Source: an uncultured Chloroflexia bacterium (GTDB lineage: Bacteria > Chloroflexota > Limnocylindria > Limnocylindrales > CSP1-4). From it: 64,000 nucleotides of DNA. The notes under the pieces are model-generated. The model made no database searches, was not told the origin of the DNA, and was given only the letters and a program-made list of their open reading frames with translations. This document shows, piece by piece, positions 1-64,000 of this stretch. Numbering within the stretch: the stretch's first letter is position 1; every line of letters starts with the position of its first letter. The position numbers and the translations under genes were made by a program. Where the stretch lies: contig CAVSMY010000010.1 of the NCBI GenBank assembly GCA_963729175.1, positions 491,262 through 555,261 of the forward strand, written 5' to 3'.

Positions 1-1937
<1,937 letters not shown>

Positions 1938-1938
<1 letters not shown>

Positions 1939-3443
1939 CAGGCCGCGCCCGCGATGTCTGCGTCTGCCGTCAGGGCGGCCGGTGCGGTCTCCGGCGAGAC
2001 GGCGGGCGGCGGGACCGCGACCGGCGGCACTGCCGGTGGCGGCGTCCGGCGGACCCGGTTCCGCTCGAAGGCCGCGGTCAGCGCGGGACCGAACGGCGGC
2101 CGCAGCACCCCCTCGTCGGTCATGATCCCGGTGATCAGCTCCGCCGGCGTCACGTCGAAGGAGGGGTTGTAGGCCTCCGTCCCGACCGGGGCGACCTGGT
2201 GGCCGTGGAACTTCGTCACCTCGTCGGGCGAGCGGCGCTCGATCGGGATCGCGGCGCCGTCGGGCGTCTCGAGATCGACCGACGTCAGCGGCGCGCAGAC
2301 GAAGAACGGGACGCCGTGGCGGGCGGCGAGGACGGCCAGCGGATAGGTCCCGACCTTGTTCGCCGTGTCGCCGTTCGCAGCGATCCGGTCCGCCCCGACC
2401 AGGATCGCGTCGACCTTGCCGGCCGCGATGAGCGATCCCGCCGCGACGTCGGCGATCAGCGTGTGGGCGACGCCCGCCTGGGCCAGCTCCCAGGCAGTCA
2501 GCCGAGCGCCCTGGAGATACGGCCTCGTCTCGTCGACCCAGACATGGACGTCCCGGCCCTGGTGGTGGGCGACCTGGATGACCCCGAGCGCCGTCCCGTA
2601 CTGGCCGCAGGCCAGCGGTCCCGTGTTGCAATGGGTCAGCAGCTCGAGCGGCCGTCCGCCGATCGGCGGCAGGACGCTGGCCCCGAAGGTCGCCAGCCGG
2701 CCATGGTCGTCGGTCGCCTCGAACACGATCGCCTGGGCCTCGGCCCACAGGGCGTCGGCGATGACGTCACCGGAGGCATCGAGCCCGCCGACCCCCTCGT
2801 AGCGGGCGAGCATCCGGTCCATCGCCCAGCCGAGGTTGACGGCCGTCGGCCGGGTCTGGCGCAGCCCCGACGCCGCGCCGCGGATCGACGCCTGGCGTGG
2901 GTGGTTCTTCGTGTCCCGCAGACGGTTCGTCGTGAGGGCCAGGCCGATCGCGGCGACCTGGCCGATCGCCGGCGCGCCGCGGACCACCATGTCGCGGATC
3001 GCGTAGGCCACGTCGGCCGCGGAGCGAGCCTCGTACTCGACGAGCTCTCCAGGCAGCCGTCGCTGGTCGATGAGGTACAGGCTGGGGCCGTCCCAGCGGA
3101 ACGCGGTCCGGAAGCCGGTCGGGGCCCCGCCGACGGCCTGCATCTCCGGCTCTGGGCCCGCCGCCAGGCGCGCCGCCCCGCTCTCCGGATCGAGGATCGC
3201 GGCCGCGGCCTCCGCGGTCGAGCGCTGGAGGGCGTTCGCGACGCCCACGACGGTCGCGGCGGTCTGGGCGAGCTCGCCGGCGAACTGACGGAAGAACCGG
3301 CGCCGGGCCAGGTCCGCGCCCTCGGCGGGCGGCGCAGCCGGGGTCTCGGGCGTTGTCGCCGGCCCGGCGGTCGCCGTCGGCCCGGCCTCGGACGACTCGC
3401 CGGCGGTGGTCGGGTCTGGGTTCGGGTCGGCCGGTCCGGTCAT
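1938..3443 (-). CDS. mtnA: S-methyl-5-thioribose-1-phosphate isomerase with N-terminal extension
   Basis: MVVRGAPAIG, RPTAVNL, LTHCNTGPLA, DETRPYLQGARLTAWEL, GADRIAANGDTANKVGTY, NPSFDVTP. Confidence 0.95.
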
Positions 3444-3492
3444 CCGCGGGTCACGCTCGGGCGACGGCGTCTCGACAAGGGTTGCGACGCAT
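3440..3492 (-). other. Two chained minigenes MRRNPCRDAVARA* (3451-3492) and MTRG* (3440-3454) bridging apt to mtnA
   Basis: apt TGA/ATG overlap (TGATG), then GTGA, then ATGA with the mtnA start. Translation is inferred. Confidence 0.5.
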
Positions 3493-4012
3493 CAGTAGCG
3501 GATGACGCTCGTGACCTTGTGGCCCTCGAGGCGTTCGCGGCCCTTGAGGAAGTCGAGCTCCACGAGGAAGGCGAGCCCGGCGATCTCGCCCTGGAGCCGC
3601 TCGACGAGCTCGATCGTGCCCTTGACGGTGCCACCGGTCGCGAGCAGGTCGTCGACGATGAGGACCCGCTGCCCGGGGGCGATCCCGTCGCGATGGATCT
3701 CCAGGGTGTTCGAGCCGTACTCGAGGGCGTACTCGACCGACAGGACCTCCGCTGGCAGCTTGCCGAGCTTGCGGACCGGCACGAGCCCGGCGTCGAGCTG
3801 GTAGGCCATCGGGGCGCTGAAGATGAAGCCGCGGGATTCCATCCCGACGACGATGTCGACCTTGTCGTCCTTGTATGGCGCGAGCATCAGGTCGATCGCT
3901 TCCTTGAACGCCGGGCCGTCCTTCAGAAGCGTCGTGATGTCGTAGAAGAGGATGCCGGGCTTGGGGAAGTCGGGATCTCGCGGATCCGTGCACGCAGGTC
4001 CTCGGCGGACAT
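3492..4012 (-). CDS. apt: Adenine phosphoribosyltransferase (1-nt frameshift near 3972)
   Basis: ATG 4012 after GGAGG gives MSAEDLRARIREI; the next frame gives PDFPKPGILFYDITTLL...ESRGF...RKLGKLP...VDDLLATGGT. Span is 521 nt, one short of a codon multiple. Confidence 0.93.
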
Positions 4013-4182
4013 CGGTCGGGGTCCCTCCGGGTCGAACGGTCTCGATCGGTTCGGTGATCGTGGGGGCGGGACGGTCGCGCGCGCAGGCCGTTCTCGCGGA
4101 CGGTCAGTCTACTCGTCCGGACCGTCCGTGAGGAGCCTCTCCTCCGGCCCGCGACGTCGCCCGCGAGCACGAAGGGTGAGGG

Positions 4183-5640
4183 TCAGCCGGCTCGTGCGAC
4201 GGGGACCTGCTCCTCGTCGAGCGGGACGCCCGTCGTCGCGGGCGCCGGCCGCCGTCCGAGCCGGGTGCTGGCGATCGCGCCGAGGGCGAGGACGACCGTC
4301 CCGAGCGTGAAGGTTGCCGCGACGCCGTTCGCCTCCGGCGCCCCGCTCCGGATCGCGGCGGCGATGAGCGCGCCGCCGAGACCCGCTCCGAGGGCGGTCC
4401 CGATCGTGTCCGAGAGCTGGAGGCCGGACGTGGCGGCTCCTTGCGTCTCGGGCGGCGCCTCGCGCAGGACGACGATCGAGAGCGGCGAGTAGGACAGGCC
4501 CATCCCGAAGCCGGCGATGCCCCAGGTCACGATCGCCAGCTCCCACGGGATCCCAGGGGCGAGGACGGCGATCGTCGTCCCGAGCCCGATCGCGACCGTG
4601 GCGAACCCGACGCCGACGAAGCGGCGCGCCCCGAACCGGCCGAGGAACCGGGCCTGGACCCACGCCCCGCCGGTCCAGGTGAGCGTCGCGGAGGTCAGCA
4701 CCACGCCGGCCTCGATGGCGCTCGTGCCCTTCACGTCGATAAGCAGCAGCGAGACGTAGGCGTCCGCGGCGAAGAACCCGAACGTGAGGATCCCGCGCAG
4801 CCCGACCGCCGCCGGCAGCCCACGCGCCAGCCGGAGCGTGCCCGTCGGGACGAGCCGGATGAACGCCGGCAGCGCGATCGCCGCGCCGAGGACCGCCAGA
4901 CCGGCGATGAGGACGGGCTCCCCGGACGTGAGCCCGGCCATCAGGATGCCGACGCCGAGCGCGAGAAGGAGCGCCAGCGGGGCTCGCCGGCGCGCCTCCG
5001 CGCTCTGGTGCTCGCTCGGCGCGCCGTGCGGCACGGTGGCGATCGCCCGAAGCGTGATCGCGCCGGCGATGGCGATGAGCGGCAGCAGCCCGAGGAAGAC
5101 CCAGCGCCAGCCGACCGTCTCGCCGATGAGCCCGGCGATCGCCGGTCCGATGAGCCCGGGGATGACCCAGGCGGTCGAGAGGACCGCGAACATCCTGGGT
5201 CGCAGCCGGTCGGGCAGGGTCCGGGCGATCGCGACATAGGCGGTCGGTGGGACGGCGCCGAAGCCCAGGCCCTGGATGAACCGCCCGACGATGAGGACGG
5301 GCATCGACGGCGCGAGCCCGCCGATCAGCAAGCCCGTCGCGAAGAGCCCGAGCCCGAGTGCGAGCGGTCGTCGGAGCCCGCCGCGGTCGATGAGCCCGCC
5401 GACGAGCACGATGCCGATGAGCGAGCCGAGGAAGAACGCCGTGAAGACCCAGCCATAGAGGGTCTTGTCGCCGAGCTCATCGGCGACGAGCGGCATCACG
5501 GTGCCGATCGCGAGGGCCTCGGACGCGACGAGGGTGATGGTCAGGACGAGGCCGATCGTCAGCGCGCGACGGGGTGGCGCAAGCAGCCCGTCGCGGGCGT
5601 CGTCGCGCGGCGGATCGATGGCGGTCGGCGGGTCGGTCAC
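4183..5640 (-). CDS. MFS transporter (drug:H+ antiporter-like)
   Basis: About 14 hydrophobic segments; GGLIDRGGLRR, GRFIQGLG, GPAIAG, GWRWVF. Confidence 0.92.
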   Translation of the reverse strand: MTDPPTAIDPPRDDARDGLLAPPRRALTIGLVLTITLVASEALAIGTVMPLVADELGDKTLYGWVFTAFFLGSLIGIVLVGGLIDRGGLRRPLALGLGLFATGLLIGGLAPSMPVLIVGRFIQGLGFGAVPPTAYVAIARTLPDRLRPRMFAVLSTAWVIPGLIGPAIAGLIGETVGWRWVFLGLLPLIAIAGAITLRAIATVPHGAPSEHQSAEARRRAPLALLLALGVGILMAGLTSGEPVLIAGLAVLGAAIALPAFIRLVPTGTLRLARGLPAAVGLRGILTFGFFAADAYVSLLLIDVKGTSAIEAGVVLTSATLTWTGGAWVQARFLGRFGARRFVGVGFATVAIGLGTTIAVLAPGIPWELAIVTWGIAGFGMGLSYSPLSIVVLREAPPETQGAATSGLQLSDTIGTALGAGLGGALIAAAIRSGAPEANGVAATFTLGTVVLALGAIASTRLGRRPAPATTGVPLDEEQVPVARAG

Positions 5641-5695
5641 GGCGTGGCGGCCAGGTCGATCACGGCAGGGCGGCGAGGGCGGTCAGCGCGGTCAC
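5637..5695 (-). other. Two chained minigenes MTALTALAALP* (5660-5695) and MIDLAATP* (5637-5663) bridging VOC to MFS
   Basis: Three successive in-register GTGA overlaps at 5692-5695, 5660-5663 and 5637-5640. Confidence 0.5.
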
Positions 5696-6123
5696 GGGAT
5701 CGTGACCCGGCCGTCGGCATCGAGCGGGAAGAACGGGTTGTGGGCGACCTCCCAGGGATGGCCGTCCGGGTCGGCGAAGTAGCCGGACAGGCCGCCCCAG
5801 TCGGCGCGCGTCGCGGGCTTGAGGATCCGCCCGCCGGCGGCCTCGGCCGCCGCAAGACCGGCCCCGACCTCGTCCTCGGTCGCGACGTTCATCGCCAGGG
5901 TGATGCCGCCGAACGACTGCGGCCCCGGATCGGCGACGTTGGCATCGGCGGCGAGATCCGCCCGTCCGAAGATGCCGATGTACGAGCCGGTCATCCGGAA
6001 CCAGGCGATCTCGTCCTGGGAGGAGCTGCAGCGCTCCCAGCCGAGGGCCTCGTAGAAGGCGACCGACCGGGCGACGTCGGCGACGCCCAGGGTGACGATG
6101 CTGAGGCGAGCGGGGAGCGGCAT
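5692..6123 (-). CDS. VOC/glyoxalase family protein
   Basis: LSIVTLGVADVARSVAFYEALGW...WGGLSGYFADPDGHPWEVAHNP; GGAGG SD. Confidence 0.93.
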   Translation of the reverse strand: MPLPARLSIVTLGVADVARSVAFYEALGWERCSSSQDEIAWFRMTGSYIGIFGRADLAADANVADPGPQSFGGITLAMNVATEDEVGAGLAAAEAAGGRILKPATRADWGGLSGYFADPDGHPWEVAHNPFFPLDADGRVTIP

Positions 6124-6136
6124 GGGTCGTCCTCCG

Positions 6137-7114
6137 TCAGGTGCCGGCCAGGCGCTCGACGACCGGGGCCAGGTCGTCGATCGAGCCGGTGAGGAACGAG
6201 CTCACGCCGAGTCGCTGGCGGAGCATCCGGAACTTCTCGGTCAGCCCGTCGATCGAGCCGATGTAGATGTGCGGCGAATTGAGGAGGCCATCCTCGGTCA
6301 CCTCGATGCCCGTCCGGGTCTTGAACCGGTCGACGACCTTGCGGACCTCTGCCCGGGCGTGGTCGGTCACGATGATCGGCGAGCCGGACGGATAGACGTT
6401 GATCTCGAGCTCGGCATAGCGCTGCTCCCCGGCGGCTTCACGGACCCATCCGAGCTTCTCCTCGGCGGCCTCGATCGTCAGGCTGCGGGGGTCCGCCCGC
6501 GGCTGGCGCTGATCGCCGGGGACGAGGCGTGGCGCGAGCCCCACGATGTCCGCCTCGCGACCCGCGAGGGTCAGCGTCCGCTTCCCGCCACCCCCGATGA
6601 GGAACGGCGGATGGGGCCGCTGGACGGGCTTGGGCAGCCCATCGTGGTCGGTGATCGTGAAGTGCTCGCCCTGGAAGGAGAACGGGCCGTCGGCGAAGCA
6701 GCCCTTGAGGACCGCCATCGCCTCGGCGAGGCGAGAGACCCGCGTCCCGACCGCCTCGAACGCGAGCCCGATCGCGTCGTACTCCGGCCGGTTCCAGCCG
6801 GCGCCCATCCCGATGTCGAGGCGACCGCCTGACAGGCGGTCGAGCGTCGCCAGGTCCTGGGCCAGGACGGCCGGATGTCGCAGGTCGTTGTTGACGACGA
6901 ACGGCGCCAGTCGGATCCGCTCGGTCGCGGCGGCCACGTGGGAGAGCAGCGGGATCGGTGCGTACTGGTCGACGAGATGGTCCGGGATGATCAGCCCGGT
7001 GTAGCCCATCGACTCGGCCCGACGAGCCTCGGAGGCGACGACCTCCGGGTCGACGATCCCCTCGACCGCGTCGGCGAGGAACCGGAACGGGCGGGGATGC
7101 GCGGGATCGGGCAC
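6137..7114 (-). CDS. LLM-class, probably F420-dependent, oxidoreductase
   Basis: PDHL, LRHPAVLAQDLATLDRLSGGRLDIGMGAGW, PKPVQRPHPPFLIGGGG. Confidence 0.9.
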   Translation of the reverse strand: MPDPAHPRPFRFLADAVEGIVDPEVVASEARRAESMGYTGLIIPDHLVDQYAPIPLLSHVAAATERIRLAPFVVNNDLRHPAVLAQDLATLDRLSGGRLDIGMGAGWNRPEYDAIGLAFEAVGTRVSRLAEAMAVLKGCFADGPFSFQGEHFTITDHDGLPKPVQRPHPPFLIGGGGKRTLTLAGREADIVGLAPRLVPGDQRQPRADPRSLTIEAAEEKLGWVREAAGEQRYAELEINVYPSGSPIIVTDHARAEVRKVVDRFKTRTGIEVTEDGLLNSPHIYIGSIDGLTEKFRMLRQRLGVSSFLTGSIDDLAPVVERLAGT

Positions 7115-7117
7115 GAC

Positions 7118-7318
7118 TCAGTCGAAGTCGAAGATGCCGCGGCCCGCCGAGAACTGGAGGACCAGGCCGCAGTTCCGACAGATCTGGAGCACGAGCTTGT
7201 GGCTCGTGATCCCCCAGCGCGAGTCCATCCGACCCTGCTCACGGTCGAACTCGAGGCCTCCGCACAGGGGACATCGGAGCACCGGCTTGGCCGTCTCCTC
7301 GGCGTGCTCCCAGGTCAT
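7118..7318 (-). CDS. Small zinc-ribbon protein (66 aa)
   Basis: MTWEHAEETAKPVLRCPLCGG...ICRNCG; GGAGG SD. Confidence 0.75.
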   Translation of the reverse strand: MTWEHAEETAKPVLRCPLCGGLEFDREQGRMDSRWGITSHKLVLQICRNCGLVLQFSAGRGIFDFD

Positions 7319-7407
7319 CGGTCCCTCCGTTTCTCGGACGCGGACCGCGTCGGCGCGGTCACGGGCGACCGCGCTCCGACCTCGGTCCGCGGTGTCGCGG
7401 GTGATGA

Positions 7408-7436
7408 AGAAGCCCCCGGCACAGCCGAGGGCTTCT
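7408..7436 (-). terminator. Intrinsic terminator after the cold-shock gene
   Basis: AGAAGCCCTCGGC-TGT-GCCGGGGGCTTCT hairpin 22 nt after the stop. Confidence 0.7.
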
Positions 7437-7458
7437 GTCTTGGCGAGGTGTCCGACGC

Positions 7459-7680
7459 TCAGCCGGCGGCGACGCCGTTGGCGGCTCGGACGCCCGTTGC
7501 GCGGGGCCCCTTGGGGCTCTGCTCGACCTCGAACTCGACCTGCTCGCCGCCGAAGAGGCGATCGAAGTCGAGCGAGGCCTGCAGCCCGCTGCGATGGAAG
7601 AAGTAGTCCTTGCCGTCCTCGGCGGTGATGAAGCCGAAGCCGCGGTCGGACACAACCTTCTTGATGGTACCGGTGGCCAC
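7459..7680 (-). CDS. Cold-shock domain protein
   Basis: GTG start with GGAGG SD; MATGTIKKVVSDRGFGFI...DYFFHRS...VEFEVEQSPKGPRA. Confidence 0.95.
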   Translation of the reverse strand: MATGTIKKVVSDRGFGFITAEDGKDYFFHRSGLQASLDFDRLFGGEQVEFEVEQSPKGPRATGVRAANGVAAG

Positions 7681-7899
7681 TGTGGGACCTCCCATCTCTT
7701 CTCGAAAACAAACTGCACGCACGGCCCTTGCGAGAAGAGGGGTCGACCACGCGGAGCACCACCGGGCGATCCGGCAGTCCACGCAGTGTACCGCCTCTTG
7801 TCACGGCTGTGGAGTGTGCGGACGGGCCGTCGTTCGGCCGGGCCCGGACATGGACATCCGTCGATATCCAGGCTGCTCGCGGGCCTGCAGGATCGGGGT

Positions 7900-8091
7900 A
7901 TGAACGCATTCGCCGCCCTCGTCATCGCCGACGCCGTCCTGGCGGAGCCGCATCCGTCGCAGCTGCCGCATCCGGCCACCCGCACCGCCCGCCGCAGCCT
8001 GGGCGATCGCCTGTCCGAGGCGCTCCGCCGGCTCAGCCCCGGGACCCGGGCCGGCCGCCGCGACGGACTGTCGGGCTCGGCCGCCAGCTGA
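7900..8091 (+). CDS. Small hypothetical protein (63 aa)
   Basis: MNAFAALVIADAVLAEPHP...; fills the gap between csp and ridA with GC-rich third positions. Confidence 0.45.
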   Translation: MNAFAALVIADAVLAEPHPSQLPHPATRTARRSLGDRLSEALRRLSPGTRAGRRDGLSGSAAS

Positions 8092-8182
8092 TGCATCCCC
8101 CGACCAGGACCTTCCGCGCCTCCACTCGGCCGACGCACACCGACGCCCTCGGTCTGCGCGCCCAGAACGCGGACCGCCGAGG

Positions 8183-8587
8183 TCAGTCTCCGCGGAGCGG
8201 GCTGTCGGCGGGCAGGCTCGCGATCGAGTCGATCTCGACCGCCGCGCCGAGCGCCAGCTTGACCCCGCCGACCGTGATCCGCGCCGGCGGATCCGCGCCG
8301 ATCACCGCGAGGTAGACCTCGTTCATCGCGCTGAAATCGCTGATGTCGGCGAGGTAGACGGTGACCTTCGCGAGATCGGCGGTCGTCGCGCCGCACGCCG
8401 CCAGGACCGTCAGGATGTTCTGGAGCGCGAGGCGAGTCTGGGCGGTGACGCCGCCCTCGACGAGCACGACCTCGTCTCCCCGCGTCCCGAGCATCCCTGA
8501 GATGAAGATCAGGTCGCCCGTCACGACGGCGTGACTGAAGGCCGGCAACCGGGCGAGACCCGGCACGTTGAGCCGCCGCGCCGTCAT
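8183..8587 (-). CDS. RidA/YjgF family protein
   Basis: FSHAV, IFISG, QTRLALQNI, DFSAMNEVY, PPARITV, AVEID. Confidence 0.92.
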   Translation of the reverse strand: MTARRLNVPGLARLPAFSHAVVTGDLIFISGMLGTRGDEVVLVEGGVTAQTRLALQNILTVLAACGATTADLAKVTVYLADISDFSAMNEVYLAVIGADPPARITVGGVKLALGAAVEIDSIASLPADSPLRGD

Positions 8588-9519
8588 CGGACCATCTCGA
8601 GGACCCGGCCGGCCATCGCGATGAGCTCGGGCGACGACAGCATCGGGTTGTTGAAGGTGAAGCCGGTGAATCCGGCGTCGATGTAGGGCCTGAGGGCCTC
8701 GGCCGCCTGCTCCTCGGAGGTCGCGACCGCGCCACGCCGCTCGGGCGGCAGGCGCGCGAGGAGCGCGACACCGTCGGCATCGTCGAGGGCCAGGAGGACC
8801 GGGGTGGCCATCGTCCGCTCGATCGTCGAGGGATCGCGCCCGACCTCCTCGCAGTGCCGCATCAGCACCTCCGTCTTGTGGCGGAGGGTCTCGAGCCCGA
8901 GCGGGAACCAGTGGGTCATGTCGGCGTGTCGCGCCGCGATCCGGAGCGTCCGCTGCTCGCCGCCACCGCCGACCAGGATGCGCGGGCCGCCCGGCTGGAT
9001 CGGCCGCGGGACGTCGAGCGCCTCCTCGATGCGGTAGTAGCGACCCTCGAACGTCGGCCGGTCCTCGGTGAACATCGCCCGACAGATCGTCAGCGCCTCC
9101 TCAAGACGGTCCATCCGCTCGCGGATCGGCGGAAAGTCGAAGCCGTATCCCCGATGCTCGTCCTCGTTCCAAGCCGCCCCGAGCCCGAGGAGCGCGCGCC
9201 CGCCCGACAGGACGTCGAGGGTCGTCACGAGCTTCGCGAGGTACGCCGGGTTGCGGTACGTCACGCCGCTCACGAGGCTCCCCAGACGGACCGACGAGGT
9301 CCGCTGGCTCAGGGCGGCGAGCGTCGAGTACGCCTCGAGCATCGGATCGGTCTCGGGTCCCACGCCGCGGATCTGATAGAAGTGGTCCATGACCGTCACG
9401 AGGCTGAAGCCGGCCGCCTCCGCGGCATCGGTCAGCGCGACGACTCGCTCGAAGATGCGGTCGGGCGGGGTGTCGGGGAACGTGTAGTTCGGAAGGTGCA
9501 GGCCGAACCAGATCGTCAT
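8584..9519 (-). CDS. LLM-class F420-dependent oxidoreductase
   Basis: MTIWFGLHLPNY...VMDHFYQI...MLEAYSTLAAL...GVTYRNPAYLAK...GLGAAWNEDEH. Confidence 0.92.
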   Translation of the reverse strand: MTIWFGLHLPNYTFPDTPPDRIFERVVALTDAAEAAGFSLVTVMDHFYQIRGVGPETDPMLEAYSTLAALSQRTSSVRLGSLVSGVTYRNPAYLAKLVTTLDVLSGGRALLGLGAAWNEDEHRGYGFDFPPIRERMDRLEEALTICRAMFTEDRPTFEGRYYRIEEALDVPRPIQPGGPRILVGGGGEQRTLRIAARHADMTHWFPLGLETLRHKTEVLMRHCEEVGRDPSTIERTMATPVLLALDDADGVALLARLPPERRGAVATSEEQAAEALRPYIDAGFTGFTFNNPMLSSPELIAMAGRVLEMVR

Positions 9520-9746
9520 CAGGGGCTCCGGATGCGCGGGACTCCGCCACGAGGGCGGTCTGCGCCTGACTGTACGCCCGCAGGCTCGGGCCCGCGGCGC
9601 GGGCGGGCTCCCTGGGACGAGCCGAGGCCACACGAGCCGCCGATCGGCGGAGTCGGCCGGACAGCACACCTGACCGTGGCCCGACACCCACGCTGGACGA
9701 GGCTGCGTACACTGCGGGCGACATTCGCGTGGGAGCGAGGGGGGTC

Positions 9747-12700
9747 GTGACAGACGCTGGCTTGACGCCGCCGCCGGCAGGACCCGAGGGTCCTGTATCG
9801 CCCCGCCCCGATGCGGAGTCGGTCGTCACCCAGGATGCGGCGTCTGACGACACGCCCGATCCGGCGTCGTCGCCCCAGACCGAGCTGCGGACGTTCCTCA
9901 TCGCCGACATCCGTGGCTACACGATCTACACCCGCGAGAACGGCGACGAGGCGGCCGCCGCGCTGGCCGAGCGGTTCGCCGAGCTCGTGGCCGAGATCGT
10001 CACCGCCCGCGAGGGCTTCCTCCTGGAGCTGCGCGGCGACGAGGCTCTCGTCGTCTTCGTCTCGGCGCGCAAGGCGCTCCGGGCAGCGATCGACCTCCAG
10101 GCGCGGTTCGCCGAGGCCCAGCTGCCGCGCGGTGTCGGAATCGGACTCGACGCCGGCGAAGCGATCCCGATCAAGGAGGGCTACCGCGGCACCGCGCTGA
10201 ACCTCGCCGCCCGGTTGTGCGCCCAGGCGGGCCCGGGCGAGATCCTGGCCTCGGAGGCGGTCATCCACCTCGCCGCGAAGGTCGACGGCATCTCGTACGT
10301 CGATGCCCGGATGGTCCGCCTGAAGGGCTATGACGAGGCCGTCCGCGCGGTCGCCGTCGTGCCGTCCGACAAGGCCAAGGGTCGACGACTGGCCTCGAGC
10401 GGCCGCGGCGGAGGTCGTCGAAGCCGCTGGCTCGCGATCGCTGGAGCAGCCGCAGCCGTCGTCGCGATCATCGTCGCGGCATCGGCGGGCGGGTTCCTCG
10501 CGGGCCAGGGCAGCGCGTCGGTCACGCCCGTTCCGTCTCCCTCGGCGACGGCCGTCGCCTCGCCGTCACCGAGTCCGGGCACGTTCGCCTCGGCCGAGCT
10601 GCCGGTCCTTGCGTTCTACGACGCGAAGACCGGTGCGTTCGATGGCCAGCTGCCGGTCAGCGCACCGACCCGCGTCGCCGTCTTCGCCGGCGACTCGTTC
10701 TGGCAGGTCAAGTCCGAGCCACCGTCGGTCGATCGGATCGACCCGCAGACCCTGAAGGTCAGCCATACGTACTCGATCCCGGTGTCGCAGCCGCTGGGAT
10801 TCGCGTTCAGCAAGGAAGCCCTCTGGTTCACCGATCGTCGCGGTCCGAACGTCGTCCGGATGGACGCCGGGACCGAGGTCGTCCAGAGCTTCCCGATCGG
10901 CGAGAACGCCGATGACCGAGTCCTTGCGGGTGACATCGTCGTCGGCGGCGGATCGGTCTGGTTCTCGCGGCCGAACGCCAGTCAGATCGTCCGGATGGAT
11001 CCGACGACCGGAAAGATCCTGAAGCGCATCAAGGACGTCGACGCGTTCACCATGGACTACGGCAACGGGGCGGTCTGGTATACGGCGAACGGCAAGGTCG
11101 GACGGATCGATCCGGCGACGAACACCGGCGACCCGCCGATCGAGGTGGATCCCGACGGCATCCTGACGAATATGGCCTTCGCCGGCGGCTTCGAATGGCT
11201 GTCGGACTCCGAGCAAGGGGTCGTGTACAAGCTCGACCGGACGAAGGTCGTCGACACGATCCCGCTTGCGCCCGGCATCTACACGCCCTCGGCGACAGCG
11301 GACAGCGTCTGGCTGTCGAACAGCCGGGACGGGACGTTGACCGGGATCGATGCGCTCACGAACCAGAAGCGGACCATCGACACCCGCCATGCGACGCTGA
11401 GCATCGCGACGAGCGACCACGTGATCATGGCCGCCGTGGGGCCCACGGCGAGCGACGTGCTGAGCCAGATCCCCGGTGACGTCCTCACCCTCGCCGTCCA
11501 GGACATCCCGTGGTTCCCGTCGCCCGACCCGCCGAACAGCTGGGACGAAACGGTCCGTCAGCTCGAGTACGTGACGTGCCTCCAGCTCGTGAACTACCCC
11601 GACGCTCCTGCGCCAGCGGGATGGGACCTGGCGCCGGAAGCGGCCGCGGCGATGCCGACCGTGAGTCCCGACAGCCGGACCTACACCTTCACGATCCGCC
11701 CGGGACTCCAGTTCTCGCCGCCGTCGAACGAGCCGATCACCGCCGAGACATACCGAGCGTCCATCGAGCGGGCCCTCTCGCACGAGCTCGAGGACGGCGC
11801 GCCCGGGCGGTGGTTCCTGCACGACATCGTCGGCGCGGAGGCTTTCAGCGCCGGCACGGTCCAGACGGTGGCCGGTCTCCAGGCCGACGGCGACACCCTG
11901 AAGATCACGCTCGTTGGGCCGTCACCGACGTTCCTCCAGCGCCTCGCTCTGCCGTTCTACTGCCCGGTGCCGCTGGGGACCCCGCCGGCACCCGAGGGGC
12001 TGAATCCGTTCACCCCCGTCGCCGGGTCCGGACCGTACTACCTCGCGACGCAGGTGCGCGACCGGCTGATGGTGTTCAAAAAGAACCCGAACTACCACGG
12101 CGATCGCCCGCAGCCCTTCGACGCGATCGCCGTCCACGAACAGCGGACCTCGAAGGACTACCTTCCGGAGATCAAGGCGGGGACGCTCGATGGCGCCATC
12201 GTGACCGGAGGCGACAGCGTCGTGGGCCCGGGCGGTGCGATCGACGCCGCGTGGGGTGCGGACAGCGAGGCCGGCAAGGCCGGAGATCAGCACTGGTTCG
12301 GTGCCCCGACGACCATGACCGCGTTCTTCGCGCTCAACCCGACCCGACCCGCCTTCAAGGACCCGACCATCCGGGAAGCCGTCGCCCTGGCGCTTGACCG
12401 GAGCGTCCTGGCGGCGATCTGGCCACGGCGGCCGGTGGCCGGCCTGCTCCCGGCGGGAATCGCCGGCGTCGCCGCGGTCCCAGTCCCGAGGCCCGACCTC
12501 GATCTGGCGAAGCAGCTCATGGCTGGGCGGGCCGTCACGGTGACGCTCGGGGCGCAACCTCACGGCCGGTGCACGGTGTGCGACGACGTCTACGCCCAGG
12601 TCGTCAGCGAGCTCGCGGCGATCGGCGTCACCGTGAAGGTGCAGGAAAGCGACGATCCATGGGGTGACGCGACAAGCAAGGGCTCCACCATCGACCTCCT

Positions 12701-13032
12701 CGAGGCCGGGACCGGCAGCGACATCCCGGACGCTGGCGAGTTCGTCGGCAACATGGGCTGGCTGACCTGGCTCGGGACCCCGGCCCTCCGTGAGATCGAC
12801 CGGATCCTGACGCTGTCCGGGCAGCAGCGGCTCGCCGCTGCGAACGTCCTGACCGCGACCATGACGGACTCCCACATCGTCATCCCGTACTCGAGCGACG
12901 TGAATGCGGACTACTTCGGCGGGAGCATCGGGTGCGGGATCGATCCAGCCGGCGATCGGCGCGGTCGACCTGCTGACACTCTGCCGGACGGGGTCGGCCC
13001 AGCCATCTCCTGGGCCGAGCGCCAGCCCGTGA
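9747..13032 (+). CDS. Class III nucleotide cyclase - TM - beta-propeller - family 5 solute-binding domain fusion (probable +1 frameshift near 12937)
   Basis: TFLIADIRGYT, ELRGD, NLAARL; TM helix; GSVW/RIDP propeller repeats; YTFTIRPG, GSGPYY, IREAVALALDR. Removing one G gives a protein-like end GCGSIQPAIGAVDLLTLC with stop at 13032. Confidence 0.85.
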
Positions 13033-13038
13033 ACGCCA

Positions 13039-13611
13039 TCAGGGCCCGCGCCTGAACTCCTCGGCTCGGAGCGCCATCCGGATCACATCCCACCGCCGAC
13101 CTTCGCGCTCGATCCGCCCTCGACGCCGGCCGGTCTCCCGGAAGCCGAAGCGACGGTAGAGGCGGCGGGCGACCGTGTTGTACGCGAAGACATCGAGCCC
13201 GATCGCCGACAGCCCGAGCTCATCGAACCCGTACGCGAGCATCTGTCGCGAGGCATCCCGACCGAACCCGTGACCTCGGTCCTCCGGTGACCCGATCAGG
13301 ATCCTGAACGTCGCCAGGCGCTCCGCGGGGTCGAACGCGGTCAGGCTGGCCACTCCGATCGGCCGGTCCAGGTCATCCGACCGGTAGATCAGGCGGAACA
13401 CGGCAGCCGACTCCCGCAACTGCTCGTCGAACCATGCCCGCTCGTCCGCGGCGGATCGCGCCTGAGGCGCTCCGAAGACACCCCAGCCGACATCGGGATC
13501 GTTCACCCAGGCGGCGTGAAGGTCGAACAGGTCCGCTCGCAACGGCCGCAGGACGGTCAGGCCGGCACATGCGGCGGTCCCCGATGGACCGGAGGTGCTA
13601 GCCGCCCGCAC
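13039..13611 (-). CDS. GNAT acetyltransferase, RimJ/RimL-like
   Basis: RGHGFG, YGFDELGL, LDVFAYNTVARRLYRRFGFRETGRRR. Start uncertain. Confidence 0.85.
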   Translation of the reverse strand: MRAASTSGPSGTAACAGLTVLRPLRADLFDLHAAWVNDPDVGWGVFGAPQARSAADERAWFDEQLRESAAVFRLIYRSDDLDRPIGVASLTAFDPAERLATFRILIGSPEDRGHGFGRDASRQMLAYGFDELGLSAIGLDVFAYNTVARRLYRRFGFRETGRRRGRIEREGRRWDVIRMALRAEEFRRGP

Positions 13612-16600
13612 TGAGGCGCGCCACGACCGCCTGGGTCAGCGTCCACGACTTCGCCGGGTCGCGGGGCAGCCGGATCCTCACCTGGTTGCTCGCGAAGGTC
13701 AGGTCGCCGGGGCGCACCCCCGGCAGCACCGACTGGCCGCTGAAGCCGCCAAGGAGCTGCATCGCCGTCGCCCGCGACAGGCTCGCGCCGAACCGGACGA
13801 TGAGCAGGCCGTCCTCGCGCGAGATCGACGAGACGCCCGCGGACTCGGCCACGAGTCGCAGCTCGGCGACCTCGACGAGCCGCTGGACGGGCGTCGGGAG
13901 CGGCCCGAACCGGTCGACCAGCTCCTGGCGGAACGCGGCGACGTCGCCGGGGTGGCGCGCCCGGGCCAGCCGCCGATACAGCTCGAGCTTCTGGGCCTCG
14001 TCGGGCACGTAGTCGTCTGGCAGGTGGGCCTCGAGCGGCAGGTCGAGCACCGCCTGGGGCCGCTCGAGGACCGGCGTCCGGCCCTCGTGGTGCGCCTTGC
14101 GCTCCTCGACCGCCTCGGCAAGCAGCCGCGAGTACAGGTCGAACCCGACGGCCGCCATGTGGCCCGATTGCTCACCGCCCAGGATGTTGCCGGCGCCGCG
14201 GATCTCGAGGTCCGCGAGGGCGATCTGGAAGCCGGCTCCGAGCTCGGAGGCGTTGAAGATCGCCTGCAGCCTCTTGCGGGCCTCGTCGCTCATCCGCTCC
14301 CGGCGGCGGTACAGGAGATACGCGTACGCCCGCCGAGCCGAGCGGCCGACCCGACCGCGGAGCTGATACAGCTGGGCGAGCCCGAGCGCATCGGCCCGGT
14401 CGATGATGATCGTGTTGGCGTTGGGGATGTCGAGGCCCGACTCGATGATCGTCGTGCAGACCAGGACGTCGGCATCGCCCGCCGCGAACCCGGTCATGAC
14501 CTTCTCGAGCGCGCCCTCGGTCATCTGGCCGTGCCCGACGACGATCCGGGCATCGGGCAGCATCCGCCGGATCTGCTCGGCCTGGGGCTCGATCGTCTCG
14601 ACCCTGTTGTGGACGTAGAAGACCTGGCCGCCGCGGTCGAGCTCGCGCAGGATCGCATCGCGGACCAGCCCGGCCGAGGCCTCCGCGACCCGCGTCTGGA
14701 TCGGCAGGCGGTCCTCCGGCGGCGTCTCGATGACCGACAGGTCGCGGACGCCGGCAAGGGCCAGGTTCAACGTCCGCGGGATCGGGGTGGCCGACAGGGT
14801 CAGGACGTCGACCTCGCGACGAAGGCGCTTCAACCGCTCCTTCGCGGCGACGCCGAAGCGCTGCTCCTCGTCGACGACGACGAGTCCGAGGTCCCGGAAC
14901 GCCACGTCCTTCGAGAGCAGCCGGTGGGTCCCGATGACCAGATCGACCGACCCGTCGGCCAGGCCCACGAGCGTCCGCTCCTGGTCGGACCCCGAGACGA
15001 ACCGCGAGAGGAGCCGGACGGTCGTCGGGAACGCGCCGAGGCGCTGGCTGAATGTCCGGTGGTGCTGGTCGGCGAGGATGGTCGTCGGGACGAGGACGGC
15101 GACCTGACGGCCATCCTGGATCGCCTTGAACGCGGCCCGCAGCGCGACCTCGGTCTTGCCATAGCCGACGTCGCCGACGACGAGGCGGTCCATGGGCCGG
15201 CCCGCCTCCATGTCGGACTTCGTCTCGGCGATCGCGCGCAGCTGGTCGGGTGTCTCCTCGTACGGGAAGGACGCCTCGAGCTCGGCCTGCCAGGGCGTGT
15301 CGGGGCTGAAGGCGTGGCCCGGGGCGTCGGCGCGCGCGGCGTAGAGGGCGAGCAGCTCCTCGGCCAGGTCGTCGACCGCCTTGCGGACCCGCTGCTTCGT
15401 CCGCTGCCAGTCGGTGCCGCCGAGCCGCGAGAGCTGGGGGCGCTCGCCGCCCGAGTAGCGCGATACCCGGGCGATCTGCTCGACCGGGACGAAGATCCGG
15501 TCGCCGGCCGCGAACGACAGCTCGAGGAAGTCGCGATCGTCGCCCGTGCCGCCGCTCCGTCGGAGCATCTGCTCGTAGCGGGCGATGCCGTGGTCGATGT
15601 GGACCACGAGGTCGCCAGGGGTGAGCCGCTCGAGGATGTCACGCGGCACGACCCGTCGGAGGGCCTTCGGCCGTCGGACGCGGACCGAGCCGAAGAGCTC
15701 GCGATCGGTCACCAGGACCAGGCCGTCCGGACCACCCGCGAACCCGCCGTTGAGGCTCCGCTCGACGAGGCTGACCGAACCGGGCGGCGGTGCCTCGCGG
15801 ATCCGGAGGGTCGGGCCGGCGGGATGACCCGCCTCGGACAGCAGCTCGGCCAGCCGGGGCGCCTGGTCGGACGCCAGGATGACCCGGGCGCCATCCTCGA
15901 ACCAGCCCTCGATCGCCTGACCCAGCCGGGCCGAGCGAGCCGGCGGCAGGGTCGGCTCGCGCCAGCCGAACGCGTCGCCGGCGCTGAGCCCGCCAGCCGC
16001 CATCGAGGCGCCTTCGGGCGGGTCGGTCTCCCAGGTCAGCTCGAGGGTCCGGGCACCGAGCAGGCGGGCCTTCCAGTCCCGTGGCGGAAGGTACGTCACC
16101 GGCCAGTCCTTCGGCAGCTCGCCGGCCGCGACCAGCTCGTCCCGCCGCTCATCCGCCTGACGCCACAGGAACGCGGCCGCGTCGGCGACATCGCCGGGCT
16201 CATCGAGGACGATGAGCGTCTCGGCGGCAAGGTGATCGAGACCGGTCGCGGGCGCGATGAGCGGCGCCCAGATCTCGGCCGCGTCGCCGATCGCCAGGGC
16301 TCGGTCAGTCGTCTCCCTGGGGCCGCGGGTGGCGTCGCCGCCGGCGCCATCCCTGCCGGCACCGTGCCCGCCGGCACCGTGCCCGCCGGCGCCGTCCCCG
16401 GTGAGCCGGGCCAGGTCGGCGGCGAGCCGCTCGGGCAGTCGCGCGGCCCGCCGGCCGAGCCGCTCCTCGAGGACGGCATCGCCGCCCTCGGGTCGGAGGA
16501 ACTCGGTCGCCGGCAGGAGGGTGATCTCGTCGACCGGGCCGATCGTCCGCTGGTCGGCCGGGTCGAACCGCCGGAGCGAGTCGACCTCGTCGCCGAAGAG

Positions 16601-17512
16601 CTCGATGCGGATCGGCAGCTCGGCCGACGGCGGGAACAGGTCGACGATGCCGCCACGGCGGGCGAACTCGCCGCGGCCGGCGACCTCGAGGACGGGCTGG
16701 TAGCCGGCGGCCAGGAGCTCGCGGAGGAAGACGGCCTGGTCGAGTCGCGCCCCGGTCCGGAGCCGTCGCGGCTCTGCGGGCAGATCGGCGGGCGCGATCG
16801 TGTGCTGGAGCAGGGCCTGGACGCTGGCGACGAGGACGCGCGCGGCACCGCTGCGCCAGGCCGAGAGGGCCGCGACGCGCGCGGCGGTCTCATCCGGCAC
16901 GAGCTCGCTCCGCTCGTAGGCCAGCGCCGTCCGCGGCTCGAGCACGGACACGACGCCGGGATCGCCGAGCCATGCCCCGAGCTCCTCGGCCACGCGATCG
17001 CCGATCTCCGCGTCACGAACGATCCAGCAGATGTCCTCGCCGGCGCCGACCAGCGCCGCGATGAGATAGCTCTTCGCTCCGTGGGGCACGGACGTCACCG
17101 AGGCATGCCGACCGCGGGGACGGGACGGCTCCTCGGGCCGGCCGAGTCGATCGCGCAGGTCGTCGAAGGCACCGGTCGTCCCGACGAGCCCGGGCAGCCC
17201 GGACAGGTCCGGCACGCGGCGACCGGCGCGGGGCCCGTCCGGCCGACCGACGATCCGGGCCGCCGCCTCACGGTCGTGGGCCACGCGCTCCTGATCGCGC
17301 GTCTCCCGGACCTGGATCTCCGCCTCGCGCGCTTCGCGCTCGCGGGCGAGCTCGACCTCCGCCTCGGCGCTCGCGCGGTCGAGGTCGACCTCGGCCTCGG
17401 CGCGCTCCGCCGCCGCGCGGCGCTCGGCCCATTCGAGGGCCACCTTCTCGGCGAGTCGGCGCTCGCGGGTCGTCCGCCCTCGGATCGGCTCGCCGGCTCG
17501 GCGTTCGGTCAT
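13598..17512 (-). CDS. mfd: Transcription-repair coupling factor
   Basis: RGGIVDLFP, GDLVVHIDHGIARY, GDVGYGKTEVALRAAF, DEEQRFGV, SATPIPRTL, QLRGRVGR, DLEIRGAGNILG. Confidence 0.97.
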   Translation of the reverse strand: MTERRAGEPIRGRTTRERRLAEKVALEWAERRAAAERAEAEVDLDRASAEAEVELAREREAREAEIQVRETRDQERVAHDREAAARIVGRPDGPRAGRRVPDLSGLPGLVGTTGAFDDLRDRLGRPEEPSRPRGRHASVTSVPHGAKSYLIAALVGAGEDICWIVRDAEIGDRVAEELGAWLGDPGVVSVLEPRTALAYERSELVPDETAARVAALSAWRSGAARVLVASVQALLQHTIAPADLPAEPRRLRTGARLDQAVFLRELLAAGYQPVLEVAGRGEFARRGGIVDLFPPSAELPIRIELFGDEVDSLRRFDPADQRTIGPVDEITLLPATEFLRPEGGDAVLEERLGRRAARLPERLAADLARLTGDGAGGHGAGGHGAGRDGAGGDATRGPRETTDRALAIGDAAEIWAPLIAPATGLDHLAAETLIVLDEPGDVADAAAFLWRQADERRDELVAAGELPKDWPVTYLPPRDWKARLLGARTLELTWETDPPEGASMAAGGLSAGDAFGWREPTLPPARSARLGQAIEGWFEDGARVILASDQAPRLAELLSEAGHPAGPTLRIREAPPPGSVSLVERSLNGGFAGGPDGLVLVTDRELFGSVRVRRPKALRRVVPRDILERLTPGDLVVHIDHGIARYEQMLRRSGGTGDDRDFLELSFAAGDRIFVPVEQIARVSRYSGGERPQLSRLGGTDWQRTKQRVRKAVDDLAEELLALYAARADAPGHAFSPDTPWQAELEASFPYEETPDQLRAIAETKSDMEAGRPMDRLVVGDVGYGKTEVALRAAFKAIQDGRQVAVLVPTTILADQHHRTFSQRLGAFPTTVRLLSRFVSGSDQERTLVGLADGSVDLVIGTHRLLSKDVAFRDLGLVVVDEEQRFGVAAKERLKRLRREVDVLTLSATPIPRTLNLALAGVRDLSVIETPPEDRLPIQTRVAEASAGLVRDAILRELDRGGQVFYVHNRVETIEPQAEQIRRMLPDARIVVGHGQMTEGALEKVMTGFAAGDADVLVCTTIIESGLDIPNANTIIIDRADALGLAQLYQLRGRVGRSARRAYAYLLYRRRERMSDEARKRLQAIFNASELGAGFQIALADLEIRGAGNILGGEQSGHMAAVGFDLYSRLLAEAVEERKAHHEGRTPVLERPQAVLDLPLEAHLPDDYVPDEAQKLELYRRLARARHPGDVAAFRQELVDRFGPLPTPVQRLVEVAELRLVAESAGVSSISREDGLLIVRFGASLSRATAMQLLGGFSGQSVLPGVRPGDLTFASNQVRIRLPRDPAKSWTLTQAVVARLSAGG

Positions 17513-17574
17513 CGTCGATCGCCCGTCATCGTCGGTCGCCCGTCATCGTCGGTCGCCCGTCATCGTCGCTCGCC
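17508..17574 (-). repeat. 17-bp tandem repeat x4 encoding three chained MTGDRR* minigenes between pth and mfd
   Basis: Unit ATGACGGGCGACCGACG; ATGs at 17563, 17546, 17529 and 17512 (mfd), each overlapped by the previous TGA. Confidence 0.9.
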
Positions 17575-18258
17575 GTCCTTCGGCTCGGATCGGCGGACGA
17601 GCCGCCAGCCGGTCTTCGTGCGGCGCACGCCGTCGGCTCCGGGCGGCCCATCGACCTCGCCCGGCGCCGCGGTCCGGGTCGGATCGGCAGGCCGAAGCTC
17701 GAACGTGTTGAAGCGGTTCGCGGCCTTGTTCGTGCCGTCCCGGGCCCAGGCCTCGACCGCGTCAGCAGCGGCGTCGAGGAGCTCGTCGAGGCGGTCACGC
17801 TCGTCGGGCTGGAACTGCGCGAGGACGTGGTCGACGAACCGGTCGTCCGGCGCGCCGATGCCCACGCGGAGACGGCTGAACTGCTCGTTCGAGAGCTCGT
17901 TGATGATCGACCGGAGCCCGTTGTGGCCGCCCGGCCCACCACCCTCGCGGAAGCGAAGCTTGCCGAACGGCAGGTTGAAGTCGTCGGCGACGACGAGCAG
18001 GTCGGACATCACCACGTGGTGGCGGACGAGGAGCTTGCGGACCGCGATGCCCGAGTCGTTCATGTAGGTCAACGGCTTCGCGAGCACGAGGTCGAGCCCG
18101 CGGTAGCGACCCTGGGCGACCGAAGACGCGTCCCGCTCCCGGCCGTGACCGCGCCACCCGGCACGGTCGGCGAGCCGGTCGAGGACCATCCAGCCGATGT
18201 TGTGCCGGGTCTCCGCGTACTGGGTGCCCGGGTTCCCCAGGCCCACCACGAGCTTCAC
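17560..18258 (-). CDS. pth: Peptidyl-tRNA hydrolase
   Basis: GTG after GGAGGT; KLVVGLGNPG, TRHNIG, KPLTYMNDSG, GGHNGLRSI, RLRVGIG. Confidence 0.96.
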   Translation of the reverse strand: MKLVVGLGNPGTQYAETRHNIGWMVLDRLADRAGWRGHGRERDASSVAQGRYRGLDLVLAKPLTYMNDSGIAVRKLLVRHHVVMSDLLVVADDFNLPFGKLRFREGGGPGGHNGLRSIINELSNEQFSRLRVGIGAPDDRFVDHVLAQFQPDERDRLDELLDAAADAVEAWARDGTNKAANRFNTFELRPADPTRTAAPGEVDGPPGADGVRRTKTGWRLVRRSEPKDGERR

Positions 18259-18382
18259 ACCACCTCCGAACACGCGGACAGGCCCCGGACCACCGAGTCC
18301 GGGGCAGGTGACCGATGGTACCGCGGGACCGGCCGTCGGACACTTGGGCTTCAGCCGGTCTTCTTTCTAGACTCGAACGGCC

Positions 18383-20729
18383 ATGTCCGTCGCCCGTCGC
18401 GCTCAGCTCATCCTCGGCGGGGCGCTCCTGCCATTCACGATCACGGGGCTCGTCCTCGGTCTTCTCGCTGCCGGGGCCGGTCGGGATGACCTGGCGAGGC
18501 TCTGCTGGGTCGCCCCGTCGATCGTCGTCGGCCTCCGGCTCGCGTGGTCGATCGTCCGCGACCTCATCGCCGGCAAGGCAGGCGTCGACATCGTGGCCTT
18601 GCTGGCGATCGGCGGCGCCGTGCTCCTCGGCGAGGACCTGGCCGCCTCGGTCATCGCCGTGATGCTCGCGACCGGCGAGGCGCTGGAGGCATATGCCGAG
18701 GGTCGCGCCCGCCGCGAGCTGTCGGCCCTGCTGGGCCGGGCTCCGAGGACCGCGGCGCGCTATGTGGACGCCGGCCTGGAGACGGTCCCGCTCGACGGCG
18801 TCGCCATCGGCGACCGGCTGCTCGTGAAGCCCGGCGAGGTCGTGCCGGTGGACGGCCTCATCGTCGGCTCGTCGGCGACGCTCGACGAGTCGGCGATCAC
18901 GGGCGAGTCGCGCCTGGTGTCCCGGGAGGCCGGCGAGATGGTCTCGTCGGGCGTCGTCAATGCCGGCTCGCCGTTCGACCTTCGGGCGATCGCGACGGCC
19001 GCCGATAGCACCTATGCAGGGATCGTCCGGCTGGTCGAGGAGGCCCAGGCGTCCAAGGCGCCGTTCGTGCGGCTCGCCGATCGCTACGCCCTGTTCTTTG
19101 TCCCGCTCACGCTGGTCATCGCCGGTGCGGCCTGGCTCGCGAGCGGAGACCCGGTCCGCGCTCTTGCGGTCCTTGTGGTGGCGACCCCGTGCCCGCTCCT
19201 GCTCGCGGCGCCGATCGCGATCGTGGCCGGCATCTCGCGCGCCGCCCGCCGGGGCGTGATCGTCAAGGGCGGCGGTGCGCTGGAGGCGCTCGGCCGCGCA
19301 CGGGTCCTTCTGTTCGACAAGACCGGGACGCTGACGGCCGGTCGGCCGCGGCTCGCCGCTGTCGAGATCGGGGATCAGATCGACGCCGACGAGGTCCTCC
19401 GGCTCGCGGCGTCGGTCGAGCAGCTGTCACCACATGTCCTCGCAGGAGCCATCGTCCACGCGGCCCATCTGCGGGACCTGGAGCTGGCGATGCCCGAGGC
19501 GGTCGACGAGGTCCACGGCGCCGGCGTCGGCGGCCGGGTGGAAGGTCGGCCCGTCCTCGTCGGTTCGCTCGAGCACGCGCGCGGTGACGGGCCACTCCCG
19601 GGCTGGGCCCGGGACCTCCGCCGGCGCTCGATCGTCGAGGGGACGACGAACGTCTACGTCGCCGTCGACGGGGCCCTGGCCGGGGCGCTGGTCCTGGACG
19701 ACCCGATCCGACCCGAGACGCCGCGGGCCATCCGGGCCCTCCGCCGGATCGGCTTCACCCGGATCGTCATGGTCACTGGCGACCACGCCTCGGTCGCGGA
19801 GATCGTGGGCTCGGCCATCGGTGTCGATGCGGTCCTCGCCGAGCGGACGCCGGCCGAGAAGGTCGACGCCGTCCGGACCGAGCGGGCCGACGCGCAGACC
19901 GCGGTCGTCATGGTCGGCGACGGGATCAATGACGCGCCGGCCCTCGCCGTGGCCGACGTCGGCGTCGCGATGGGCGCCAGAGGCGCGACCGCCTCGTCCG
20001 AGGCCGCCGACGTCGTCATCACGGTCGACCGGCTCGACCGCCTGGCGGATGTCGTCGGCATCGCCCGGCATTCGCGCTCGATCGCCCTGCAGAGCGTCAT
20101 CTTCGGGATGGGCCTGTCGATCGTGGCGATGATCGTCGCCGCATTCGGCTTCCTGCCCGTCGTCGCTGGCGCGATCCTCCAGGAGGCGATCGACGTCGCG
20201 GCGATCCTCAACGCCCTGCGGGCCGTCCGCGGTGGCGTCCCGGCCCCGATCCGGGTAGCCGGCTGGACAGGGATGGCGGGCTCGCCTCGAGTCGGAGCAC
20301 CGCGAGCTGGCCGGTCACGGCGCGATGATCCGCGCGACCGCCGACCACCTCGATACGCTCTCCGGTCCGGGTGCCCTCGAAGCCTTGGCGAGCGTCCGCG
20401 CCTTCCTCGTCGGCGAGCTCGTCCCGCACGAGGAGGACGAGGACCGGACGGTCTATCCGATGCTCACCGCCGCGGCCGGCTCGGACGACCTGACGGCGAC
20501 CCTCCACCGGACCCATGTCGAGATCTTCCGGCTGGTCCGGCTCCTTGACAGGCTCGTGGACGACCTGCCCGAGGACGGACCGACCGCCGACGACCGGACC
20601 GACCTGCGGCGGATCCTCTACGGCCTTGACGCGATCCTCCGCCTCCATATGGCCCAGGAGGAGGAGCTGTACGCGTCCCTCGGCGATGAGAGCGGGTCTG
20701 CCCGATCGACCGAGCCGGCGGCGGCCTGA
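18383..20729 (+). CDS. P1B-5-type heavy-metal P-type ATPase with C-terminal hemerythrin domain (+1 frameshift near 20279)
   Basis: TGES, ATPCP, DKTGT, GDGINDAPALA, QEAID. Deleting one G joins MAARLESEHRE...PHEEDED...H...LHMAQEEE (ORF 20325..20729). Span 2347 nt = 3n+1. Confidence 0.88.
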
Positions 20730-20834
20730 CTGGTCAGCGAGAAAGCTTCAGAGACGCGTCGACGACCGCGACGAGATCGTCCACGTCGGCTGGTGGGGAC
20801 CGCGACAGATCTCGACGTCTGACAGGCTCGACCG

Positions 20835-21341
20835 TCAGCCCAGGATCCGTCGCTCGAGGGCGCGCATCTGCGCTGCCTCGGTCGGCTCGGCGTGGTCGTA
20901 GCCGCAGACATGAAGCGTGCCGTGGACGACGAGCAGTCGGAGCTCGTCGGCCGGCGACCAACGGATGTCGCCGGTCTGGCCGCCCCGGCCCGCCTCGGCC
21001 TGCGCGATCGCGCGTTCTACGGAGACGACGATGTCCCCGAGGTGCGGCCGGCGACCCGGCGGCAGGACGAAGGCCGGGCCGGGATCTCCGCTCGCCATGG
21101 GTCCGAAGAGCGGGAACGAGAGGACGTCGGTCGGGCCCTCGTGACCCAAGTGGCGCTCGTTGAGGTCGGCGAGCTCAGCGTCGTCGGAGAGGATCAGGCC
21201 GATCGATGCGGGCGCCGGCGCCTCGACGGTCCGCAGTGTCAGGGCGACAACATCCGCGAGCCGCGTCGCCGGCACGAGTCGCGGCACGCCGTCGCGACGC
21301 TCGATGTCGATGCGCCAGGGGGGACGGTGGAGCCGCGGCAT
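20835..21341 (-). CDS. ybeY: rRNA maturation endoribonuclease YbeY
   Basis: LNERH...PTDVLSF, LGDIVVS, HGTLHVCGYDH. Confidence 0.95.
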   Translation of the reverse strand: MPRLHRPPWRIDIERRDGVPRLVPATRLADVVALTLRTVEAPAPASIGLILSDDAELADLNERHLGHEGPTDVLSFPLFGPMASGDPGPAFVLPPGRRPHLGDIVVSVERAIAQAEAGRGGQTGDIRWSPADELRLLVVHGTLHVCGYDHAEPTEAAQMRALERRILG

Positions 21342-21376
21342 CGCATCACGGTACCGGAGCCGGGTAGCCTCTCGGG

Positions 21377-22663
21377 ATGGACGCCGACGTCGTCGTCATC
21401 GGTGCCGGGCTGGCTGGCCTGACGGCGGCACGCGACCTGCGGGACCGCGGTCGGCGGGTCGTCGTCCTCGAGGCGCGCGACCGGATCGGTGGTCGCACCT
21501 GGAGCGGGACCCTCGCCGCGACGGACACCCTCGTCGAGTTCGGCGGCTCGTGGGTCCTGCCCGACGACCAGCCCGCGGTCGCCGCCGAGATCGTCCGCTA
21601 CGGGCTCACGATGGAGGCGACGCCGGCCGCCGAGTCGTGGGCCTGCCGGCTCGACGGCCGTCTCCTCACCGGAGCCGACGCCCGCGAGACGATGCGGGTC
21701 GCCGTCGACGCGCTCGAGCCGCATTTCGCCGCGCTGACAGCGGCCGCCGAGGTCGCAAGTGCGACCGGCGATCCCGCCGCCCTCGCAGCGCTCGACATCC
21801 CGGTCACGCAGTGGCTCGACGCACTCGATCTGCCGGCCGATTCCCGCGCGATGGCGCTGTCGTTCTCCGCGGCGATGGGCGGCGGCCGGCCCGAGCGGAT
21901 GTCGGCGCTCGGGCTGTTCAGCGACCTCGACGAAGCCGGCTACCGCATCGACGACGGCTGGTCCAGCGTCGGTGACATGTTCGTCGGCGGCACGCGCACC
22001 CTGGTGACGGCGATCGCCGACGGCCTCGAGATCCATCGCGGTCGTGTCGTTCGGCGGGTCACCGTCGGCGACGACGGCGTGGAGGTCGGCCTCGACGGGG
22101 GTACGAAGTGGACCGCGTCGGCTTCGATCCTCGCCGTGCCGCTCAACGTCTGGCGCGACATCGCGATCGAGCCGGCGCTTCCCGGCGCGAAGGCGCGCGC
22201 CGCCGCCGCGGGTCACCCGGGGACCTCGACGAAGATCCTCGCGGTCGCGACCGGCATCCCGACCCAGCTCTCGGCCGCGGGCTGGGGGACTCGGGTCCAG
22301 GCCATGCGGGCATTCCGACCGGTCGGCGACGGCCAGTTGGTCGTCGGGTTCAGCGGCGAATCAACGTTCGATCCGGCAGACACCGCTCTCGTGCTGGAGG
22401 CGATCCGCGAGTTCGCCCCCGATGCCCAGGTCGTCGCGTCGGGCGGCCACGACTGGAACGCCGATCCGTTCGCGCGCGGTGCGTGGTTCGCACCACCGGC
22501 GGGCGCGACCGCGGACGGGACGCTCGCCGAGCTCGAGCGACCGTGCGGGCGATTGGCATTCGCGACTTCGGACGTCTCGCCCGATGGCGCGGGCTGGATC
22601 GAGGGCGCGATCACGAGCGGCCACGCCGCGGCTCGCTCGGTCGAGGCAGTCCTCGGGTCCTGA
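21377..22663 (+). CDS. Flavin monoamine oxidase family protein
   Basis: VVVIGAGLAGLTAA, LEARDRIGGR, DWNADPFARGAW, GWIEGAITSG. Confidence 0.92.
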   Translation: MDADVVVIGAGLAGLTAARDLRDRGRRVVVLEARDRIGGRTWSGTLAATDTLVEFGGSWVLPDDQPAVAAEIVRYGLTMEATPAAESWACRLDGRLLTGADARETMRVAVDALEPHFAALTAAAEVASATGDPAALAALDIPVTQWLDALDLPADSRAMALSFSAAMGGGRPERMSALGLFSDLDEAGYRIDDGWSSVGDMFVGGTRTLVTAIADGLEIHRGRVVRRVTVGDDGVEVGLDGGTKWTASASILAVPLNVWRDIAIEPALPGAKARAAAAGHPGTSTKILAVATGIPTQLSAAGWGTRVQAMRAFRPVGDGQLVVGFSGESTFDPADTALVLEAIREFAPDAQVVASGGHDWNADPFARGAWFAPPAGATADGTLAELERPCGRLAFATSDVSPDGAGWIEGAITSGHAAARSVEAVLGS

Positions 22664-22693
22664 CGAGGCGGCGCCGCGCCAGGCAGGCCCGCG

Positions 22694-22913
22694 TTGCACG
22701 CCGCGCTGCCCGCGTTGCACGTGGTGCACGAACCGGAGGCGGTGGAGCGGTCGATGGCCCGTCTCGAGCACGATCGTTGCACGGGCTGCAAGAGATCGGA
22801 CGGTCGCGTCAATTCCTTGCACGCGGTGCAACAACCAGGTCATCCGAACGCCGGATCGGTCACTTCCATGCACCTGATACAACGCCGGGCCGGTTTCTTG
22901 CATGGGGTGCAAC
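22694..22913. repeat. Array of five TTGCA-N5-TGCAA palindromes plus one half-site
   Basis: Sites start at 22715, 22777, 22817, 22868 and 22898; half-site at 22694. Confidence 0.8.
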
Positions 22914-22919
22914 GCCCCA

Positions 22920-22968
22920 GCCTCGCGGCCTCGCAGCCTCGCGGCCTTGCCGCCTCGCGGCCTCGCGG
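22920..22968. repeat. 8-bp tandem repeat GCCTCGCG x6 (imperfect)
   Basis: gcctcgcg gcctcgca gcctcgcg gccttgcc gcctcgcg gcctcgcg. Confidence 0.8.
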
Positions 22969-22990
22969 GGTCGTTGACTCCCCCTTGGGA

Positions 22991-25171
22991 CTACGCCGAG
23001 GGGCTCTCGCCGCCTCCGGGATCCCCGCCGCCGGCGGCCGCGCGGCGCGACTCGAGCTCAACGATCTTGTTCTGCGGATAGGCGATCCGCTGGTGGTACA
23101 TCCCGAGCAGCTGGGCGACGAACGCCTCGCGGATCCGGTCGACGTCACGGAGCGTCAGGTCGCACTCCTCGAACTGGCCGTCCGTCAGCCGCTCCGAGAT
23201 GATCCGCCCGACCATCGCCCGGATGGCCGCCTCGTCGCGGGACTCGAGCGACCGGACCGATGCCTCGACGCTGTCGGCGAGCATGAGGATCGCGGCCTCG
23301 CGCGTCTGCGGCTTCGGGCCGGCGTGTCGGAACTTCCGGGGATCGACGGCGTCGGCCGCCCGCCGACCGCCCTCGGTCTCGACCCCGCCCCACGGTGCCG
23401 CCGCCTCCTCGCGCGCCCGGGCGTAGAAGTAGCCCATGAGCATCGTGCCGTGGTGCTGCGGGATGAAGGCGATGAGTGTCTTGGGCAGGTGATAGCGGTA
23501 CGCCAGGTCGATGCCGTCGACGACGTGCTGCTTGACGACCTGGACGCTCACCTCGGGGTCGAGCTCGTCGTGGATGTTCTCGCCGCCAGCCTGGTTCTCG
23601 ATGAACGCGAGCGGGTTCGAGAGCTTCCCGATGTCGTGGTAGTAGGCGGCGACGCGGGCGAGCAGCGCATCCGCGCCGACCGCCTCGGCGGCGCGCTCGG
23701 CGAGGTTCCCGACCATCAGCGAGTGGTGGTAGGTGCCGGGCGTCTCGACGAGCAGCCGGCGCATCACCGGCTGTGACGGGTTCGCGAGCTCGAGCAGCTG
23801 GAAGACCGTGAGGATCCCGAACAGGTTCCCGAGGACGGCGAACGAGCCGACCGTGGCGATCGCGGCCCCGGCGGCCGATGCGATCGAGGCCGCCCAGAGC
23901 TGGAGGATGCCAGTCAGGTCGTGGTTCCCGAGCAGGGTGAACGCCGTCACGACCATCGCGTTCGTCAAGGCGACCGCGAGGCCCGCCTGGACGAAGACCT
24001 GGAGCCGGTCGCCACGGCGGATCGTGAGGATCCCGGCGAACCCGCCCAGGAAGACGTACATCGAGAGCTCGAGCGAGCCCGCGTTCACCGCGCCGGCGAG
24101 CAGCCCGAGGATCGCCATGAGGACGGTGGCAGCCCAGGCGTCGAGGAGGATCGCGACCAGCATCCCCGCGGCCGCCAGCGGCAGGAAGTACGGCAGGATC
24201 GACCGGCCCGCGGTGACCTGGAGCGCGAGCGCGCTGATCAGCAGGATCAGGGACACGAGCAGCAGGACGTTGTTGCGGTGCCAGAGGGTCGGTCTGAAGC
24301 GCCAGAAGAAGAGGACGAGCGGGGCGACGAGCAGCAGCGCCATCGCCACCCAGCCGAGGAGTCGGACGAGGTCCGGGCTCGCCTGGTCGAGACCGAGCTG
24401 CTGGACCTTCTCGACCTCGAGGGGCGTGACCCGCTCGCCCTTGCGGACGATCACCTCGTTCTTCGCGATCGAGACGCGGATGGGCGCGACGGCCGCCGCG
24501 GCAGAGGCTTTCGCCTGGTCGGTGAGCTCCTGGCTGAACGAGGAGTTCGGGATGAGCAGCGGCGCCGCGATCTCCGCGGCGAGGGTCCGCTCGGGCCCGG
24601 ACAGGCCGCCAGCCATGAGCGTGCTCAGGGTCGCTCGCGTGCCGGCCACGTCGGTGTCCCGCAGCTGGGCCCGCAGAAGCATGTCGAGGACCCGGGAGGA
24701 CTCCGCCCGGACGGCCGTCCAGCGATCCGGGCTGAGCGTCTGGAGCGTCGCGACCGAGGAGGACGAGAGCCCCGTGATCGCGTTCGCCAGGAGCGCCGAC
24801 CGCTCCTGCGGCGTGAGATCCGTGGAGGTGAATGCGGCGTCGGCGCCGAGCAGTCGGACCGTGAACGCGCGAGCCTGCTCGTCGGCGAGGGCCGCGGCGT
24901 CCTGGGGGTCGTAGTCGTATTGCGGACCGATGGCGTCCTCGGCGGACTGACGCGCGGCGTCGATCTGGACCTTGCTGTCGTAGTCCAGGGCGCGCGGCGC
25001 CGTGACGTCGGCCGGGGCAACCTGGTTGGCAGTCAGATCCACCCGAGTCGGGATCAGGTCGGTCGCGAGGATGGCGGCCAGCATCGCGACGAGCGCTGCG
25101 CTGACCATCGCGACCCGGACGCCGTCTCGACGGGTGAAGGCCCGGACCGGCGCGGTCCGCTGAGCGAGCAT
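22991..25171 (-). CDS. 7TM-HD phosphohydrolase (PgpH-like, HDIG)
   Basis: Extracellular domain, 7 TM, LLELANP, PGTYHHS, YYHDIGK, FIENQ, QHHGT, GPKPQTREAAILMLADSVEA. Confidence 0.93.
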   Translation of the reverse strand: MLAQRTAPVRAFTRRDGVRVAMVSAALVAMLAAILATDLIPTRVDLTANQVAPADVTAPRALDYDSKVQIDAARQSAEDAIGPQYDYDPQDAAALADEQARAFTVRLLGADAAFTSTDLTPQERSALLANAITGLSSSSVATLQTLSPDRWTAVRAESSRVLDMLLRAQLRDTDVAGTRATLSTLMAGGLSGPERTLAAEIAAPLLIPNSSFSQELTDQAKASAAAAVAPIRVSIAKNEVIVRKGERVTPLEVEKVQQLGLDQASPDLVRLLGWVAMALLLVAPLVLFFWRFRPTLWHRNNVLLLVSLILLISALALQVTAGRSILPYFLPLAAAGMLVAILLDAWAATVLMAILGLLAGAVNAGSLELSMYVFLGGFAGILTIRRGDRLQVFVQAGLAVALTNAMVVTAFTLLGNHDLTGILQLWAASIASAAGAAIATVGSFAVLGNLFGILTVFQLLELANPSQPVMRRLLVETPGTYHHSLMVGNLAERAAEAVGADALLARVAAYYHDIGKLSNPLAFIENQAGGENIHDELDPEVSVQVVKQHVVDGIDLAYRYHLPKTLIAFIPQHHGTMLMGYFYARAREEAAAPWGGVETEGGRRAADAVDPRKFRHAGPKPQTREAAILMLADSVEASVRSLESRDEAAIRAMVGRIISERLTDGQFEECDLTLRDVDRIREAFVAQLLGMYHQRIAYPQNKIVELESRRAAAGGGDPGGGESPSA

Positions 25172-25174
25172 CGG

Positions 25175-25672
25175 TCAGCCCTCTCCGCCGGCGGTCGTCG
25201 CCGCGACGTCGTGAGCCGTCAGGTCGGCGCGGGCGAGCGCCTGGGCGACCAGCCCGGAGACGACCTTGCCGTCGGCTCGGCCGCGGGTCCGGGGTGACAG
25301 CCAGCCCATCACCTTGCCTATGTCTCGAGCGGAAGACGCGCCGGTCGCGGCGATCGCCTCGTGGATGAGCGTGTCGATCTCGGCCTCGGTCAGGGGGGCG
25401 GGCATGAACCTGGCGAGGACGGCGATCTCGGCCTCTTCCTTCGAAGCGAGGTCCTCGCGTCCACCGGCCCGATAGGCTTCGACGGATTCGCGCCGCTGCT
25501 TCACCTCGCGCACGAGCACGGCCAGCGCCTCGTCGTCCGTGAGGGGACGGCGCTGGGTCTTCTCGGCGTTGTAGAGGGCGCTCGAGGCGAGCCGCAGCGT
25601 GTCGCGGGTGAACGCGTCACCCGACCGCATCGCGGCGGTCGTCTCGTCCTTGATCTGATCCTGAAGGGTCAC
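25175..25672 (-). CDS. yqeY: GatB/YqeY domain protein
   Basis: MTLQDQIKDETTAAMRSG...KQRRESVEAY...GREDLA...DIGKVMG...GRADGK. Confidence 0.93.
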   Translation of the reverse strand: MTLQDQIKDETTAAMRSGDAFTRDTLRLASSALYNAEKTQRRPLTDDEALAVLVREVKQRRESVEAYRAGGREDLASKEEAEIAVLARFMPAPLTEAEIDTLIHEAIAATGASSARDIGKVMGWLSPRTRGRADGKVVSGLVAQALARADLTAHDVAATTAGGEG

Positions 25673-25735
25673 CGGAGATTCCTCGGGCGGGGGCTGCGGT
25701 CCGGGACGCGCGACCCGGTCCACCCGTGGCGCGGA

Positions 25736-25918
25736 TCAGCCCTGCTGGCGAGCAGCCTTCTTGCGCTTCGCTTCCTTGCGCTTGCGCTTCACGCTCGGCT
25801 TCTCGTAGTGCTCGCGGCGACGAGCCTCTGCGAGGATGCCGCTCTGCTGGATCTTCTTGTTGAAGCGTCGCAGGGCGCTTTCGAAGGATTCGTTCTCACC
25901 GACTCGGACTTCGGCCAA
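25736..25918 (-). CDS. rpsU: 30S ribosomal protein bS21
   Basis: [10 protein letters not shown]...[14 protein letters not shown]; TTG start after AGGAGGT. Confidence 0.97.
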
Positions 25919-26118
25919 TCCGGATCCACCTCCTCGGGCGCTGGAGTCTGGCCCACGGGTCGCCGCTCGGGGCCCTCCGACGCGGTCCGCTTGTGCCGGT
26001 CCTCACGCTCACACGTGCACGGCCCGACAGGGCTGGCGGAGCATAGCGGCTGCCCTGAGCGGGGTCAAACGCAACGTGACGACCTCCAGGGCGTGGTTGC
26101 GCACGTACGATGACCCCG

Positions 26119-27819
26119 ATGTCCACCTCCTCCGATGCCCCTGCGACGCTCGTCGGTCTCCTCGAGCGGGCTGCCGGTCGCTACGGCGACCGGACCGCGC
26201 TTGGGATCCGACGCGATGACGGCTCGACCGACTCGTGGAGCTACCGGGAGCTCGAGCGACGGAGCCGGCTCGCGGCGTGGCGACTCCGTGCGCGAGGGCT
26301 CCAGACGGGCGACCGGCTCCTGACGTGGTCGCCCTCGTGCCCCGAGCTGCCGGCGACGTACTTCGGGGCGATGCGGGCAGGCCTGATCCTCGTCCCGCTC
26401 GACCTCCGGATGTCGCCCGACGCGATCCGCCGGATCGCCGAACGGTCCGAGGCGACACAGCTCGTCATCGGGACCGGTCGAGATGCGCCGGACCCCGCCG
26501 ACGCGGACCTCGACCGCCTCCCATACACCGACGTCGAGACGCTCACGGCGGAGCCGGACGACTCGTTCCCGGCCGACTGGGAGACCCAGCTGGCGGCCTG
26601 GCCACCGCCGCAGCCGACCGACACGTTCCTGCTCATCTACACCTCCGGCACCACAGGCGCGCCGAAGGGCGTGATGCTGGCCCATGACAACGTCCTGGCC
26701 GGCGTGGCCTCATTCGAGAAGGTGATCCCGCCGATGGACCACCGGATCGTCTCGCTCCTGCCCCTCTCGCACCTGTTCGAGCAGTCGGTCGGGCTGATGT
26801 TCGCGCTCGACCTCGGGGCGGACATCCTGTATGTCCGGAGCCGCAACCCGCGGGTGATCTTCGAGGCGATCCGGGACCACCGGACGACCTCGATGGTCGT
26901 CGTGCCGCAGGTCCTGGACCTCTTCTGGAGCGCGATCGAGCGGGAGGTCGCCAAGCAGGGCCGGACGAAGACGTTCGAGCGGCTGCGTCGGATCGCCCGT
27001 CGTCTGCCGATGGGCGCCCGGCGGGTCCTCTTCCGACGGGTCCATGCGCAGTTCGGCGGCGGTCTACGGCTGCTGGTCTCCGCCGGTGCCTTCCTGCCGC
27101 CATCGATCCAGCAGGCCTGGGAGGATCTGGGCGTCCTGGTGCTCCAGGGCTATGGCGCGACCGAGACGGGCTCCGGGACGGTCACGACTCCGCAGGACCA
27201 CGGCCTCGGGACGGTGGGGCGGCCGCTCCCCGGGGTCGAGATGCGGATCGTCGAAGACGGCGAGATCCAGTTCCGCGGTCCCTCGGTGACTCGAGGCTAC
27301 TGGGAGGACCCGGATGCGACGGCTGCGGCATTCACCGAGGACGGCTGGTACAGGACCGGTGACTTGGGCCATCTCGACGCGAAGGGCCGCGTCGTTCTCT
27401 CGGGGCGCAAGAAGGACATGATCGTCCTGCCCAACGGGCTCAATGTCTTCCCCGAGGACATCGAGAACGCCCTCCGGATCGCCGGCATCCGCGACTCCGT
27501 CGTGCTCGAGACGGAGCCGGGCCGGATCGAGGCGATCGTCCTTGCGCCTGCGGGTCCGGGGATGCCGGCGGCGGGTCGGTCGCGCTCGCTGGCGTCCGCG
27601 TTCGGCGACGGCGACGTATCGGTCGAGGCCGCCAAGGCCCGGATCGACGCCGCGGTCAAGGCCGCCAACGCCACCCTGGCAGTGCATGCGCGCGTCGCCG
27701 CCTGGCGCTTCTGGCCCGACGAGGACTTCCCGCGAACCCACACCCTCAAGATCAGGCGCGACCAGGTCCGGGCATGGGCGGCCGTCTCGGCGCCGCTCCA
27801 GGTGACGCAGGGCGCTTGA
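26119..27819 (+). CDS. AMP-binding long-chain acyl-CoA synthetase
   Basis: IYTSGTTGAPKGV, LPLSHLFE, QGYGATE, WYRTGDLG, GRKKDMIV. Confidence 0.92.
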   Translation: MSTSSDAPATLVGLLERAAGRYGDRTALGIRRDDGSTDSWSYRELERRSRLAAWRLRARGLQTGDRLLTWSPSCPELPATYFGAMRAGLILVPLDLRMSPDAIRRIAERSEATQLVIGTGRDAPDPADADLDRLPYTDVETLTAEPDDSFPADWETQLAAWPPPQPTDTFLLIYTSGTTGAPKGVMLAHDNVLAGVASFEKVIPPMDHRIVSLLPLSHLFEQSVGLMFALDLGADILYVRSRNPRVIFEAIRDHRTTSMVVVPQVLDLFWSAIEREVAKQGRTKTFERLRRIARRLPMGARRVLFRRVHAQFGGGLRLLVSAGAFLPPSIQQAWEDLGVLVLQGYGATETGSGTVTTPQDHGLGTVGRPLPGVEMRIVEDGEIQFRGPSVTRGYWEDPDATAAAFTEDGWYRTGDLGHLDAKGRVVLSGRKKDMIVLPNGLNVFPEDIENALRIAGIRDSVVLETEPGRIEAIVLAPAGPGMPAAGRSRSLASAFGDGDVSVEAAKARIDAAVKAANATLAVHARVAAWRFWPDEDFPRTHTLKIRRDQVRAWAAVSAPLQVTQGA

Positions 27820-28076
27820 GCCCGGTCGACGTGCCGCCGCGGGTCGGCGCAGGCACTGGCGCGGCCCACTTCTGTCAGATGCCACTCAGGCGATCACCGG
27901 TCAATGACCAGGTCTCGCGGACGGGCGGGCTGAGCGTGGTGCTCGTCGCGATCCTCGTCATTCGACCAGCATGCGGACGGCTGACAGGGATCCGCGGACG
28001 AACGATCACCAGATGGACGGATGACGGAAACCGGGCGCCTGCGACGCGAAACCGCGGGACGCGGCGCCGGTGCGGG

Positions 28077-28648
28077 TCAGCGGGTGATCGTGTAGCCCTG
28101 GCCGAGCGACCCGAGGGCCGTCTCGATCCGTGACTCGGCGTCCTGATCCGTGGCCGTCGACGGGGCCCAGACGTAGAACGCCAGGGCGGCGCCGATCTGG
28201 CGGAGCGAGTAGTGGGCGTCGGTCGGGAACTGGATGCTGCCCGGGCCGCTCGCGATGTAGGACGCGAACTCCTTCGCCGCCGCGGCAGCCGACCCTGAGT
28301 CGATGAACTCATACAGGACGATGAAACCCTGGTCCTCGGCGGTGGGCAGGATCGCCTGGACGACAGCGCGCGGCGCCGCGGAGACGAGCGGCGACTCGCC
28401 TGGGCGATACGGCACCTGCGCGTCCCGGAGCTGGTAGCCAGCCGCCGCGAGGGTGCCGGCCACTTCGTTCCGGGCGAGCTGGAGCGTCGCCGACCCGCTG
28501 GCGGGCGACGGGCTCGGCGACGGGGAGGGCAGGACGATCTGGCCGCCGGTGCACCGGCGACGGCGACGGCGACGATCGCCACCGTGAGGAGCGGCCCGAG
28601 CAGGCGCGCGCGTCGGATCAGGCGGGCGCGCACGACCGTCGACGTCAT
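28077..28648 (-). CDS. Putative lipoprotein (1-nt frameshift near 28553)
   Basis: ATG overlaps the HIT stop. Adding one G gives MTSTVVRARLIRRARLLGPLLTVAIVAVAVAG-C (lipobox) joined to TGGQIVLPSPSPSP... Span 572 nt = 3n-1. Confidence 0.7.
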
Positions 28649-29007
28649 CCGGGCGGCCAGGTGAACGACCGACCACCCATCAGGTGAACGTGGAGATGGT
28701 CGACCGTCTGTCCGCCCCAGCGGCCGACGTTCGAGACGAGCCGGTAGCCCGCATCGGCGATGCCCTCCGACCGGGCGATCTCGGCCGCAGCAGCGAACAG
28801 CCGGCCGACCATCGGCGCGTCGGCGTCGGTCAGGTCGGCCGCGGACGCGATGTGGGCCCGGGGCAGCAGCAGGATGTGCGTCGGCGCTCGCGGGTTGATG
28901 TCCCGGATCGCGATGACGAGATCGTCCTCGTGGACCTTCGTCGAGGGGATCTCCCCGGCGACGATGCGGCAGAACAGGCAATCGGACACGTCGGTCACGT
29001 CAGACAT
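28645..29007 (-). CDS. Histidine triad (HIT) protein
   Basis: CLFCRI, RDINPRAPTH, GQTVDHLHVHLMGGR. Confidence 0.96.
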   Translation of the reverse strand: MSDVTDVSDCLFCRIVAGEIPSTKVHEDDLVIAIRDINPRAPTHILLLPRAHIASAADLTDADAPMVGRLFAAAAEIARSEGIADAGYRLVSNVGRWGGQTVDHLHVHLMGGRSFTWPPG

Positions 29008-29037
29008 GGTGGCTCTCCGGGCTCGGTCGGGCGCCGC

Positions 29038-29499
29038 TCACCATAGCGCCGGCTTCGTCGACATGAGAAAGGCGATCAGGCCGATCGCGGTCGTGATCCC
29101 GTAGGCGAGGTAGCGCTGCCGTCGGGCGCTCTCGCGCCAGGCCTTCTGTTCCGCGTCGGTCTTGCCGCGCCCCCGGCCGAGGAGTCGCTGCAGCTCCGGC
29201 CGCTGGATCGCGTAGGCGACGATCGCGGTGACGGCATACAGGACCAGGGCGACCATGAGCCACGGCTGCTCGAGCAATTGCGGCCCGAGGACCGCGACCA
29301 TCGCGAGCCCGGTCGCCGCCAGCCCGATGCCGATGACGAACGTCCCGTGGGTCTGGAGCCACACGAGTCCGCGCACGAACCGGCTCGGCGGGCGCGTCGC
29401 ATCGCGCGACCGGAGCGTGAACGGCAGGATCAGGCTCGGGACGAGCAGGGCGATCGCCAGCGAGATGTGCGAGGCGAGAAGAAGGGGGAACAACGGCAT
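29038..29499 (-). CDS. Four-TM membrane protein (DUF2269-like)
   Basis: MPLFPLLLASHI...PWL...FLMSTKP; TACAAT 10 nt upstream. Confidence 0.75.
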   Translation of the reverse strand: MPLFPLLLASHISLAIALLVPSLILPFTLRSRDATRPPSRFVRGLVWLQTHGTFVIGIGLAATGLAMVAVLGPQLLEQPWLMVALVLYAVTAIVAYAIQRPELQRLLGRGRGKTDAEQKAWRESARRQRYLAYGITTAIGLIAFLMSTKPALW

Positions 29500-29566
29500 C
29501 GGCGCGGGGATTGTATCGGCGCCTTGCTGTCGCGCCGTGCGACGGCCCCGCCCGCCCATGGTTCGC

Positions 29567-30538
29567 TCAGCCGGGCCGCGCGACGAGCGCGACCCACTCC
29601 CCCTCCGACAAGCGCGTCTCCACGGTCAGCCCGGCCGCCGCGAAGGCCTCCGCGACCTCCGTCTCGCGGTCGACGAAGATCCCCGAGGCGACCAGCCGCG
29701 CACCGGGCGCGAGCTCACCGGCCAGATCCGCCGCGAGCACGACCAGGAGCGACGCGATGAGGTTCGCGAGCACGACATCGAACGAGCCCGCAGGGCCGCT
29801 CGGGAGCGACCCGGCGCGGGCCCGGAGCCGGCGGACGAGGTGGTTCCGCCGCGCGTTCGCGAGGGTCGACTCGACGGCGATCGGGTCGGTGTCGAGGCCC
29901 AGCACGTCCCGGGCACCGAGTCGGAGTGCGGCGATCCCGAGGATCCCTGACCCGCAGCCGACGTCGAGCGCCCGTGCCCCGCTGACCCGACCCGCGTCGG
30001 CGAGGTCCTCCAGGGCCATGAGGCACAGCCGCGTGGTCGGGTGGAGACCCGTGCCGAACGCCATCCCCGGGTCGAGGTCGAGGACGACGTCGTCGGGCCG
30101 GCGGCGATGCCGTCGCCAAGTCGGCCGGATGACGATCCGCCGCCCCACGCGCAGGACCGGGAAGTGGGCCTTCCAGGCCTCGGCCCAGTCCGACTCGAAG
30201 ACGACCCGCGACCGCAGCTCCCCGATGGGGCGGAGGCCGAACGCCTGGAGGTGTCCGAGGTCGCGCTCGACCTGCTCGGCCGCGCGGCGGGCGGCACCGG
30301 AGTCGCGCGCCGGCAGGTAGGCCCGGACGATCGCCGGTCGTGTGGGATCGAGCTTCGCGCCGAGGCCCTCGTCGACGAGCTCGAAGGCGGGCTCGACGGT
30401 CACGCCGCCCGGCGCGACCCGCGACAGGATCTCGCTCACGGCCTCGACCGCCTCGGGGTCCGCGTCGACCGCGAGCTCGAGCCAGGCGCCGTCGGCGGAC
30501 GTTCCGTCGGACGAGTCGTCGCCCGGCTCCGGGATCAC
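29567..30538 (-). CDS. prmA: Ribosomal protein L11 methyltransferase
   Basis: [35 protein letters not shown]; follows dnaJ. Confidence 0.96.
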
Positions 30539-31674
30539 CCCTTCTTCTTGGCCTTGCCGAACAGGCCGAGGATCCCGCCGCCGTCAAGGACCTCCTCGCC
30601 GGTCGCCCCCGCATAGGCCTCGAGTGCCTCCCGCTGGGCCTTGTCGAGCTTGGTCGGGACCGCGACGTCGACCATCACGTGGAGGTCTCCGCGGGCGTTC
30701 GCGCGTCGGAGGTGTGGGACCCCGCGACCGCGCAGCCGGATCTCGGTCCCGGGCTGCGTCCCGGGCTTGATCTCGACCTCCTCCTCGCCGTCGACGGTCG
30801 GGACCTTCACCCTCGTCCCGAGGGCGGCCTGGGCGAGGCCGACCGAGAGCTCATAGAACAGCTCGGTCCCCTCGCGCCTCAGGGACGGATGGGGCAGGAC
30901 GTGGACCGCGACATAGAGGCTGCCCGCGGGTCCGCCGCGGGGCCCGGGCTCGCCCTCGCTGGAGAGGCGGATCTGGTGGCCGTCGTCGATGCCGGCCGGG
31001 ATCGTCACCCGGAGGGTCCGCTTGCGCTCGGTCCGGCCGTCGCCCTTGCAGGTCTCGCAGGGCTGGTCGATGATCTTGCCTTCGCCATGGCAGCGCGGGC
31101 AGGCCGACACGTTGACCATCTGGCCGAGCATGGTCTGGCGGACCGAACGGACCTCGCCGCGGCCTTCGCACTGAGGACACGTCGAGGAGCTCGTCCCAGG
31201 CGCCGAGCCGCTGCCCTGGCAGGTGTCGCAGCGGCCGAGGGCTCGGAACTCGATCTCCTTCTCGGTCCCCTTGATGGCCTCCTCGAACGTGATCCGAAGG
31301 TCGTAACGGAGGTCGGAGCCGGCCGGCGGTCGGCCCCGTCGGGATGCGCCGCTGGCGCCAGCCGCACCGCCGAAGAAGGCATCGAAGATATCGCCGAGGC
31401 CGCCGAACCCGGAGAAGCCGTCGGCACCGCCCCCGGCATCCGCGCCACCCAGACCCGCCCGCCCGAACATGTCGTAGGCCTGGCGGCGCTGGGGATCGGA
31501 CAGGACCTGGTAGGCCTCGTTGATCTCCTTGAAGCGCGCCTGCGCCTCGGGCGTCGTGTTGACGTCCGGATGCCACTGCTGGGCGAGCTTGCGGAACGCC
31601 TTCTTGATCTCGGCGTCGCTCGCGCCGCGCTCGACCCCGAGCACGTCGTAATAGTCGGTCTCCACGGTGGCCAC
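30535..31674 (-). CDS. dnaJ: Chaperone DnaJ
   Basis: J domain with HPD, G/F region, four CxxCxGxG motifs. Confidence 0.98.
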
Positions 31675-31748
31675 GTCGCGATTCTACGGGAGCGGCCCGG
31701 CTGCGCCGACAGCTACCGCGTGGACCGCGAAAGACCGAGGATGGAGCG

Positions 31749-32219
31749 ATGACGACGCCTGCACCCGGTGGTGACCCGACGAGCCCCGAGGCGCTCCTCT
31801 CGGAGCTTCGGGCATCGACCGCCGAGGTCGCCACGATCGCCGCGGAGCTGGGGCCCGACGGCCGGGCTCGCCGGGCGGCGGCAGGCGAGTGGACCGTCCA
31901 GGAGACGCTCACCCACCTGGCCGCCTCCGAGCCGCCGTTCCGCCGTAGGCTCGACAGGATCCTCGAGGAGGACCACCCGTTCCTGCCGTGGTTCGGGCCG
32001 GACGTCGCCCGACCCGATACGGCGCTTCCGGCTGACGCGGTGACCTGCTTCGTGGCGGCCCGCGAGGATCTCGTCGCGTTCCTCGTCGCGCTGACGCCGG
32101 AGGGCTGGGCCCGGCCGGCGGTCCACGAGACGATGGGCCCGACGACGCTCGCGCTTCAGATCCGGAACATCCTCGACCACGACCACGAACATCTCGAGGA
32201 GCTCCGTCGATGCCGCTGA
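31749..32219 (+). CDS. DinB family protein
   Basis: GEWTVQETLTHL...HDHEHLEEL. Confidence 0.85.
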   Translation: MTTPAPGGDPTSPEALLSELRASTAEVATIAAELGPDGRARRAAAGEWTVQETLTHLAASEPPFRRRLDRILEEDHPFLPWFGPDVARPDTALPADAVTCFVAAREDLVAFLVALTPEGWARPAVHETMGPTTLALQIRNILDHDHEHLEELRRCR

Positions 32220-32238
32220 CCGGGAGGAGGCCGACCCG

Positions 32239-33066
32239 ATGACCGACGTTCCACGCCTGACCGTCGCCCTGACGTTCGACCACGACGCGATCTCCAATTC
32301 CGTCAGACGGGGCGATCCGCCGGTGAAGCTCTCGCATGGCGAGTTCGGCGCCCGCGTCGGCGTCCCGCGGATCCTCGAGCTCCTGGCCCGCGAGGACATC
32401 CCGGCCACCTGGTTCGCCCCGGGTCACTCGCTCGAGACGTTCCCGGAGACGGCTGCGGGGATCATCGCCGGCGGCCACGAGCTCGCCAGCCACGGCTGGT
32501 ACCACGAGGACTTCGCCGAGCTGTCGGTCGAAGAGCAGCGGGAGATCCTCGACCGCTCGGTCGCCCAGGTCCGCGATCTGACCGGAGCGCCGCCACAGGG
32601 GTTCCGCGCGCCGTACTGGTCACTGGGGGCCCAGACCCTCCAGCTCGTCGAGGCCGCCGGGTATCGCTACGACAGCTCGTTGATGGCCGACGACCACCGG
32701 CTCTATCTGGTCCGCCAGGGCGATCACCATTCGGTCGCCGAGGGCACGCGATGGGGACGCCAGGGCTCGATGGCGGAGGTGCCCATCTCCTGGACCCTCG
32801 ACGACTGGCCGTATTTCGAGCCCGGGCCGGGTCGCGACGGACTGTCGGCACCGTCCCGGGTGCTCGAGATCTGGACCGCCGAGCTCCGCTACGCCCACGC
32901 CCACTCGCCCGGCGGGCTGCTCACCGTGACGATGCACCCCGAGTGCATCGGCCGCGGTCACCGGATGGCGATGCTCGAGGCGTTCATCGCCGAGGCTCGG
33001 TCGCTGGAGGGCGTGGCCTTCGAGCGGCTCGACCGCGTCGTGGAGGCGTGGCTGGCCCGATCCTGA
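32239..33066 (+). CDS. Polysaccharide deacetylase family (PgdA/PuuE-like)
   Basis: LTFDHD, VGVPRIL, HELASHGWYH, GFRAP, YDSS, MHPECIGR. Confidence 0.9.
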   Translation: MTDVPRLTVALTFDHDAISNSVRRGDPPVKLSHGEFGARVGVPRILELLAREDIPATWFAPGHSLETFPETAAGIIAGGHELASHGWYHEDFAELSVEEQREILDRSVAQVRDLTGAPPQGFRAPYWSLGAQTLQLVEAAGYRYDSSLMADDHRLYLVRQGDHHSVAEGTRWGRQGSMAEVPISWTLDDWPYFEPGPGRDGLSAPSRVLEIWTAELRYAHAHSPGGLLTVTMHPECIGRGHRMAMLEAFIAEARSLEGVAFERLDRVVEAWLARS

Positions 33067-33084
33067 GCGGTCGCTCCGAGGAAC

Positions 33085-34785
33085 TCACGGTGCGGGCAGC
33101 CAGGTCGGCTCTTCCAGATGCTCCCCCGGCTCACCGATCGGCAGCTGCATGGCGTCGGTGCCGTCGGCGCGCATGACCCATAGCCGACTGACGTTGCCCG
33201 TGACTCGGCTGAAGACGATCCACTGACGATCCGGCGACCACCAGGGATGACTGTCAGACGTCTCCCGGGACACCTGTTCGAGGCCGGCGCCATTCACCCC
33301 GATCGTCCAGATGCCATTCCGGTTCGTCGCGCGCTCGAGTCCATCGAACGCGATCCGTTGGCCATCCGGAGACCATGCTGGCGCGAAGACGTCGAAGCCG
33401 TGCGTGAGCTGGATGCCGTCGATCTGGGCCTCACCGGCGAACGGGACCACCCACAGGTCGCCGGGCCGATCCCGGCTGAAGCCCCTCGACGGTTCGCCCC
33501 CGCCGACATCCCGGGCCACGAGGATCTCGCGTCCTGATGGCGACACCTCAGCGTCAGTCCCCTCGAGCCCGATCGGCCGAACGGCCCCGCCGCCCGCGTC
33601 GAGCACGCGATGGGGCGTCTTGAGGTCCGGATCGTAGGCGCCGATGACGGACTTCATGAGCAGGAGGTCGCCATCCGCGAGCCAGCTCTCGATCCCGGCC
33701 GGCCAGAGGGGCTCGCCACCGTCGAAGGTGTCACTCGTGTAGTGGGATGCTCCCGGCCACGTCACCGGCGCGGCGCCATCGAGCGTCCCGACCCATACGC
33801 CATAGGCGTTCGAGTAGGCGATGCGTCGTGAATCCACCGATGGGGCATACGAGTCCACGTCGAAGAACAGGTCGGACACCTCGTCGGCGTGCGAACCATC
33901 CGGGTATGCCCACCAGACCTGATGCCGGAGCTGGCCCTGCCCGTCGATCTGGCGGCTGAGGTACACGATGGCGCCCGGGAGATCCGATGCCGAGATCCTG
34001 GTCTCCGACGGGGACGGCGTGGGGAGCGTCGAGCCGCCAGAGCCGACGGTCGGGCTCGGGCTCGACCCGTTCGTGCCCGTGGGCCGCATCAGGACTAAGC
34101 CTGCCAACGGACCGACCAGGCCGATGATGACGACGACCCCTGCCCCCGCGGCGATGTACCGCCAGCGGCGCAGGCCGCTGGACCGGGACCCTGCTCGCGT
34201 CACCCTGGATGCGACCGTCGTCGGCGACACGGCGAACAGCTCGTACGGCTCGGCGATCCCCTTGAGGCGGGGTCGGCCTCGGGACCGGAACGAAACGTCG
34301 AGGGTCGTGCGCACCAGTGAACGCACGGTGTCGGTCACAAGGACCTCGCCCGGCGCGGCCACCGAGCAGACGCGGGCGGCGACGTTCACGGCCGAGCCGA
34401 CGAAGCCGTCGCCATCCTCGACCGACTCACCGGCGTGGATACCAACGCCGACGCGGATCGGCCGAGCGGGCTCCTCGGAGCTCGATCGGGCAGCCGTCTC
34501 GACGATGGCCAGGCCGCAGCGGACGGCGGCGCTCAGCGAGCTGAAGACGACATAGAAGCTGTCGCCCTCGGTCCGGATCTCACCGCCTCCGGTCGAGGCG
34601 AGAGCCTCACGGACGAGCACGCGATAGGCGGTCAGCAGGTCTGCCGCGGCGCGGTCGCCGTTGGTCTCGGCGAATGCCGTGTAGTCACGCAGGTCACAGA
34701 ACAGGAACCCGCGCGTCGTCCCGGACTGCGAGGGATCCCCGACCCCGGGTGGTCGGGTCGGTGCGAGATCGTCGACATCCCCCAC
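33085..34785 (-). CDS. Class III nucleotide cyclase - TM - TolB-like (PD40) propeller protein
   Basis: FLFCDLRDYT, RTEGD, VGIHAGE, VNVAARV; TM; PAWSPDG and PWWSPDR repeats; GTG start 6 nt after TATGAT. Confidence 0.85.
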   Translation of the reverse strand: MGDVDDLAPTRPPGVGDPSQSGTTRGFLFCDLRDYTAFAETNGDRAAADLLTAYRVLVREALASTGGGEIRTEGDSFYVVFSSLSAAVRCGLAIVETAARSSSEEPARPIRVGVGIHAGESVEDGDGFVGSAVNVAARVCSVAAPGEVLVTDTVRSLVRTTLDVSFRSRGRPRLKGIAEPYELFAVSPTTVASRVTRAGSRSSGLRRWRYIAAGAGVVVIIGLVGPLAGLVLMRPTGTNGSSPSPTVGSGGSTLPTPSPSETRISASDLPGAIVYLSRQIDGQGQLRHQVWWAYPDGSHADEVSDLFFDVDSYAPSVDSRRIAYSNAYGVWVGTLDGAAPVTWPGASHYTSDTFDGGEPLWPAGIESWLADGDLLLMKSVIGAYDPDLKTPHRVLDAGGGAVRPIGLEGTDAEVSPSGREILVARDVGGGEPSRGFSRDRPGDLWVVPFAGEAQIDGIQLTHGFDVFAPAWSPDGQRIAFDGLERATNRNGIWTIGVNGAGLEQVSRETSDSHPWWSPDRQWIVFSRVTGNVSRLWVMRADGTDAMQLPIGEPGEHLEEPTWLPAP

Positions 34786-34848
34786 CCCGCCATCATATGC
34801 GTCGATCACGCCCACGCATGCGCACCCGGTCAGCTGCGCCGCCCCGCG

Positions 34849-35547
34849 TCACGCCTCCGCGACGGTGCGAGTGCGCCGAAGGACCGCCTCGAGCATCGCC
34901 GGGGTCAGCTTGCCAGTGAACGTGTTCTGTTGGCTCGGGTGGAATGAGCCGAGGAGCACGTACGGTCCGACGGTCGCCTCCGCCGCATGCCCGAAGCGCG
35001 GGCGAGGCCGAGCCGCCGGAACGCCCGATGACGCGAGGGCCCGCAGTGCGCCATCCCAGGCGAACGCCCCGAGCGCGACGATGACCCGCAGCCTCGGCAG
35101 CAGCCCGATCTCGCGGACGAGGTACGGCAGGCAGCGGTCGCGCTCCTCCGGTGTCGGCTTGTTCGCCGGCGGCGCGCATCGGACGACCGCCGCGACACGC
35201 GCGCCGGTCAGCACCAGCCCATCGCCGGCTCGGACCGAGGTCGCCTGGTTCGCGAACCCCGCGGCATGAAGAGCATCGAACAGGAAGTCACCCGAGCGGT
35301 CGCCGGTGAAGACCCGCCCCGTCCGATTGCCGCCATGGGCCGCCGGCGCGAGACCCACGATCAGCACCGCCGCGTCTGGGTCCCCGAACCCCGGGACAGG
35401 TCGGCCCCAGTAGGTCTCATCCCGGAACCGCGCGACCTTCTCCGCGGCAACCTGCTCGCGCCAGGCGACAAGCCGGGGGCAAGCGCGGCACGCCGTCACC
35501 TCCGCGTCCAGCCTGTCGAGCCCCGCCGCGAGCTCCGCCCGGCTCAC
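34849..35547 (-). CDS. Uracil-DNA glycosylase family 5 (UdgB-like)
   Basis: CRACPRL, GLAPAAHGGNRTGRVFTGDRSG, RCAPPANKP, HPSQQN. Confidence 0.93.
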   Translation of the reverse strand: MSRAELAAGLDRLDAEVTACRACPRLVAWREQVAAEKVARFRDETYWGRPVPGFGDPDAAVLIVGLAPAAHGGNRTGRVFTGDRSGDFLFDALHAAGFANQATSVRAGDGLVLTGARVAAVVRCAPPANKPTPEERDRCLPYLVREIGLLPRLRVIVALGAFAWDGALRALASSGVPAARPRPRFGHAAEATVGPYVLLGSFHPSQQNTFTGKLTPAMLEAVLRRTRTVAEA

Positions 35548-35554
35548 CGCCGGG

Positions 35555-36364
35555 TCACGTCCGCAACAGCCCGTCCAACCGACGTCCGGCGATCGTCAGC
35601 CCGACCACGCCCATGATCAGGAGGTAGGCGATGTGGACGAGGATCGTCGCGTCGACGCTGCCGGTCGTTAGCTGCCGAAGCATCGCGACGCCCTGGTACA
35701 GCGGCGTCACCTCGACCAGCAGCCGGAGGGCCGGTGGGTACGCCGTGATCGGGTAGAACGTCGCCGAGAAGAGGAACAGCGGCAGGGTGATGACGATGAT
35801 GAAGTCGAAGTCCTGCCAGGTCCGGATGAACGTCGTGCCGGCCATCCCGACGGCGCCGAAGGCGAACCCGATGAGCAACGCGCCGGGGATGCACAGGATG
35901 GCCAGCGGCGACGTCGCGAGCCCGAGGAGCACGATCACGACGAAGAAGCCGATCGCGTAGAGCGCACCGCGGATCAGCGAGAAGCCGATCTCGCCGGTGG
36001 CGATGTCGCGGACACCCATCGGCGTCGACAGGATGGCGTCGTACGTCTTGGCATAGCGGAGCTTGAAGAAGACGTTGAACGTCGACTCGTAGACCGCGCC
36101 GTTCATCGCCGAGGTCGCCAGCAGGCCCGGCGCGACGAACACCGCGTACGGGATCGGCTGGCCGTCGGGTCCCGGCACGGAGCCGATCAGCGCCCCGAGC
36201 CCGAACCCGATGCCGACGAGATAGAAGAGCGGCTCGAAGAAGCCCGACAGGAGCACCAGCGGCGTCCGTCGGTAGTTCATGAAGGAGCGCTCGATCATCC
36301 GGTCGGCGCGCGGCGCGAACGGCAGCCCGGGCAAGATCCGCGTCGTCGGCGTCAGGCTCGTCAT
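35555..36364 (-). CDS. ABC-2 type permease (NodJ-like)
   Basis: FFEPLFYL, FVAPGLLA, YDAILSTP, LFSATFYP. Confidence 0.92.
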   Translation of the reverse strand: MTSLTPTTRILPGLPFAPRADRMIERSFMNYRRTPLVLLSGFFEPLFYLVGIGFGLGALIGSVPGPDGQPIPYAVFVAPGLLATSAMNGAVYESTFNVFFKLRYAKTYDAILSTPMGVRDIATGEIGFSLIRGALYAIGFFVVIVLLGLATSPLAILCIPGALLIGFAFGAVGMAGTTFIRTWQDFDFIIVITLPLFLFSATFYPITAYPPALRLLVEVTPLYQGVAMLRQLTTGSVDATILVHIAYLLIMGVVGLTIAGRRLDGLLRT

Positions 36365-37128
36365 GTCACGAGCGCCCGGCGGAAGGTGACCAGCGCGGCG
36401 GTCGAACCGGCGGCGACGAACAGCAGCAGGACGGCCACGTCGAGGATCGCCAGCGGGTCGACGACGCCGAGCGTCAACGAGCGGGTCAGTCGGACGCCGT
36501 GCCACAAGGGTGTGAACGCGGCCAGGATCCGGAGCGGCTCGGGCAGCTGGTCGATCGGGAAGAACGTGCCCGAGAGGATGAACAGCGGCGTCAGCCCGAA
36601 CCGAAAGATCATCGTGAAGCCCTGGTCGTTCTGTTGCGTCGCGGCGTACGCCAGGATCGGCGCGGCGAACGCGAGGCCGGTCAGGACCGCGGCCGGCAAG
36701 GCCAGGATCGCCAGCGGCGAGCTGACGAGCCCGAACAGGGTCATGACCAGCAGGAACGCGCCGCACGACAGGCACAGCCGGGCGGCGATCCAGGACAGCT
36801 CGCCGTAGACGATGCCGCGGATCGTGATCGGCGTCGCCAGCATGCCGTGGTAGATCCGATCCCACCGGATCCGGCTCATGATCGTGTATGTCGAGGCGAA
36901 CCCGCCGGTCTGCATCGCCGCGGCGGCGAGCAACCCTGGTGCGAGCCAGGCGGCGTAGGTGACACCGCCGAACGCGTCGCTCGCGCCGCTCCCGACGAAC
37001 GCGCCCAGCCCGAACCCGAGCGAGGCGAGGAACAGGACCGGCGAGAGGAAGTTCGTGACGATGCCGCCGCGCCAGGTGCGGCGATAGACGCGGCCGTTGA
37101 ACTCGAGGACGCGGGCGGTCGCCGTCAT
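36361..37128 (-). CDS. ABC-2 type permease (NodJ-like)
   Basis: PVLFLASLGFGLG, LAPGLLA, LSGTFFPIDQLP. Confidence 0.92.
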   Translation of the reverse strand: MTATARVLEFNGRVYRRTWRGGIVTNFLSPVLFLASLGFGLGAFVGSGASDAFGGVTYAAWLAPGLLAAAAMQTGGFASTYTIMSRIRWDRIYHGMLATPITIRGIVYGELSWIAARLCLSCGAFLLVMTLFGLVSSPLAILALPAAVLTGLAFAAPILAYAATQQNDQGFTMIFRFGLTPLFILSGTFFPIDQLPEPLRILAAFTPLWHGVRLTRSLTLGVVDPLAILDVAVLLLFVAAGSTAALVTFRRALVT

Positions 37129-37170
37129 CGGGACGCCGTCATCGGGACGCCGTCATCGGGAGGCGCTCAC
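37121..37170 (-). repeat. 14-bp tandem repeat encoding chained minigenes MSASR*, MTASR*, MTASR*
   Basis: Starts at 37170 (GTG, overlapping the ATPase stop), 37156, 37142 and 37128 (permease). Confidence 0.88.
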
Positions 37171-38201
37171 TCGATCAGCGAGCGGCCGGTCAGCCGGAGG
37201 AAGACATCCTCGAGGGTCGAGCGCCGGACGAGGACCGTCTCGGGTCGGAGACCGCGTTCGTGGGTCGCGACGACGGTCGCCTCGCCGTCGTCGGAGTACA
37301 GCAGCACCCGGTCGGGCAGCGTCTCGACCCGCTCCGCGAGCCCGTCGAGCTGGCCGTCGAGCGACTCGTGGACGCCGGGCGCGAAGCGGAGCTCGGCGAC
37401 CTCGCGCGTCGAGTACTGCTCGATCAGCTCGCGGGGGCTGCCCTCGGCGACGATCCGGGCCTTGTCCATCACGACCAGCCGATCGCAGAGCTGCTCCGCC
37501 TCGTCCATGTAATGGGTGGTGAGGATGAGCGTCTTGCCCTGCTGCTTGAGCCGGTACAGGCGATCCCAGACGAGGTGGCGGGCCTGTGGGTCGAGCCCCG
37601 TCGTCGGCTCGTCAAGGAGCATCACGTCGGGCTCGTTGATCAGGCTCCGGGCGATCGTCAGCCGCCGCTTCATCCCGCCCGACAACGGCTCGACCCGGCT
37701 GTCGGCGCGGTCGAGCAGCTGGACGAACTCAAGGAGCTCGTCCGCGCGGCGGCGAGCCTCGGCTCGGCTCAGGTCGAAGTAGCGGCCGTAGATGATCAGG
37801 TTCTCGCGGACCGTCAGCTCCATGTCGAGCGAGTCCTGCTGCGGCACGACGCCGAGCCGGGCCTTGATCAGGGCCGGCTCGCGGGCCGGGTCCATGCCGA
37901 GGATCGAGAGCGTCCCGGCGGTGATCGGGCTGACGCAGCCGATCATCCGCATCGTGCTCGTCTTGCCGGCCCCGTTGGGACCGAGGAACCCGAACGCCTC
38001 ACCGCCGGCGACGTCGAAGTCGATCGAGTCGACCGCGACGAACTCGCCGAACTTCTTCGTCAGTCCGTGGGCGTGGATGAGCGGAGTCGCGGCGTCGCGG
38101 GCCGCGCCCCGCGTGGTGGTGTCGGGCGTGGGAGCGTCGGGGGCGCGGGTCGTGGGCCCGTCGACCTGGGGGACGGCGGCGACCTGGGCGGGGTCGGTCA
38201 T
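37167..38201 (-). CDS. ABC transporter ATP-binding protein (NodI-like)
   Basis: GPNGAGKT, LSGGMKRR, LLDEPTTGLD, TTHYMDEAE; start MTDPAQ 9 nt after TACGAT. Confidence 0.93.
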   Translation of the reverse strand: MTDPAQVAAVPQVDGPTTRAPDAPTPDTTTRGAARDAATPLIHAHGLTKKFGEFVAVDSIDFDVAGGEAFGFLGPNGAGKTSTMRMIGCVSPITAGTLSILGMDPAREPALIKARLGVVPQQDSLDMELTVRENLIIYGRYFDLSRAEARRRADELLEFVQLLDRADSRVEPLSGGMKRRLTIARSLINEPDVMLLDEPTTGLDPQARHLVWDRLYRLKQQGKTLILTTHYMDEAEQLCDRLVVMDKARIVAEGSPRELIEQYSTREVAELRFAPGVHESLDGQLDGLAERVETLPDRVLLYSDDGEATVVATHERGLRPETVLVRRSTLEDVFLRLTGRSLIE

Positions 38202-38282
38202 CGGACCGGCATCGTACCGCCGGGCTGCCGGGCTGCGCCTTGCAGCGGCGGCCAGGGTTGGACGTTCTGCCTCGCTTCCCCG

Positions 38283-38371
38283 CGCCATGCCACCTGCGCC
38301 ATGCGACCTGTCGCCATGCCACCTGTCGCCATGCCACCTGCGCCATGCCACCTGTCGCCATGCCACCGTGC
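38283..38371. repeat. Intergenic 14/15-bp tandem repeat GCCATGCCACCTG(T)C x6
   Basis: Direct reading; no spacers. Confidence 0.9.
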
Positions 38372-38545
38372 GCATTTCTGTCATCCGTCTCGCTGGCGGT
38401 CGTTGGTCAGCGGATCCCGGCCAGATGTTCGCCAGGTGATCGCGTGACAGGGAACGCGGTACTTCTCACGCTCGACCGGCCGCCGCCTTACCTCACGGTG
38501 CTGACTTGTGACCGTGTGGTTGTCATCTGACAAGGATCCGCCCTA

Positions 38546-38628
38546 CCGGCCCACGCGAAGGGCACCGCGCCGCCCGCCGGCCCACGCGAAGGGCACCGCG
38601 CCGCCCGCCGGCCCACGCGAAGGGCACC
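38546..38628. repeat. 31-bp tandem repeat x2.7
   Basis: CCGGCCCACGCGAAGGGCACCGCGCCGCCCG. Confidence 0.9.
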
Positions 38629-38782
38629 ACGCAGGCCCGCCGACCCAGACAGGCCTGCCGACTGTGGCCGGCCGCCTCACCAATGATCCGCCGCTGGCGC
38701 AACGCCGCAGAGTGTGGTAGAAACATGCTACCTGCAGGTCGCAGAAAGAAGCGATACGGCCGCCTCTCGAGGTCCCGCTCCC

Positions 38783-39322
38783 ATGGCCCCCCCGACACCC
38801 GCCGCCGACACTCCTGCCCCGGCGCCGCCCGGCGCCCACACGACGTTCATCCCGGACGATGTCGCCCGACTCCTCGACGCCGCCCTCGTCGGCGAGCTGA
38901 CCGTCGTCGGGCGTGGCGGCCGCCCGATCACCTACCCGCTCATCCCGCTGTTCGATGGCGAGAAGGTGTACCTGACGAGCTCGGTGCTGTTCAGCCGGAA
39001 GCTGGACCACATCAAGGCCGACCCGCATGTCAGCCTGTCGATCAGCGACCCGATCGCGACCGGCGGCCTGCCCGGCCGGGCGACGATCCAGGGCACAGCC
39101 CGGGTCATCGACGAAGACCCCCACGGCGGCTGGGAACGCCTCCTGCCGATCTGGGAGCGCAAGGAGCCAGCGATCGTCGCGTTCCTGAAGATGCGGTTCG
39201 CGCTGCCGCTGTTCTTCGAGCGATCGCTCATCGAGATCACGCCACTCCGTGTCCTGTCCTGGCCGGAAGGCGATGCGTCGAGCGCCCCGATCGTCGCGAT
39301 CGCCGAGCCGAAGGCCGCCTGA
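38783..39322 (+). CDS. Pyridoxamine-5'-phosphate oxidase-like (split-barrel) protein
   Basis: GELTVVGRGGRPITYP...RKLDHIKADPHVSLSI...ATIQGTARV. Confidence 0.8.
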   Translation: MAPPTPAADTPAPAPPGAHTTFIPDDVARLLDAALVGELTVVGRGGRPITYPLIPLFDGEKVYLTSSVLFSRKLDHIKADPHVSLSISDPIATGGLPGRATIQGTARVIDEDPHGGWERLLPIWERKEPAIVAFLKMRFALPLFFERSLIEITPLRVLSWPEGDASSAPIVAIAEPKAA

Positions 39323-40755
39323 TGACCGCGACGACCGCCCGTCCGCTCACCCTCCCGCCGACCGCGAACGACGGCCTGACCCTCCGGGTCGGGCTCGAGA
39401 AGCTCACGACCTATCCCCACCTCATCGTCACCTGGGTCGAGCCGGACGGCTTCCCCGTCTCGGTCGCGATCACGGCGACGATCGATCCGACCGGCGGCAG
39501 CGCGACCTTTGCGCCACCGGCCGGCCTGACCGTCCCCACCGACCGCGAGGTCTCCCTCACCGGAAGCCACATCCATCCCCAGCCGGGCTACGGCTACGAC
39601 GAGCGTCGCCACGTGACGGTCTGGGGTCGGGTGACCCCGACCGAGGATGGCCGCCTGACCCTGGCCGGCTCCGACGCCTGGGGCTGGGACGAGGCCGAGG
39701 TCCCGTTCATGGAGTACAGCGAGCGCAGCGTCGGGCGGGCGCGCTCGTACTTCGACGCCCTCTCGGCCGAGCGCGGCACGCCCGTCCGTCCGAAGCTCGC
39801 CCTGCCATGGCTCGCTCTCCGGGCGACCCGGCTGCCGTTCCTCACCGCGACCCTCGTCCCGGTCCTGCTCGGCATCGCCATCGCAGCGGTGGCCGGTGCC
39901 TTCGACCCGATCGCGGCGCTGCTGACGATCCTCGGCGCATGCTTCGTCCAGCTTGGGCTCAATGTCGCGAACGATGTCTTCGACACGACCCAGGGCGCCG
40001 ACGACGCGAACGTCACGCCGACCGCGTACTCCGGCGGGTCGCGGGTCATCCAGTACGGCCTCGTGTCGCTGCGCCGGATGGCCCTCCTGTCGCTCGGGTG
40101 CTATGTCGCCGCGGGCCTGATCGGCCTCGTCCTGCTGGCGATGCATCCGTCGACGGCGCTGCTCGCGATCGGCATCGTCGGCCTGATCATCTCGGTCGAG
40201 TACACCGCCCCGCCGCTCAAGCTCGTCTATCGCGGGCTCGGCGAGATCGCCGTCGCGATCGGCTTCGGGCCGCTGATGCTGCTCGGGGCGTATGTCGTCC
40301 AGACAGGGTCGCTCGCCTGGGAGCCGTTCATCGCTTCGATCCCGGTCGCCCTGCTCGTCATGCTGATCCTGTACGTGAACGAGATCCCCGACCGACGCGG
40401 CGACTCGCGGGCCGGCAAGCGGACGCTCCCCGTCCAATTCAGCCGGGCGACGATCGCCCAGGGCTATCTCGTCGCGGCGGCCGCGGCGTTCGTCATCCTC
40501 GTGGCCGGAGTCGCCACGGGCGTCCTGCCGTGGCTCGCGCTCATCGCCCTGGCTGGCATCCCGACGGCCCGTCGGGTGTACCACGGGATCGTCGCCTCGT
40601 ACGACCAGCCGTATGTCCTGATGGGCTACATGGGCCAGAACATCAAGCTCCACCTGATGGTCGGGGGCCTCCTGCTCGCGGCCTACGTCGCCGTCCTCGT
40701 CATCGGCGCGATCGCGCCCTCGGCACCGCTGTACCTGGCGCTCGGCCTGCGCTGA
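39322..40755 (+). CDS. MenA/UbiA-family prenyltransferase with N-terminal split-barrel-like domain
   Basis: ATRLPFL, NVANDVFD...GAD, SGGSRVIQ, YTAPPLKLVYRGLGE, NEIPDRRGDSRAGKRTL; TGATG coupling to the upstream gene. Confidence 0.88.
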   Translation: MTATTARPLTLPPTANDGLTLRVGLEKLTTYPHLIVTWVEPDGFPVSVAITATIDPTGGSATFAPPAGLTVPTDREVSLTGSHIHPQPGYGYDERRHVTVWGRVTPTEDGRLTLAGSDAWGWDEAEVPFMEYSERSVGRARSYFDALSAERGTPVRPKLALPWLALRATRLPFLTATLVPVLLGIAIAAVAGAFDPIAALLTILGACFVQLGLNVANDVFDTTQGADDANVTPTAYSGGSRVIQYGLVSLRRMALLSLGCYVAAGLIGLVLLAMHPSTALLAIGIVGLIISVEYTAPPLKLVYRGLGEIAVAIGFGPLMLLGAYVVQTGSLAWEPFIASIPVALLVMLILYVNEIPDRRGDSRAGKRTLPVQFSRATIAQGYLVAAAAAFVILVAGVATGVLPWLALIALAGIPTARRVYHGIVASYDQPYVLMGYMGQNIKLHLMVGGLLLAAYVAVLVIGAIAPSAPLYLALGLR

Positions 40756-40789
40756 CCCGGGCCTGGCGCTGCGCGCGCAGGCGCGGGCC

Positions 40790-41749
40790 TCAGCGCTCGA
40801 CGAAGGTGTCGAAGGACTGGTGCCAGATCTCGCCCGGCCAGCGGTACTCGACGCGGGCTTCGAGGGGATAGAAGACCGAGGTGTAGAGCGTCCCGAAATG
40901 GCCGAGGCCGGCGGAGTCGAGGAGCGGCGGGATGAGGAAGGCGCCGACGAACGCGTCGCGGGTCATCGCCGGATCGGCCAGCAACGCGTCGATCAGGCCT
41001 TCGCGCTCATGGGATCGGGTCGCGGCGGTGTACTCGGGCCAGTCGACGACGTCCTGGTGGTTCGTCGCCGCGGCGACGGGCCGGATGACCGGCCGTCGAT
41101 CGGGGGCCAGGTATGCGGTCGCGAACGCGCCGGTCGCGTCGAGCATCGTGAGGTTGTGGGCGAGATGGAGCGGCAGGCGCCCGAGCGCGGCTGACGCCTC
41201 GGCGACCGTCGCGCACGTCTCGAGCAGGTAGCGGACGATGAGCGGGATCCCGAAGCCCGTCCCCAGGACGCGTCGCCCACCGAAGGTCAGCGAGACCGCC
41301 AGGCCGTCCTCGTTCATCCCGTCGAGCAGCCCCCACAGGCAATCGCTCGAGCCGATGACCCGTCGCCCGGTCCACGCCGTCCACCACACGATGCCCTCGA
41401 GCCGGTCGGGCCGGTAGTCGTAGTCGCGGACCAGCGCGAGCTCCCCGGGTCGAGCCCACACGCCCTGCGAGCAGGCCGCGAGGTACGGCGGCGGCTCGAC
41501 CATCGAGAGCATCCGGGCGACGACGTCGCCACCGCCGGCGAGATCGACGAGGCGCTCGTACGTCGGGATCAGCTCGGGCATGTGGTCGCGGAACAGCCGG
41601 ACCGAGTCGGCGTACGACGGTCGAGCCGCGTCGCCCTCGCGGAGGAACCAGTCGCGATAGGCCGGCCAGCGCTGCTCGAAGACCGCGGTCCAGATCGGCC
41701 CCGGGGTCGCCTCGGCGAGGGCGCGGAAGGTGATCGGCTCGAGTATCAC
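40790..41749 (-). CDS. C45 family (Ntn-fold) peptidase/acyltransferase
   Basis: ACSQ nucleophile, RDYDY, DGMNEDGLAV, TNHQ. Confidence 0.88.
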   Translation of the reverse strand: MILEPITFRALAEATPGPIWTAVFEQRWPAYRDWFLREGDAARPSYADSVRLFRDHMPELIPTYERLVDLAGGGDVVARMLSMVEPPPYLAACSQGVWARPGELALVRDYDYRPDRLEGIVWWTAWTGRRVIGSSDCLWGLLDGMNEDGLAVSLTFGGRRVLGTGFGIPLIVRYLLETCATVAEASAALGRLPLHLAHNLTMLDATGAFATAYLAPDRRPVIRPVAAATNHQDVVDWPEYTAATRSHEREGLIDALLADPAMTRDAFVGAFLIPPLLDSAGLGHFGTLYTSVFYPLEARVEYRWPGEIWHQSFDTFVER

Positions 41750-43508
41750 CTAGAGCATCTTGAACCCGAACGGGTCCGGCCGCGGCAGGTCGATGCTCGC
41801 CGGATCGTCGATACGGACGCCCTGGAACAGGCCCTTGAACCCGGCCAGCCAGGCGTGGGCCCGCGGCGTCAGCTCGTAGTCGTCGGTCATGAAGCGGCCG
41901 CGCGCGACGAGGATCCCCGAGGTCCGCGCCGTGGTACCGGTAGCCGCCGGCCTCGGCGATCCGGAGATAGAACGCCTCGTCCTCGTGCTCGAGACGGTGC
42001 CAATCAGTGGCCGCGCGGTCGAAGCCGATGCTGCCGTCGCCGGCCAGCCGCCAGATGCCCGAGCGCGGCGCGGCGGTCAACAGCTCGACGTCGTCGCCGG
42101 TGTCCTTCATCACGAGCTGGGCCCACGAGTCCATCCGGTCACCCGCCGCAGCCCAGCGGTCGTTCAGGTCCTCGATGTCGAGGTCGTAGTCGACGTCGAG
42201 GAACTCGAGCAAGTGGAGGAGGAACGGCGGCATGTCGCCGTATGCCACGGCGCTGACGTTCGTGATCGAGCTGGCACCCGTGATGCGGGGGTTCAGCTCG
42301 CCGAGATAGAGCTCGCCGGTGGCGGCGTCGGCGAGGAAGTCGAGCTCGAAGTAGCCGCGATAACCCTCCGCCCGGAGGCGCTCGCCCATCGCCCGCGTCC
42401 GCTCCCGCGCCAGGTCGTTGAGCTGTCGACCGAGCGGATGGCCGAAGACCTCGTCGCCGCACCAGCCGCCTCCGTACGGCGTCAACTCGCCGAACCCCGC
42501 GAGCTCGGTCATGAGCGGGCCGACCAGCGTCCCGTGGCGGGTGACGACGCCCTCGATCGCAAGCTCCTTGGGGTCGATCCGCCGCATGACCTTGAGGTCC
42601 TCGCTCTTCAGCTCGTCGGCGTGGCTCTTCCAGTCGGCGGCTGTCGAGATGAAGAACGTCGTCTTGCCCGAGTCGCCGTAAGGCGTCTGGACGACGAGGT
42701 CCGCGCCGAGGCCGGCTCCCGTCGCGAGCCTCCGGAGCTCGGTGTAGGTCCTCGCCCGGCCGAGCACATTCGGCACCGACGGCACGCCGGCCTCGTTGCC
42801 GAGCCGGGTCGTCACGACCTTGCTGTCGAGGCGGTGGCGCAGCGCGGCGCTCGGGAAGCCGAGTCTGAGGCCGGCTTCCTGGGACAGCCGCTCGGTCTCC
42901 TCGTCGAACATCAGGAACGTCGCCAGGCCACTGGTCCCGCCGTCGGCCCCGTCCGTGTCCCGCCCGGATGGCGTCGGTCGTCGCGAGTCGATGAGGTCGC
43001 GGATCTCCTTGTGGCCGACGAGGTAGTTCACGATCTCCTCGATCGACTCGAAGGCGCGCGGCTCCCGCTCCTGCGGGACGACGACGTTCGGATGGCCGCC
43101 ATCGAAGCTGTCGTAGTAGTTGATGTACCGGAAGTTCCGGACCCAGCGGTCGATGCCCAGCAGGTTGAACGCGGTCGCACTGACGAAGTAGATCGGCGTC
43201 TCGTTCGTCCGGAAGAACGCCCGGATGTCGGCCATGCCATCGAGATGCGGCCGGCTCCCGGACTCGACGGCTCTGCGCCGTGCCCGCGGACGGCTCGCCG
43301 TCGACGGCGCGCTCAGCGCCTCGGGCAGAGGCGGTGCGGCGGGCGGCGGGACGACGCTCGATGCTCCGGCCGTCGGCGCGGACGCCATCGGGATCACCGG
43401 GGCGTCATCGGGCTCGAGCCGTCGCCGGGCGGCGATCGCCCTCGCTGCCACTGCTCCGGCGCCCGCTGCGGCCATGCCCAGCGCCGCCACGACCACGCGC
43501 CGCCACAT
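41750..43508 (-). CDS. ATP-grasp (biotin-carboxylase-like) ligase (+1 frameshift near 41916)
   Basis: LDSK, VVQTPYGDSGKTT, YFELDFL, LGELNPR. Removing one G gives ...GADLGILVARGRF...FKML* abutting the C45 start. Span 1759 nt = 3n+1. Confidence 0.82.
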
Positions 43509-43597
43509 CGTCGCTCGGCTCCCTCCGGACAGGCTCCCGTCAGAGTGGCGAGCCTATCACTCGGCTGCGGCGTGGCACCGTCACCACGGTCGAGCCG

Positions 43598-45742
43598 TCA
43601 GGCCTCCGCCAGGACCTCGTGTGCCGTGGCCCCCGCTGGCGGCGTCGCCGTCGTCGGCGCGGGCTTGCCGAGCTCGATGCCGATCTCGTGCAGCCAGCGG
43701 CGGAGGTTGCGGTAGATCGCCGGAGCGCCGAGCGGGACCTCCTCGTCGAGCTCCCACTCGACCGGGTGGAGGATGAACGGCTCGGTCTGCGGGCCGCCCA
43801 GACCGCCGTGTGAGCCGATGAGCTCCTCGAAGGCCGCGACCTCCCCGAGCTCGGGGTTGTACTGGCTCAGGGCCAGCAGGTCCGGCGCGTGGGTCATCGC
43901 GTCCTCGCGCTTGAGGCTCATGATCGTGTGCGGCCCGAACAGGGTCGTCGGATCCTCGCCCTCCACCCGATCCTCGTCGAGATAGCGCGTCCCCTTGGGC
44001 CCGAAGACGACGGCTCCATGGGTGCGCGAGCGGACCAGCAGGAGCCCGACCCCGGGATGCGCGGCGACCGCCGCGACGAGACCCGGATGGAGCTCCTCGA
44101 GCTCCTCGACCGTCAGGCGATGATCGTGGCCGGTGAACCACACCAGGCCGAGATTGCCCGAGCCGACGACCGCGATCGTCGATGGGTCGGCGACCGGGAT
44201 CTCCTCTTCCTCGTCGAGATCGACGATCCCGTCGGTGGTCTTGCCCGCGAGCGCGGCGCGGGCGACCGACGGCCCGACGCCCCGACTCTGGGTGATCTCG
44301 GAGAGGAGCGAGTTGACGAAGACCGAGCCCTCGGCCTTCGTCTTCGTCTCGACGAGGGTCGCCCGACCGCTCATCAGGCTCCGGACGAACTCGCCGAGGC
44401 TGACGCCGTAGCGCTGGAGGAATGTCTCGCCGAGGCTCTGGCCGTGATCCGAGAGGACGACGAACTTGTACGGTCGTGGCGCGTCCTCGGTCGCCTTCAC
44501 CAGCGACGCGATCGCTCTGTCGACGCCGTCGAGTGCCTCGAACGATTCGACCCGCTCCGGGCCGCAGTGATGCGCCAGCTCGTCGTAATCGGTGAAGTCG
44601 GCGTAGATGACGTTCGTCCCGCGATACATCTCCTCGATGATCAAGGCGACGTTCATGTCGCGGAGCAGGACGTTGCTCGCGGCCCGCATGCCGGCGTACT
44701 TCAGGCCGCGGTGCATCTGGGGTCGGATCCCAGCCCGCCTCGTCCGGCGTGCCTGGATGAGCTCCTTGATGAACTCGCCGAGGAACATCGTGAACGAGCG
44801 CAGATACCCGGTCGGGCTGAAGAAGAAGCCGAGGAAGGCGTTGCTGTCGCCGATGCCACCGCCCTCCTGCTTGATGACCGCGGTCGTCAGATAGGACCGG
44901 GTCGCGTCACCCGACAGGAGGTTGCAGATGCTGGCGCCGTTGTTCGAGAGCAGGCCCTCGCCGTTCGAGAGGCGGCTGACGATGAGGGCCGCGTCGACCG
45001 GGCTGCTCGAGACCATCAGGTGCTGGCGGTCACGCTCGTACCAGCGGAACGCCGGGATGCCGTCGTTCGTGCCGTGGAGGATGCCCGCCTGGCTGCCGGA
45101 GGTCATCGAGGGCAGGAGGGCTTCCCAGCGCGAGAGACGGTGGGTCCCGTCACGCACCCAGCCGGACAGGGTGTTGACCGATCCGGCCCGCATCCGGCCG
45201 GCCAGGATGGGATGGGCCAGGCCGTCGATCTGGATGACCACCAGACCGGGCTGGTCGGACTGGCCGGTCGCGCGCTTCACCATGAGCCGCTGGATGAGCA
45301 GCCCGTAGTACGAGTCGCCGCTGTCGATGCCGAGGATCGCGGTCAGGATCGTGTTGAAGATCGCGTAGATGAACGACGCGACCAGGGCCGACACGAAGCC
45401 GGCGACGTGGACGCCCGGCGCGAAGGTGGCGATGACGAGGAACGCGACGACCTGGAGGACCAGGACGAGGATTCCGACGAGGATCAGCGAGACGGGCGCG
45501 GCGAGTGTCAGGACGACCGGCCGGACGATCGCGTTGAACAGGGCGATGAGGATGACGGCGACGACGCCGTCGATGATCCGGTCGACCTGCATCCGGTCGC
45601 CGATGATCCAGGCCGTGAGCATGAACGAGATCGTGGCGACGATCAGCGTGATCAACAGGCGGCGGATCAGCGCGACGCGTCCACCGCGCCACTCCCACAG
45701 CACCCGGAGCTGCAGGCTGTAGAAGTCGATCAATCTGCGCAT
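43598..45742 (-). CDS. Phage-holin-4-like membrane domain fused to alkaline-phosphatase-superfamily domain
   Basis: N-terminal 4 TM (NAIVRPV); QIDGL, SMTSGSQAGILHG, YDELAHH, LSDHGQ, HGGLGG. Confidence 0.85.
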   Translation of the reverse strand: MRRLIDFYSLQLRVLWEWRGGRVALIRRLLITLIVATISFMLTAWIIGDRMQVDRIIDGVVAVILIALFNAIVRPVVLTLAAPVSLILVGILVLVLQVVAFLVIATFAPGVHVAGFVSALVASFIYAIFNTILTAILGIDSGDSYYGLLIQRLMVKRATGQSDQPGLVVIQIDGLAHPILAGRMRAGSVNTLSGWVRDGTHRLSRWEALLPSMTSGSQAGILHGTNDGIPAFRWYERDRQHLMVSSSPVDAALIVSRLSNGEGLLSNNGASICNLLSGDATRSYLTTAVIKQEGGGIGDSNAFLGFFFSPTGYLRSFTMFLGEFIKELIQARRTRRAGIRPQMHRGLKYAGMRAASNVLLRDMNVALIIEEMYRGTNVIYADFTDYDELAHHCGPERVESFEALDGVDRAIASLVKATEDAPRPYKFVVLSDHGQSLGETFLQRYGVSLGEFVRSLMSGRATLVETKTKAEGSVFVNSLLSEITQSRGVGPSVARAALAGKTTDGIVDLDEEEEIPVADPSTIAVVGSGNLGLVWFTGHDHRLTVEELEELHPGLVAAVAAHPGVGLLLVRSRTHGAVVFGPKGTRYLDEDRVEGEDPTTLFGPHTIMSLKREDAMTHAPDLLALSQYNPELGEVAAFEELIGSHGGLGGPQTEPFILHPVEWELDEEVPLGAPAIYRNLRRWLHEIGIELGKPAPTTATPPAGATAHEVLAEA

Positions 45743-45805
45743 CGCCGGACTGTAGGCGATGGGCCGTCGACTTCATCACCCGAAGTAGGTGGTTTCGCGG
45801 TCGCG

Positions 45806-45943
45806 CGCGCCGGGGACAGACGTGCGCGCGGGCCACTGACGTCCGCTCGGGGCACGGACCTGGGCGCCTGGCACGGTCGCGAGAAGCGCCTGGCACGGAC
45901 GTGCGCTCGGGGTACGGACGTGCGCGCCTGGCACGGTCGCGAG
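45806..45943. repeat. Degenerate ~19-bp repeat x7 with 60-bp higher-order period, upstream of the HTH-nuclease gene
   Basis: Consensus about CGC(G/T)C(C/G)(T/G)GGCACGGACGTG; core spacing 19,19,19,22,19,19. Confidence 0.8.
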
Positions 45944-46004
45944 GCGCGCCAGCCGTGCATCGGCGGATGAGCCGCGGTGCAGCGGCGCCGTCCATCCTCG
46001 GCTC

Positions 46005-46721
46005 ATGGATCGCATCCGCGTCGCCAGACAGGTCCGCGCGTTGCGTCGCCGGAAGCGGTGGCGCCAGGCGGACCTCGCCCGGGCGGCGCGTGTCTCGAGG
46101 ACGCTCATCTCTCGCATCGAGTGCGGCCGCGCCGACACGCTCACCGTCGCGACCCTCGACCGGGTGACTGCGGCGCTCGGAGCGCGATTCGACTGCCGGC
46201 TGACATGGAACGGCGAGGCGCTCGATCGCCTCCTGGACGAAGATCACGCCTCGGTCGTCGAGCGCGTCGTGCGCATCCTCGACATCGATGGCTGGCTGGT
46301 CGCGACGGAAGTGAGTTTCAACATGTTCGGTGAGCGCGGCTCGGTCGACGTGCTCGCCTTCCACGCGGCGACGCGGACCCTGCTCGTCGTCGAGGTGAAG
46401 ACCGTCGTCCCCGACGTCCAGGCCACGCTCATGACGCTCGATCGCAAGGCACGGCTCGGACCCGAGATCGCAAGGCTGCGAGGTTGGCGGCCCGCGCGCA
46501 TCTGGGTGGTCCTCGTGATCCGCGACGCGCGCACCGCGCGGCGTCGGGTCGAGGCGCATGCCGCCACATTCGCCTCGACCCTGCCGGCCAGGACGGCCGA
46601 GGTCCGCGGCGCACTGCGATCGCCGAGCGCGCGGTCGTCGGCCCTTCGCGGGATCTGGTTTCTGCCAGATGACACTCAGGCGGTCACTCGTCAGCGCGTC
46701 CACGTCGCGGGACCTGCGTGA
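46005..46721 (+). CDS. XRE-family HTH fused to PD-(D/E)XK nuclease-like domain
   Basis: LRRRKRWRQADLARAARVSRTLISRIECG (HTH_3); EVSF...GERGSVD...LLVVEVKT. Confidence 0.85.
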   Translation: MDRIRVARQVRALRRRKRWRQADLARAARVSRTLISRIECGRADTLTVATLDRVTAALGARFDCRLTWNGEALDRLLDEDHASVVERVVRILDIDGWLVATEVSFNMFGERGSVDVLAFHAATRTLLVVEVKTVVPDVQATLMTLDRKARLGPEIARLRGWRPARIWVVLVIRDARTARRRVEAHAATFASTLPARTAEVRGALRSPSARSSALRGIWFLPDDTQAVTRQRVHVAGPA

Positions 46722-46941
46722 TGTTCCGGGCCACGCTCGGTTCGGGACGATCGGAGGGTGGAGTCCTGACACCTGCCTCGGTGCCTGCACGGATGACGAG
46801 GACCCGCTGACCAAGGATCACGTGCTGAACCGCTGGCAGAAAGCCGGCCAGCGACCGGACGGCGACAAGACGGCGAACGGCAGACAGCCAGCCCGACCCT
46901 GCGGGCCGACCGCGGACGGCGGCGGCAGGACAGCGGAGATG

Positions 46942-46972
46942 AAAAGCCCGGAGCGGGGATCGCTCCGGGCTT
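46942..46972 (-). terminator. Intrinsic terminator of dnaK
   Basis: AAGCCCGGAGCG-ATCCC-CGCTCCGGGCTTTT. Confidence 0.85.
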
Positions 46973-47005
46973 CGTGAGGCCGAGCAGGGTGGAGGAGCGC
47001 CCTGG

Positions 47006-48958
47006 CTAGACCTCCTTGAACTCGCCCTCGACCGTCTCCTCGGTGGCGGCGTCGCCGGCCGCCGAGCCGTCACCCGACGGGCCCGCGTCGCCACCATCCC
47101 CGGGCTCGCCGGCGCCGGAGCCGTTCGACGACCCGGCCTCGCTGGCGGATGCCTGGTAGGCGGCCGTCGAGACGCGTTGGAGCAGCTCGGTGAGCTCCGA
47201 GACGCGCGTCCGCACGACCTCGATGCCCTCCGTCTTCAGCGCGTTGCGAAGCAGCGCGACCTTCTCCTCGACGGCGGCCTTGTCCTCTGACGAGACCTTG
47301 TCACCGAGGTCGGCGATCGTCCGCTCGGCCTGGTAGGTGAGCTGCTCCGCCTGGTTGCGGGTCTCGACCTCCTCGCGCCGCTGCTTGTCCTCCTCGGCGT
47401 GCTCCTGGGCCTCGCGGACCATCCGGTCCACGTCGTCCTTGCCGAGCATCGACGATGCCGTGATGCGGACCTGCTGCTCCTTGCTCGTGGCCCGGTCCTT
47501 GGCCTTGACGTCGAGGATGCCGTTGGCATCGAGGTCGAAGGTGACCTCGATCTGGGGCACGCCTCGAGGTGCCGGCGGGATGCCGTCGAGGATGAACCGG
47601 CCGAGGGTCTTGTTGTCCTGGGCGAAGTCGCGCTCGCCCTGGAGGACATGGATCTCGACCTGGTTCTGGTTGTCCGACGCCGTCGAGAACGTCTGCGACT
47701 TCGACGTCGGGATCGTCGTGTTGCGGTCGATGAGCCGGGTCATGACGCCACCGAGGGTCTCGATCCCGAGGGACAGCGGCGTGACGTCGAGGAGGAGGAC
47801 GTCCTTCACCTCGCCGCCGAGCACGCCGGCCTGGATCGCGGCGCCGACGGCGACCACCTCGTCCGGGTTGACGCCCTTGTGCGGCTCCTTGCCGCCGAAC
47901 ATCGCCTTGACCGCCTCGACGACGGCCGGCATCCGGGTCATGCCGCCGACCAGGATCACCTCATCGATGTCCTTGGCCGTCAGACCGGCGTCCTTGAGCG
48001 CGGCCTTGACGGGGCCGGCCGTCTTGTCGACCAGATCCTTGACGAGGTCCTCGAGCTTCGCCCGGGTCAGCGACACGACGAGGTGCTTCGGTCCGCTCGA
48101 GTCGGCCGTGATGTACGGCAGGTTGATCTCGGTCTGGGCGGTCGTCGAGAGCTCGATCTTCGCCTTCTCGGAGGCCTCCTTGAGGCGCTGCATCGCCTGG
48201 GCATCCTTCGAGAGGTCGATGCCCTGGTCCTTCTTGAACTCGGCCAGCAGCCAGTCGATGACCCGCTGGTCGAAGTCGTCGCCGCCCAGGTGGGTGTCGC
48301 CATTGGTCGCCTTGACCTCGAAGACGCCGTCGCCCAGCTCGAGGATCGAGATGTCGAACGTGCCGCCGCCCAGGTCATAGACGGCGATCTTCTCGTCGAC
48401 CTTCTTGTCGAGGCCGTAGGCGAGGGCCGAGGCCGTCGGCTCGTTGATGATCCGCTTGACCTCGAGCCCGGCGATCCGACCGGCGTCCTTGGTCGCCTGG
48501 CGCTGGGTGTCGTCGAAGTAGGCCGGGACGGTGATGACCGCCTCGGTGACCTTCTCGCCGAGATACGCCTCGGCGTCGGTCTTGAGCTTCTGGAGGATCA
48601 TCGCGCTGATCTCGGGCGGGGTGTAGCTCTTGCCGTCGGCCAGCGCGACCCGGATGCCGTCGGACTTGGGGTCCTTCTCGACCTTGTACGGGACGAGCTC
48701 CCGGCTGCGCTTGACCTCGGGGTCGTCGAACCGGCGGCCCATGAAGCGCTTGATCGAGTAGACCGTGTTGCCGGGGTTGGTGACCGACTGGCGCTTGGCC
48801 AGCTGGCCGACCAGCCGCTCGCCGGTCTTCGTGAAGGCGACGACCGACGGCACCGTCCGGCCGCCCTCGGCCGAGGCGATGACCGTGGGCTCGCCGCCCT
48901 CCATGACGGCGACGACGCTGTTCGTCGTGCCGAGGTCGATGCCGATGATCTTGCCCAT
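47006..48958 (-). CDS. dnaK: Chaperone DnaK
   Basis: [38 protein letters not shown]. Confidence 0.99.
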
Positions 48959-49009
48959 CGTGTGTCTTTGCTCCTTCCGGTGGCGCGGGAGTGGGAGCCG
49001 CCTGTGCGG

Positions 49010-49606
49010 CTAGTTGCTGGGAGTGGTCGGTGTGTCGGTGGTCGTCCGGTCGGTCGAGCCGGCCGGCCCGTCGGCGACCGAGACGAGTGCGGGACGGAGG
49101 ATCTTGTCGCGGAGGCGATAGCCTCGCCGGACCTCCTCGACGATCGCACCGTCCGGCAGGCCGGTGCCGGGGACGTTGACGATCGCGTCGTGCTCGCGGG
49201 GATCGAACGGCGTGCCGCGCGTCGCGACGATCGGGCTCACACCCTCGCTCTCGAGGAGCAGGCGAAGCTTGCGGTCGATGGCCGCGACCCCGTCGGCCCA
49301 GGCGTCACCCGCGAGAGCCTTCGGCCGGGCGTCGATCGCGCGGTCGAAGTCGTCGGCGACGGCCAGGACCTTGCTGATCAGCCCCTCTGCGGCGAGCCCG
49401 AGCGAGGCCTCGCGCTCCTCGGCGGTCCGGCGCTTGAAGTTCTGGAACTCGGCCCGCTCGCGCTGGAGCCCGGCGAGGAACTCATCGGCCTTCGCGACGG
49501 CCGCGTCACGCTGCTCCGACAGCCGCTCGATCTCGGCGAGCAGCGTCGTCGGGCTGATGTCGATCTCGTCGGCGCGCTCCTGTGCGCGGGTCCTGCGGTC
49601 AGGCAT
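49010..49606 (-). CDS. grpE: Nucleotide exchange factor GrpE
   Basis: AEFQNFKRR, DDFDRA, FDPREHDAI, GYRL...LRPALV. Confidence 0.97.
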   Translation of the reverse strand: MPDRRTRAQERADEIDISPTTLLAEIERLSEQRDAAVAKADEFLAGLQRERAEFQNFKRRTAEEREASLGLAAEGLISKVLAVADDFDRAIDARPKALAGDAWADGVAAIDRKLRLLLESEGVSPIVATRGTPFDPREHDAIVNVPGTGLPDGAIVEEVRRGYRLRDKILRPALVSVADGPAGSTDRTTTDTPTTPSN

Positions 49607-50681
49607 ACAGGTGGTCCACCAGCTCGTTCATGAGGCCGGACACGAATCGGACCGTGCCGATGGCCTGCGGATAGGCGAGGCGCGTCGGGCCGAGGACCCC
49701 GACGACGCCGACGGCGCTGCCCGGCCGCCCGTATGGGGCGAGGATCAGCGCGACCTCGGCCATCTCGACCGGTGGGTTCTCGTGACCGATGAAGACGTGG
49801 ACCCGGCCCGGCGCGGCTCTCGCGACGCGGCCGAACAGGTCCGACAGATAGGAGCGGTTCTCGAGGGCCGTGAAGACCCGCCGCAGCTTGTCGCCCTCGG
49901 CGAACTCCGGGGCCTCCATGACGTTGAGGAGGCCGTCGCTGAAGAGCTCTTCCACCGCCGCCGCATCGTACTCCCGGAGGCTCCGAGCGACCCGCTCGGC
50001 GAGAGTCCGCGTCAGAGCGGTATCGGGGCCCGCACGGCGGGGGTCGACCTCGAGACGGGCGGCCCGTCGCTCGATCGCCTCGGCGGTCTGGTCGGCCATC
50101 AGCTCGTTGAGCCGACCGGCGATGCGGGTCAGGCGATCCTGGTCGACCGGGCCGTCAAGCGTGACGAGGAGCTGCTTGATCGTCCCTTCGCGCATCACCA
50201 GGATCAGGCTGGCGAGGCGCTCCTGGAGTGCCACCAGGTCGATCCGTCGGACGCGCGCGGCCCGGGCCTTCGCGGGTGTCGCCAGGCCAGCGGCGCGCGT
50301 GACCGAGGCGAGGGTCGAGGCCGCCAGGCGGAACCAGTGCTCCGAGGCGAACTCGACCTGGCCGAACTGGTGGCGGATCATCAGCTGCTCGACCGCCGGC
50401 AGCGGCACGGACTCGACGATCGCCTCGACATACCAGCGGTAGCCGGCATCGGTCGGGATGCGACCGGCCGAGGTGTGCGGGTGGGTCAGGAGGCCCGCGA
50501 TCTCGAGCTCGGCGAGGACGTTGCGGACGGTCGCCGACGAGACGCCCAGCCGATAGCGATCGACGAGCGCCTGCGACGCGACAGGGGTCGCGGTCGTGAT
50601 GTAGTCCTCGATGACGGCCCGAAGGATCGCCTGGCTGCGAAGGTCCAGCGGGCCGCTGGTGCGGCGGATCCGTCGCGCCAC
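49599..50681 (-). CDS. hrcA: Heat-inducible repressor HrcA
   Basis: VSSATVRN, PHTSAGRIPTDAGYR, VFIGHEN, GVLGPTRL; adjacent CIRCE. Confidence 0.97.
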   Translation of the reverse strand: MARRIRRTSGPLDLRSQAILRAVIEDYITTATPVASQALVDRYRLGVSSATVRNVLAELEIAGLLTHPHTSAGRIPTDAGYRWYVEAIVESVPLPAVEQLMIRHQFGQVEFASEHWFRLAASTLASVTRAAGLATPAKARAARVRRIDLVALQERLASLILVMREGTIKQLLVTLDGPVDQDRLTRIAGRLNELMADQTAEAIERRAARLEVDPRRAGPDTALTRTLAERVARSLREYDAAAVEELFSDGLLNVMEAPEFAEGDKLRRVFTALENRSYLSDLFGRVARAAPGRVHVFIGHENPPVEMAEVALILAPYGRPGSAVGVVGVLGPTRLAYPQAIGTVRFVSGLMNELVDHLYA

Positions 50682-50716
50682 GTGCCAGCTCCCTGTCTCA
50701 ATTCGTGCGTGGAGCG

Positions 50717-50743
50717 TTAGCACTCATGGTGTGAGAGTGCTAA
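50717..50743. promoter_or_regulatory. CIRCE operator
   Basis: Perfect TTAGCACTC-N9-GAGTGCTAA. Confidence 0.98.
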
Positions 50744-50755
50744 CTCTTGGGGCGC

Positions 50756-50785
50756 ATCGTAGCAGTCCCATGGTGCGAGTGTCAA
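50756..50785 (-). promoter_or_regulatory. Sigma70-type promoter of the hrcA operon
   Basis: TTGACA-N18-TACGAT just upstream of CIRCE. Confidence 0.85.
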
Positions 50786-50855
50786 CGCTCGTGCCGCCAT
50801 GCTCGCGGCGTCGCAGGCCCCCCCGCAGCCGAGTGCGCCCGCGCGCCGCCGCGAC

Positions 50856-51692
50856 CTAGAAGTCGGGGCCCGGCTTCCCGAACAGCGTCCCGAGGGAGAT
50901 CCAGGCGCAGCCGGCGAGGACGGCGGTCAGGACGTCGGCGGCGGCCACGGCACCCGTCATCGCCGCGGCGGTCCCGAGTGGGGCGTCGCTCGTGACGATC
51001 GACGGGAACGCGACGGTCGCGACGAGCCCGACGACACCGAGGACGATGAGGATCGGCCGTGGCAGATCGAGCAGTCGAGCGACACCGGCGACGAGGACGA
51101 TCGCGAGCAAGCCGGCGACGAACAGGCCGTCGCCCTTCCCGAGCAGCCCGAGAGCCGGCGACGGGTCCGGCTTGCCCGGCTGGACGACCGGCAGGAGGAG
51201 CGCGGCGCCGATCGTGCCCATCCCGATCAGGACGGCCATCCGTGTCGGGCCCATGAGCAGGGAGCCAGCGGCCAGGGCGCTGCCCCACAGGGCGATGACG
51301 ATCCCCGTCGCCTGGCTCGTGGCGACGCCGTCGCCTTCAGGAGCGAGCGCGTCGCGGAGCGTCATCAGGAGCAGGAAGCCCAGTGCGACGGCCGCCCCGA
51401 AGGCCAGGATCGTGCCACCGGATCGGAGCTCGCGGCGCCCGGCCAGGTCAAGGATGCCGAGGATCGCGAAGATCGCCCCGAGGGCGAACAAGCTCCACTT
51501 GAGCTCGAACCCGCCGATCGTGACCTGGTCGACCGAATAGGCCGAGTCGGGACCGACGAGGCCCGGGAGGGCGACGATGACGGCACCGACGAGGAGGCCC
51601 GCGCCGGTCGACAGCTCCTCGATCGCGGGCAGCGGCAAGGCCGGCGCCTTGATCGCCGGCAGCCGCGGAGCGCTCCGTGACGGGCTGGTCAT
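50856..51692 (-). CDS. Hypothetical multi-pass membrane protein
   Basis: About 8 hydrophobic segments; TAGGCT 9 nt upstream. Confidence 0.75.
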   Translation of the reverse strand: MTSPSRSAPRLPAIKAPALPLPAIEELSTGAGLLVGAVIVALPGLVGPDSAYSVDQVTIGGFELKWSLFALGAIFAILGILDLAGRRELRSGGTILAFGAAVALGFLLLMTLRDALAPEGDGVATSQATGIVIALWGSALAAGSLLMGPTRMAVLIGMGTIGAALLLPVVQPGKPDPSPALGLLGKGDGLFVAGLLAIVLVAGVARLLDLPRPILIVLGVVGLVATVAFPSIVTSDAPLGTAAAMTGAVAAADVLTAVLAGCAWISLGTLFGKPGPDF

Positions 51693-51776
51693 CGCCCGAC
51701 CAGCCTACGCCCGCGATGCAATCTCCCGGGACCGCTCCACAGTGCCCCGGACCGACCGAGCCGAGGCGTCGCGCGA

Positions 51777-53081
51777 TCAGACGAGCTGCGCGAAGACCTC
51801 GTTCGAGAGGAGCCGGCCGCGGGTCGTGAGCCGGACACGATCGTCGACGATCTCGAGCAGACCGCCGGCCAGCGCCTCCGCCGTGATGGCGTCGAGGGGC
51901 GGCCGACCGACCCATGCCGCGGGCACGCCGATGGTCAGGCGGAGCCCGAGGATGACCGCCTCGGCATCCGCTGTCCTGGGGTCGAGCGTCTCGCTCCCGC
52001 CCGGCGGCAGGTCGGGCGTCGAGCCGACGGGTGGCGTGAGGGCCCGAAGGTACGGCTCGAGACGGGCGGCGTTCCATCGCCGGACGCGTCCGTCGAAGGC
52101 ATGGGCACCGGGTCCCACGGCCTCATGGGACCGGCGCTCCCAGTAGGCCAGGTTGTGACGGCTCGCATGACCCGGTCGGGCCGCGTTGCTGATCTCGTAC
52201 CACGCGAACCCGGCCGCGCGAAGGCGGTCGTCGGCGAGCAGATAGGCATCGGCCGCGCGGTCCTCGTCCTGCTCGGACCGCGCCCGTTCACGCCAGCGCC
52301 GCGCGCCCGGACGCGTCGGCAGGTGGTCGCCGGTCGGCCCGGTGAGACCCTCCGCATCGGGGTCGTCGAGCGTCAGGGCATAGAGCGACAGATGGTCCGG
52401 CTCGAGCTCGATCGCGCCATCGAGCGTCCGCGCCCACGAGCCGGGCGTCTGGCCGGGGACGTCGTACAGGAGGTCGAGGCTGACCGAGGCGATGCCGGCG
52501 GCCCGAGCCTCGGCGACAGCGGCGGCGACGTCCGCCGGGCTGTGTCGCCGACCGAGGCGACGGAGCTCCGCCGGATCGAGCGATTGAGCCCCGATCGAGA
52601 GCCGGGTGACCCCGGCCGCGCGCCACGCCCGGGCGTCACCGCGCTCGTCCGGGCCCGGGTTCGCCTCGAGCGTCACCTCCGCGTCCGACGCCATCCCGAA
52701 CCGGCCGTCGACGAGCCTGAGCAGGCGGCCGACATCGCCCGGCGCCAGCAGGGATGGCGTGCCACCGCCCAGGTAGACGCTCTCGAGGGCCGGCCGGAAG
52801 TCCGTGCCGGGCGGTCCCCAGAGGGCCGCGGCGGCATCGGCCCGAGCGCCGATCTCGGCAATCAGGGCGTCGACGAACGCTCCGATCCGGGCTCCGGGTC
52901 CACGGGTCGCCGAACCGGCCACCACGACGAAGTCGCAATACGGACAGATCGACACGCAGAACGGGACGTGGACGTAGAGGGCGACTGGTGGTCGTCCCTC
53001 GAGCGGGTCGGCGAGAAGCGGCGCCGCGAGGCTCAGGCCCGGCAGGGCGGGCGCCGTGAGGTCGGCCGTCCGGCCGGTCAC
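51777..53081 (-). CDS. hemW: Radical SAM heme chaperone HemW
   Basis: YVHVPFCVSICPYCDF, GGGTPS, EANP, YEISN, HNLAYW; GTGA overlap; lepA-hrcA context. Confidence 0.92.
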   Translation of the reverse strand: MTGRTADLTAPALPGLSLAAPLLADPLEGRPPVALYVHVPFCVSICPYCDFVVVAGSATRGPGARIGAFVDALIAEIGARADAAAALWGPPGTDFRPALESVYLGGGTPSLLAPGDVGRLLRLVDGRFGMASDAEVTLEANPGPDERGDARAWRAAGVTRLSIGAQSLDPAELRRLGRRHSPADVAAAVAEARAAGIASVSLDLLYDVPGQTPGSWARTLDGAIELEPDHLSLYALTLDDPDAEGLTGPTGDHLPTRPGARRWRERARSEQDEDRAADAYLLADDRLRAAGFAWYEISNAARPGHASRHNLAYWERRSHEAVGPGAHAFDGRVRRWNAARLEPYLRALTPPVGSTPDLPPGGSETLDPRTADAEAVILGLRLTIGVPAAWVGRPPLDAITAEALAGGLLEIVDDRVRLTTRGRLLSNEVFAQLV

Positions 53082-53866
53082 CGGTCGCGCGTCGGCGCCT
53101 CGTGGCCGTCGCGCGCGCCGATGACCCGCCAGCCCGGCGGGATGAGGTGGCGCCGGAGCTTCTCCTCGTCCTCGGTCCCGCGGGGCGCGACCTGGCCGGC
53201 GTGGCCGGTGACGAGGAAGACCGCGAACCGGGTGATCGTATGGCCGATGAACGCCGCCCCGATCGCGCCCGTCACGACGGTCAGCCAACCACCGAGGAGG
53301 CCGATGCCGAGGGACAGGAACAGCATGTACGGGACCCGACCCGGCGCCCCGGTCCGGGTCGCGAGGGTGTAAAGGAGGGCCTGGGTCACGACGGCCAGCC
53401 ACGGCTCCATGCCCGCCAGGAGCAGGAAGCCCAGGACGATGCCACGGAACGTCGCCTCGTCGATGAACGCGGTCAGACCCGAGTTGATGAGGGCGGTCGG
53501 GTACGAGCCGGCATCGGGGAAACGGACCCGCCGATAGCGGATGAACGCGTAGGCCAGCGCCTGGGCCGTGCCGAGGACGGCGTACAGGAAGCCGAGGACG
53601 ATCGCATCCCGACGATCGCCGAGAGTCAGATGGAAGTCCGTTTCGGGCGCAGGCGCGACGAACATGACGAGGGCGATGAGCAGGATCCCGACGAGGTACC
53701 AGGAGAGCCGACGCCGGAGCGGCGGCCGGACCCCCTCGGTCATCTCGTCGTATTCGGCCGCGCCGAACCGTTCCGCGTCGAACCGGAGGATCACCAGGAG
53801 CAGCCCGAGCCCGAGCGTGACGAGCATCAGCAGCTCGGGCGGCACGCCGTCGAGGAAGTCCGGCAT
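53078..53866 (-). CDS. CPBP (Abi/CAAX) family intramembrane protease
   Basis: DEATFRG, TGAIGAAFIGH, multiple TM. Confidence 0.75.
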   Translation of the reverse strand: MPDFLDGVPPELLMLVTLGLGLLLVILRFDAERFGAAEYDEMTEGVRPPLRRRLSWYLVGILLIALVMFVAPAPETDFHLTLGDRRDAIVLGFLYAVLGTAQALAYAFIRYRRVRFPDAGSYPTALINSGLTAFIDEATFRGIVLGFLLLAGMEPWLAVVTQALLYTLATRTGAPGRVPYMLFLSLGIGLLGGWLTVVTGAIGAAFIGHTITRFAVFLVTGHAGQVAPRGTEDEEKLRRHLIPPGWRVIGARDGHEAPTRDR

Positions 53867-53872
53867 CGCGGG

Positions 53873-55681
53873 CTAGGCCTGGTCCATCCGGAGCATCGCC
53901 AGGAACGCCTCCTGTGGGATCTCGACGGAGCCGACCCGCTTCATCCGCGACTTGCCCTCTTTCTGCTTCTCGAGCAGCTTGCGCTTGCGGGTGATGTCCC
54001 CACCGTAGCACTTCGCCAACACGTTCTTGCGCATCGCCCGGATCGTCTCGCGGGCGATCACCCGGCTCCCGACGGCCGCCTGGATCGGGACCTCGAACAT
54101 CTGGCGCGGGATCAGCTCCTTGAGCTTGTCCACGAGAGCCCGGCCGACGAACGCCGCCTTGTCGCGGTGGGTGATGAGCGACAGCGCATCGACCGGCTCG
54201 CCGTTCACGAGGACATCGACCTTCACCAGGTCCGCCTCGCGTGATCCGATCTCCTCATAGTCCATCGAGGCGTACCCCGCGGTCCGACTCTTCAGCTGGT
54301 CGTAGAAGTCGACGATCAGCTCGGCCAGGGGCATCTCGAAGGTCATCAGGACCCGGGTCGGGTCGAGGTACTCCATCCCGAGGAACGCCCCGCGGCGGCT
54401 CGTCGAGAGCTCCATCAGCGCCCCGATGTACGACGACGGGGTCACGATCGACAGCCTCACCCAGGGTTCCTCGATCGCCTCGATGTCTCCGACCGGCGGG
54501 AACCTGGCGGGGTTGTCGACCGTGACGACGGTGCCGCCGAGGAGCCGGACCCGGTACTCGACCGACGGCGCCGAGGCGATCAGGTCGAGGTCGAACTCGC
54601 GCTCGAGGCGCTCCTGGACGATCTCCATGTGGAGCAGCCCGAGGAACCCGCAGCGGAACCCGAATCCGAGGGCGGCCGAGCTCTCCGGCTCGTAGGTGAT
54701 GCTCGCGTCGTTGAGGTGGAGCTTCTCGATGGCGTCCCGCAGCAGCGGGTAGTCCTCACCGGACAGCGGATACAGCCCGGCGAAGACGAGGCTCTTGGCC
54801 GCCTGGTAGCCGGGCAGCGGTTCGCTGGCGGATCGGCGGGCGGTGGTGATCGTGTCGCCGACCTGGGCGTCGCGGACGCTCTTCAGGCCGGTCGCGACAT
54901 AGCCGACCTCGCCGGCGACGAGCCGCTCCATCGGCACGAGCTGGGGCCGGAAGACGCCGAGCTCGAGGAGCTCTCCGGTCGCACCCGAGGCCATCAGCCT
55001 GATCGTGTCGCGGTCGTGGAGCGTGCCCTCGGCCAGACGGACGTAGACGACCACGCCCTTGTAGGCGTCATAGTGCGAGTCGAAGACGAGCGCCCGGAGG
55101 GGAGCGGCGGGATCGCCCTTCGGCGCCGGGATGCGCTCGACGATCGCCTCGAGGATCTCGTCGATGCCGGTCCCTTCCTTCGCCGAGGCGAGGATCACCT
55201 CCTCGCGCGGGATCGCCAGGACCGTCTCGAGCTCCTCCATCACGACCTCCGGCTGGGCCGACGGGAGGTCGATCTTGTTGATGACCGGCACGATGACCAG
55301 GCCCTCGCGGAGGGCCAGGTGGACGTTCGCGAGCGTCTGGGCCTCGATCCCCTGGGCCGCGTCGACGACGAGGATCGCGCCCTCGCACGCCTGGAGGCTC
55401 CGGCTGACCTCGTAGCTGAAGTCGACGTGACCCGGGGTGTCGATGAGGTTCAGGGCGTAGCGCTTGCCGTCGCGGGCGGTGTGCTCGAGGCGGACCGCGC
55501 GGGCCTTGATGGTGATGCCCTTTTCGCGCTCGAGGTCCATCGAGTCGAGCACCTGGCTCGTCATCTGCCGCGGATCGATCGTGTGGGTCGTCTCGAGGAG
55601 GCGGTCGGCGAGGGTCGACTTGCCGTGATCGATGTGGGCGATGATCGAGAAGTTGCGCAGGCGGTCCTGGGGGATGGTCAC
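53873..55681 (-). CDS. lepA: Elongation factor 4
   Basis: [56 protein letters not shown]. Confidence 0.99.
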
Positions 55682-55955
55682 GGGGGCGGAGTCTAGCGGG
55701 TCGGCCTGATGTGGCTGCTACGCTCGAGCCTCAGGCGAACGGTGTCCGGTGCGCTTCGGACCCAGGAGGGGCCGCGGTGGATGTCTCCGGAGTCTACGTA
55801 TCGAAGGTCGCCACGGGCGATCGGAAACCCCCTGGCAGCTGACGCTGCCCTTCAAGGAACTCTGGGTCTTTGATCGCGCATACGAGATGGCTACGGAATA
55901 GCGACACGATCACCCGGGTGGGGGCCTAAGCGGACGGGCAGCCGCCGGGCCAGGA

Positions 55956-57290
55956 TCAGGCGCGGGCGCCCCGGAGCGAGCCGCGATGCGACAGGGCGTC
56001 GACGCTGACCGCCGCGAGGAGCACCAGGCCCGTGATGATGAGCTGGTACTGGATCGGCAGGCCGAGCAGGTACAGGCCGTTGTAGATCGCCCCGATCACG
56101 AGGCCGCCGAGGACTCCATCCAGGGCCCGACCGCGACCGCCGTACAGGCTCGTCCCGCCGATCACCGCCGCCGCGACGGCGTACAGGACCAGCTGCCCGC
56201 CGTTGATGTTCGTCGTCATACCACCGAGCGACGAGCAATAGATGACCCCGGCCAGGCCGGCGGTCGCGGAGCACAAGACGAAGGCGAGCGTCCGGACGCG
56301 GGGGACGCTGATGCCCGCCCGGCGAGCCGCCTCGGCGTTGCCGCCGACCGCGTAGATATGCCGCCCGAACGGCGTCCGCTCGAGCAGGATCGTCCAGGCG
56401 CCGAGGACGAAGATCACGAGCGGGATGACGTACGGCACCCCGACGATCGGGAGGAACTGACCGCGGTCCAGGTTGCAGATCGCGACGACCGTGATGCCGG
56501 CCGCCGCCATGAGGACGATCTTCGCGACCGTCAGCCCGACCGGCGGCGCGACGAGCCCGCTCCGACGCCGCCCCGTGTCACGGCGCCAGATCGCCGTCCC
56601 GACGACCAGGAGGAGGATGGCGAGCCCGATCCACGCGACGACCGGGTCGATGTAGCCATAGACGATGCCGTAGAGAGCCTGCTGGTTCGGCAGGTCCCCG
56701 GTGATGCTCACCCCGCCCGCCGTGCCGAGGATGACGATCATCACCCCGAACCAGATGAGGTAGCCCGCCAGGGTGACGACGAAGGCGGGGATCCCGAGAC
56801 GGGTGATGATCGTGCCCTGGAGGGCGCCGATGACGCCGCAGACGACGACGCCGGCGATGATCGCGATCCACCACGGGAGGTTGGGCGTGGGCTGGACCAG
56901 CTGGGCCGCGACGATCCCGCCGATCGCGGCCACGTAGCCGATCGACAGGTCGATCTCACCGAGGAGCAGGACGAAGCCGACACCCATCGCGAGGACGATG
57001 AAGACGGCGCTCTGGTCGAACAGGTTGACGAGGTTCACCGGCGACAGGAACACGTGGTTCGGGCTGACGACGGTGAAGACGATCGTCACTGCGAGGAGCG
57101 CGGCGACCACGGGCAGGGAGCCGGCATCGCCACCGCGCACCCGTGCAACCCAGGCGCGCAGATACTCGTCCAGCGTCTGGGCCGCGACGGCCGGTGGCAG
57201 GACGTCGACCGCTGCGGCCGTCAGATCCGGCTCGATCTCGTCCGCCGCGAGCCCATCAACCGGGAGGGGCTCTCCGTCGATCGCGCTCAT
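55956..57290 (-). CDS. Sugar ABC transporter permease (XylH-like)
   Basis: GEIDLSIG, IPAFVVTL, GGNAEAARRAGI, AAVIGGTSL. Confidence 0.93.
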   Translation of the reverse strand: MSAIDGEPLPVDGLAADEIEPDLTAAAVDVLPPAVAAQTLDEYLRAWVARVRGGDAGSLPVVAALLAVTIVFTVVSPNHVFLSPVNLVNLFDQSAVFIVLAMGVGFVLLLGEIDLSIGYVAAIGGIVAAQLVQPTPNLPWWIAIIAGVVVCGVIGALQGTIITRLGIPAFVVTLAGYLIWFGVMIVILGTAGGVSITGDLPNQQALYGIVYGYIDPVVAWIGLAILLLVVGTAIWRRDTGRRRSGLVAPPVGLTVAKIVLMAAAGITVVAICNLDRGQFLPIVGVPYVIPLVIFVLGAWTILLERTPFGRHIYAVGGNAEAARRAGISVPRVRTLAFVLCSATAGLAGVIYCSSLGGMTTNINGGQLVLYAVAAAVIGGTSLYGGRGRALDGVLGGLVIGAIYNGLYLLGLPIQYQLIITGLVLLAAVSVDALSHRGSLRGARA

Positions 57291-58144
57291 GCGTCGGTCG
57301 TCGTGGGCGTGGGAGCCGGACCGGTGGCGGCCCGATGCGACGCCCCGGTCGTCATGTAGTCCACGACGGACTGGCGATCGAAGGCCGAGAGCGCGTCCTG
57401 GGCGACCATCCGGCCGAGGTTGAGGATGGCGATCCGGTCGGCGACTTCGAAGACGTCGTTGAGGTTATGGGAGATGACCATGACCGCCAGGCCATGGTCC
57501 TTGAGCCGCTTGATGAGGTCGAGGACCATCCGTGTCTGGGCGACGCCGAGGGCCGCCGTCGGCTCGTCGAGCATGACGAGCTTCGAGTTCCACATGACGG
57601 CCTTCGCGACCGCGACCGCCTGGCGCTGGCCGCCGGACAGGGTGGAGACCGGCTGGCGGATCGAACGAACGGTGGTCACCCGCAGGCCGGCGAGGGTCTC
57701 GCCTGCGGCGCGCTCCATGCTGTCCTCGTCGAGCAGCCCGCGGCTCAAGCGCTCCCGGCCGAGGAACATGTTCTGGACGATGTCGAGATTGTCGGCGAGC
57801 GCCAGGTCCTGGTAGACGGTCTCGATCCCGAGCGCGGACGCGTCATTCGGTGTCCGGATGTGGACCGGCTGGCCCTCCCAGAAGATCTGGCCCGCGTCGG
57901 GGACATTGATCCCCGCGATCGTCTTGGTGAGGACCGACTTGCCGGCGCCGTTGTCGCCGCATAGCGCGGTGACCTGGGCCCGCGGCAGGTCGAGGTCGAC
58001 CCCGAACAGCGCCTGGACCGCGCCGAAGTGCTTGCTGATCCCCCGAAGTCGGAGCAGTGGCTCGTTCGCGGCGGCCGCAAGAGCGGCCGCCGGTGTCGTC
58101 GATGTCGTGGCTGAGGGGGTGGTGTCTGGCATCACATCGGCCAT
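57287..58144 (-). CDS. Sugar ABC transporter ATP-binding protein
   Basis: GDNGAGKS, VYQDLAL, LSGGQRQ, LDEPTAALG. Start at 58144 or 58132. Confidence 0.92.
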   Translation of the reverse strand: MADVMPDTTPSATTSTTPAAALAAAANEPLLRLRGISKHFGAVQALFGVDLDLPRAQVTALCGDNGAGKSVLTKTIAGINVPDAGQIFWEGQPVHIRTPNDASALGIETVYQDLALADNLDIVQNMFLGRERLSRGLLDEDSMERAAGETLAGLRVTTVRSIRQPVSTLSGGQRQAVAVAKAVMWNSKLVMLDEPTAALGVAQTRMVLDLIKRLKDHGLAVMVISHNLNDVFEVADRIAILNLGRMVAQDALSAFDRQSVVDYMTTGASHRAATGPAPTPTTTDA

Positions 58145-58149
58145 TCGGA

Positions 58150-58180
58150 GTGTCGCACCCGCCGAAGGCGGATGCGACAC
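58150..58180 (-). other. Strong intercistronic hairpin after the binding-protein gene
   Basis: GTGTCGCATCCGCC-TTC-GGCGGGTGCGACAC without a U tail; typical position of an mRNA-stabilising stem. Confidence 0.65.
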
Positions 58181-58234
58181 CGTTGCTGAGTCGCCCGAGC
58201 ATCGACTCGAGCGTCGTGTGGCTAGCCCTGATGG

Positions 58235-59554
58235 TTACTGGATGCCAGCCGCCGTGCAGACGCTGGCACCCACGGCGGCGCAGAGGTCGGAGGCCTTGAT
58301 CACGCCGTCCTTGATGACCGTGGACTCCATGTTCGCGGCGTTGACCCACGTCGGGACGAGGAGCACGGCCGGCTCGGTCGTCGAGGGATTCGCCGGATCG
58401 GCGGTCGTGCCATTGAGCAGCCCGGACGGCGGAGTCTGGCCAGCGCGCAGGTACGACGCGAGTGCGACGGCTGCCTGGGCCTCGACGTAGATCGGCTTGT
58501 AGACCGACCCGCACTGCCAATCCTGCAAGACGAACTCAAAGCCTTGCAGGGTGGCATCCTGCCCGGTCGTGGGGATCTTCTTCGCGGGTACGCCGGCCGC
58601 CTTGAGGGCAGCGATCACCACGCCAGCCAGGCCGTCATTGGCCTCCACCGTCGCGTTGATCGCCTTGTTCGCGGTGTAGGCCTGCTGGAAGATGTTCCCA
58701 CCCTGTGCGATCGTCCAGCCCGGGGTGATCGCCTCGCCGACGAGGGTCATACCCTGGCTGTTCGTCGCGCCAGCCGCGACCTGCTTGACCTCCTGGCCCC
58801 AGATCGCGTTGTTGTAGCCCTTCGCGAAGTCGATCGCGTTGGGGTCGGTGTCCTGGCCGCCGTCAAGCTCGAAGACCATCGGGCTCGCGACCGCCCAGTC
58901 CGTGACGCACTGGAGGAAGCCCTTGCCGATCTGATCGCCGACGGCGACGTTGTCGAAGCTGACGTAGTACGTGTCCGTGCCCTGGAACGTGGCCCGGTCG
59001 TAGCTGATCATCTTGACGCCGGCCGCCGCGGCCGCCGACTGGATCGCCTTGCCGGTGTTGCTGTCGAGCGGGTCGACGACCAGGACCTTGGCGCCGGCGG
59101 CGATGTCCGCCTGGGCCAGGGCGAGCTCGGTGGTGGTCGTGCCGGCGGCGTTGTCGATCTTGAAATCCGTGGCTGCGTAGCCGGCGGCCTGGAAGGCAGC
59201 CGTGAGGTCCGGCAGGTCATAGCTCGTATAGCGAGCCGAGGTCGTGGTGTCCGGAAGGATCACGCCGACTTTGCCCGAGCCGGCGCTGAAGACGTCCTTC
59301 AGCTGCGCCATCGCGGAGTAGGACGAATCGAACGAGTCGATGGTGAGCCCGCCGCTGCTCGCGGCTGCGCTCGGTGATGCGCTTGCAGCGGGACTCGGAG
59401 ACTCGCTCGCTGCTGCGCTCGGTGATGCGCTGGCAGCGGGACTCGGAGATTTGCTCGCTGCTGCACTCGGTGATGGGGTGGCGCCGCTCGAACAGGCCGA
59501 GACGGCGATGGCTGCGATGCCCACTGCAGCCAGGAGCCCTTTGCGAACCGACAT
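58235..59554 (-). CDS. Sugar ABC substrate-binding lipoprotein (XylF-like)
   Basis: Lipobox VSAC, SPSAAAS linker repeats, ISYDR, YVSFDN, ANDG, TGQDA, SVYKP. Confidence 0.92.
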   Translation of the reverse strand: MSVRKGLLAAVGIAAIAVSACSSGATPSPSAAASKSPSPAASASPSAAASESPSPAASASPSAAASSGGLTIDSFDSSYSAMAQLKDVFSAGSGKVGVILPDTTTSARYTSYDLPDLTAAFQAAGYAATDFKIDNAAGTTTTELALAQADIAAGAKVLVVDPLDSNTGKAIQSAAAAAGVKMISYDRATFQGTDTYYVSFDNVAVGDQIGKGFLQCVTDWAVASPMVFELDGGQDTDPNAIDFAKGYNNAIWGQEVKQVAAGATNSQGMTLVGEAITPGWTIAQGGNIFQQAYTANKAINATVEANDGLAGVVIAALKAAGVPAKKIPTTGQDATLQGFEFVLQDWQCGSVYKPIYVEAQAAVALASYLRAGQTPPSGLLNGTTADPANPSTTEPAVLLVPTWVNAANMESTVIKDGVIKASDLCAAVGASVCTAAGIQ

Positions 59555-60072
59555 TGGATGCATGTCCTCCGTGAGGGTCATGCCCAAGCTCCCAAGCGCG
59601 AACGGAAGACGCGAACGGTCGCGCGGCGGATCACCGCCTTGGCCGTCGGATCCTCGGTCCGGCGGCGTTCTCGGGTCGGGGGATGTCTGCTGGCGGGTCG
59701 GCGATGGCCTCGGGATCGGGTGTGGCGTACAGCCGTGCCTGGGGTGCTTGAGCGGCTGTCGATCGCCTCATCGGACGGAGCGAGATGTGGCTCCGATCGA
59801 TGACGTGGTCGGCTCCCATGGGCGCGTCACCGGCGACCGTGTCCCCAGGGGCCGACGCATCGTGTGCCCACGAGCGAGGTGAGGGTGCACCCGTTCTCGC
59901 AGGTCGTCAAACGTCGGGTCCGTGGGTCTACGTCGGCCGCGAGGCGAGCTGGTCGATCCGGCACGGCGCGACGGGCACGACGGCGGCCATCTGGTACCAT
60001 GCGTCGTCGCGCCGCACGCCCATCTCGCGGGTCGGCGTCGAACACCAGCCCACGCACCAGAGGTCGACACCC

Positions 60073-60765
60073 TTGGCCAAGACGCCCCGCACCTGGACGG
60101 GTGCCCGCACCCCGTCGGGTCTGAAGCGGGTCCGCAACGCCGAGCGCCGCCACGCGATCCTCCAGCCGCGCCGCAGCGCCGCCAAGACGCTCGTGAAGAA
60201 CGCCGTCACCGTCGCCACCACCCAGCCCGAGGGCGCCGATCCGGCGGTCGCGTTGGCCGAAGCCCTGAGCGCCCTCGACCGCGCCGCGAAGGTCGGCGCG
60301 ATCCATCCGAACCAGGCCGCCCGTCGCAAGTCCCGCCTGACTCGGACGGTCAACGCCGCGCTCGGCGGCGTGCCCGTGACCGGGACGACGAAGGTGGTGA
60401 AGACCACGGGCACGGCTGCCGCAGCGAAGGCCGCGAAGGCCCGCATCGCGGCCGGCAAGGCGGCCAAGGCCAAGGGCGCCCAGACGGCGGCCGGCAAGGC
60501 CCGCGCGGCGCTGTCGAAGACGGCCCGCTCGGAGACGGCCGCCGCAGCGCCCGCGGCGGAGACGGTCGAGGCGCCGGCGCCCGCCGCGAAGGCGAAGGCC
60601 CCCGCCAAGACGACCAAGGCGGCAAAGACGACCGCGACCAAGGCCGCGAGCACGAAGGCGACTGCGACGAAGTCCGCGACCACGAAGGCGTCCGCGTCGA
60701 AGTCGACGACCGCCGCGAAGGCCCCGCCGAAGAGCCGCTCGACGAAGGCCGCTTCGACGAAGTAA
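60073..60765 (+). CDS. rpsT: 30S ribosomal protein bS20 with long Ala/Lys/Thr-rich C-terminal tail
   Basis: TTG start; SGLKRVR...SAAKTLVK...LDRAAKVGAIHPNQAARRKSRL. Confidence 0.9.
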   Translation: MAKTPRTWTGARTPSGLKRVRNAERRHAILQPRRSAAKTLVKNAVTVATTQPEGADPAVALAEALSALDRAAKVGAIHPNQAARRKSRLTRTVNAALGGVPVTGTTKVVKTTGTAAAAKAAKARIAAGKAAKAKGAQTAAGKARAALSKTARSETAAAAPAAETVEAPAPAAKAKAPAKTTKAAKTTATKAASTKATATKSATTKASASKSTTAAKAPPKSRSTKAASTK

Positions 60766-60792
60766 GCCCGTCGCCCCCGATCGGACAGCAGA

Positions 60793-60820
60793 ACGCCCCG
60801 GGCGATCCCGCCCGGGGCGT
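60793..60820. terminator. Hairpin between convergent genes
   Basis: ACGCCCCGGGCG-ATCC-CGCCCGGGGCGT. Confidence 0.7.
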
Positions 60821-60843
60821 CGTGTGTCCGGAGGAGTGGAGGG

Positions 60844-62010
60844 TCAGCGGGCCCGATCGGTGCCGGTGGCGCCCGGCCCGTCTCCCTCGTCGGTGTCGCT
60901 GGTGGCGTGGCTCGGAGCGGCCTGGTAGCCCGCGTGCGAGTCATTGACGGCCTGGCTCGGAGCGGCCTGGTAGCCGGCGTGGGACTCGTCGAGGCCTGCG
61001 AGGTCCCCGGCCTGGCTCGGAGCCGCCTGGTAGCCCGCGTGCGAGTCGTTGACGGCCTGGCTCGGAGCGGCCTGGTAGCCGGCGTGGGACTCGTCGAGGC
61101 CTGCGAGGTCCCCGGCCTGGCTCGGAGCCGCCTGGTAGCCGGCGTGCGAGTCGTTGACGGCCTGGCTCGGAGCGGCCTGGTAGCCGGCGTGGCCGGCGAA
61201 GTCCGAGCTGACCGCCTGGCTCGGCGGAGTCACATACGCATCCGGGACGGCCTGGCTCGCAGCCGCCTGATAGCCGGCGTGCGACTCGAAGGCGCTCGAG
61301 GTGGCCTGGCTCGGGGCGACGGCATAGCCCTCGTGGGAGGCGAAGTCGCTCGACGTGGCCTCGCTGCCAGCGGCGGCGTAGCCGGTGTGACCGGCGAAGT
61401 CGCTCGAGGTCGCCTGGCTCGGGGCGACGGCGTAGCCCGAGTGCCCGGCGTCGGCAGCCTGGCTGGCGGCGCTCTGGTAGCCCGCGTGGGACTCATAGCC
61501 CGGGACCAAGGACTGGGCGGCGCTCGGCGCAGCGATGTAGCCGGTATGCGAGCTGTCGACCGCGAGGCTCGGCGCGGCCTGGTAGCCGCGGTACGCCGAC
61601 GCCGGATCGGCGACCGACGAGGAGCCGAAGTGGATCGTCGGGGCCATCTGGGCACCGACGCTCGCGACGACCAGCGTCCCGAGCAGGGCGCCGGTGGCAA
61701 GGATCTTGATCTGGAGGTCGCGCGCATCCTGGATCGACGGCAGCTGGACATTGAGTGCGTGGCCGATGACGTCGTCGCCGTCGAACAGCCACACCTCCGC
61801 ACCGATCGTGTCGGTCGTGGCGTGACCCTCGACGTCCGTATCCCCGGGGTACCGGATCTCGACGCGCGGCTTCTCGCCGGACGCGATCAGGCGGGCGACC
61901 CGATCAGCGACGTCGGTCGACTCGAACGCGACCCAGGACAGCGACGCCTCGTCACCATCGAACCGGACACCGATCGCGTCCCCAGGTCGCAGTCCCAGAC
62001 TCGCGGCCAT
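60844..62010 (-). CDS. Hypothetical single-pass protein with HxGYxxAPSQA repeats
   Basis: ATG after GGAGGT; N-domain, hydrophobic segment, about 14 repeats. Confidence 0.8.
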   Translation of the reverse strand: MAASLGLRPGDAIGVRFDGDEASLSWVAFESTDVADRVARLIASGEKPRVEIRYPGDTDVEGHATTDTIGAEVWLFDGDDVIGHALNVQLPSIQDARDLQIKILATGALLGTLVVASVGAQMAPTIHFGSSSVADPASAYRGYQAAPSLAVDSSHTGYIAAPSAAQSLVPGYESHAGYQSAASQAADAGHSGYAVAPSQATSSDFAGHTGYAAAGSEATSSDFASHEGYAVAPSQATSSAFESHAGYQAAASQAVPDAYVTPPSQAVSSDFAGHAGYQAAPSQAVNDSHAGYQAAPSQAGDLAGLDESHAGYQAAPSQAVNDSHAGYQAAPSQAGDLAGLDESHAGYQAAPSQAVNDSHAGYQAAPSHATSDTDEGDGPGATGTDRAR

Positions 62011-62217
62011 CTCCGCACCTCCGAACATGTCGTCAAGCAGTGGATGCTGCGGCAACGCTACAGCGCCGCGCAAGCGCCGAGCCACCGTCGCCGAGACGCG
62101 GCCGGTGTCACGTAGCCGACAGGCACGACCGGATCGGCGAGCCGGCGGCGACGCCGGCAGCCACGCAGACCGGCCCGCTCCGATCCGGACCGCACCGGAT
62201 CGCCCTGGCGACTTCTC

Positions 62218-64000
<1,783 letters not shown>

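Follow-up and report, generated by a model that had tools for sequence, protein, structure and literature searches.

Multi-link minigene chains at operon junctions, mostly as tandem duplications of gene overlaps, and a candidate register constraint on short spacers

Six same-strand gene junctions, all on the minus strand and each read there directly, are considered in the window (the whole stretch of 64,000 nucleotides that was analysed). The gene names at these junctions are upheld by Pfam and NCBIfam profile matches, and the same-strand spacers, which measure 7-51 nt, suggest that the joined genes are co-transcribed. The features are as follows.

3440-3494, minus strand: apt>mtnA junction, without a repeat
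3494-3492, minus strand: apt stop (TGATG)
3492-3451 and 3454-3440, minus strand: apt>mtnA minigenes of 13 and 4 codons
3443-3441, minus strand: mtnA start ATG
5631-5695, minus strand: VOC>MFS junction, a degenerate 23-nt repeat with three GTGA motifs
5694-5692, minus strand: VOC stop
5695-5660 and 5663-5637, minus strand: VOC>MFS minigenes
5640-5638, minus strand: MFS start GTG
17508-17574, minus strand: pth>mfd array, 3.9 copies of a 17-nt unit (CGACGATGACGGGCGAC type) with four ATGA motifs
17562-17560, minus strand: pth stop, the first TGA of the array
17563-17543, 17546-17526 and 17529-17509, minus strand: three 6-codon minigenes (MTGDRR) of pth>mfd
17512-17510, minus strand: mfd start, the last ATG of the array
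29000-29041, minus strand: DUF2269>HIT junction, a 13-codon ORF from the GTGA of the DUF2269 stop (29040-29038)
35544-35558, minus strand: permease>udg single link, one 4-codon minigene (35558-35544)
35557-35555, minus strand: permease stop (GTGA) before udg
35547-35545, minus strand: udg start GTG
37120-37170, minus strand: ABC ATPase>permease junction, 3.0 copies of a 14-nt unit (CCCGATGACGGCGT) and an older, diverged first unit
37169-37167, minus strand: ATPase stop
37170-37153 (VSASR), 37156-37139 and 37142-37125 (both MTASR), minus strand: ATPase>permease minigenes
37128-37126, minus strand: permease start ATG after the ABC ATPase

The first-pass annotation had described these spacers as tiled by tiny ORFs, each starting inside the previous stop and the last one ending on the start of the next gene, and five of the six are exactly as it had them. 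Direct reading of the minus strand gives two links at apt>mtnA (TGATG, then GTGA, then ATGA), two at VOC>MFS (GTGA throughout), three at pth>mfd (ATGA throughout), one at permease>udg and three at ABC ATPase>permease, with a 4-nt (RTGA) or 1-nt (TGATG) stop/start overlap at each link. DUF2269>HIT misses this strict definition; the TGA that closes its minigene (29002-29000) coincides with neither of the two possible HIT starts, one being an ATG at 29007, 5 nt upstream of that TGA and with a GGAG-type SD, and the other a GTG at 28998, 1 nt downstream of it. The stop codons and the ATGA/GTGA motifs were taken straight from the sequence. Alignments in relatives reach query residue 1-10 for Mfd, residue 2 for the permease, residues 3-6 for MtnA and residues 11-18 for the MFS protein, and this homology supports the downstream start calls. 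The apt ORF lacks its N-terminal part and matches the APRT model (172 positions) only from 44 to 170. Three of the junctions are tandem repeats according to TRF: 17508-17574 (17 nt x 3.9, 96% match), 37120-37161 (14 nt x 3.0, 100% match) and 5631-5685 (23 nt x 2.4, 81% match). The earlier reader had overlooked tandem repeats in three of the four multi-link spacers of the window.

All genome-wide counts come from a purpose-made, crude gene caller with imperfect start calls, by which coding density is only 0.80 in the genome containing the window (G000; 73.66% complete, 19 contigs) vs 0.89-0.93 in its relatives. In G000 it yielded 2227 same-strand pairs, with 918 spacers in the range of 5-150 nt; dinucleotide shuffling of the spacer interiors, repeated 300 times, served as the chance control. 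A complete chain of at least one link is present in 72 of the 918 spacers (57.7 +/- 3.2 after shuffling), chains of at least two links in 12 (2.15 +/- 1.35) and chains of at least three in 5 (0.19); none of the 300 shuffles reached the observed count in any of these classes. Multi-link chains are thus more frequent than chance predicts, as had been proposed, but the three that are not repeats are at chance level. Multi-link chains connect distinct, real genes elsewhere in G000 also, and are found in 12 of 918 spacers there vs 3 of 732 in the relatives. Four of the 12 sit in the window, which is atypical of its genome in this respect. The accompanying claim that the downstream genes lack an SD is true of five of the six window junctions but does not extend to the genome, where relays show no association with SD absence: an SD-like match, 4 nt or longer, is present at 42% of the 12 multi-link and 48% of the 60 single-link junctions of G000, at 47% of its 846 relay-free spacers and at 50% of its 395 overlaps of -4.

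Most multi-link chains have a simple origin. Eight to nine of the 12 are TRF arrays in which the unit contains RTGA and the period is 3n-1 (26, 17, 14, 23, 17, 20, 20 and 25, the last being 11+14), and from such a unit and period a chain arises automatically. These chains are therefore tandem duplications of the junction itself rather than independent designs. Such arrays lie between same-strand genes at three sites in the window and five to six elsewhere in G000, two of them within two-component operons, and their minigenes run from ATG to TGA over 5-9 codons, each overlapped by the next as ATGA or GTGA. The units (14-26 nt) are locus-specific and resemble the local upstream-gene tail plus ATGA; units of different loci have only the start context ATGAC(G/C) in common. 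Short tandem repeats are unusually abundant in G000, where the density of high-scoring arrays within CDS is 29.4 per Mb, vs 1.5-6.2 in G014, G005 and G010. The pth>mfd array is also present on an independent 266-nt metagenome contig (three substitutions, no gaps), the single contig spanning it, which has the same four ATGA copies; the unit variant sits in a different unit, a possible sign of array turnover.

Of 13 pth>mfd loci in relatives, nine join the two genes directly by a 4-nt RTGA overlap, and L002 has one 29-nt link. Of 13 ATPase>permease loci, five show such a direct RTGA overlap and two TGATG, and the closest relative, G001, has one 8-nt link. Given these direct overlaps, the G000 chains at both junctions are lineage-specific expansions, derived from ancestral ordinary 4-nt overlaps. 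The apt>mtnA chain is absent from all relatives examined, where the apt stop reads TACTGA, and it is probably a chance product because of this absence and because three non-repeat chains are close to the shuffled 2.15. The permease>udg link is not conserved at the orthologous junction of G010 (TAG stop, 2-nt gap), and the eight relatives examined show no synteny of VOC and MFS. Altogether, relay conservation between genera was seen in 0 of about 12 comparisons.

In mycobacterial interspersed repetitive units (MIRUs), the ORFs overlap both flanking genes. The earlier reader knew of no description of the chains as a general architecture, but MIRUs already have it: passages of PMC12548453, which cites Supply et al. 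(1997) as ref. 77, present each MIRU as holding an ORF that is coupled, at -4 spacing, to the gene downstream, and MIRUs as a dispersed and seemingly mobile family with insertion at start codons. A table in PMC3558156 gives a unit range of 51-77 bp, with 53 bp at seven and 77 bp at two of 12 loci, both 3n-1. The founding locus lies between the sensor kinase and response regulator genes senX3-regX3, according to a passage of PMC9392950. G000 arrays and MIRUs alike are tandem direct repeats in intercistronic operon spacers, with a small ORF per unit, a 4-nt overlap with the next ORF or gene and unit lengths that are mostly 3n-1, and the two G000 arrays in two-component operons share the operon type of senX3-regX3. 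On the other hand, G000 units are 14-26 nt long (about 50-80 bp in MIRUs), and they vary by locus and copy the local junction, whereas MIRUs form a dispersed family of shared sequence.

Beyond the arrays, a register signal depends on whether the upstream stop can also act as a start. Of 206 junctions with an RTGA stop, 59 (28.6%) have a -1-frame ORF from that stop whose end coincides exactly with the called start of the next gene, vs 57 of 464 (12.3%) for YTGA controls (OR 2.87, p=7.6e-7), and the contrast is present separately in G000 (35/119 vs 30/240) and in relatives (24/87 vs 27/224). Conversely, this ORF overruns the start into gene B at 32 of 206 RTGA and 159 of 464 YTGA junctions (OR 0.35). 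RTGA-to-RTGA gaps of 5-60 nt number 10, 37 and 13 for gap mod 3 of 0, 1 and 2 in G000 and 0, 24 and 5 in relatives (2.4 Mb); non-R-stop gaps of the same lengths number 41, 49 and 37 in G000 and 45, 45 and 32 in relatives (2.4 Mb). The in-register share is 69% at RTGA-stop junctions vs 40% (62/154) at YTGA-stop junctions. Eight changes linking a -4 overlap and a spacer with RTGA at both ends avoid, without exception, the register that would lead out of frame into gene B. RTGA stops followed by a non-RTGA start are in excess at gap mod 3 = 2, which looks like miscalled overlaps. The RTGA signal fits selection on termination-reinitiation register, and suggests that in this bacterial family ribosome restarting constrains which spacers survive. 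The earlier reading is partly supported: chains are present, the multi-link ones outnumber those in shuffles, and the register signal requires a start codon, in G000 and in relatives. A link of relays to SD absence, their conservation between genera and an independent design of the multi-link chains find no support.

Termination-reinitiation coupling (Huber et al. 2019, PMC6728339; 2023, PMC10666635) uses the same 4-nt or 1-nt overlap as each link here, and the ancestral state of two G000 junctions (pth>mfd and ATPase>permease) is such an overlap. A gap of about 20 nt abolishes this coupling in E. coli and H. volcanii, according to the abstract of PMC10666635, and this strong dependence on distance explains why coupling across a spacer would call for an in-register minigene; the passages of PMC10666635 that were searched make no mention of bridging minigenes. 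The published pairs are two real genes, whereas here serial ORFs of 4-13 codons occur, for which a product function is unlikely. The contrast between RTGA and YTGA registers can be read as an indirect evolutionary sign that translation of downstream genes may depend on upstream translation by the same ribosome. A short ORF whose stop overlaps a gene start also drives translation in upstream-ORF coupling and bicistronic designs, an arrangement possibly widespread and used in biotechnology (a passage of PMC12548453). Relay ORFs share this overlap with the downstream start; they differ in that they would be started by termination of the upstream gene, not from a ribosome-binding site of their own, and in that several are chained.

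The explanation toward which these data lean, if only somewhat, has two layers: a general register constraint, which we infer, and a lineage-specific tandem duplication of overlap junctions, which is directly visible in G000. In these high-GC actinobacterial genomes, a stop codon after A or G (RTGA) doubles as a start codon, and ribosomes terminating there could restart one base back. Short spacers would then survive mainly in two cases, either when the resulting tiny ORF ends exactly on the next RTGA start (3n-1 register) or when restarting ribosomes are already in the frame of the downstream gene; spacers by which they would enter that gene out of frame would be depleted. Duplication of an ancestral 4-nt overlap in G000 with a period of 3n-1 gives each copy an ATGA or GTGA, and hence a chain of identical minigenes. 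The multi-link "relays" are on this view young expansions of ordinary overlap junctions that have passed the register filter, sharing the MIRU architecture rather than being separately evolved regulatory devices; ribosomes may pass along such chains.

A less probable, though possible, account is that the pattern is a neutral by-product only, in which tandem duplication and gene-end evolution act in GC-rich codon structure through -4-overlap microhomology, upstream truncation at hidden xTG-Axx stops and a lineage-specific bias in duplication length; minigenes would then have no useful ribosome use, and downstream genes would initiate independently. This account draws on the 3n-1 rule of G000 being followed where no restart is possible, namely at convergent gene ends, without a start codon or downstream gene, and in arrays with CTGA or TAG units (unit identity at least 0.75; conv-Y 1, 1, 7 and same-Y 6, 2, 6); units without any stop triplet follow it too (35 vs 18). 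The register bias of arrays is therefore due in part to another cause. Codon-phase microhomology at -4 overlaps, which favours 3n-1 lags 1.4-2.4 fold, is a neutral contribution. The slight in-register excess at YTGA stops, the lack of conservation between genera, the equal presence of SDs and the chance-level number of non-repeat chains are also as this account would have them. Against it, the register preference needs a start codon, and the excess of exact links replicates in relatives, where arrays are rare. Under a neutral relic model, R and Y should be about equally frequent (1:1), given hidden-stop R fractions of 0.49 and 0.54, whereas the in-register excess amounts to 47 (R) and 16 (Y), about 3:1. 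Microhomology, with a bias of about 2:1, also falls short of the 61:10 seen between registers 1 and 0.

A bolder extension of the two-layer explanation is speculative and rather doubtful. If termination-reinitiation is efficient enough in high-GC Actinobacteria, in-register minigenes could be a general, selected coupling after insertions that split overlaps. In repeat-prone lineages, copy-number changes of 3n-1 junction repeats (micro-MIRUs) could then set downstream/upstream protein ratios, such as kinase:regulator in two-component systems, in the manner of a rheostat that is both heritable and reversible. As a further possibility, selection for stops that catch -1-frame ribosomes may underlie the 3n-1 rule at start-less gene ends. 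It is unlikely that the chains are adaptive relays throughout, selected to pass ribosomes to SD-less genes with link number setting output as a variable-number rheostat. The start-codon-dependent signal, the window genes without an SD-like match, the arrays in two-component operons, where protein ratios matter, and the shifted unit variant are in keeping with such relays, and MIRU copy number may alter downstream gene expression (a passage of PMC3635867). Yet genome-wide the chains are not associated with SD absence, they are young, lineage-specific, unconserved and nearly confined to the repeat-rich G000, 3n-1 arrays also occur where no downstream gene exists, and the sole spanning metagenome contig has an identical copy number; tuning of output by link number, as first suggested, finds no support in this analysis. 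Finally, an artefact of wrong gene or start calls or of MAG assembly is very improbable, for although G000 is incomplete and fragmented, its called coding density is low, the apt ORF is truncated and start calls are approximate, the motifs were read directly, the Mfd, permease and MtnA starts have homology reaching residues 1-10, an independent contig carries the pth>mfd array and the register signal replicates in relatives of higher coding density.

Should the register signal persist once start sites are curated, it would be a genome-wide evolutionary footprint of restarts at RTGA stops, would imply that restarting is frequent enough here to shape which spacer lengths survive, and would bear on the open dispute over post-termination ribosome behaviour. 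Duplication of an overlap junction is a simple candidate origin for MIRU-like elements, as it leaves both proteins intact and, provided that the period is 3n-1 and only then, would keep them coupled. For annotation, in-register short intergenic ORFs should not be called genes. For expression design, natural chains of one to seven minigenes offer test cases for the signal lost per restart; a seven-link chain would deliver few ribosomes unless every step were highly efficient.

All six junctions lie on the minus strand, and Pfam and NCBIfam agree with the gene names at each of them. A link is a minigene whose start overlaps the previous stop, and a relay or chain of such links bridges a spacer; in the motif RTGA, a TGA stop preceded by A or G doubles as a start. 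A base-by-base reading recovers the number of links reported by the first-pass annotation at five junctions. The single link reported at DUF2269>HIT falls away, as the TGA of the minigene overlaps neither of the two candidate starts. The starts of Mfd, the permease and MtnA are sound, since alignments to relatives extend to residues 1-10, 2, and 3-6, respectively. Three of the spacers contain tandem repeats (detected with TRF), which the first-pass annotation did not mention.

Links and tandem repeats at the six junctions of the window
pth>mfd spacer, minus strand: 3 links; 17-nt tandem repeat, 3.9 copies, 96% match
ABC ATPase>permease spacer, minus strand: 3 links; 14-nt tandem repeat, 3.0 copies, 100% match
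VOC>MFS spacer, minus strand: 2 links; degenerate 23-nt repeat
apt>mtnA spacer, minus strand: 2 links
permease>udg spacer, minus strand: 1 link
DUF2269>HIT, minus strand: no link to ATG 29007 (GGAG Shine-Dalgarno, SD) or to GTG 28998

Each unit of the three arrays carries an ATGA or GTGA. When such a unit has a period of 3n-1, its ATG opens a frame that the TGA of the following unit closes, and identical minigenes (MTGDRR, MTASR) automatically form a chain.

Two further observations concern the same genes. The apt ORF (3492-3887, minus strand) aligns with the 172-position APRT models over positions 44-170 only; approximately 43 N-terminal residues are out of frame, so that the assembled apt gene carries a frameshift or a truncation. 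The leader of the ABC ATPase gene (gene start 38201) contains six units of mixed length, 15/14 nt, that follow the pattern GGTGGCATGGCG(A)CA at 38282-38373 (minus strand), each with an ATG and none with a TGA, and a 31-nt array of 3.5 copies (38538-38647) occupies the same divergent intergenic region.

The window comes from contig 10 (positions 491262-555261) of a 3.54 Mb assembly with 71.5% GC, 19 contigs and a completeness of 73.66% by marker genes. The comparison genomes (relatives) represent other genera of one family, none being from the genus of the window genome. Every genome-wide count rests on a crude, purpose-written gene caller, which uses codon log-odds trained on long high-GC3 ORFs, keeps the start with the highest score and settles overlaps by a greedy rule. 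Among 2227 same-strand pairs in the window genome, 395 share a 4-nt overlap and 918 are separated by spacers of 5-150 nt. Complete chains from stop to called start were found in 72 of these 918 spacers (60 with one link, 7 with two, 4 with three, and 1 with seven). In 300 dinucleotide shuffles of the spacer interiors, which hold gap length and flanks constant and are thus blind to any register preference, 57.7 ± 3.2 spacers had at least one link (72 observed), 2.15 ± 1.35 had at least two (12 observed) and 0.19 had at least three (5 observed). The window alone holds one third of the multi-link chains (two or more links).

The first-pass annotation considered four multi-link chains in 64 kb hard to attribute to chance. 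Numerically this stands, and the cause is duplication. Eight of the 12 multi-link chains coincide with a TRF array (periods 26, 17, 14, 23, 17, 20, 20, and 25, the last comprising two RTGA spaced 11 and 14), a ninth shows an 8-nt duplication by inspection, and the three repeat-free chains, including apt>mtnA, agree with chance expectation.

With TRF run in the same way on each genome and a minimum array score of 70, the window genome has 29.4 arrays/Mb within called CDS, almost all with periods that are multiples of 3 (99, 2, and 3 arrays for period mod 3 = 0, 1, and 2), and 29.9 arrays/Mb outside CDS (46, 16, and 44). The corresponding inside/outside densities in relatives are 3.8/8.8 (G014), 6.2/18.8 (G005), and 1.5/1.5 (G010), while 120 kb of a fourth, G011, is apparently repeat-rich too. 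Overall, high-scoring short tandem repeats per Mb are approximately 5-20 times as frequent in the window genome as in three relatives. In keeping with their lower repeat load, multi-link chains are correspondingly scarce in the relatives (3 of 732 spacers, 0.77 expected). One of these is a 17-nt GTGA array of approximately 5 units and 3 links (G010, C2:556560-557675 region); junction arrays thus occur beyond the window genome, though much more rarely.

In relatives, pth and mfd are joined by a direct RTGA stop/start overlap at 9 of 13 loci, three others have CTGA stops and other arrangements, and the closest relative has a single 29-nt link. ATPase>permease is joined by a direct RTGA overlap at 5 of 13 loci and by TGATG at 2; the closest relative has a single 8-nt link, and the remaining loci have a CTGA or TAG stop followed by an SD-bearing gap. 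The direct overlaps and single links at these orthologous junctions indicate that the arrays of the window genome arose by lineage-specific expansion of ordinary overlap junctions; the array unit consists of approximately the last 13 nt of the upstream gene plus ATGA. The apt>mtnA chain was not found in any relative examined, nor was VOC-MFS synteny. A public soil-metagenome contig of 266 nt covers the whole pth>mfd array without gaps, which supports the array as real. Among the metagenome contigs, which leave parts of the stretch uncovered, it is the only one to span the array; it differs by 3 substitutions, two of which shift a unit variant from the last to the preceding unit, and the array may be turning over.

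Further multi-link arrays in the window genome join distinct genes: GH3>SIS, PNP>LLM, RNase H>TPR, and two pairs that both lie within two-component operons.

Multi-link arrays in two-component operons of the window genome
C11:33834-33917 (L193), histidine kinase>LuxR-type regulator: 7 links, 25-nt unit with GTGA and ATGA
C12:36019-36072 (L195), OmpR-type regulator>kinase: 2 links, 20-nt unit

Arrays of the window genome that duplicate a stop codon in phase favor periods of 3n-1 (32 arrays) over 3n (15) and 3n+1 (0). Examples are C9:229823-229900, C18:49060-49132, C17:49171-49235, and C12:542815-542860. A TRF-free census, based on the closest near-copy of a 12-nt stop word at a unit identity of at least 0.75, gives 21, 10, and 4, two of the 3n+1 cases actually being 3n-1 structures. 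A census of start-anchored duplications in leaders yielded too few cases (approximately 5). The bias extends beyond junctions capable of relaying, to convergent gene ends (conv-Y class, 1, 1, and 7 for period mod 3 = 0, 1, and 2), CTGA units and three TAG arrays, and is weaker in units without any stop triplet (35 vs. 18). In CTGA and TAG units an overlapping start is impossible. Since the same bias occurs at sites that cannot relay, array period alone is no evidence for selected relays. The rule is specific to the window genome, as it was not replicated in 2.4 Mb of relatives (2, 2, and 2 among 2235 stops).

Three sources of this period bias were considered. A duplication in the tail of the upstream gene could bring a hidden TGA in frame, and this fits the minority of arrays in which the second copy is the in-frame stop. 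As a main cause it is rejected, because it is the first copy that supplies the in-frame stop in approximately 22 of 32 arrays, in-phase upstream copies are rare (3), and some genes end identically to their orthologs. Microhomology flanking stops favors 3n-1 just 1.4-2.4 fold and only at 4-nt overlaps; at convergent ends the ratio is 0.6-0.95, so there is no such preference there, and microhomology fails as the full cause. A general excess of -1-frame stops beyond gene ends is weak (79/89/109 convergent, 246/234/273 same-strand). As a source of the junctions themselves, broken genes are ruled out for the 10 proteins checked.

A separate signal, dependent on the start codon, is found in spacer register. 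Among gaps of 5-60 nt flanked by RTGA on either side, as upstream stop and as downstream start, the counts at gap mod 3 = 0, 1, and 2 are 10, 37, and 13 in the window genome and 0, 24, and 5 in relatives; with an upstream stop other than RTGA, they are 41, 49, and 37, and 45, 45, and 32, respectively. The preference persists after duplication-like junctions are dropped (9, 29, and 10). As an internal control of the same geometry, the -1-frame ORF was traced from every xTGA stop, with YTGA (C or T first) as the comparison. The end of this ORF coincides exactly with the called start in 59 of 206 RTGA cases vs. 57 of 464 YTGA cases (OR 2.87, p = 7.6e-7), an excess found both in the window genome (35/119 vs. 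30/240, p = 1.4e-4) and in relatives (24/87 vs. 27/224, p = 1.8e-3). Conversely, it passes the start and enters the following gene in 32 of 206 RTGA vs. 159 of 464 YTGA cases (OR 0.35). Links could also be neutral relics of ancestral overlaps in which a -1-type frameshift made the upstream gene end early, at a hidden xTG-Axx stop. However, such relics should follow RTGA and YTGA stops about equally (the R fraction of hidden stops is 0.49 and 0.54), and the in-register excess is 47 R vs. 16 Y.

In our reading of these sequence comparisons, restarting at RTGA stops is visible to selection, and ribosome restarting probably constrains the spacers. Splitting of an overlap junction into an in-register spacer would then be a tolerated outcome, and in-register relays would be transient states rather than conserved devices. 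Across 280 conserved adjacent pairs, relays interconvert chiefly with 4-nt overlaps. None of 8 overlap-to-spacer transitions is in the register that would lead out of frame into the next gene, and none of the single-link relays is conserved across genera. At same-strand junctions of the window genome and relatives, RTGA stops paired with a non-RTGA start accumulate at gap mod 3 = 2 (11, 13, and 34 in relatives), the register in which the RTG at the stop shares the frame of the downstream gene; probably the caller set the start of genuine 4-nt overlaps too far downstream in such cases.

The first-pass annotation also associated relays with missing SD sequences. Most of the six downstream genes do lack an SD-like match, but there is no genome-wide association: matches of at least 4 nt precede 42% of genes after multi-link chains (n = 12), 48% after single links (n = 60), 47% after relay-free spacers (n = 846), and 50% at 4-nt overlaps (n = 395). 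The original observation is largely correct and its interpretation partly right, in that restarting is the probable constraint, but it errs in taking multi-link chains for independent, tuned devices tied to absent SDs.

A "relay race" model exists for plant pararetrovirus translation. The term itself is absent from PMC5902531. In Escherichia coli and Haloferax volcanii, Huber et al. (2023; PMC10666635) report that gaps of approximately 20 nt nearly abolish termination-reinitiation coupling, which would explain why an in-register minigene matters. The first-pass annotation knew of no description of relays as a general architecture; the architecture is known in kind from the MIRUs, described in a 2025 review of translational coupling as repeats inserting at start codons (PMC12548453, citing Supply et al., 1997). 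In one table (PMC3558156), MIRU units measure 53 bp at 7 of 12 loci and 77 bp at 2 of 12, both 3n-1, and 77-bp repeats are placed between senX3 and regX3 in a passage of PMC9392950. The arrays in the two-component operons share this type of locus. Unlike MIRUs, the units here are 14-26-nt micro-repeats of the local junction and not members of a dispersed family, and their host is not a mycobacterium; the family-wide register statistic is also an addition. A limited literature search, without supplements, found no earlier description of that statistic, of bacterial chains of bridging minigenes, or of a 3n-1 rule for junction repeats.

The 3225 genes called in the window genome cover 80% of the sequence, compared with 89-93% in relatives with the same caller, and frameshifts, pseudogenes or assembly indels may be the source of the lower coding density. 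At 41007-43715, long ORFs on opposite strands overlap (833 aa, minus strand; 608 aa, plus strand), and the caller places no gene at 41890-43598; either a frameshift in a gene or a shortcoming of the caller may account for this. The ORF at 60844-62010 (minus strand) contains long in-frame repeats at 60904-61192 and 61249-61450 (105 nt, 2.8 copies, 97% identity; 54 nt, 3 copies), which indicate a repetitive protein.
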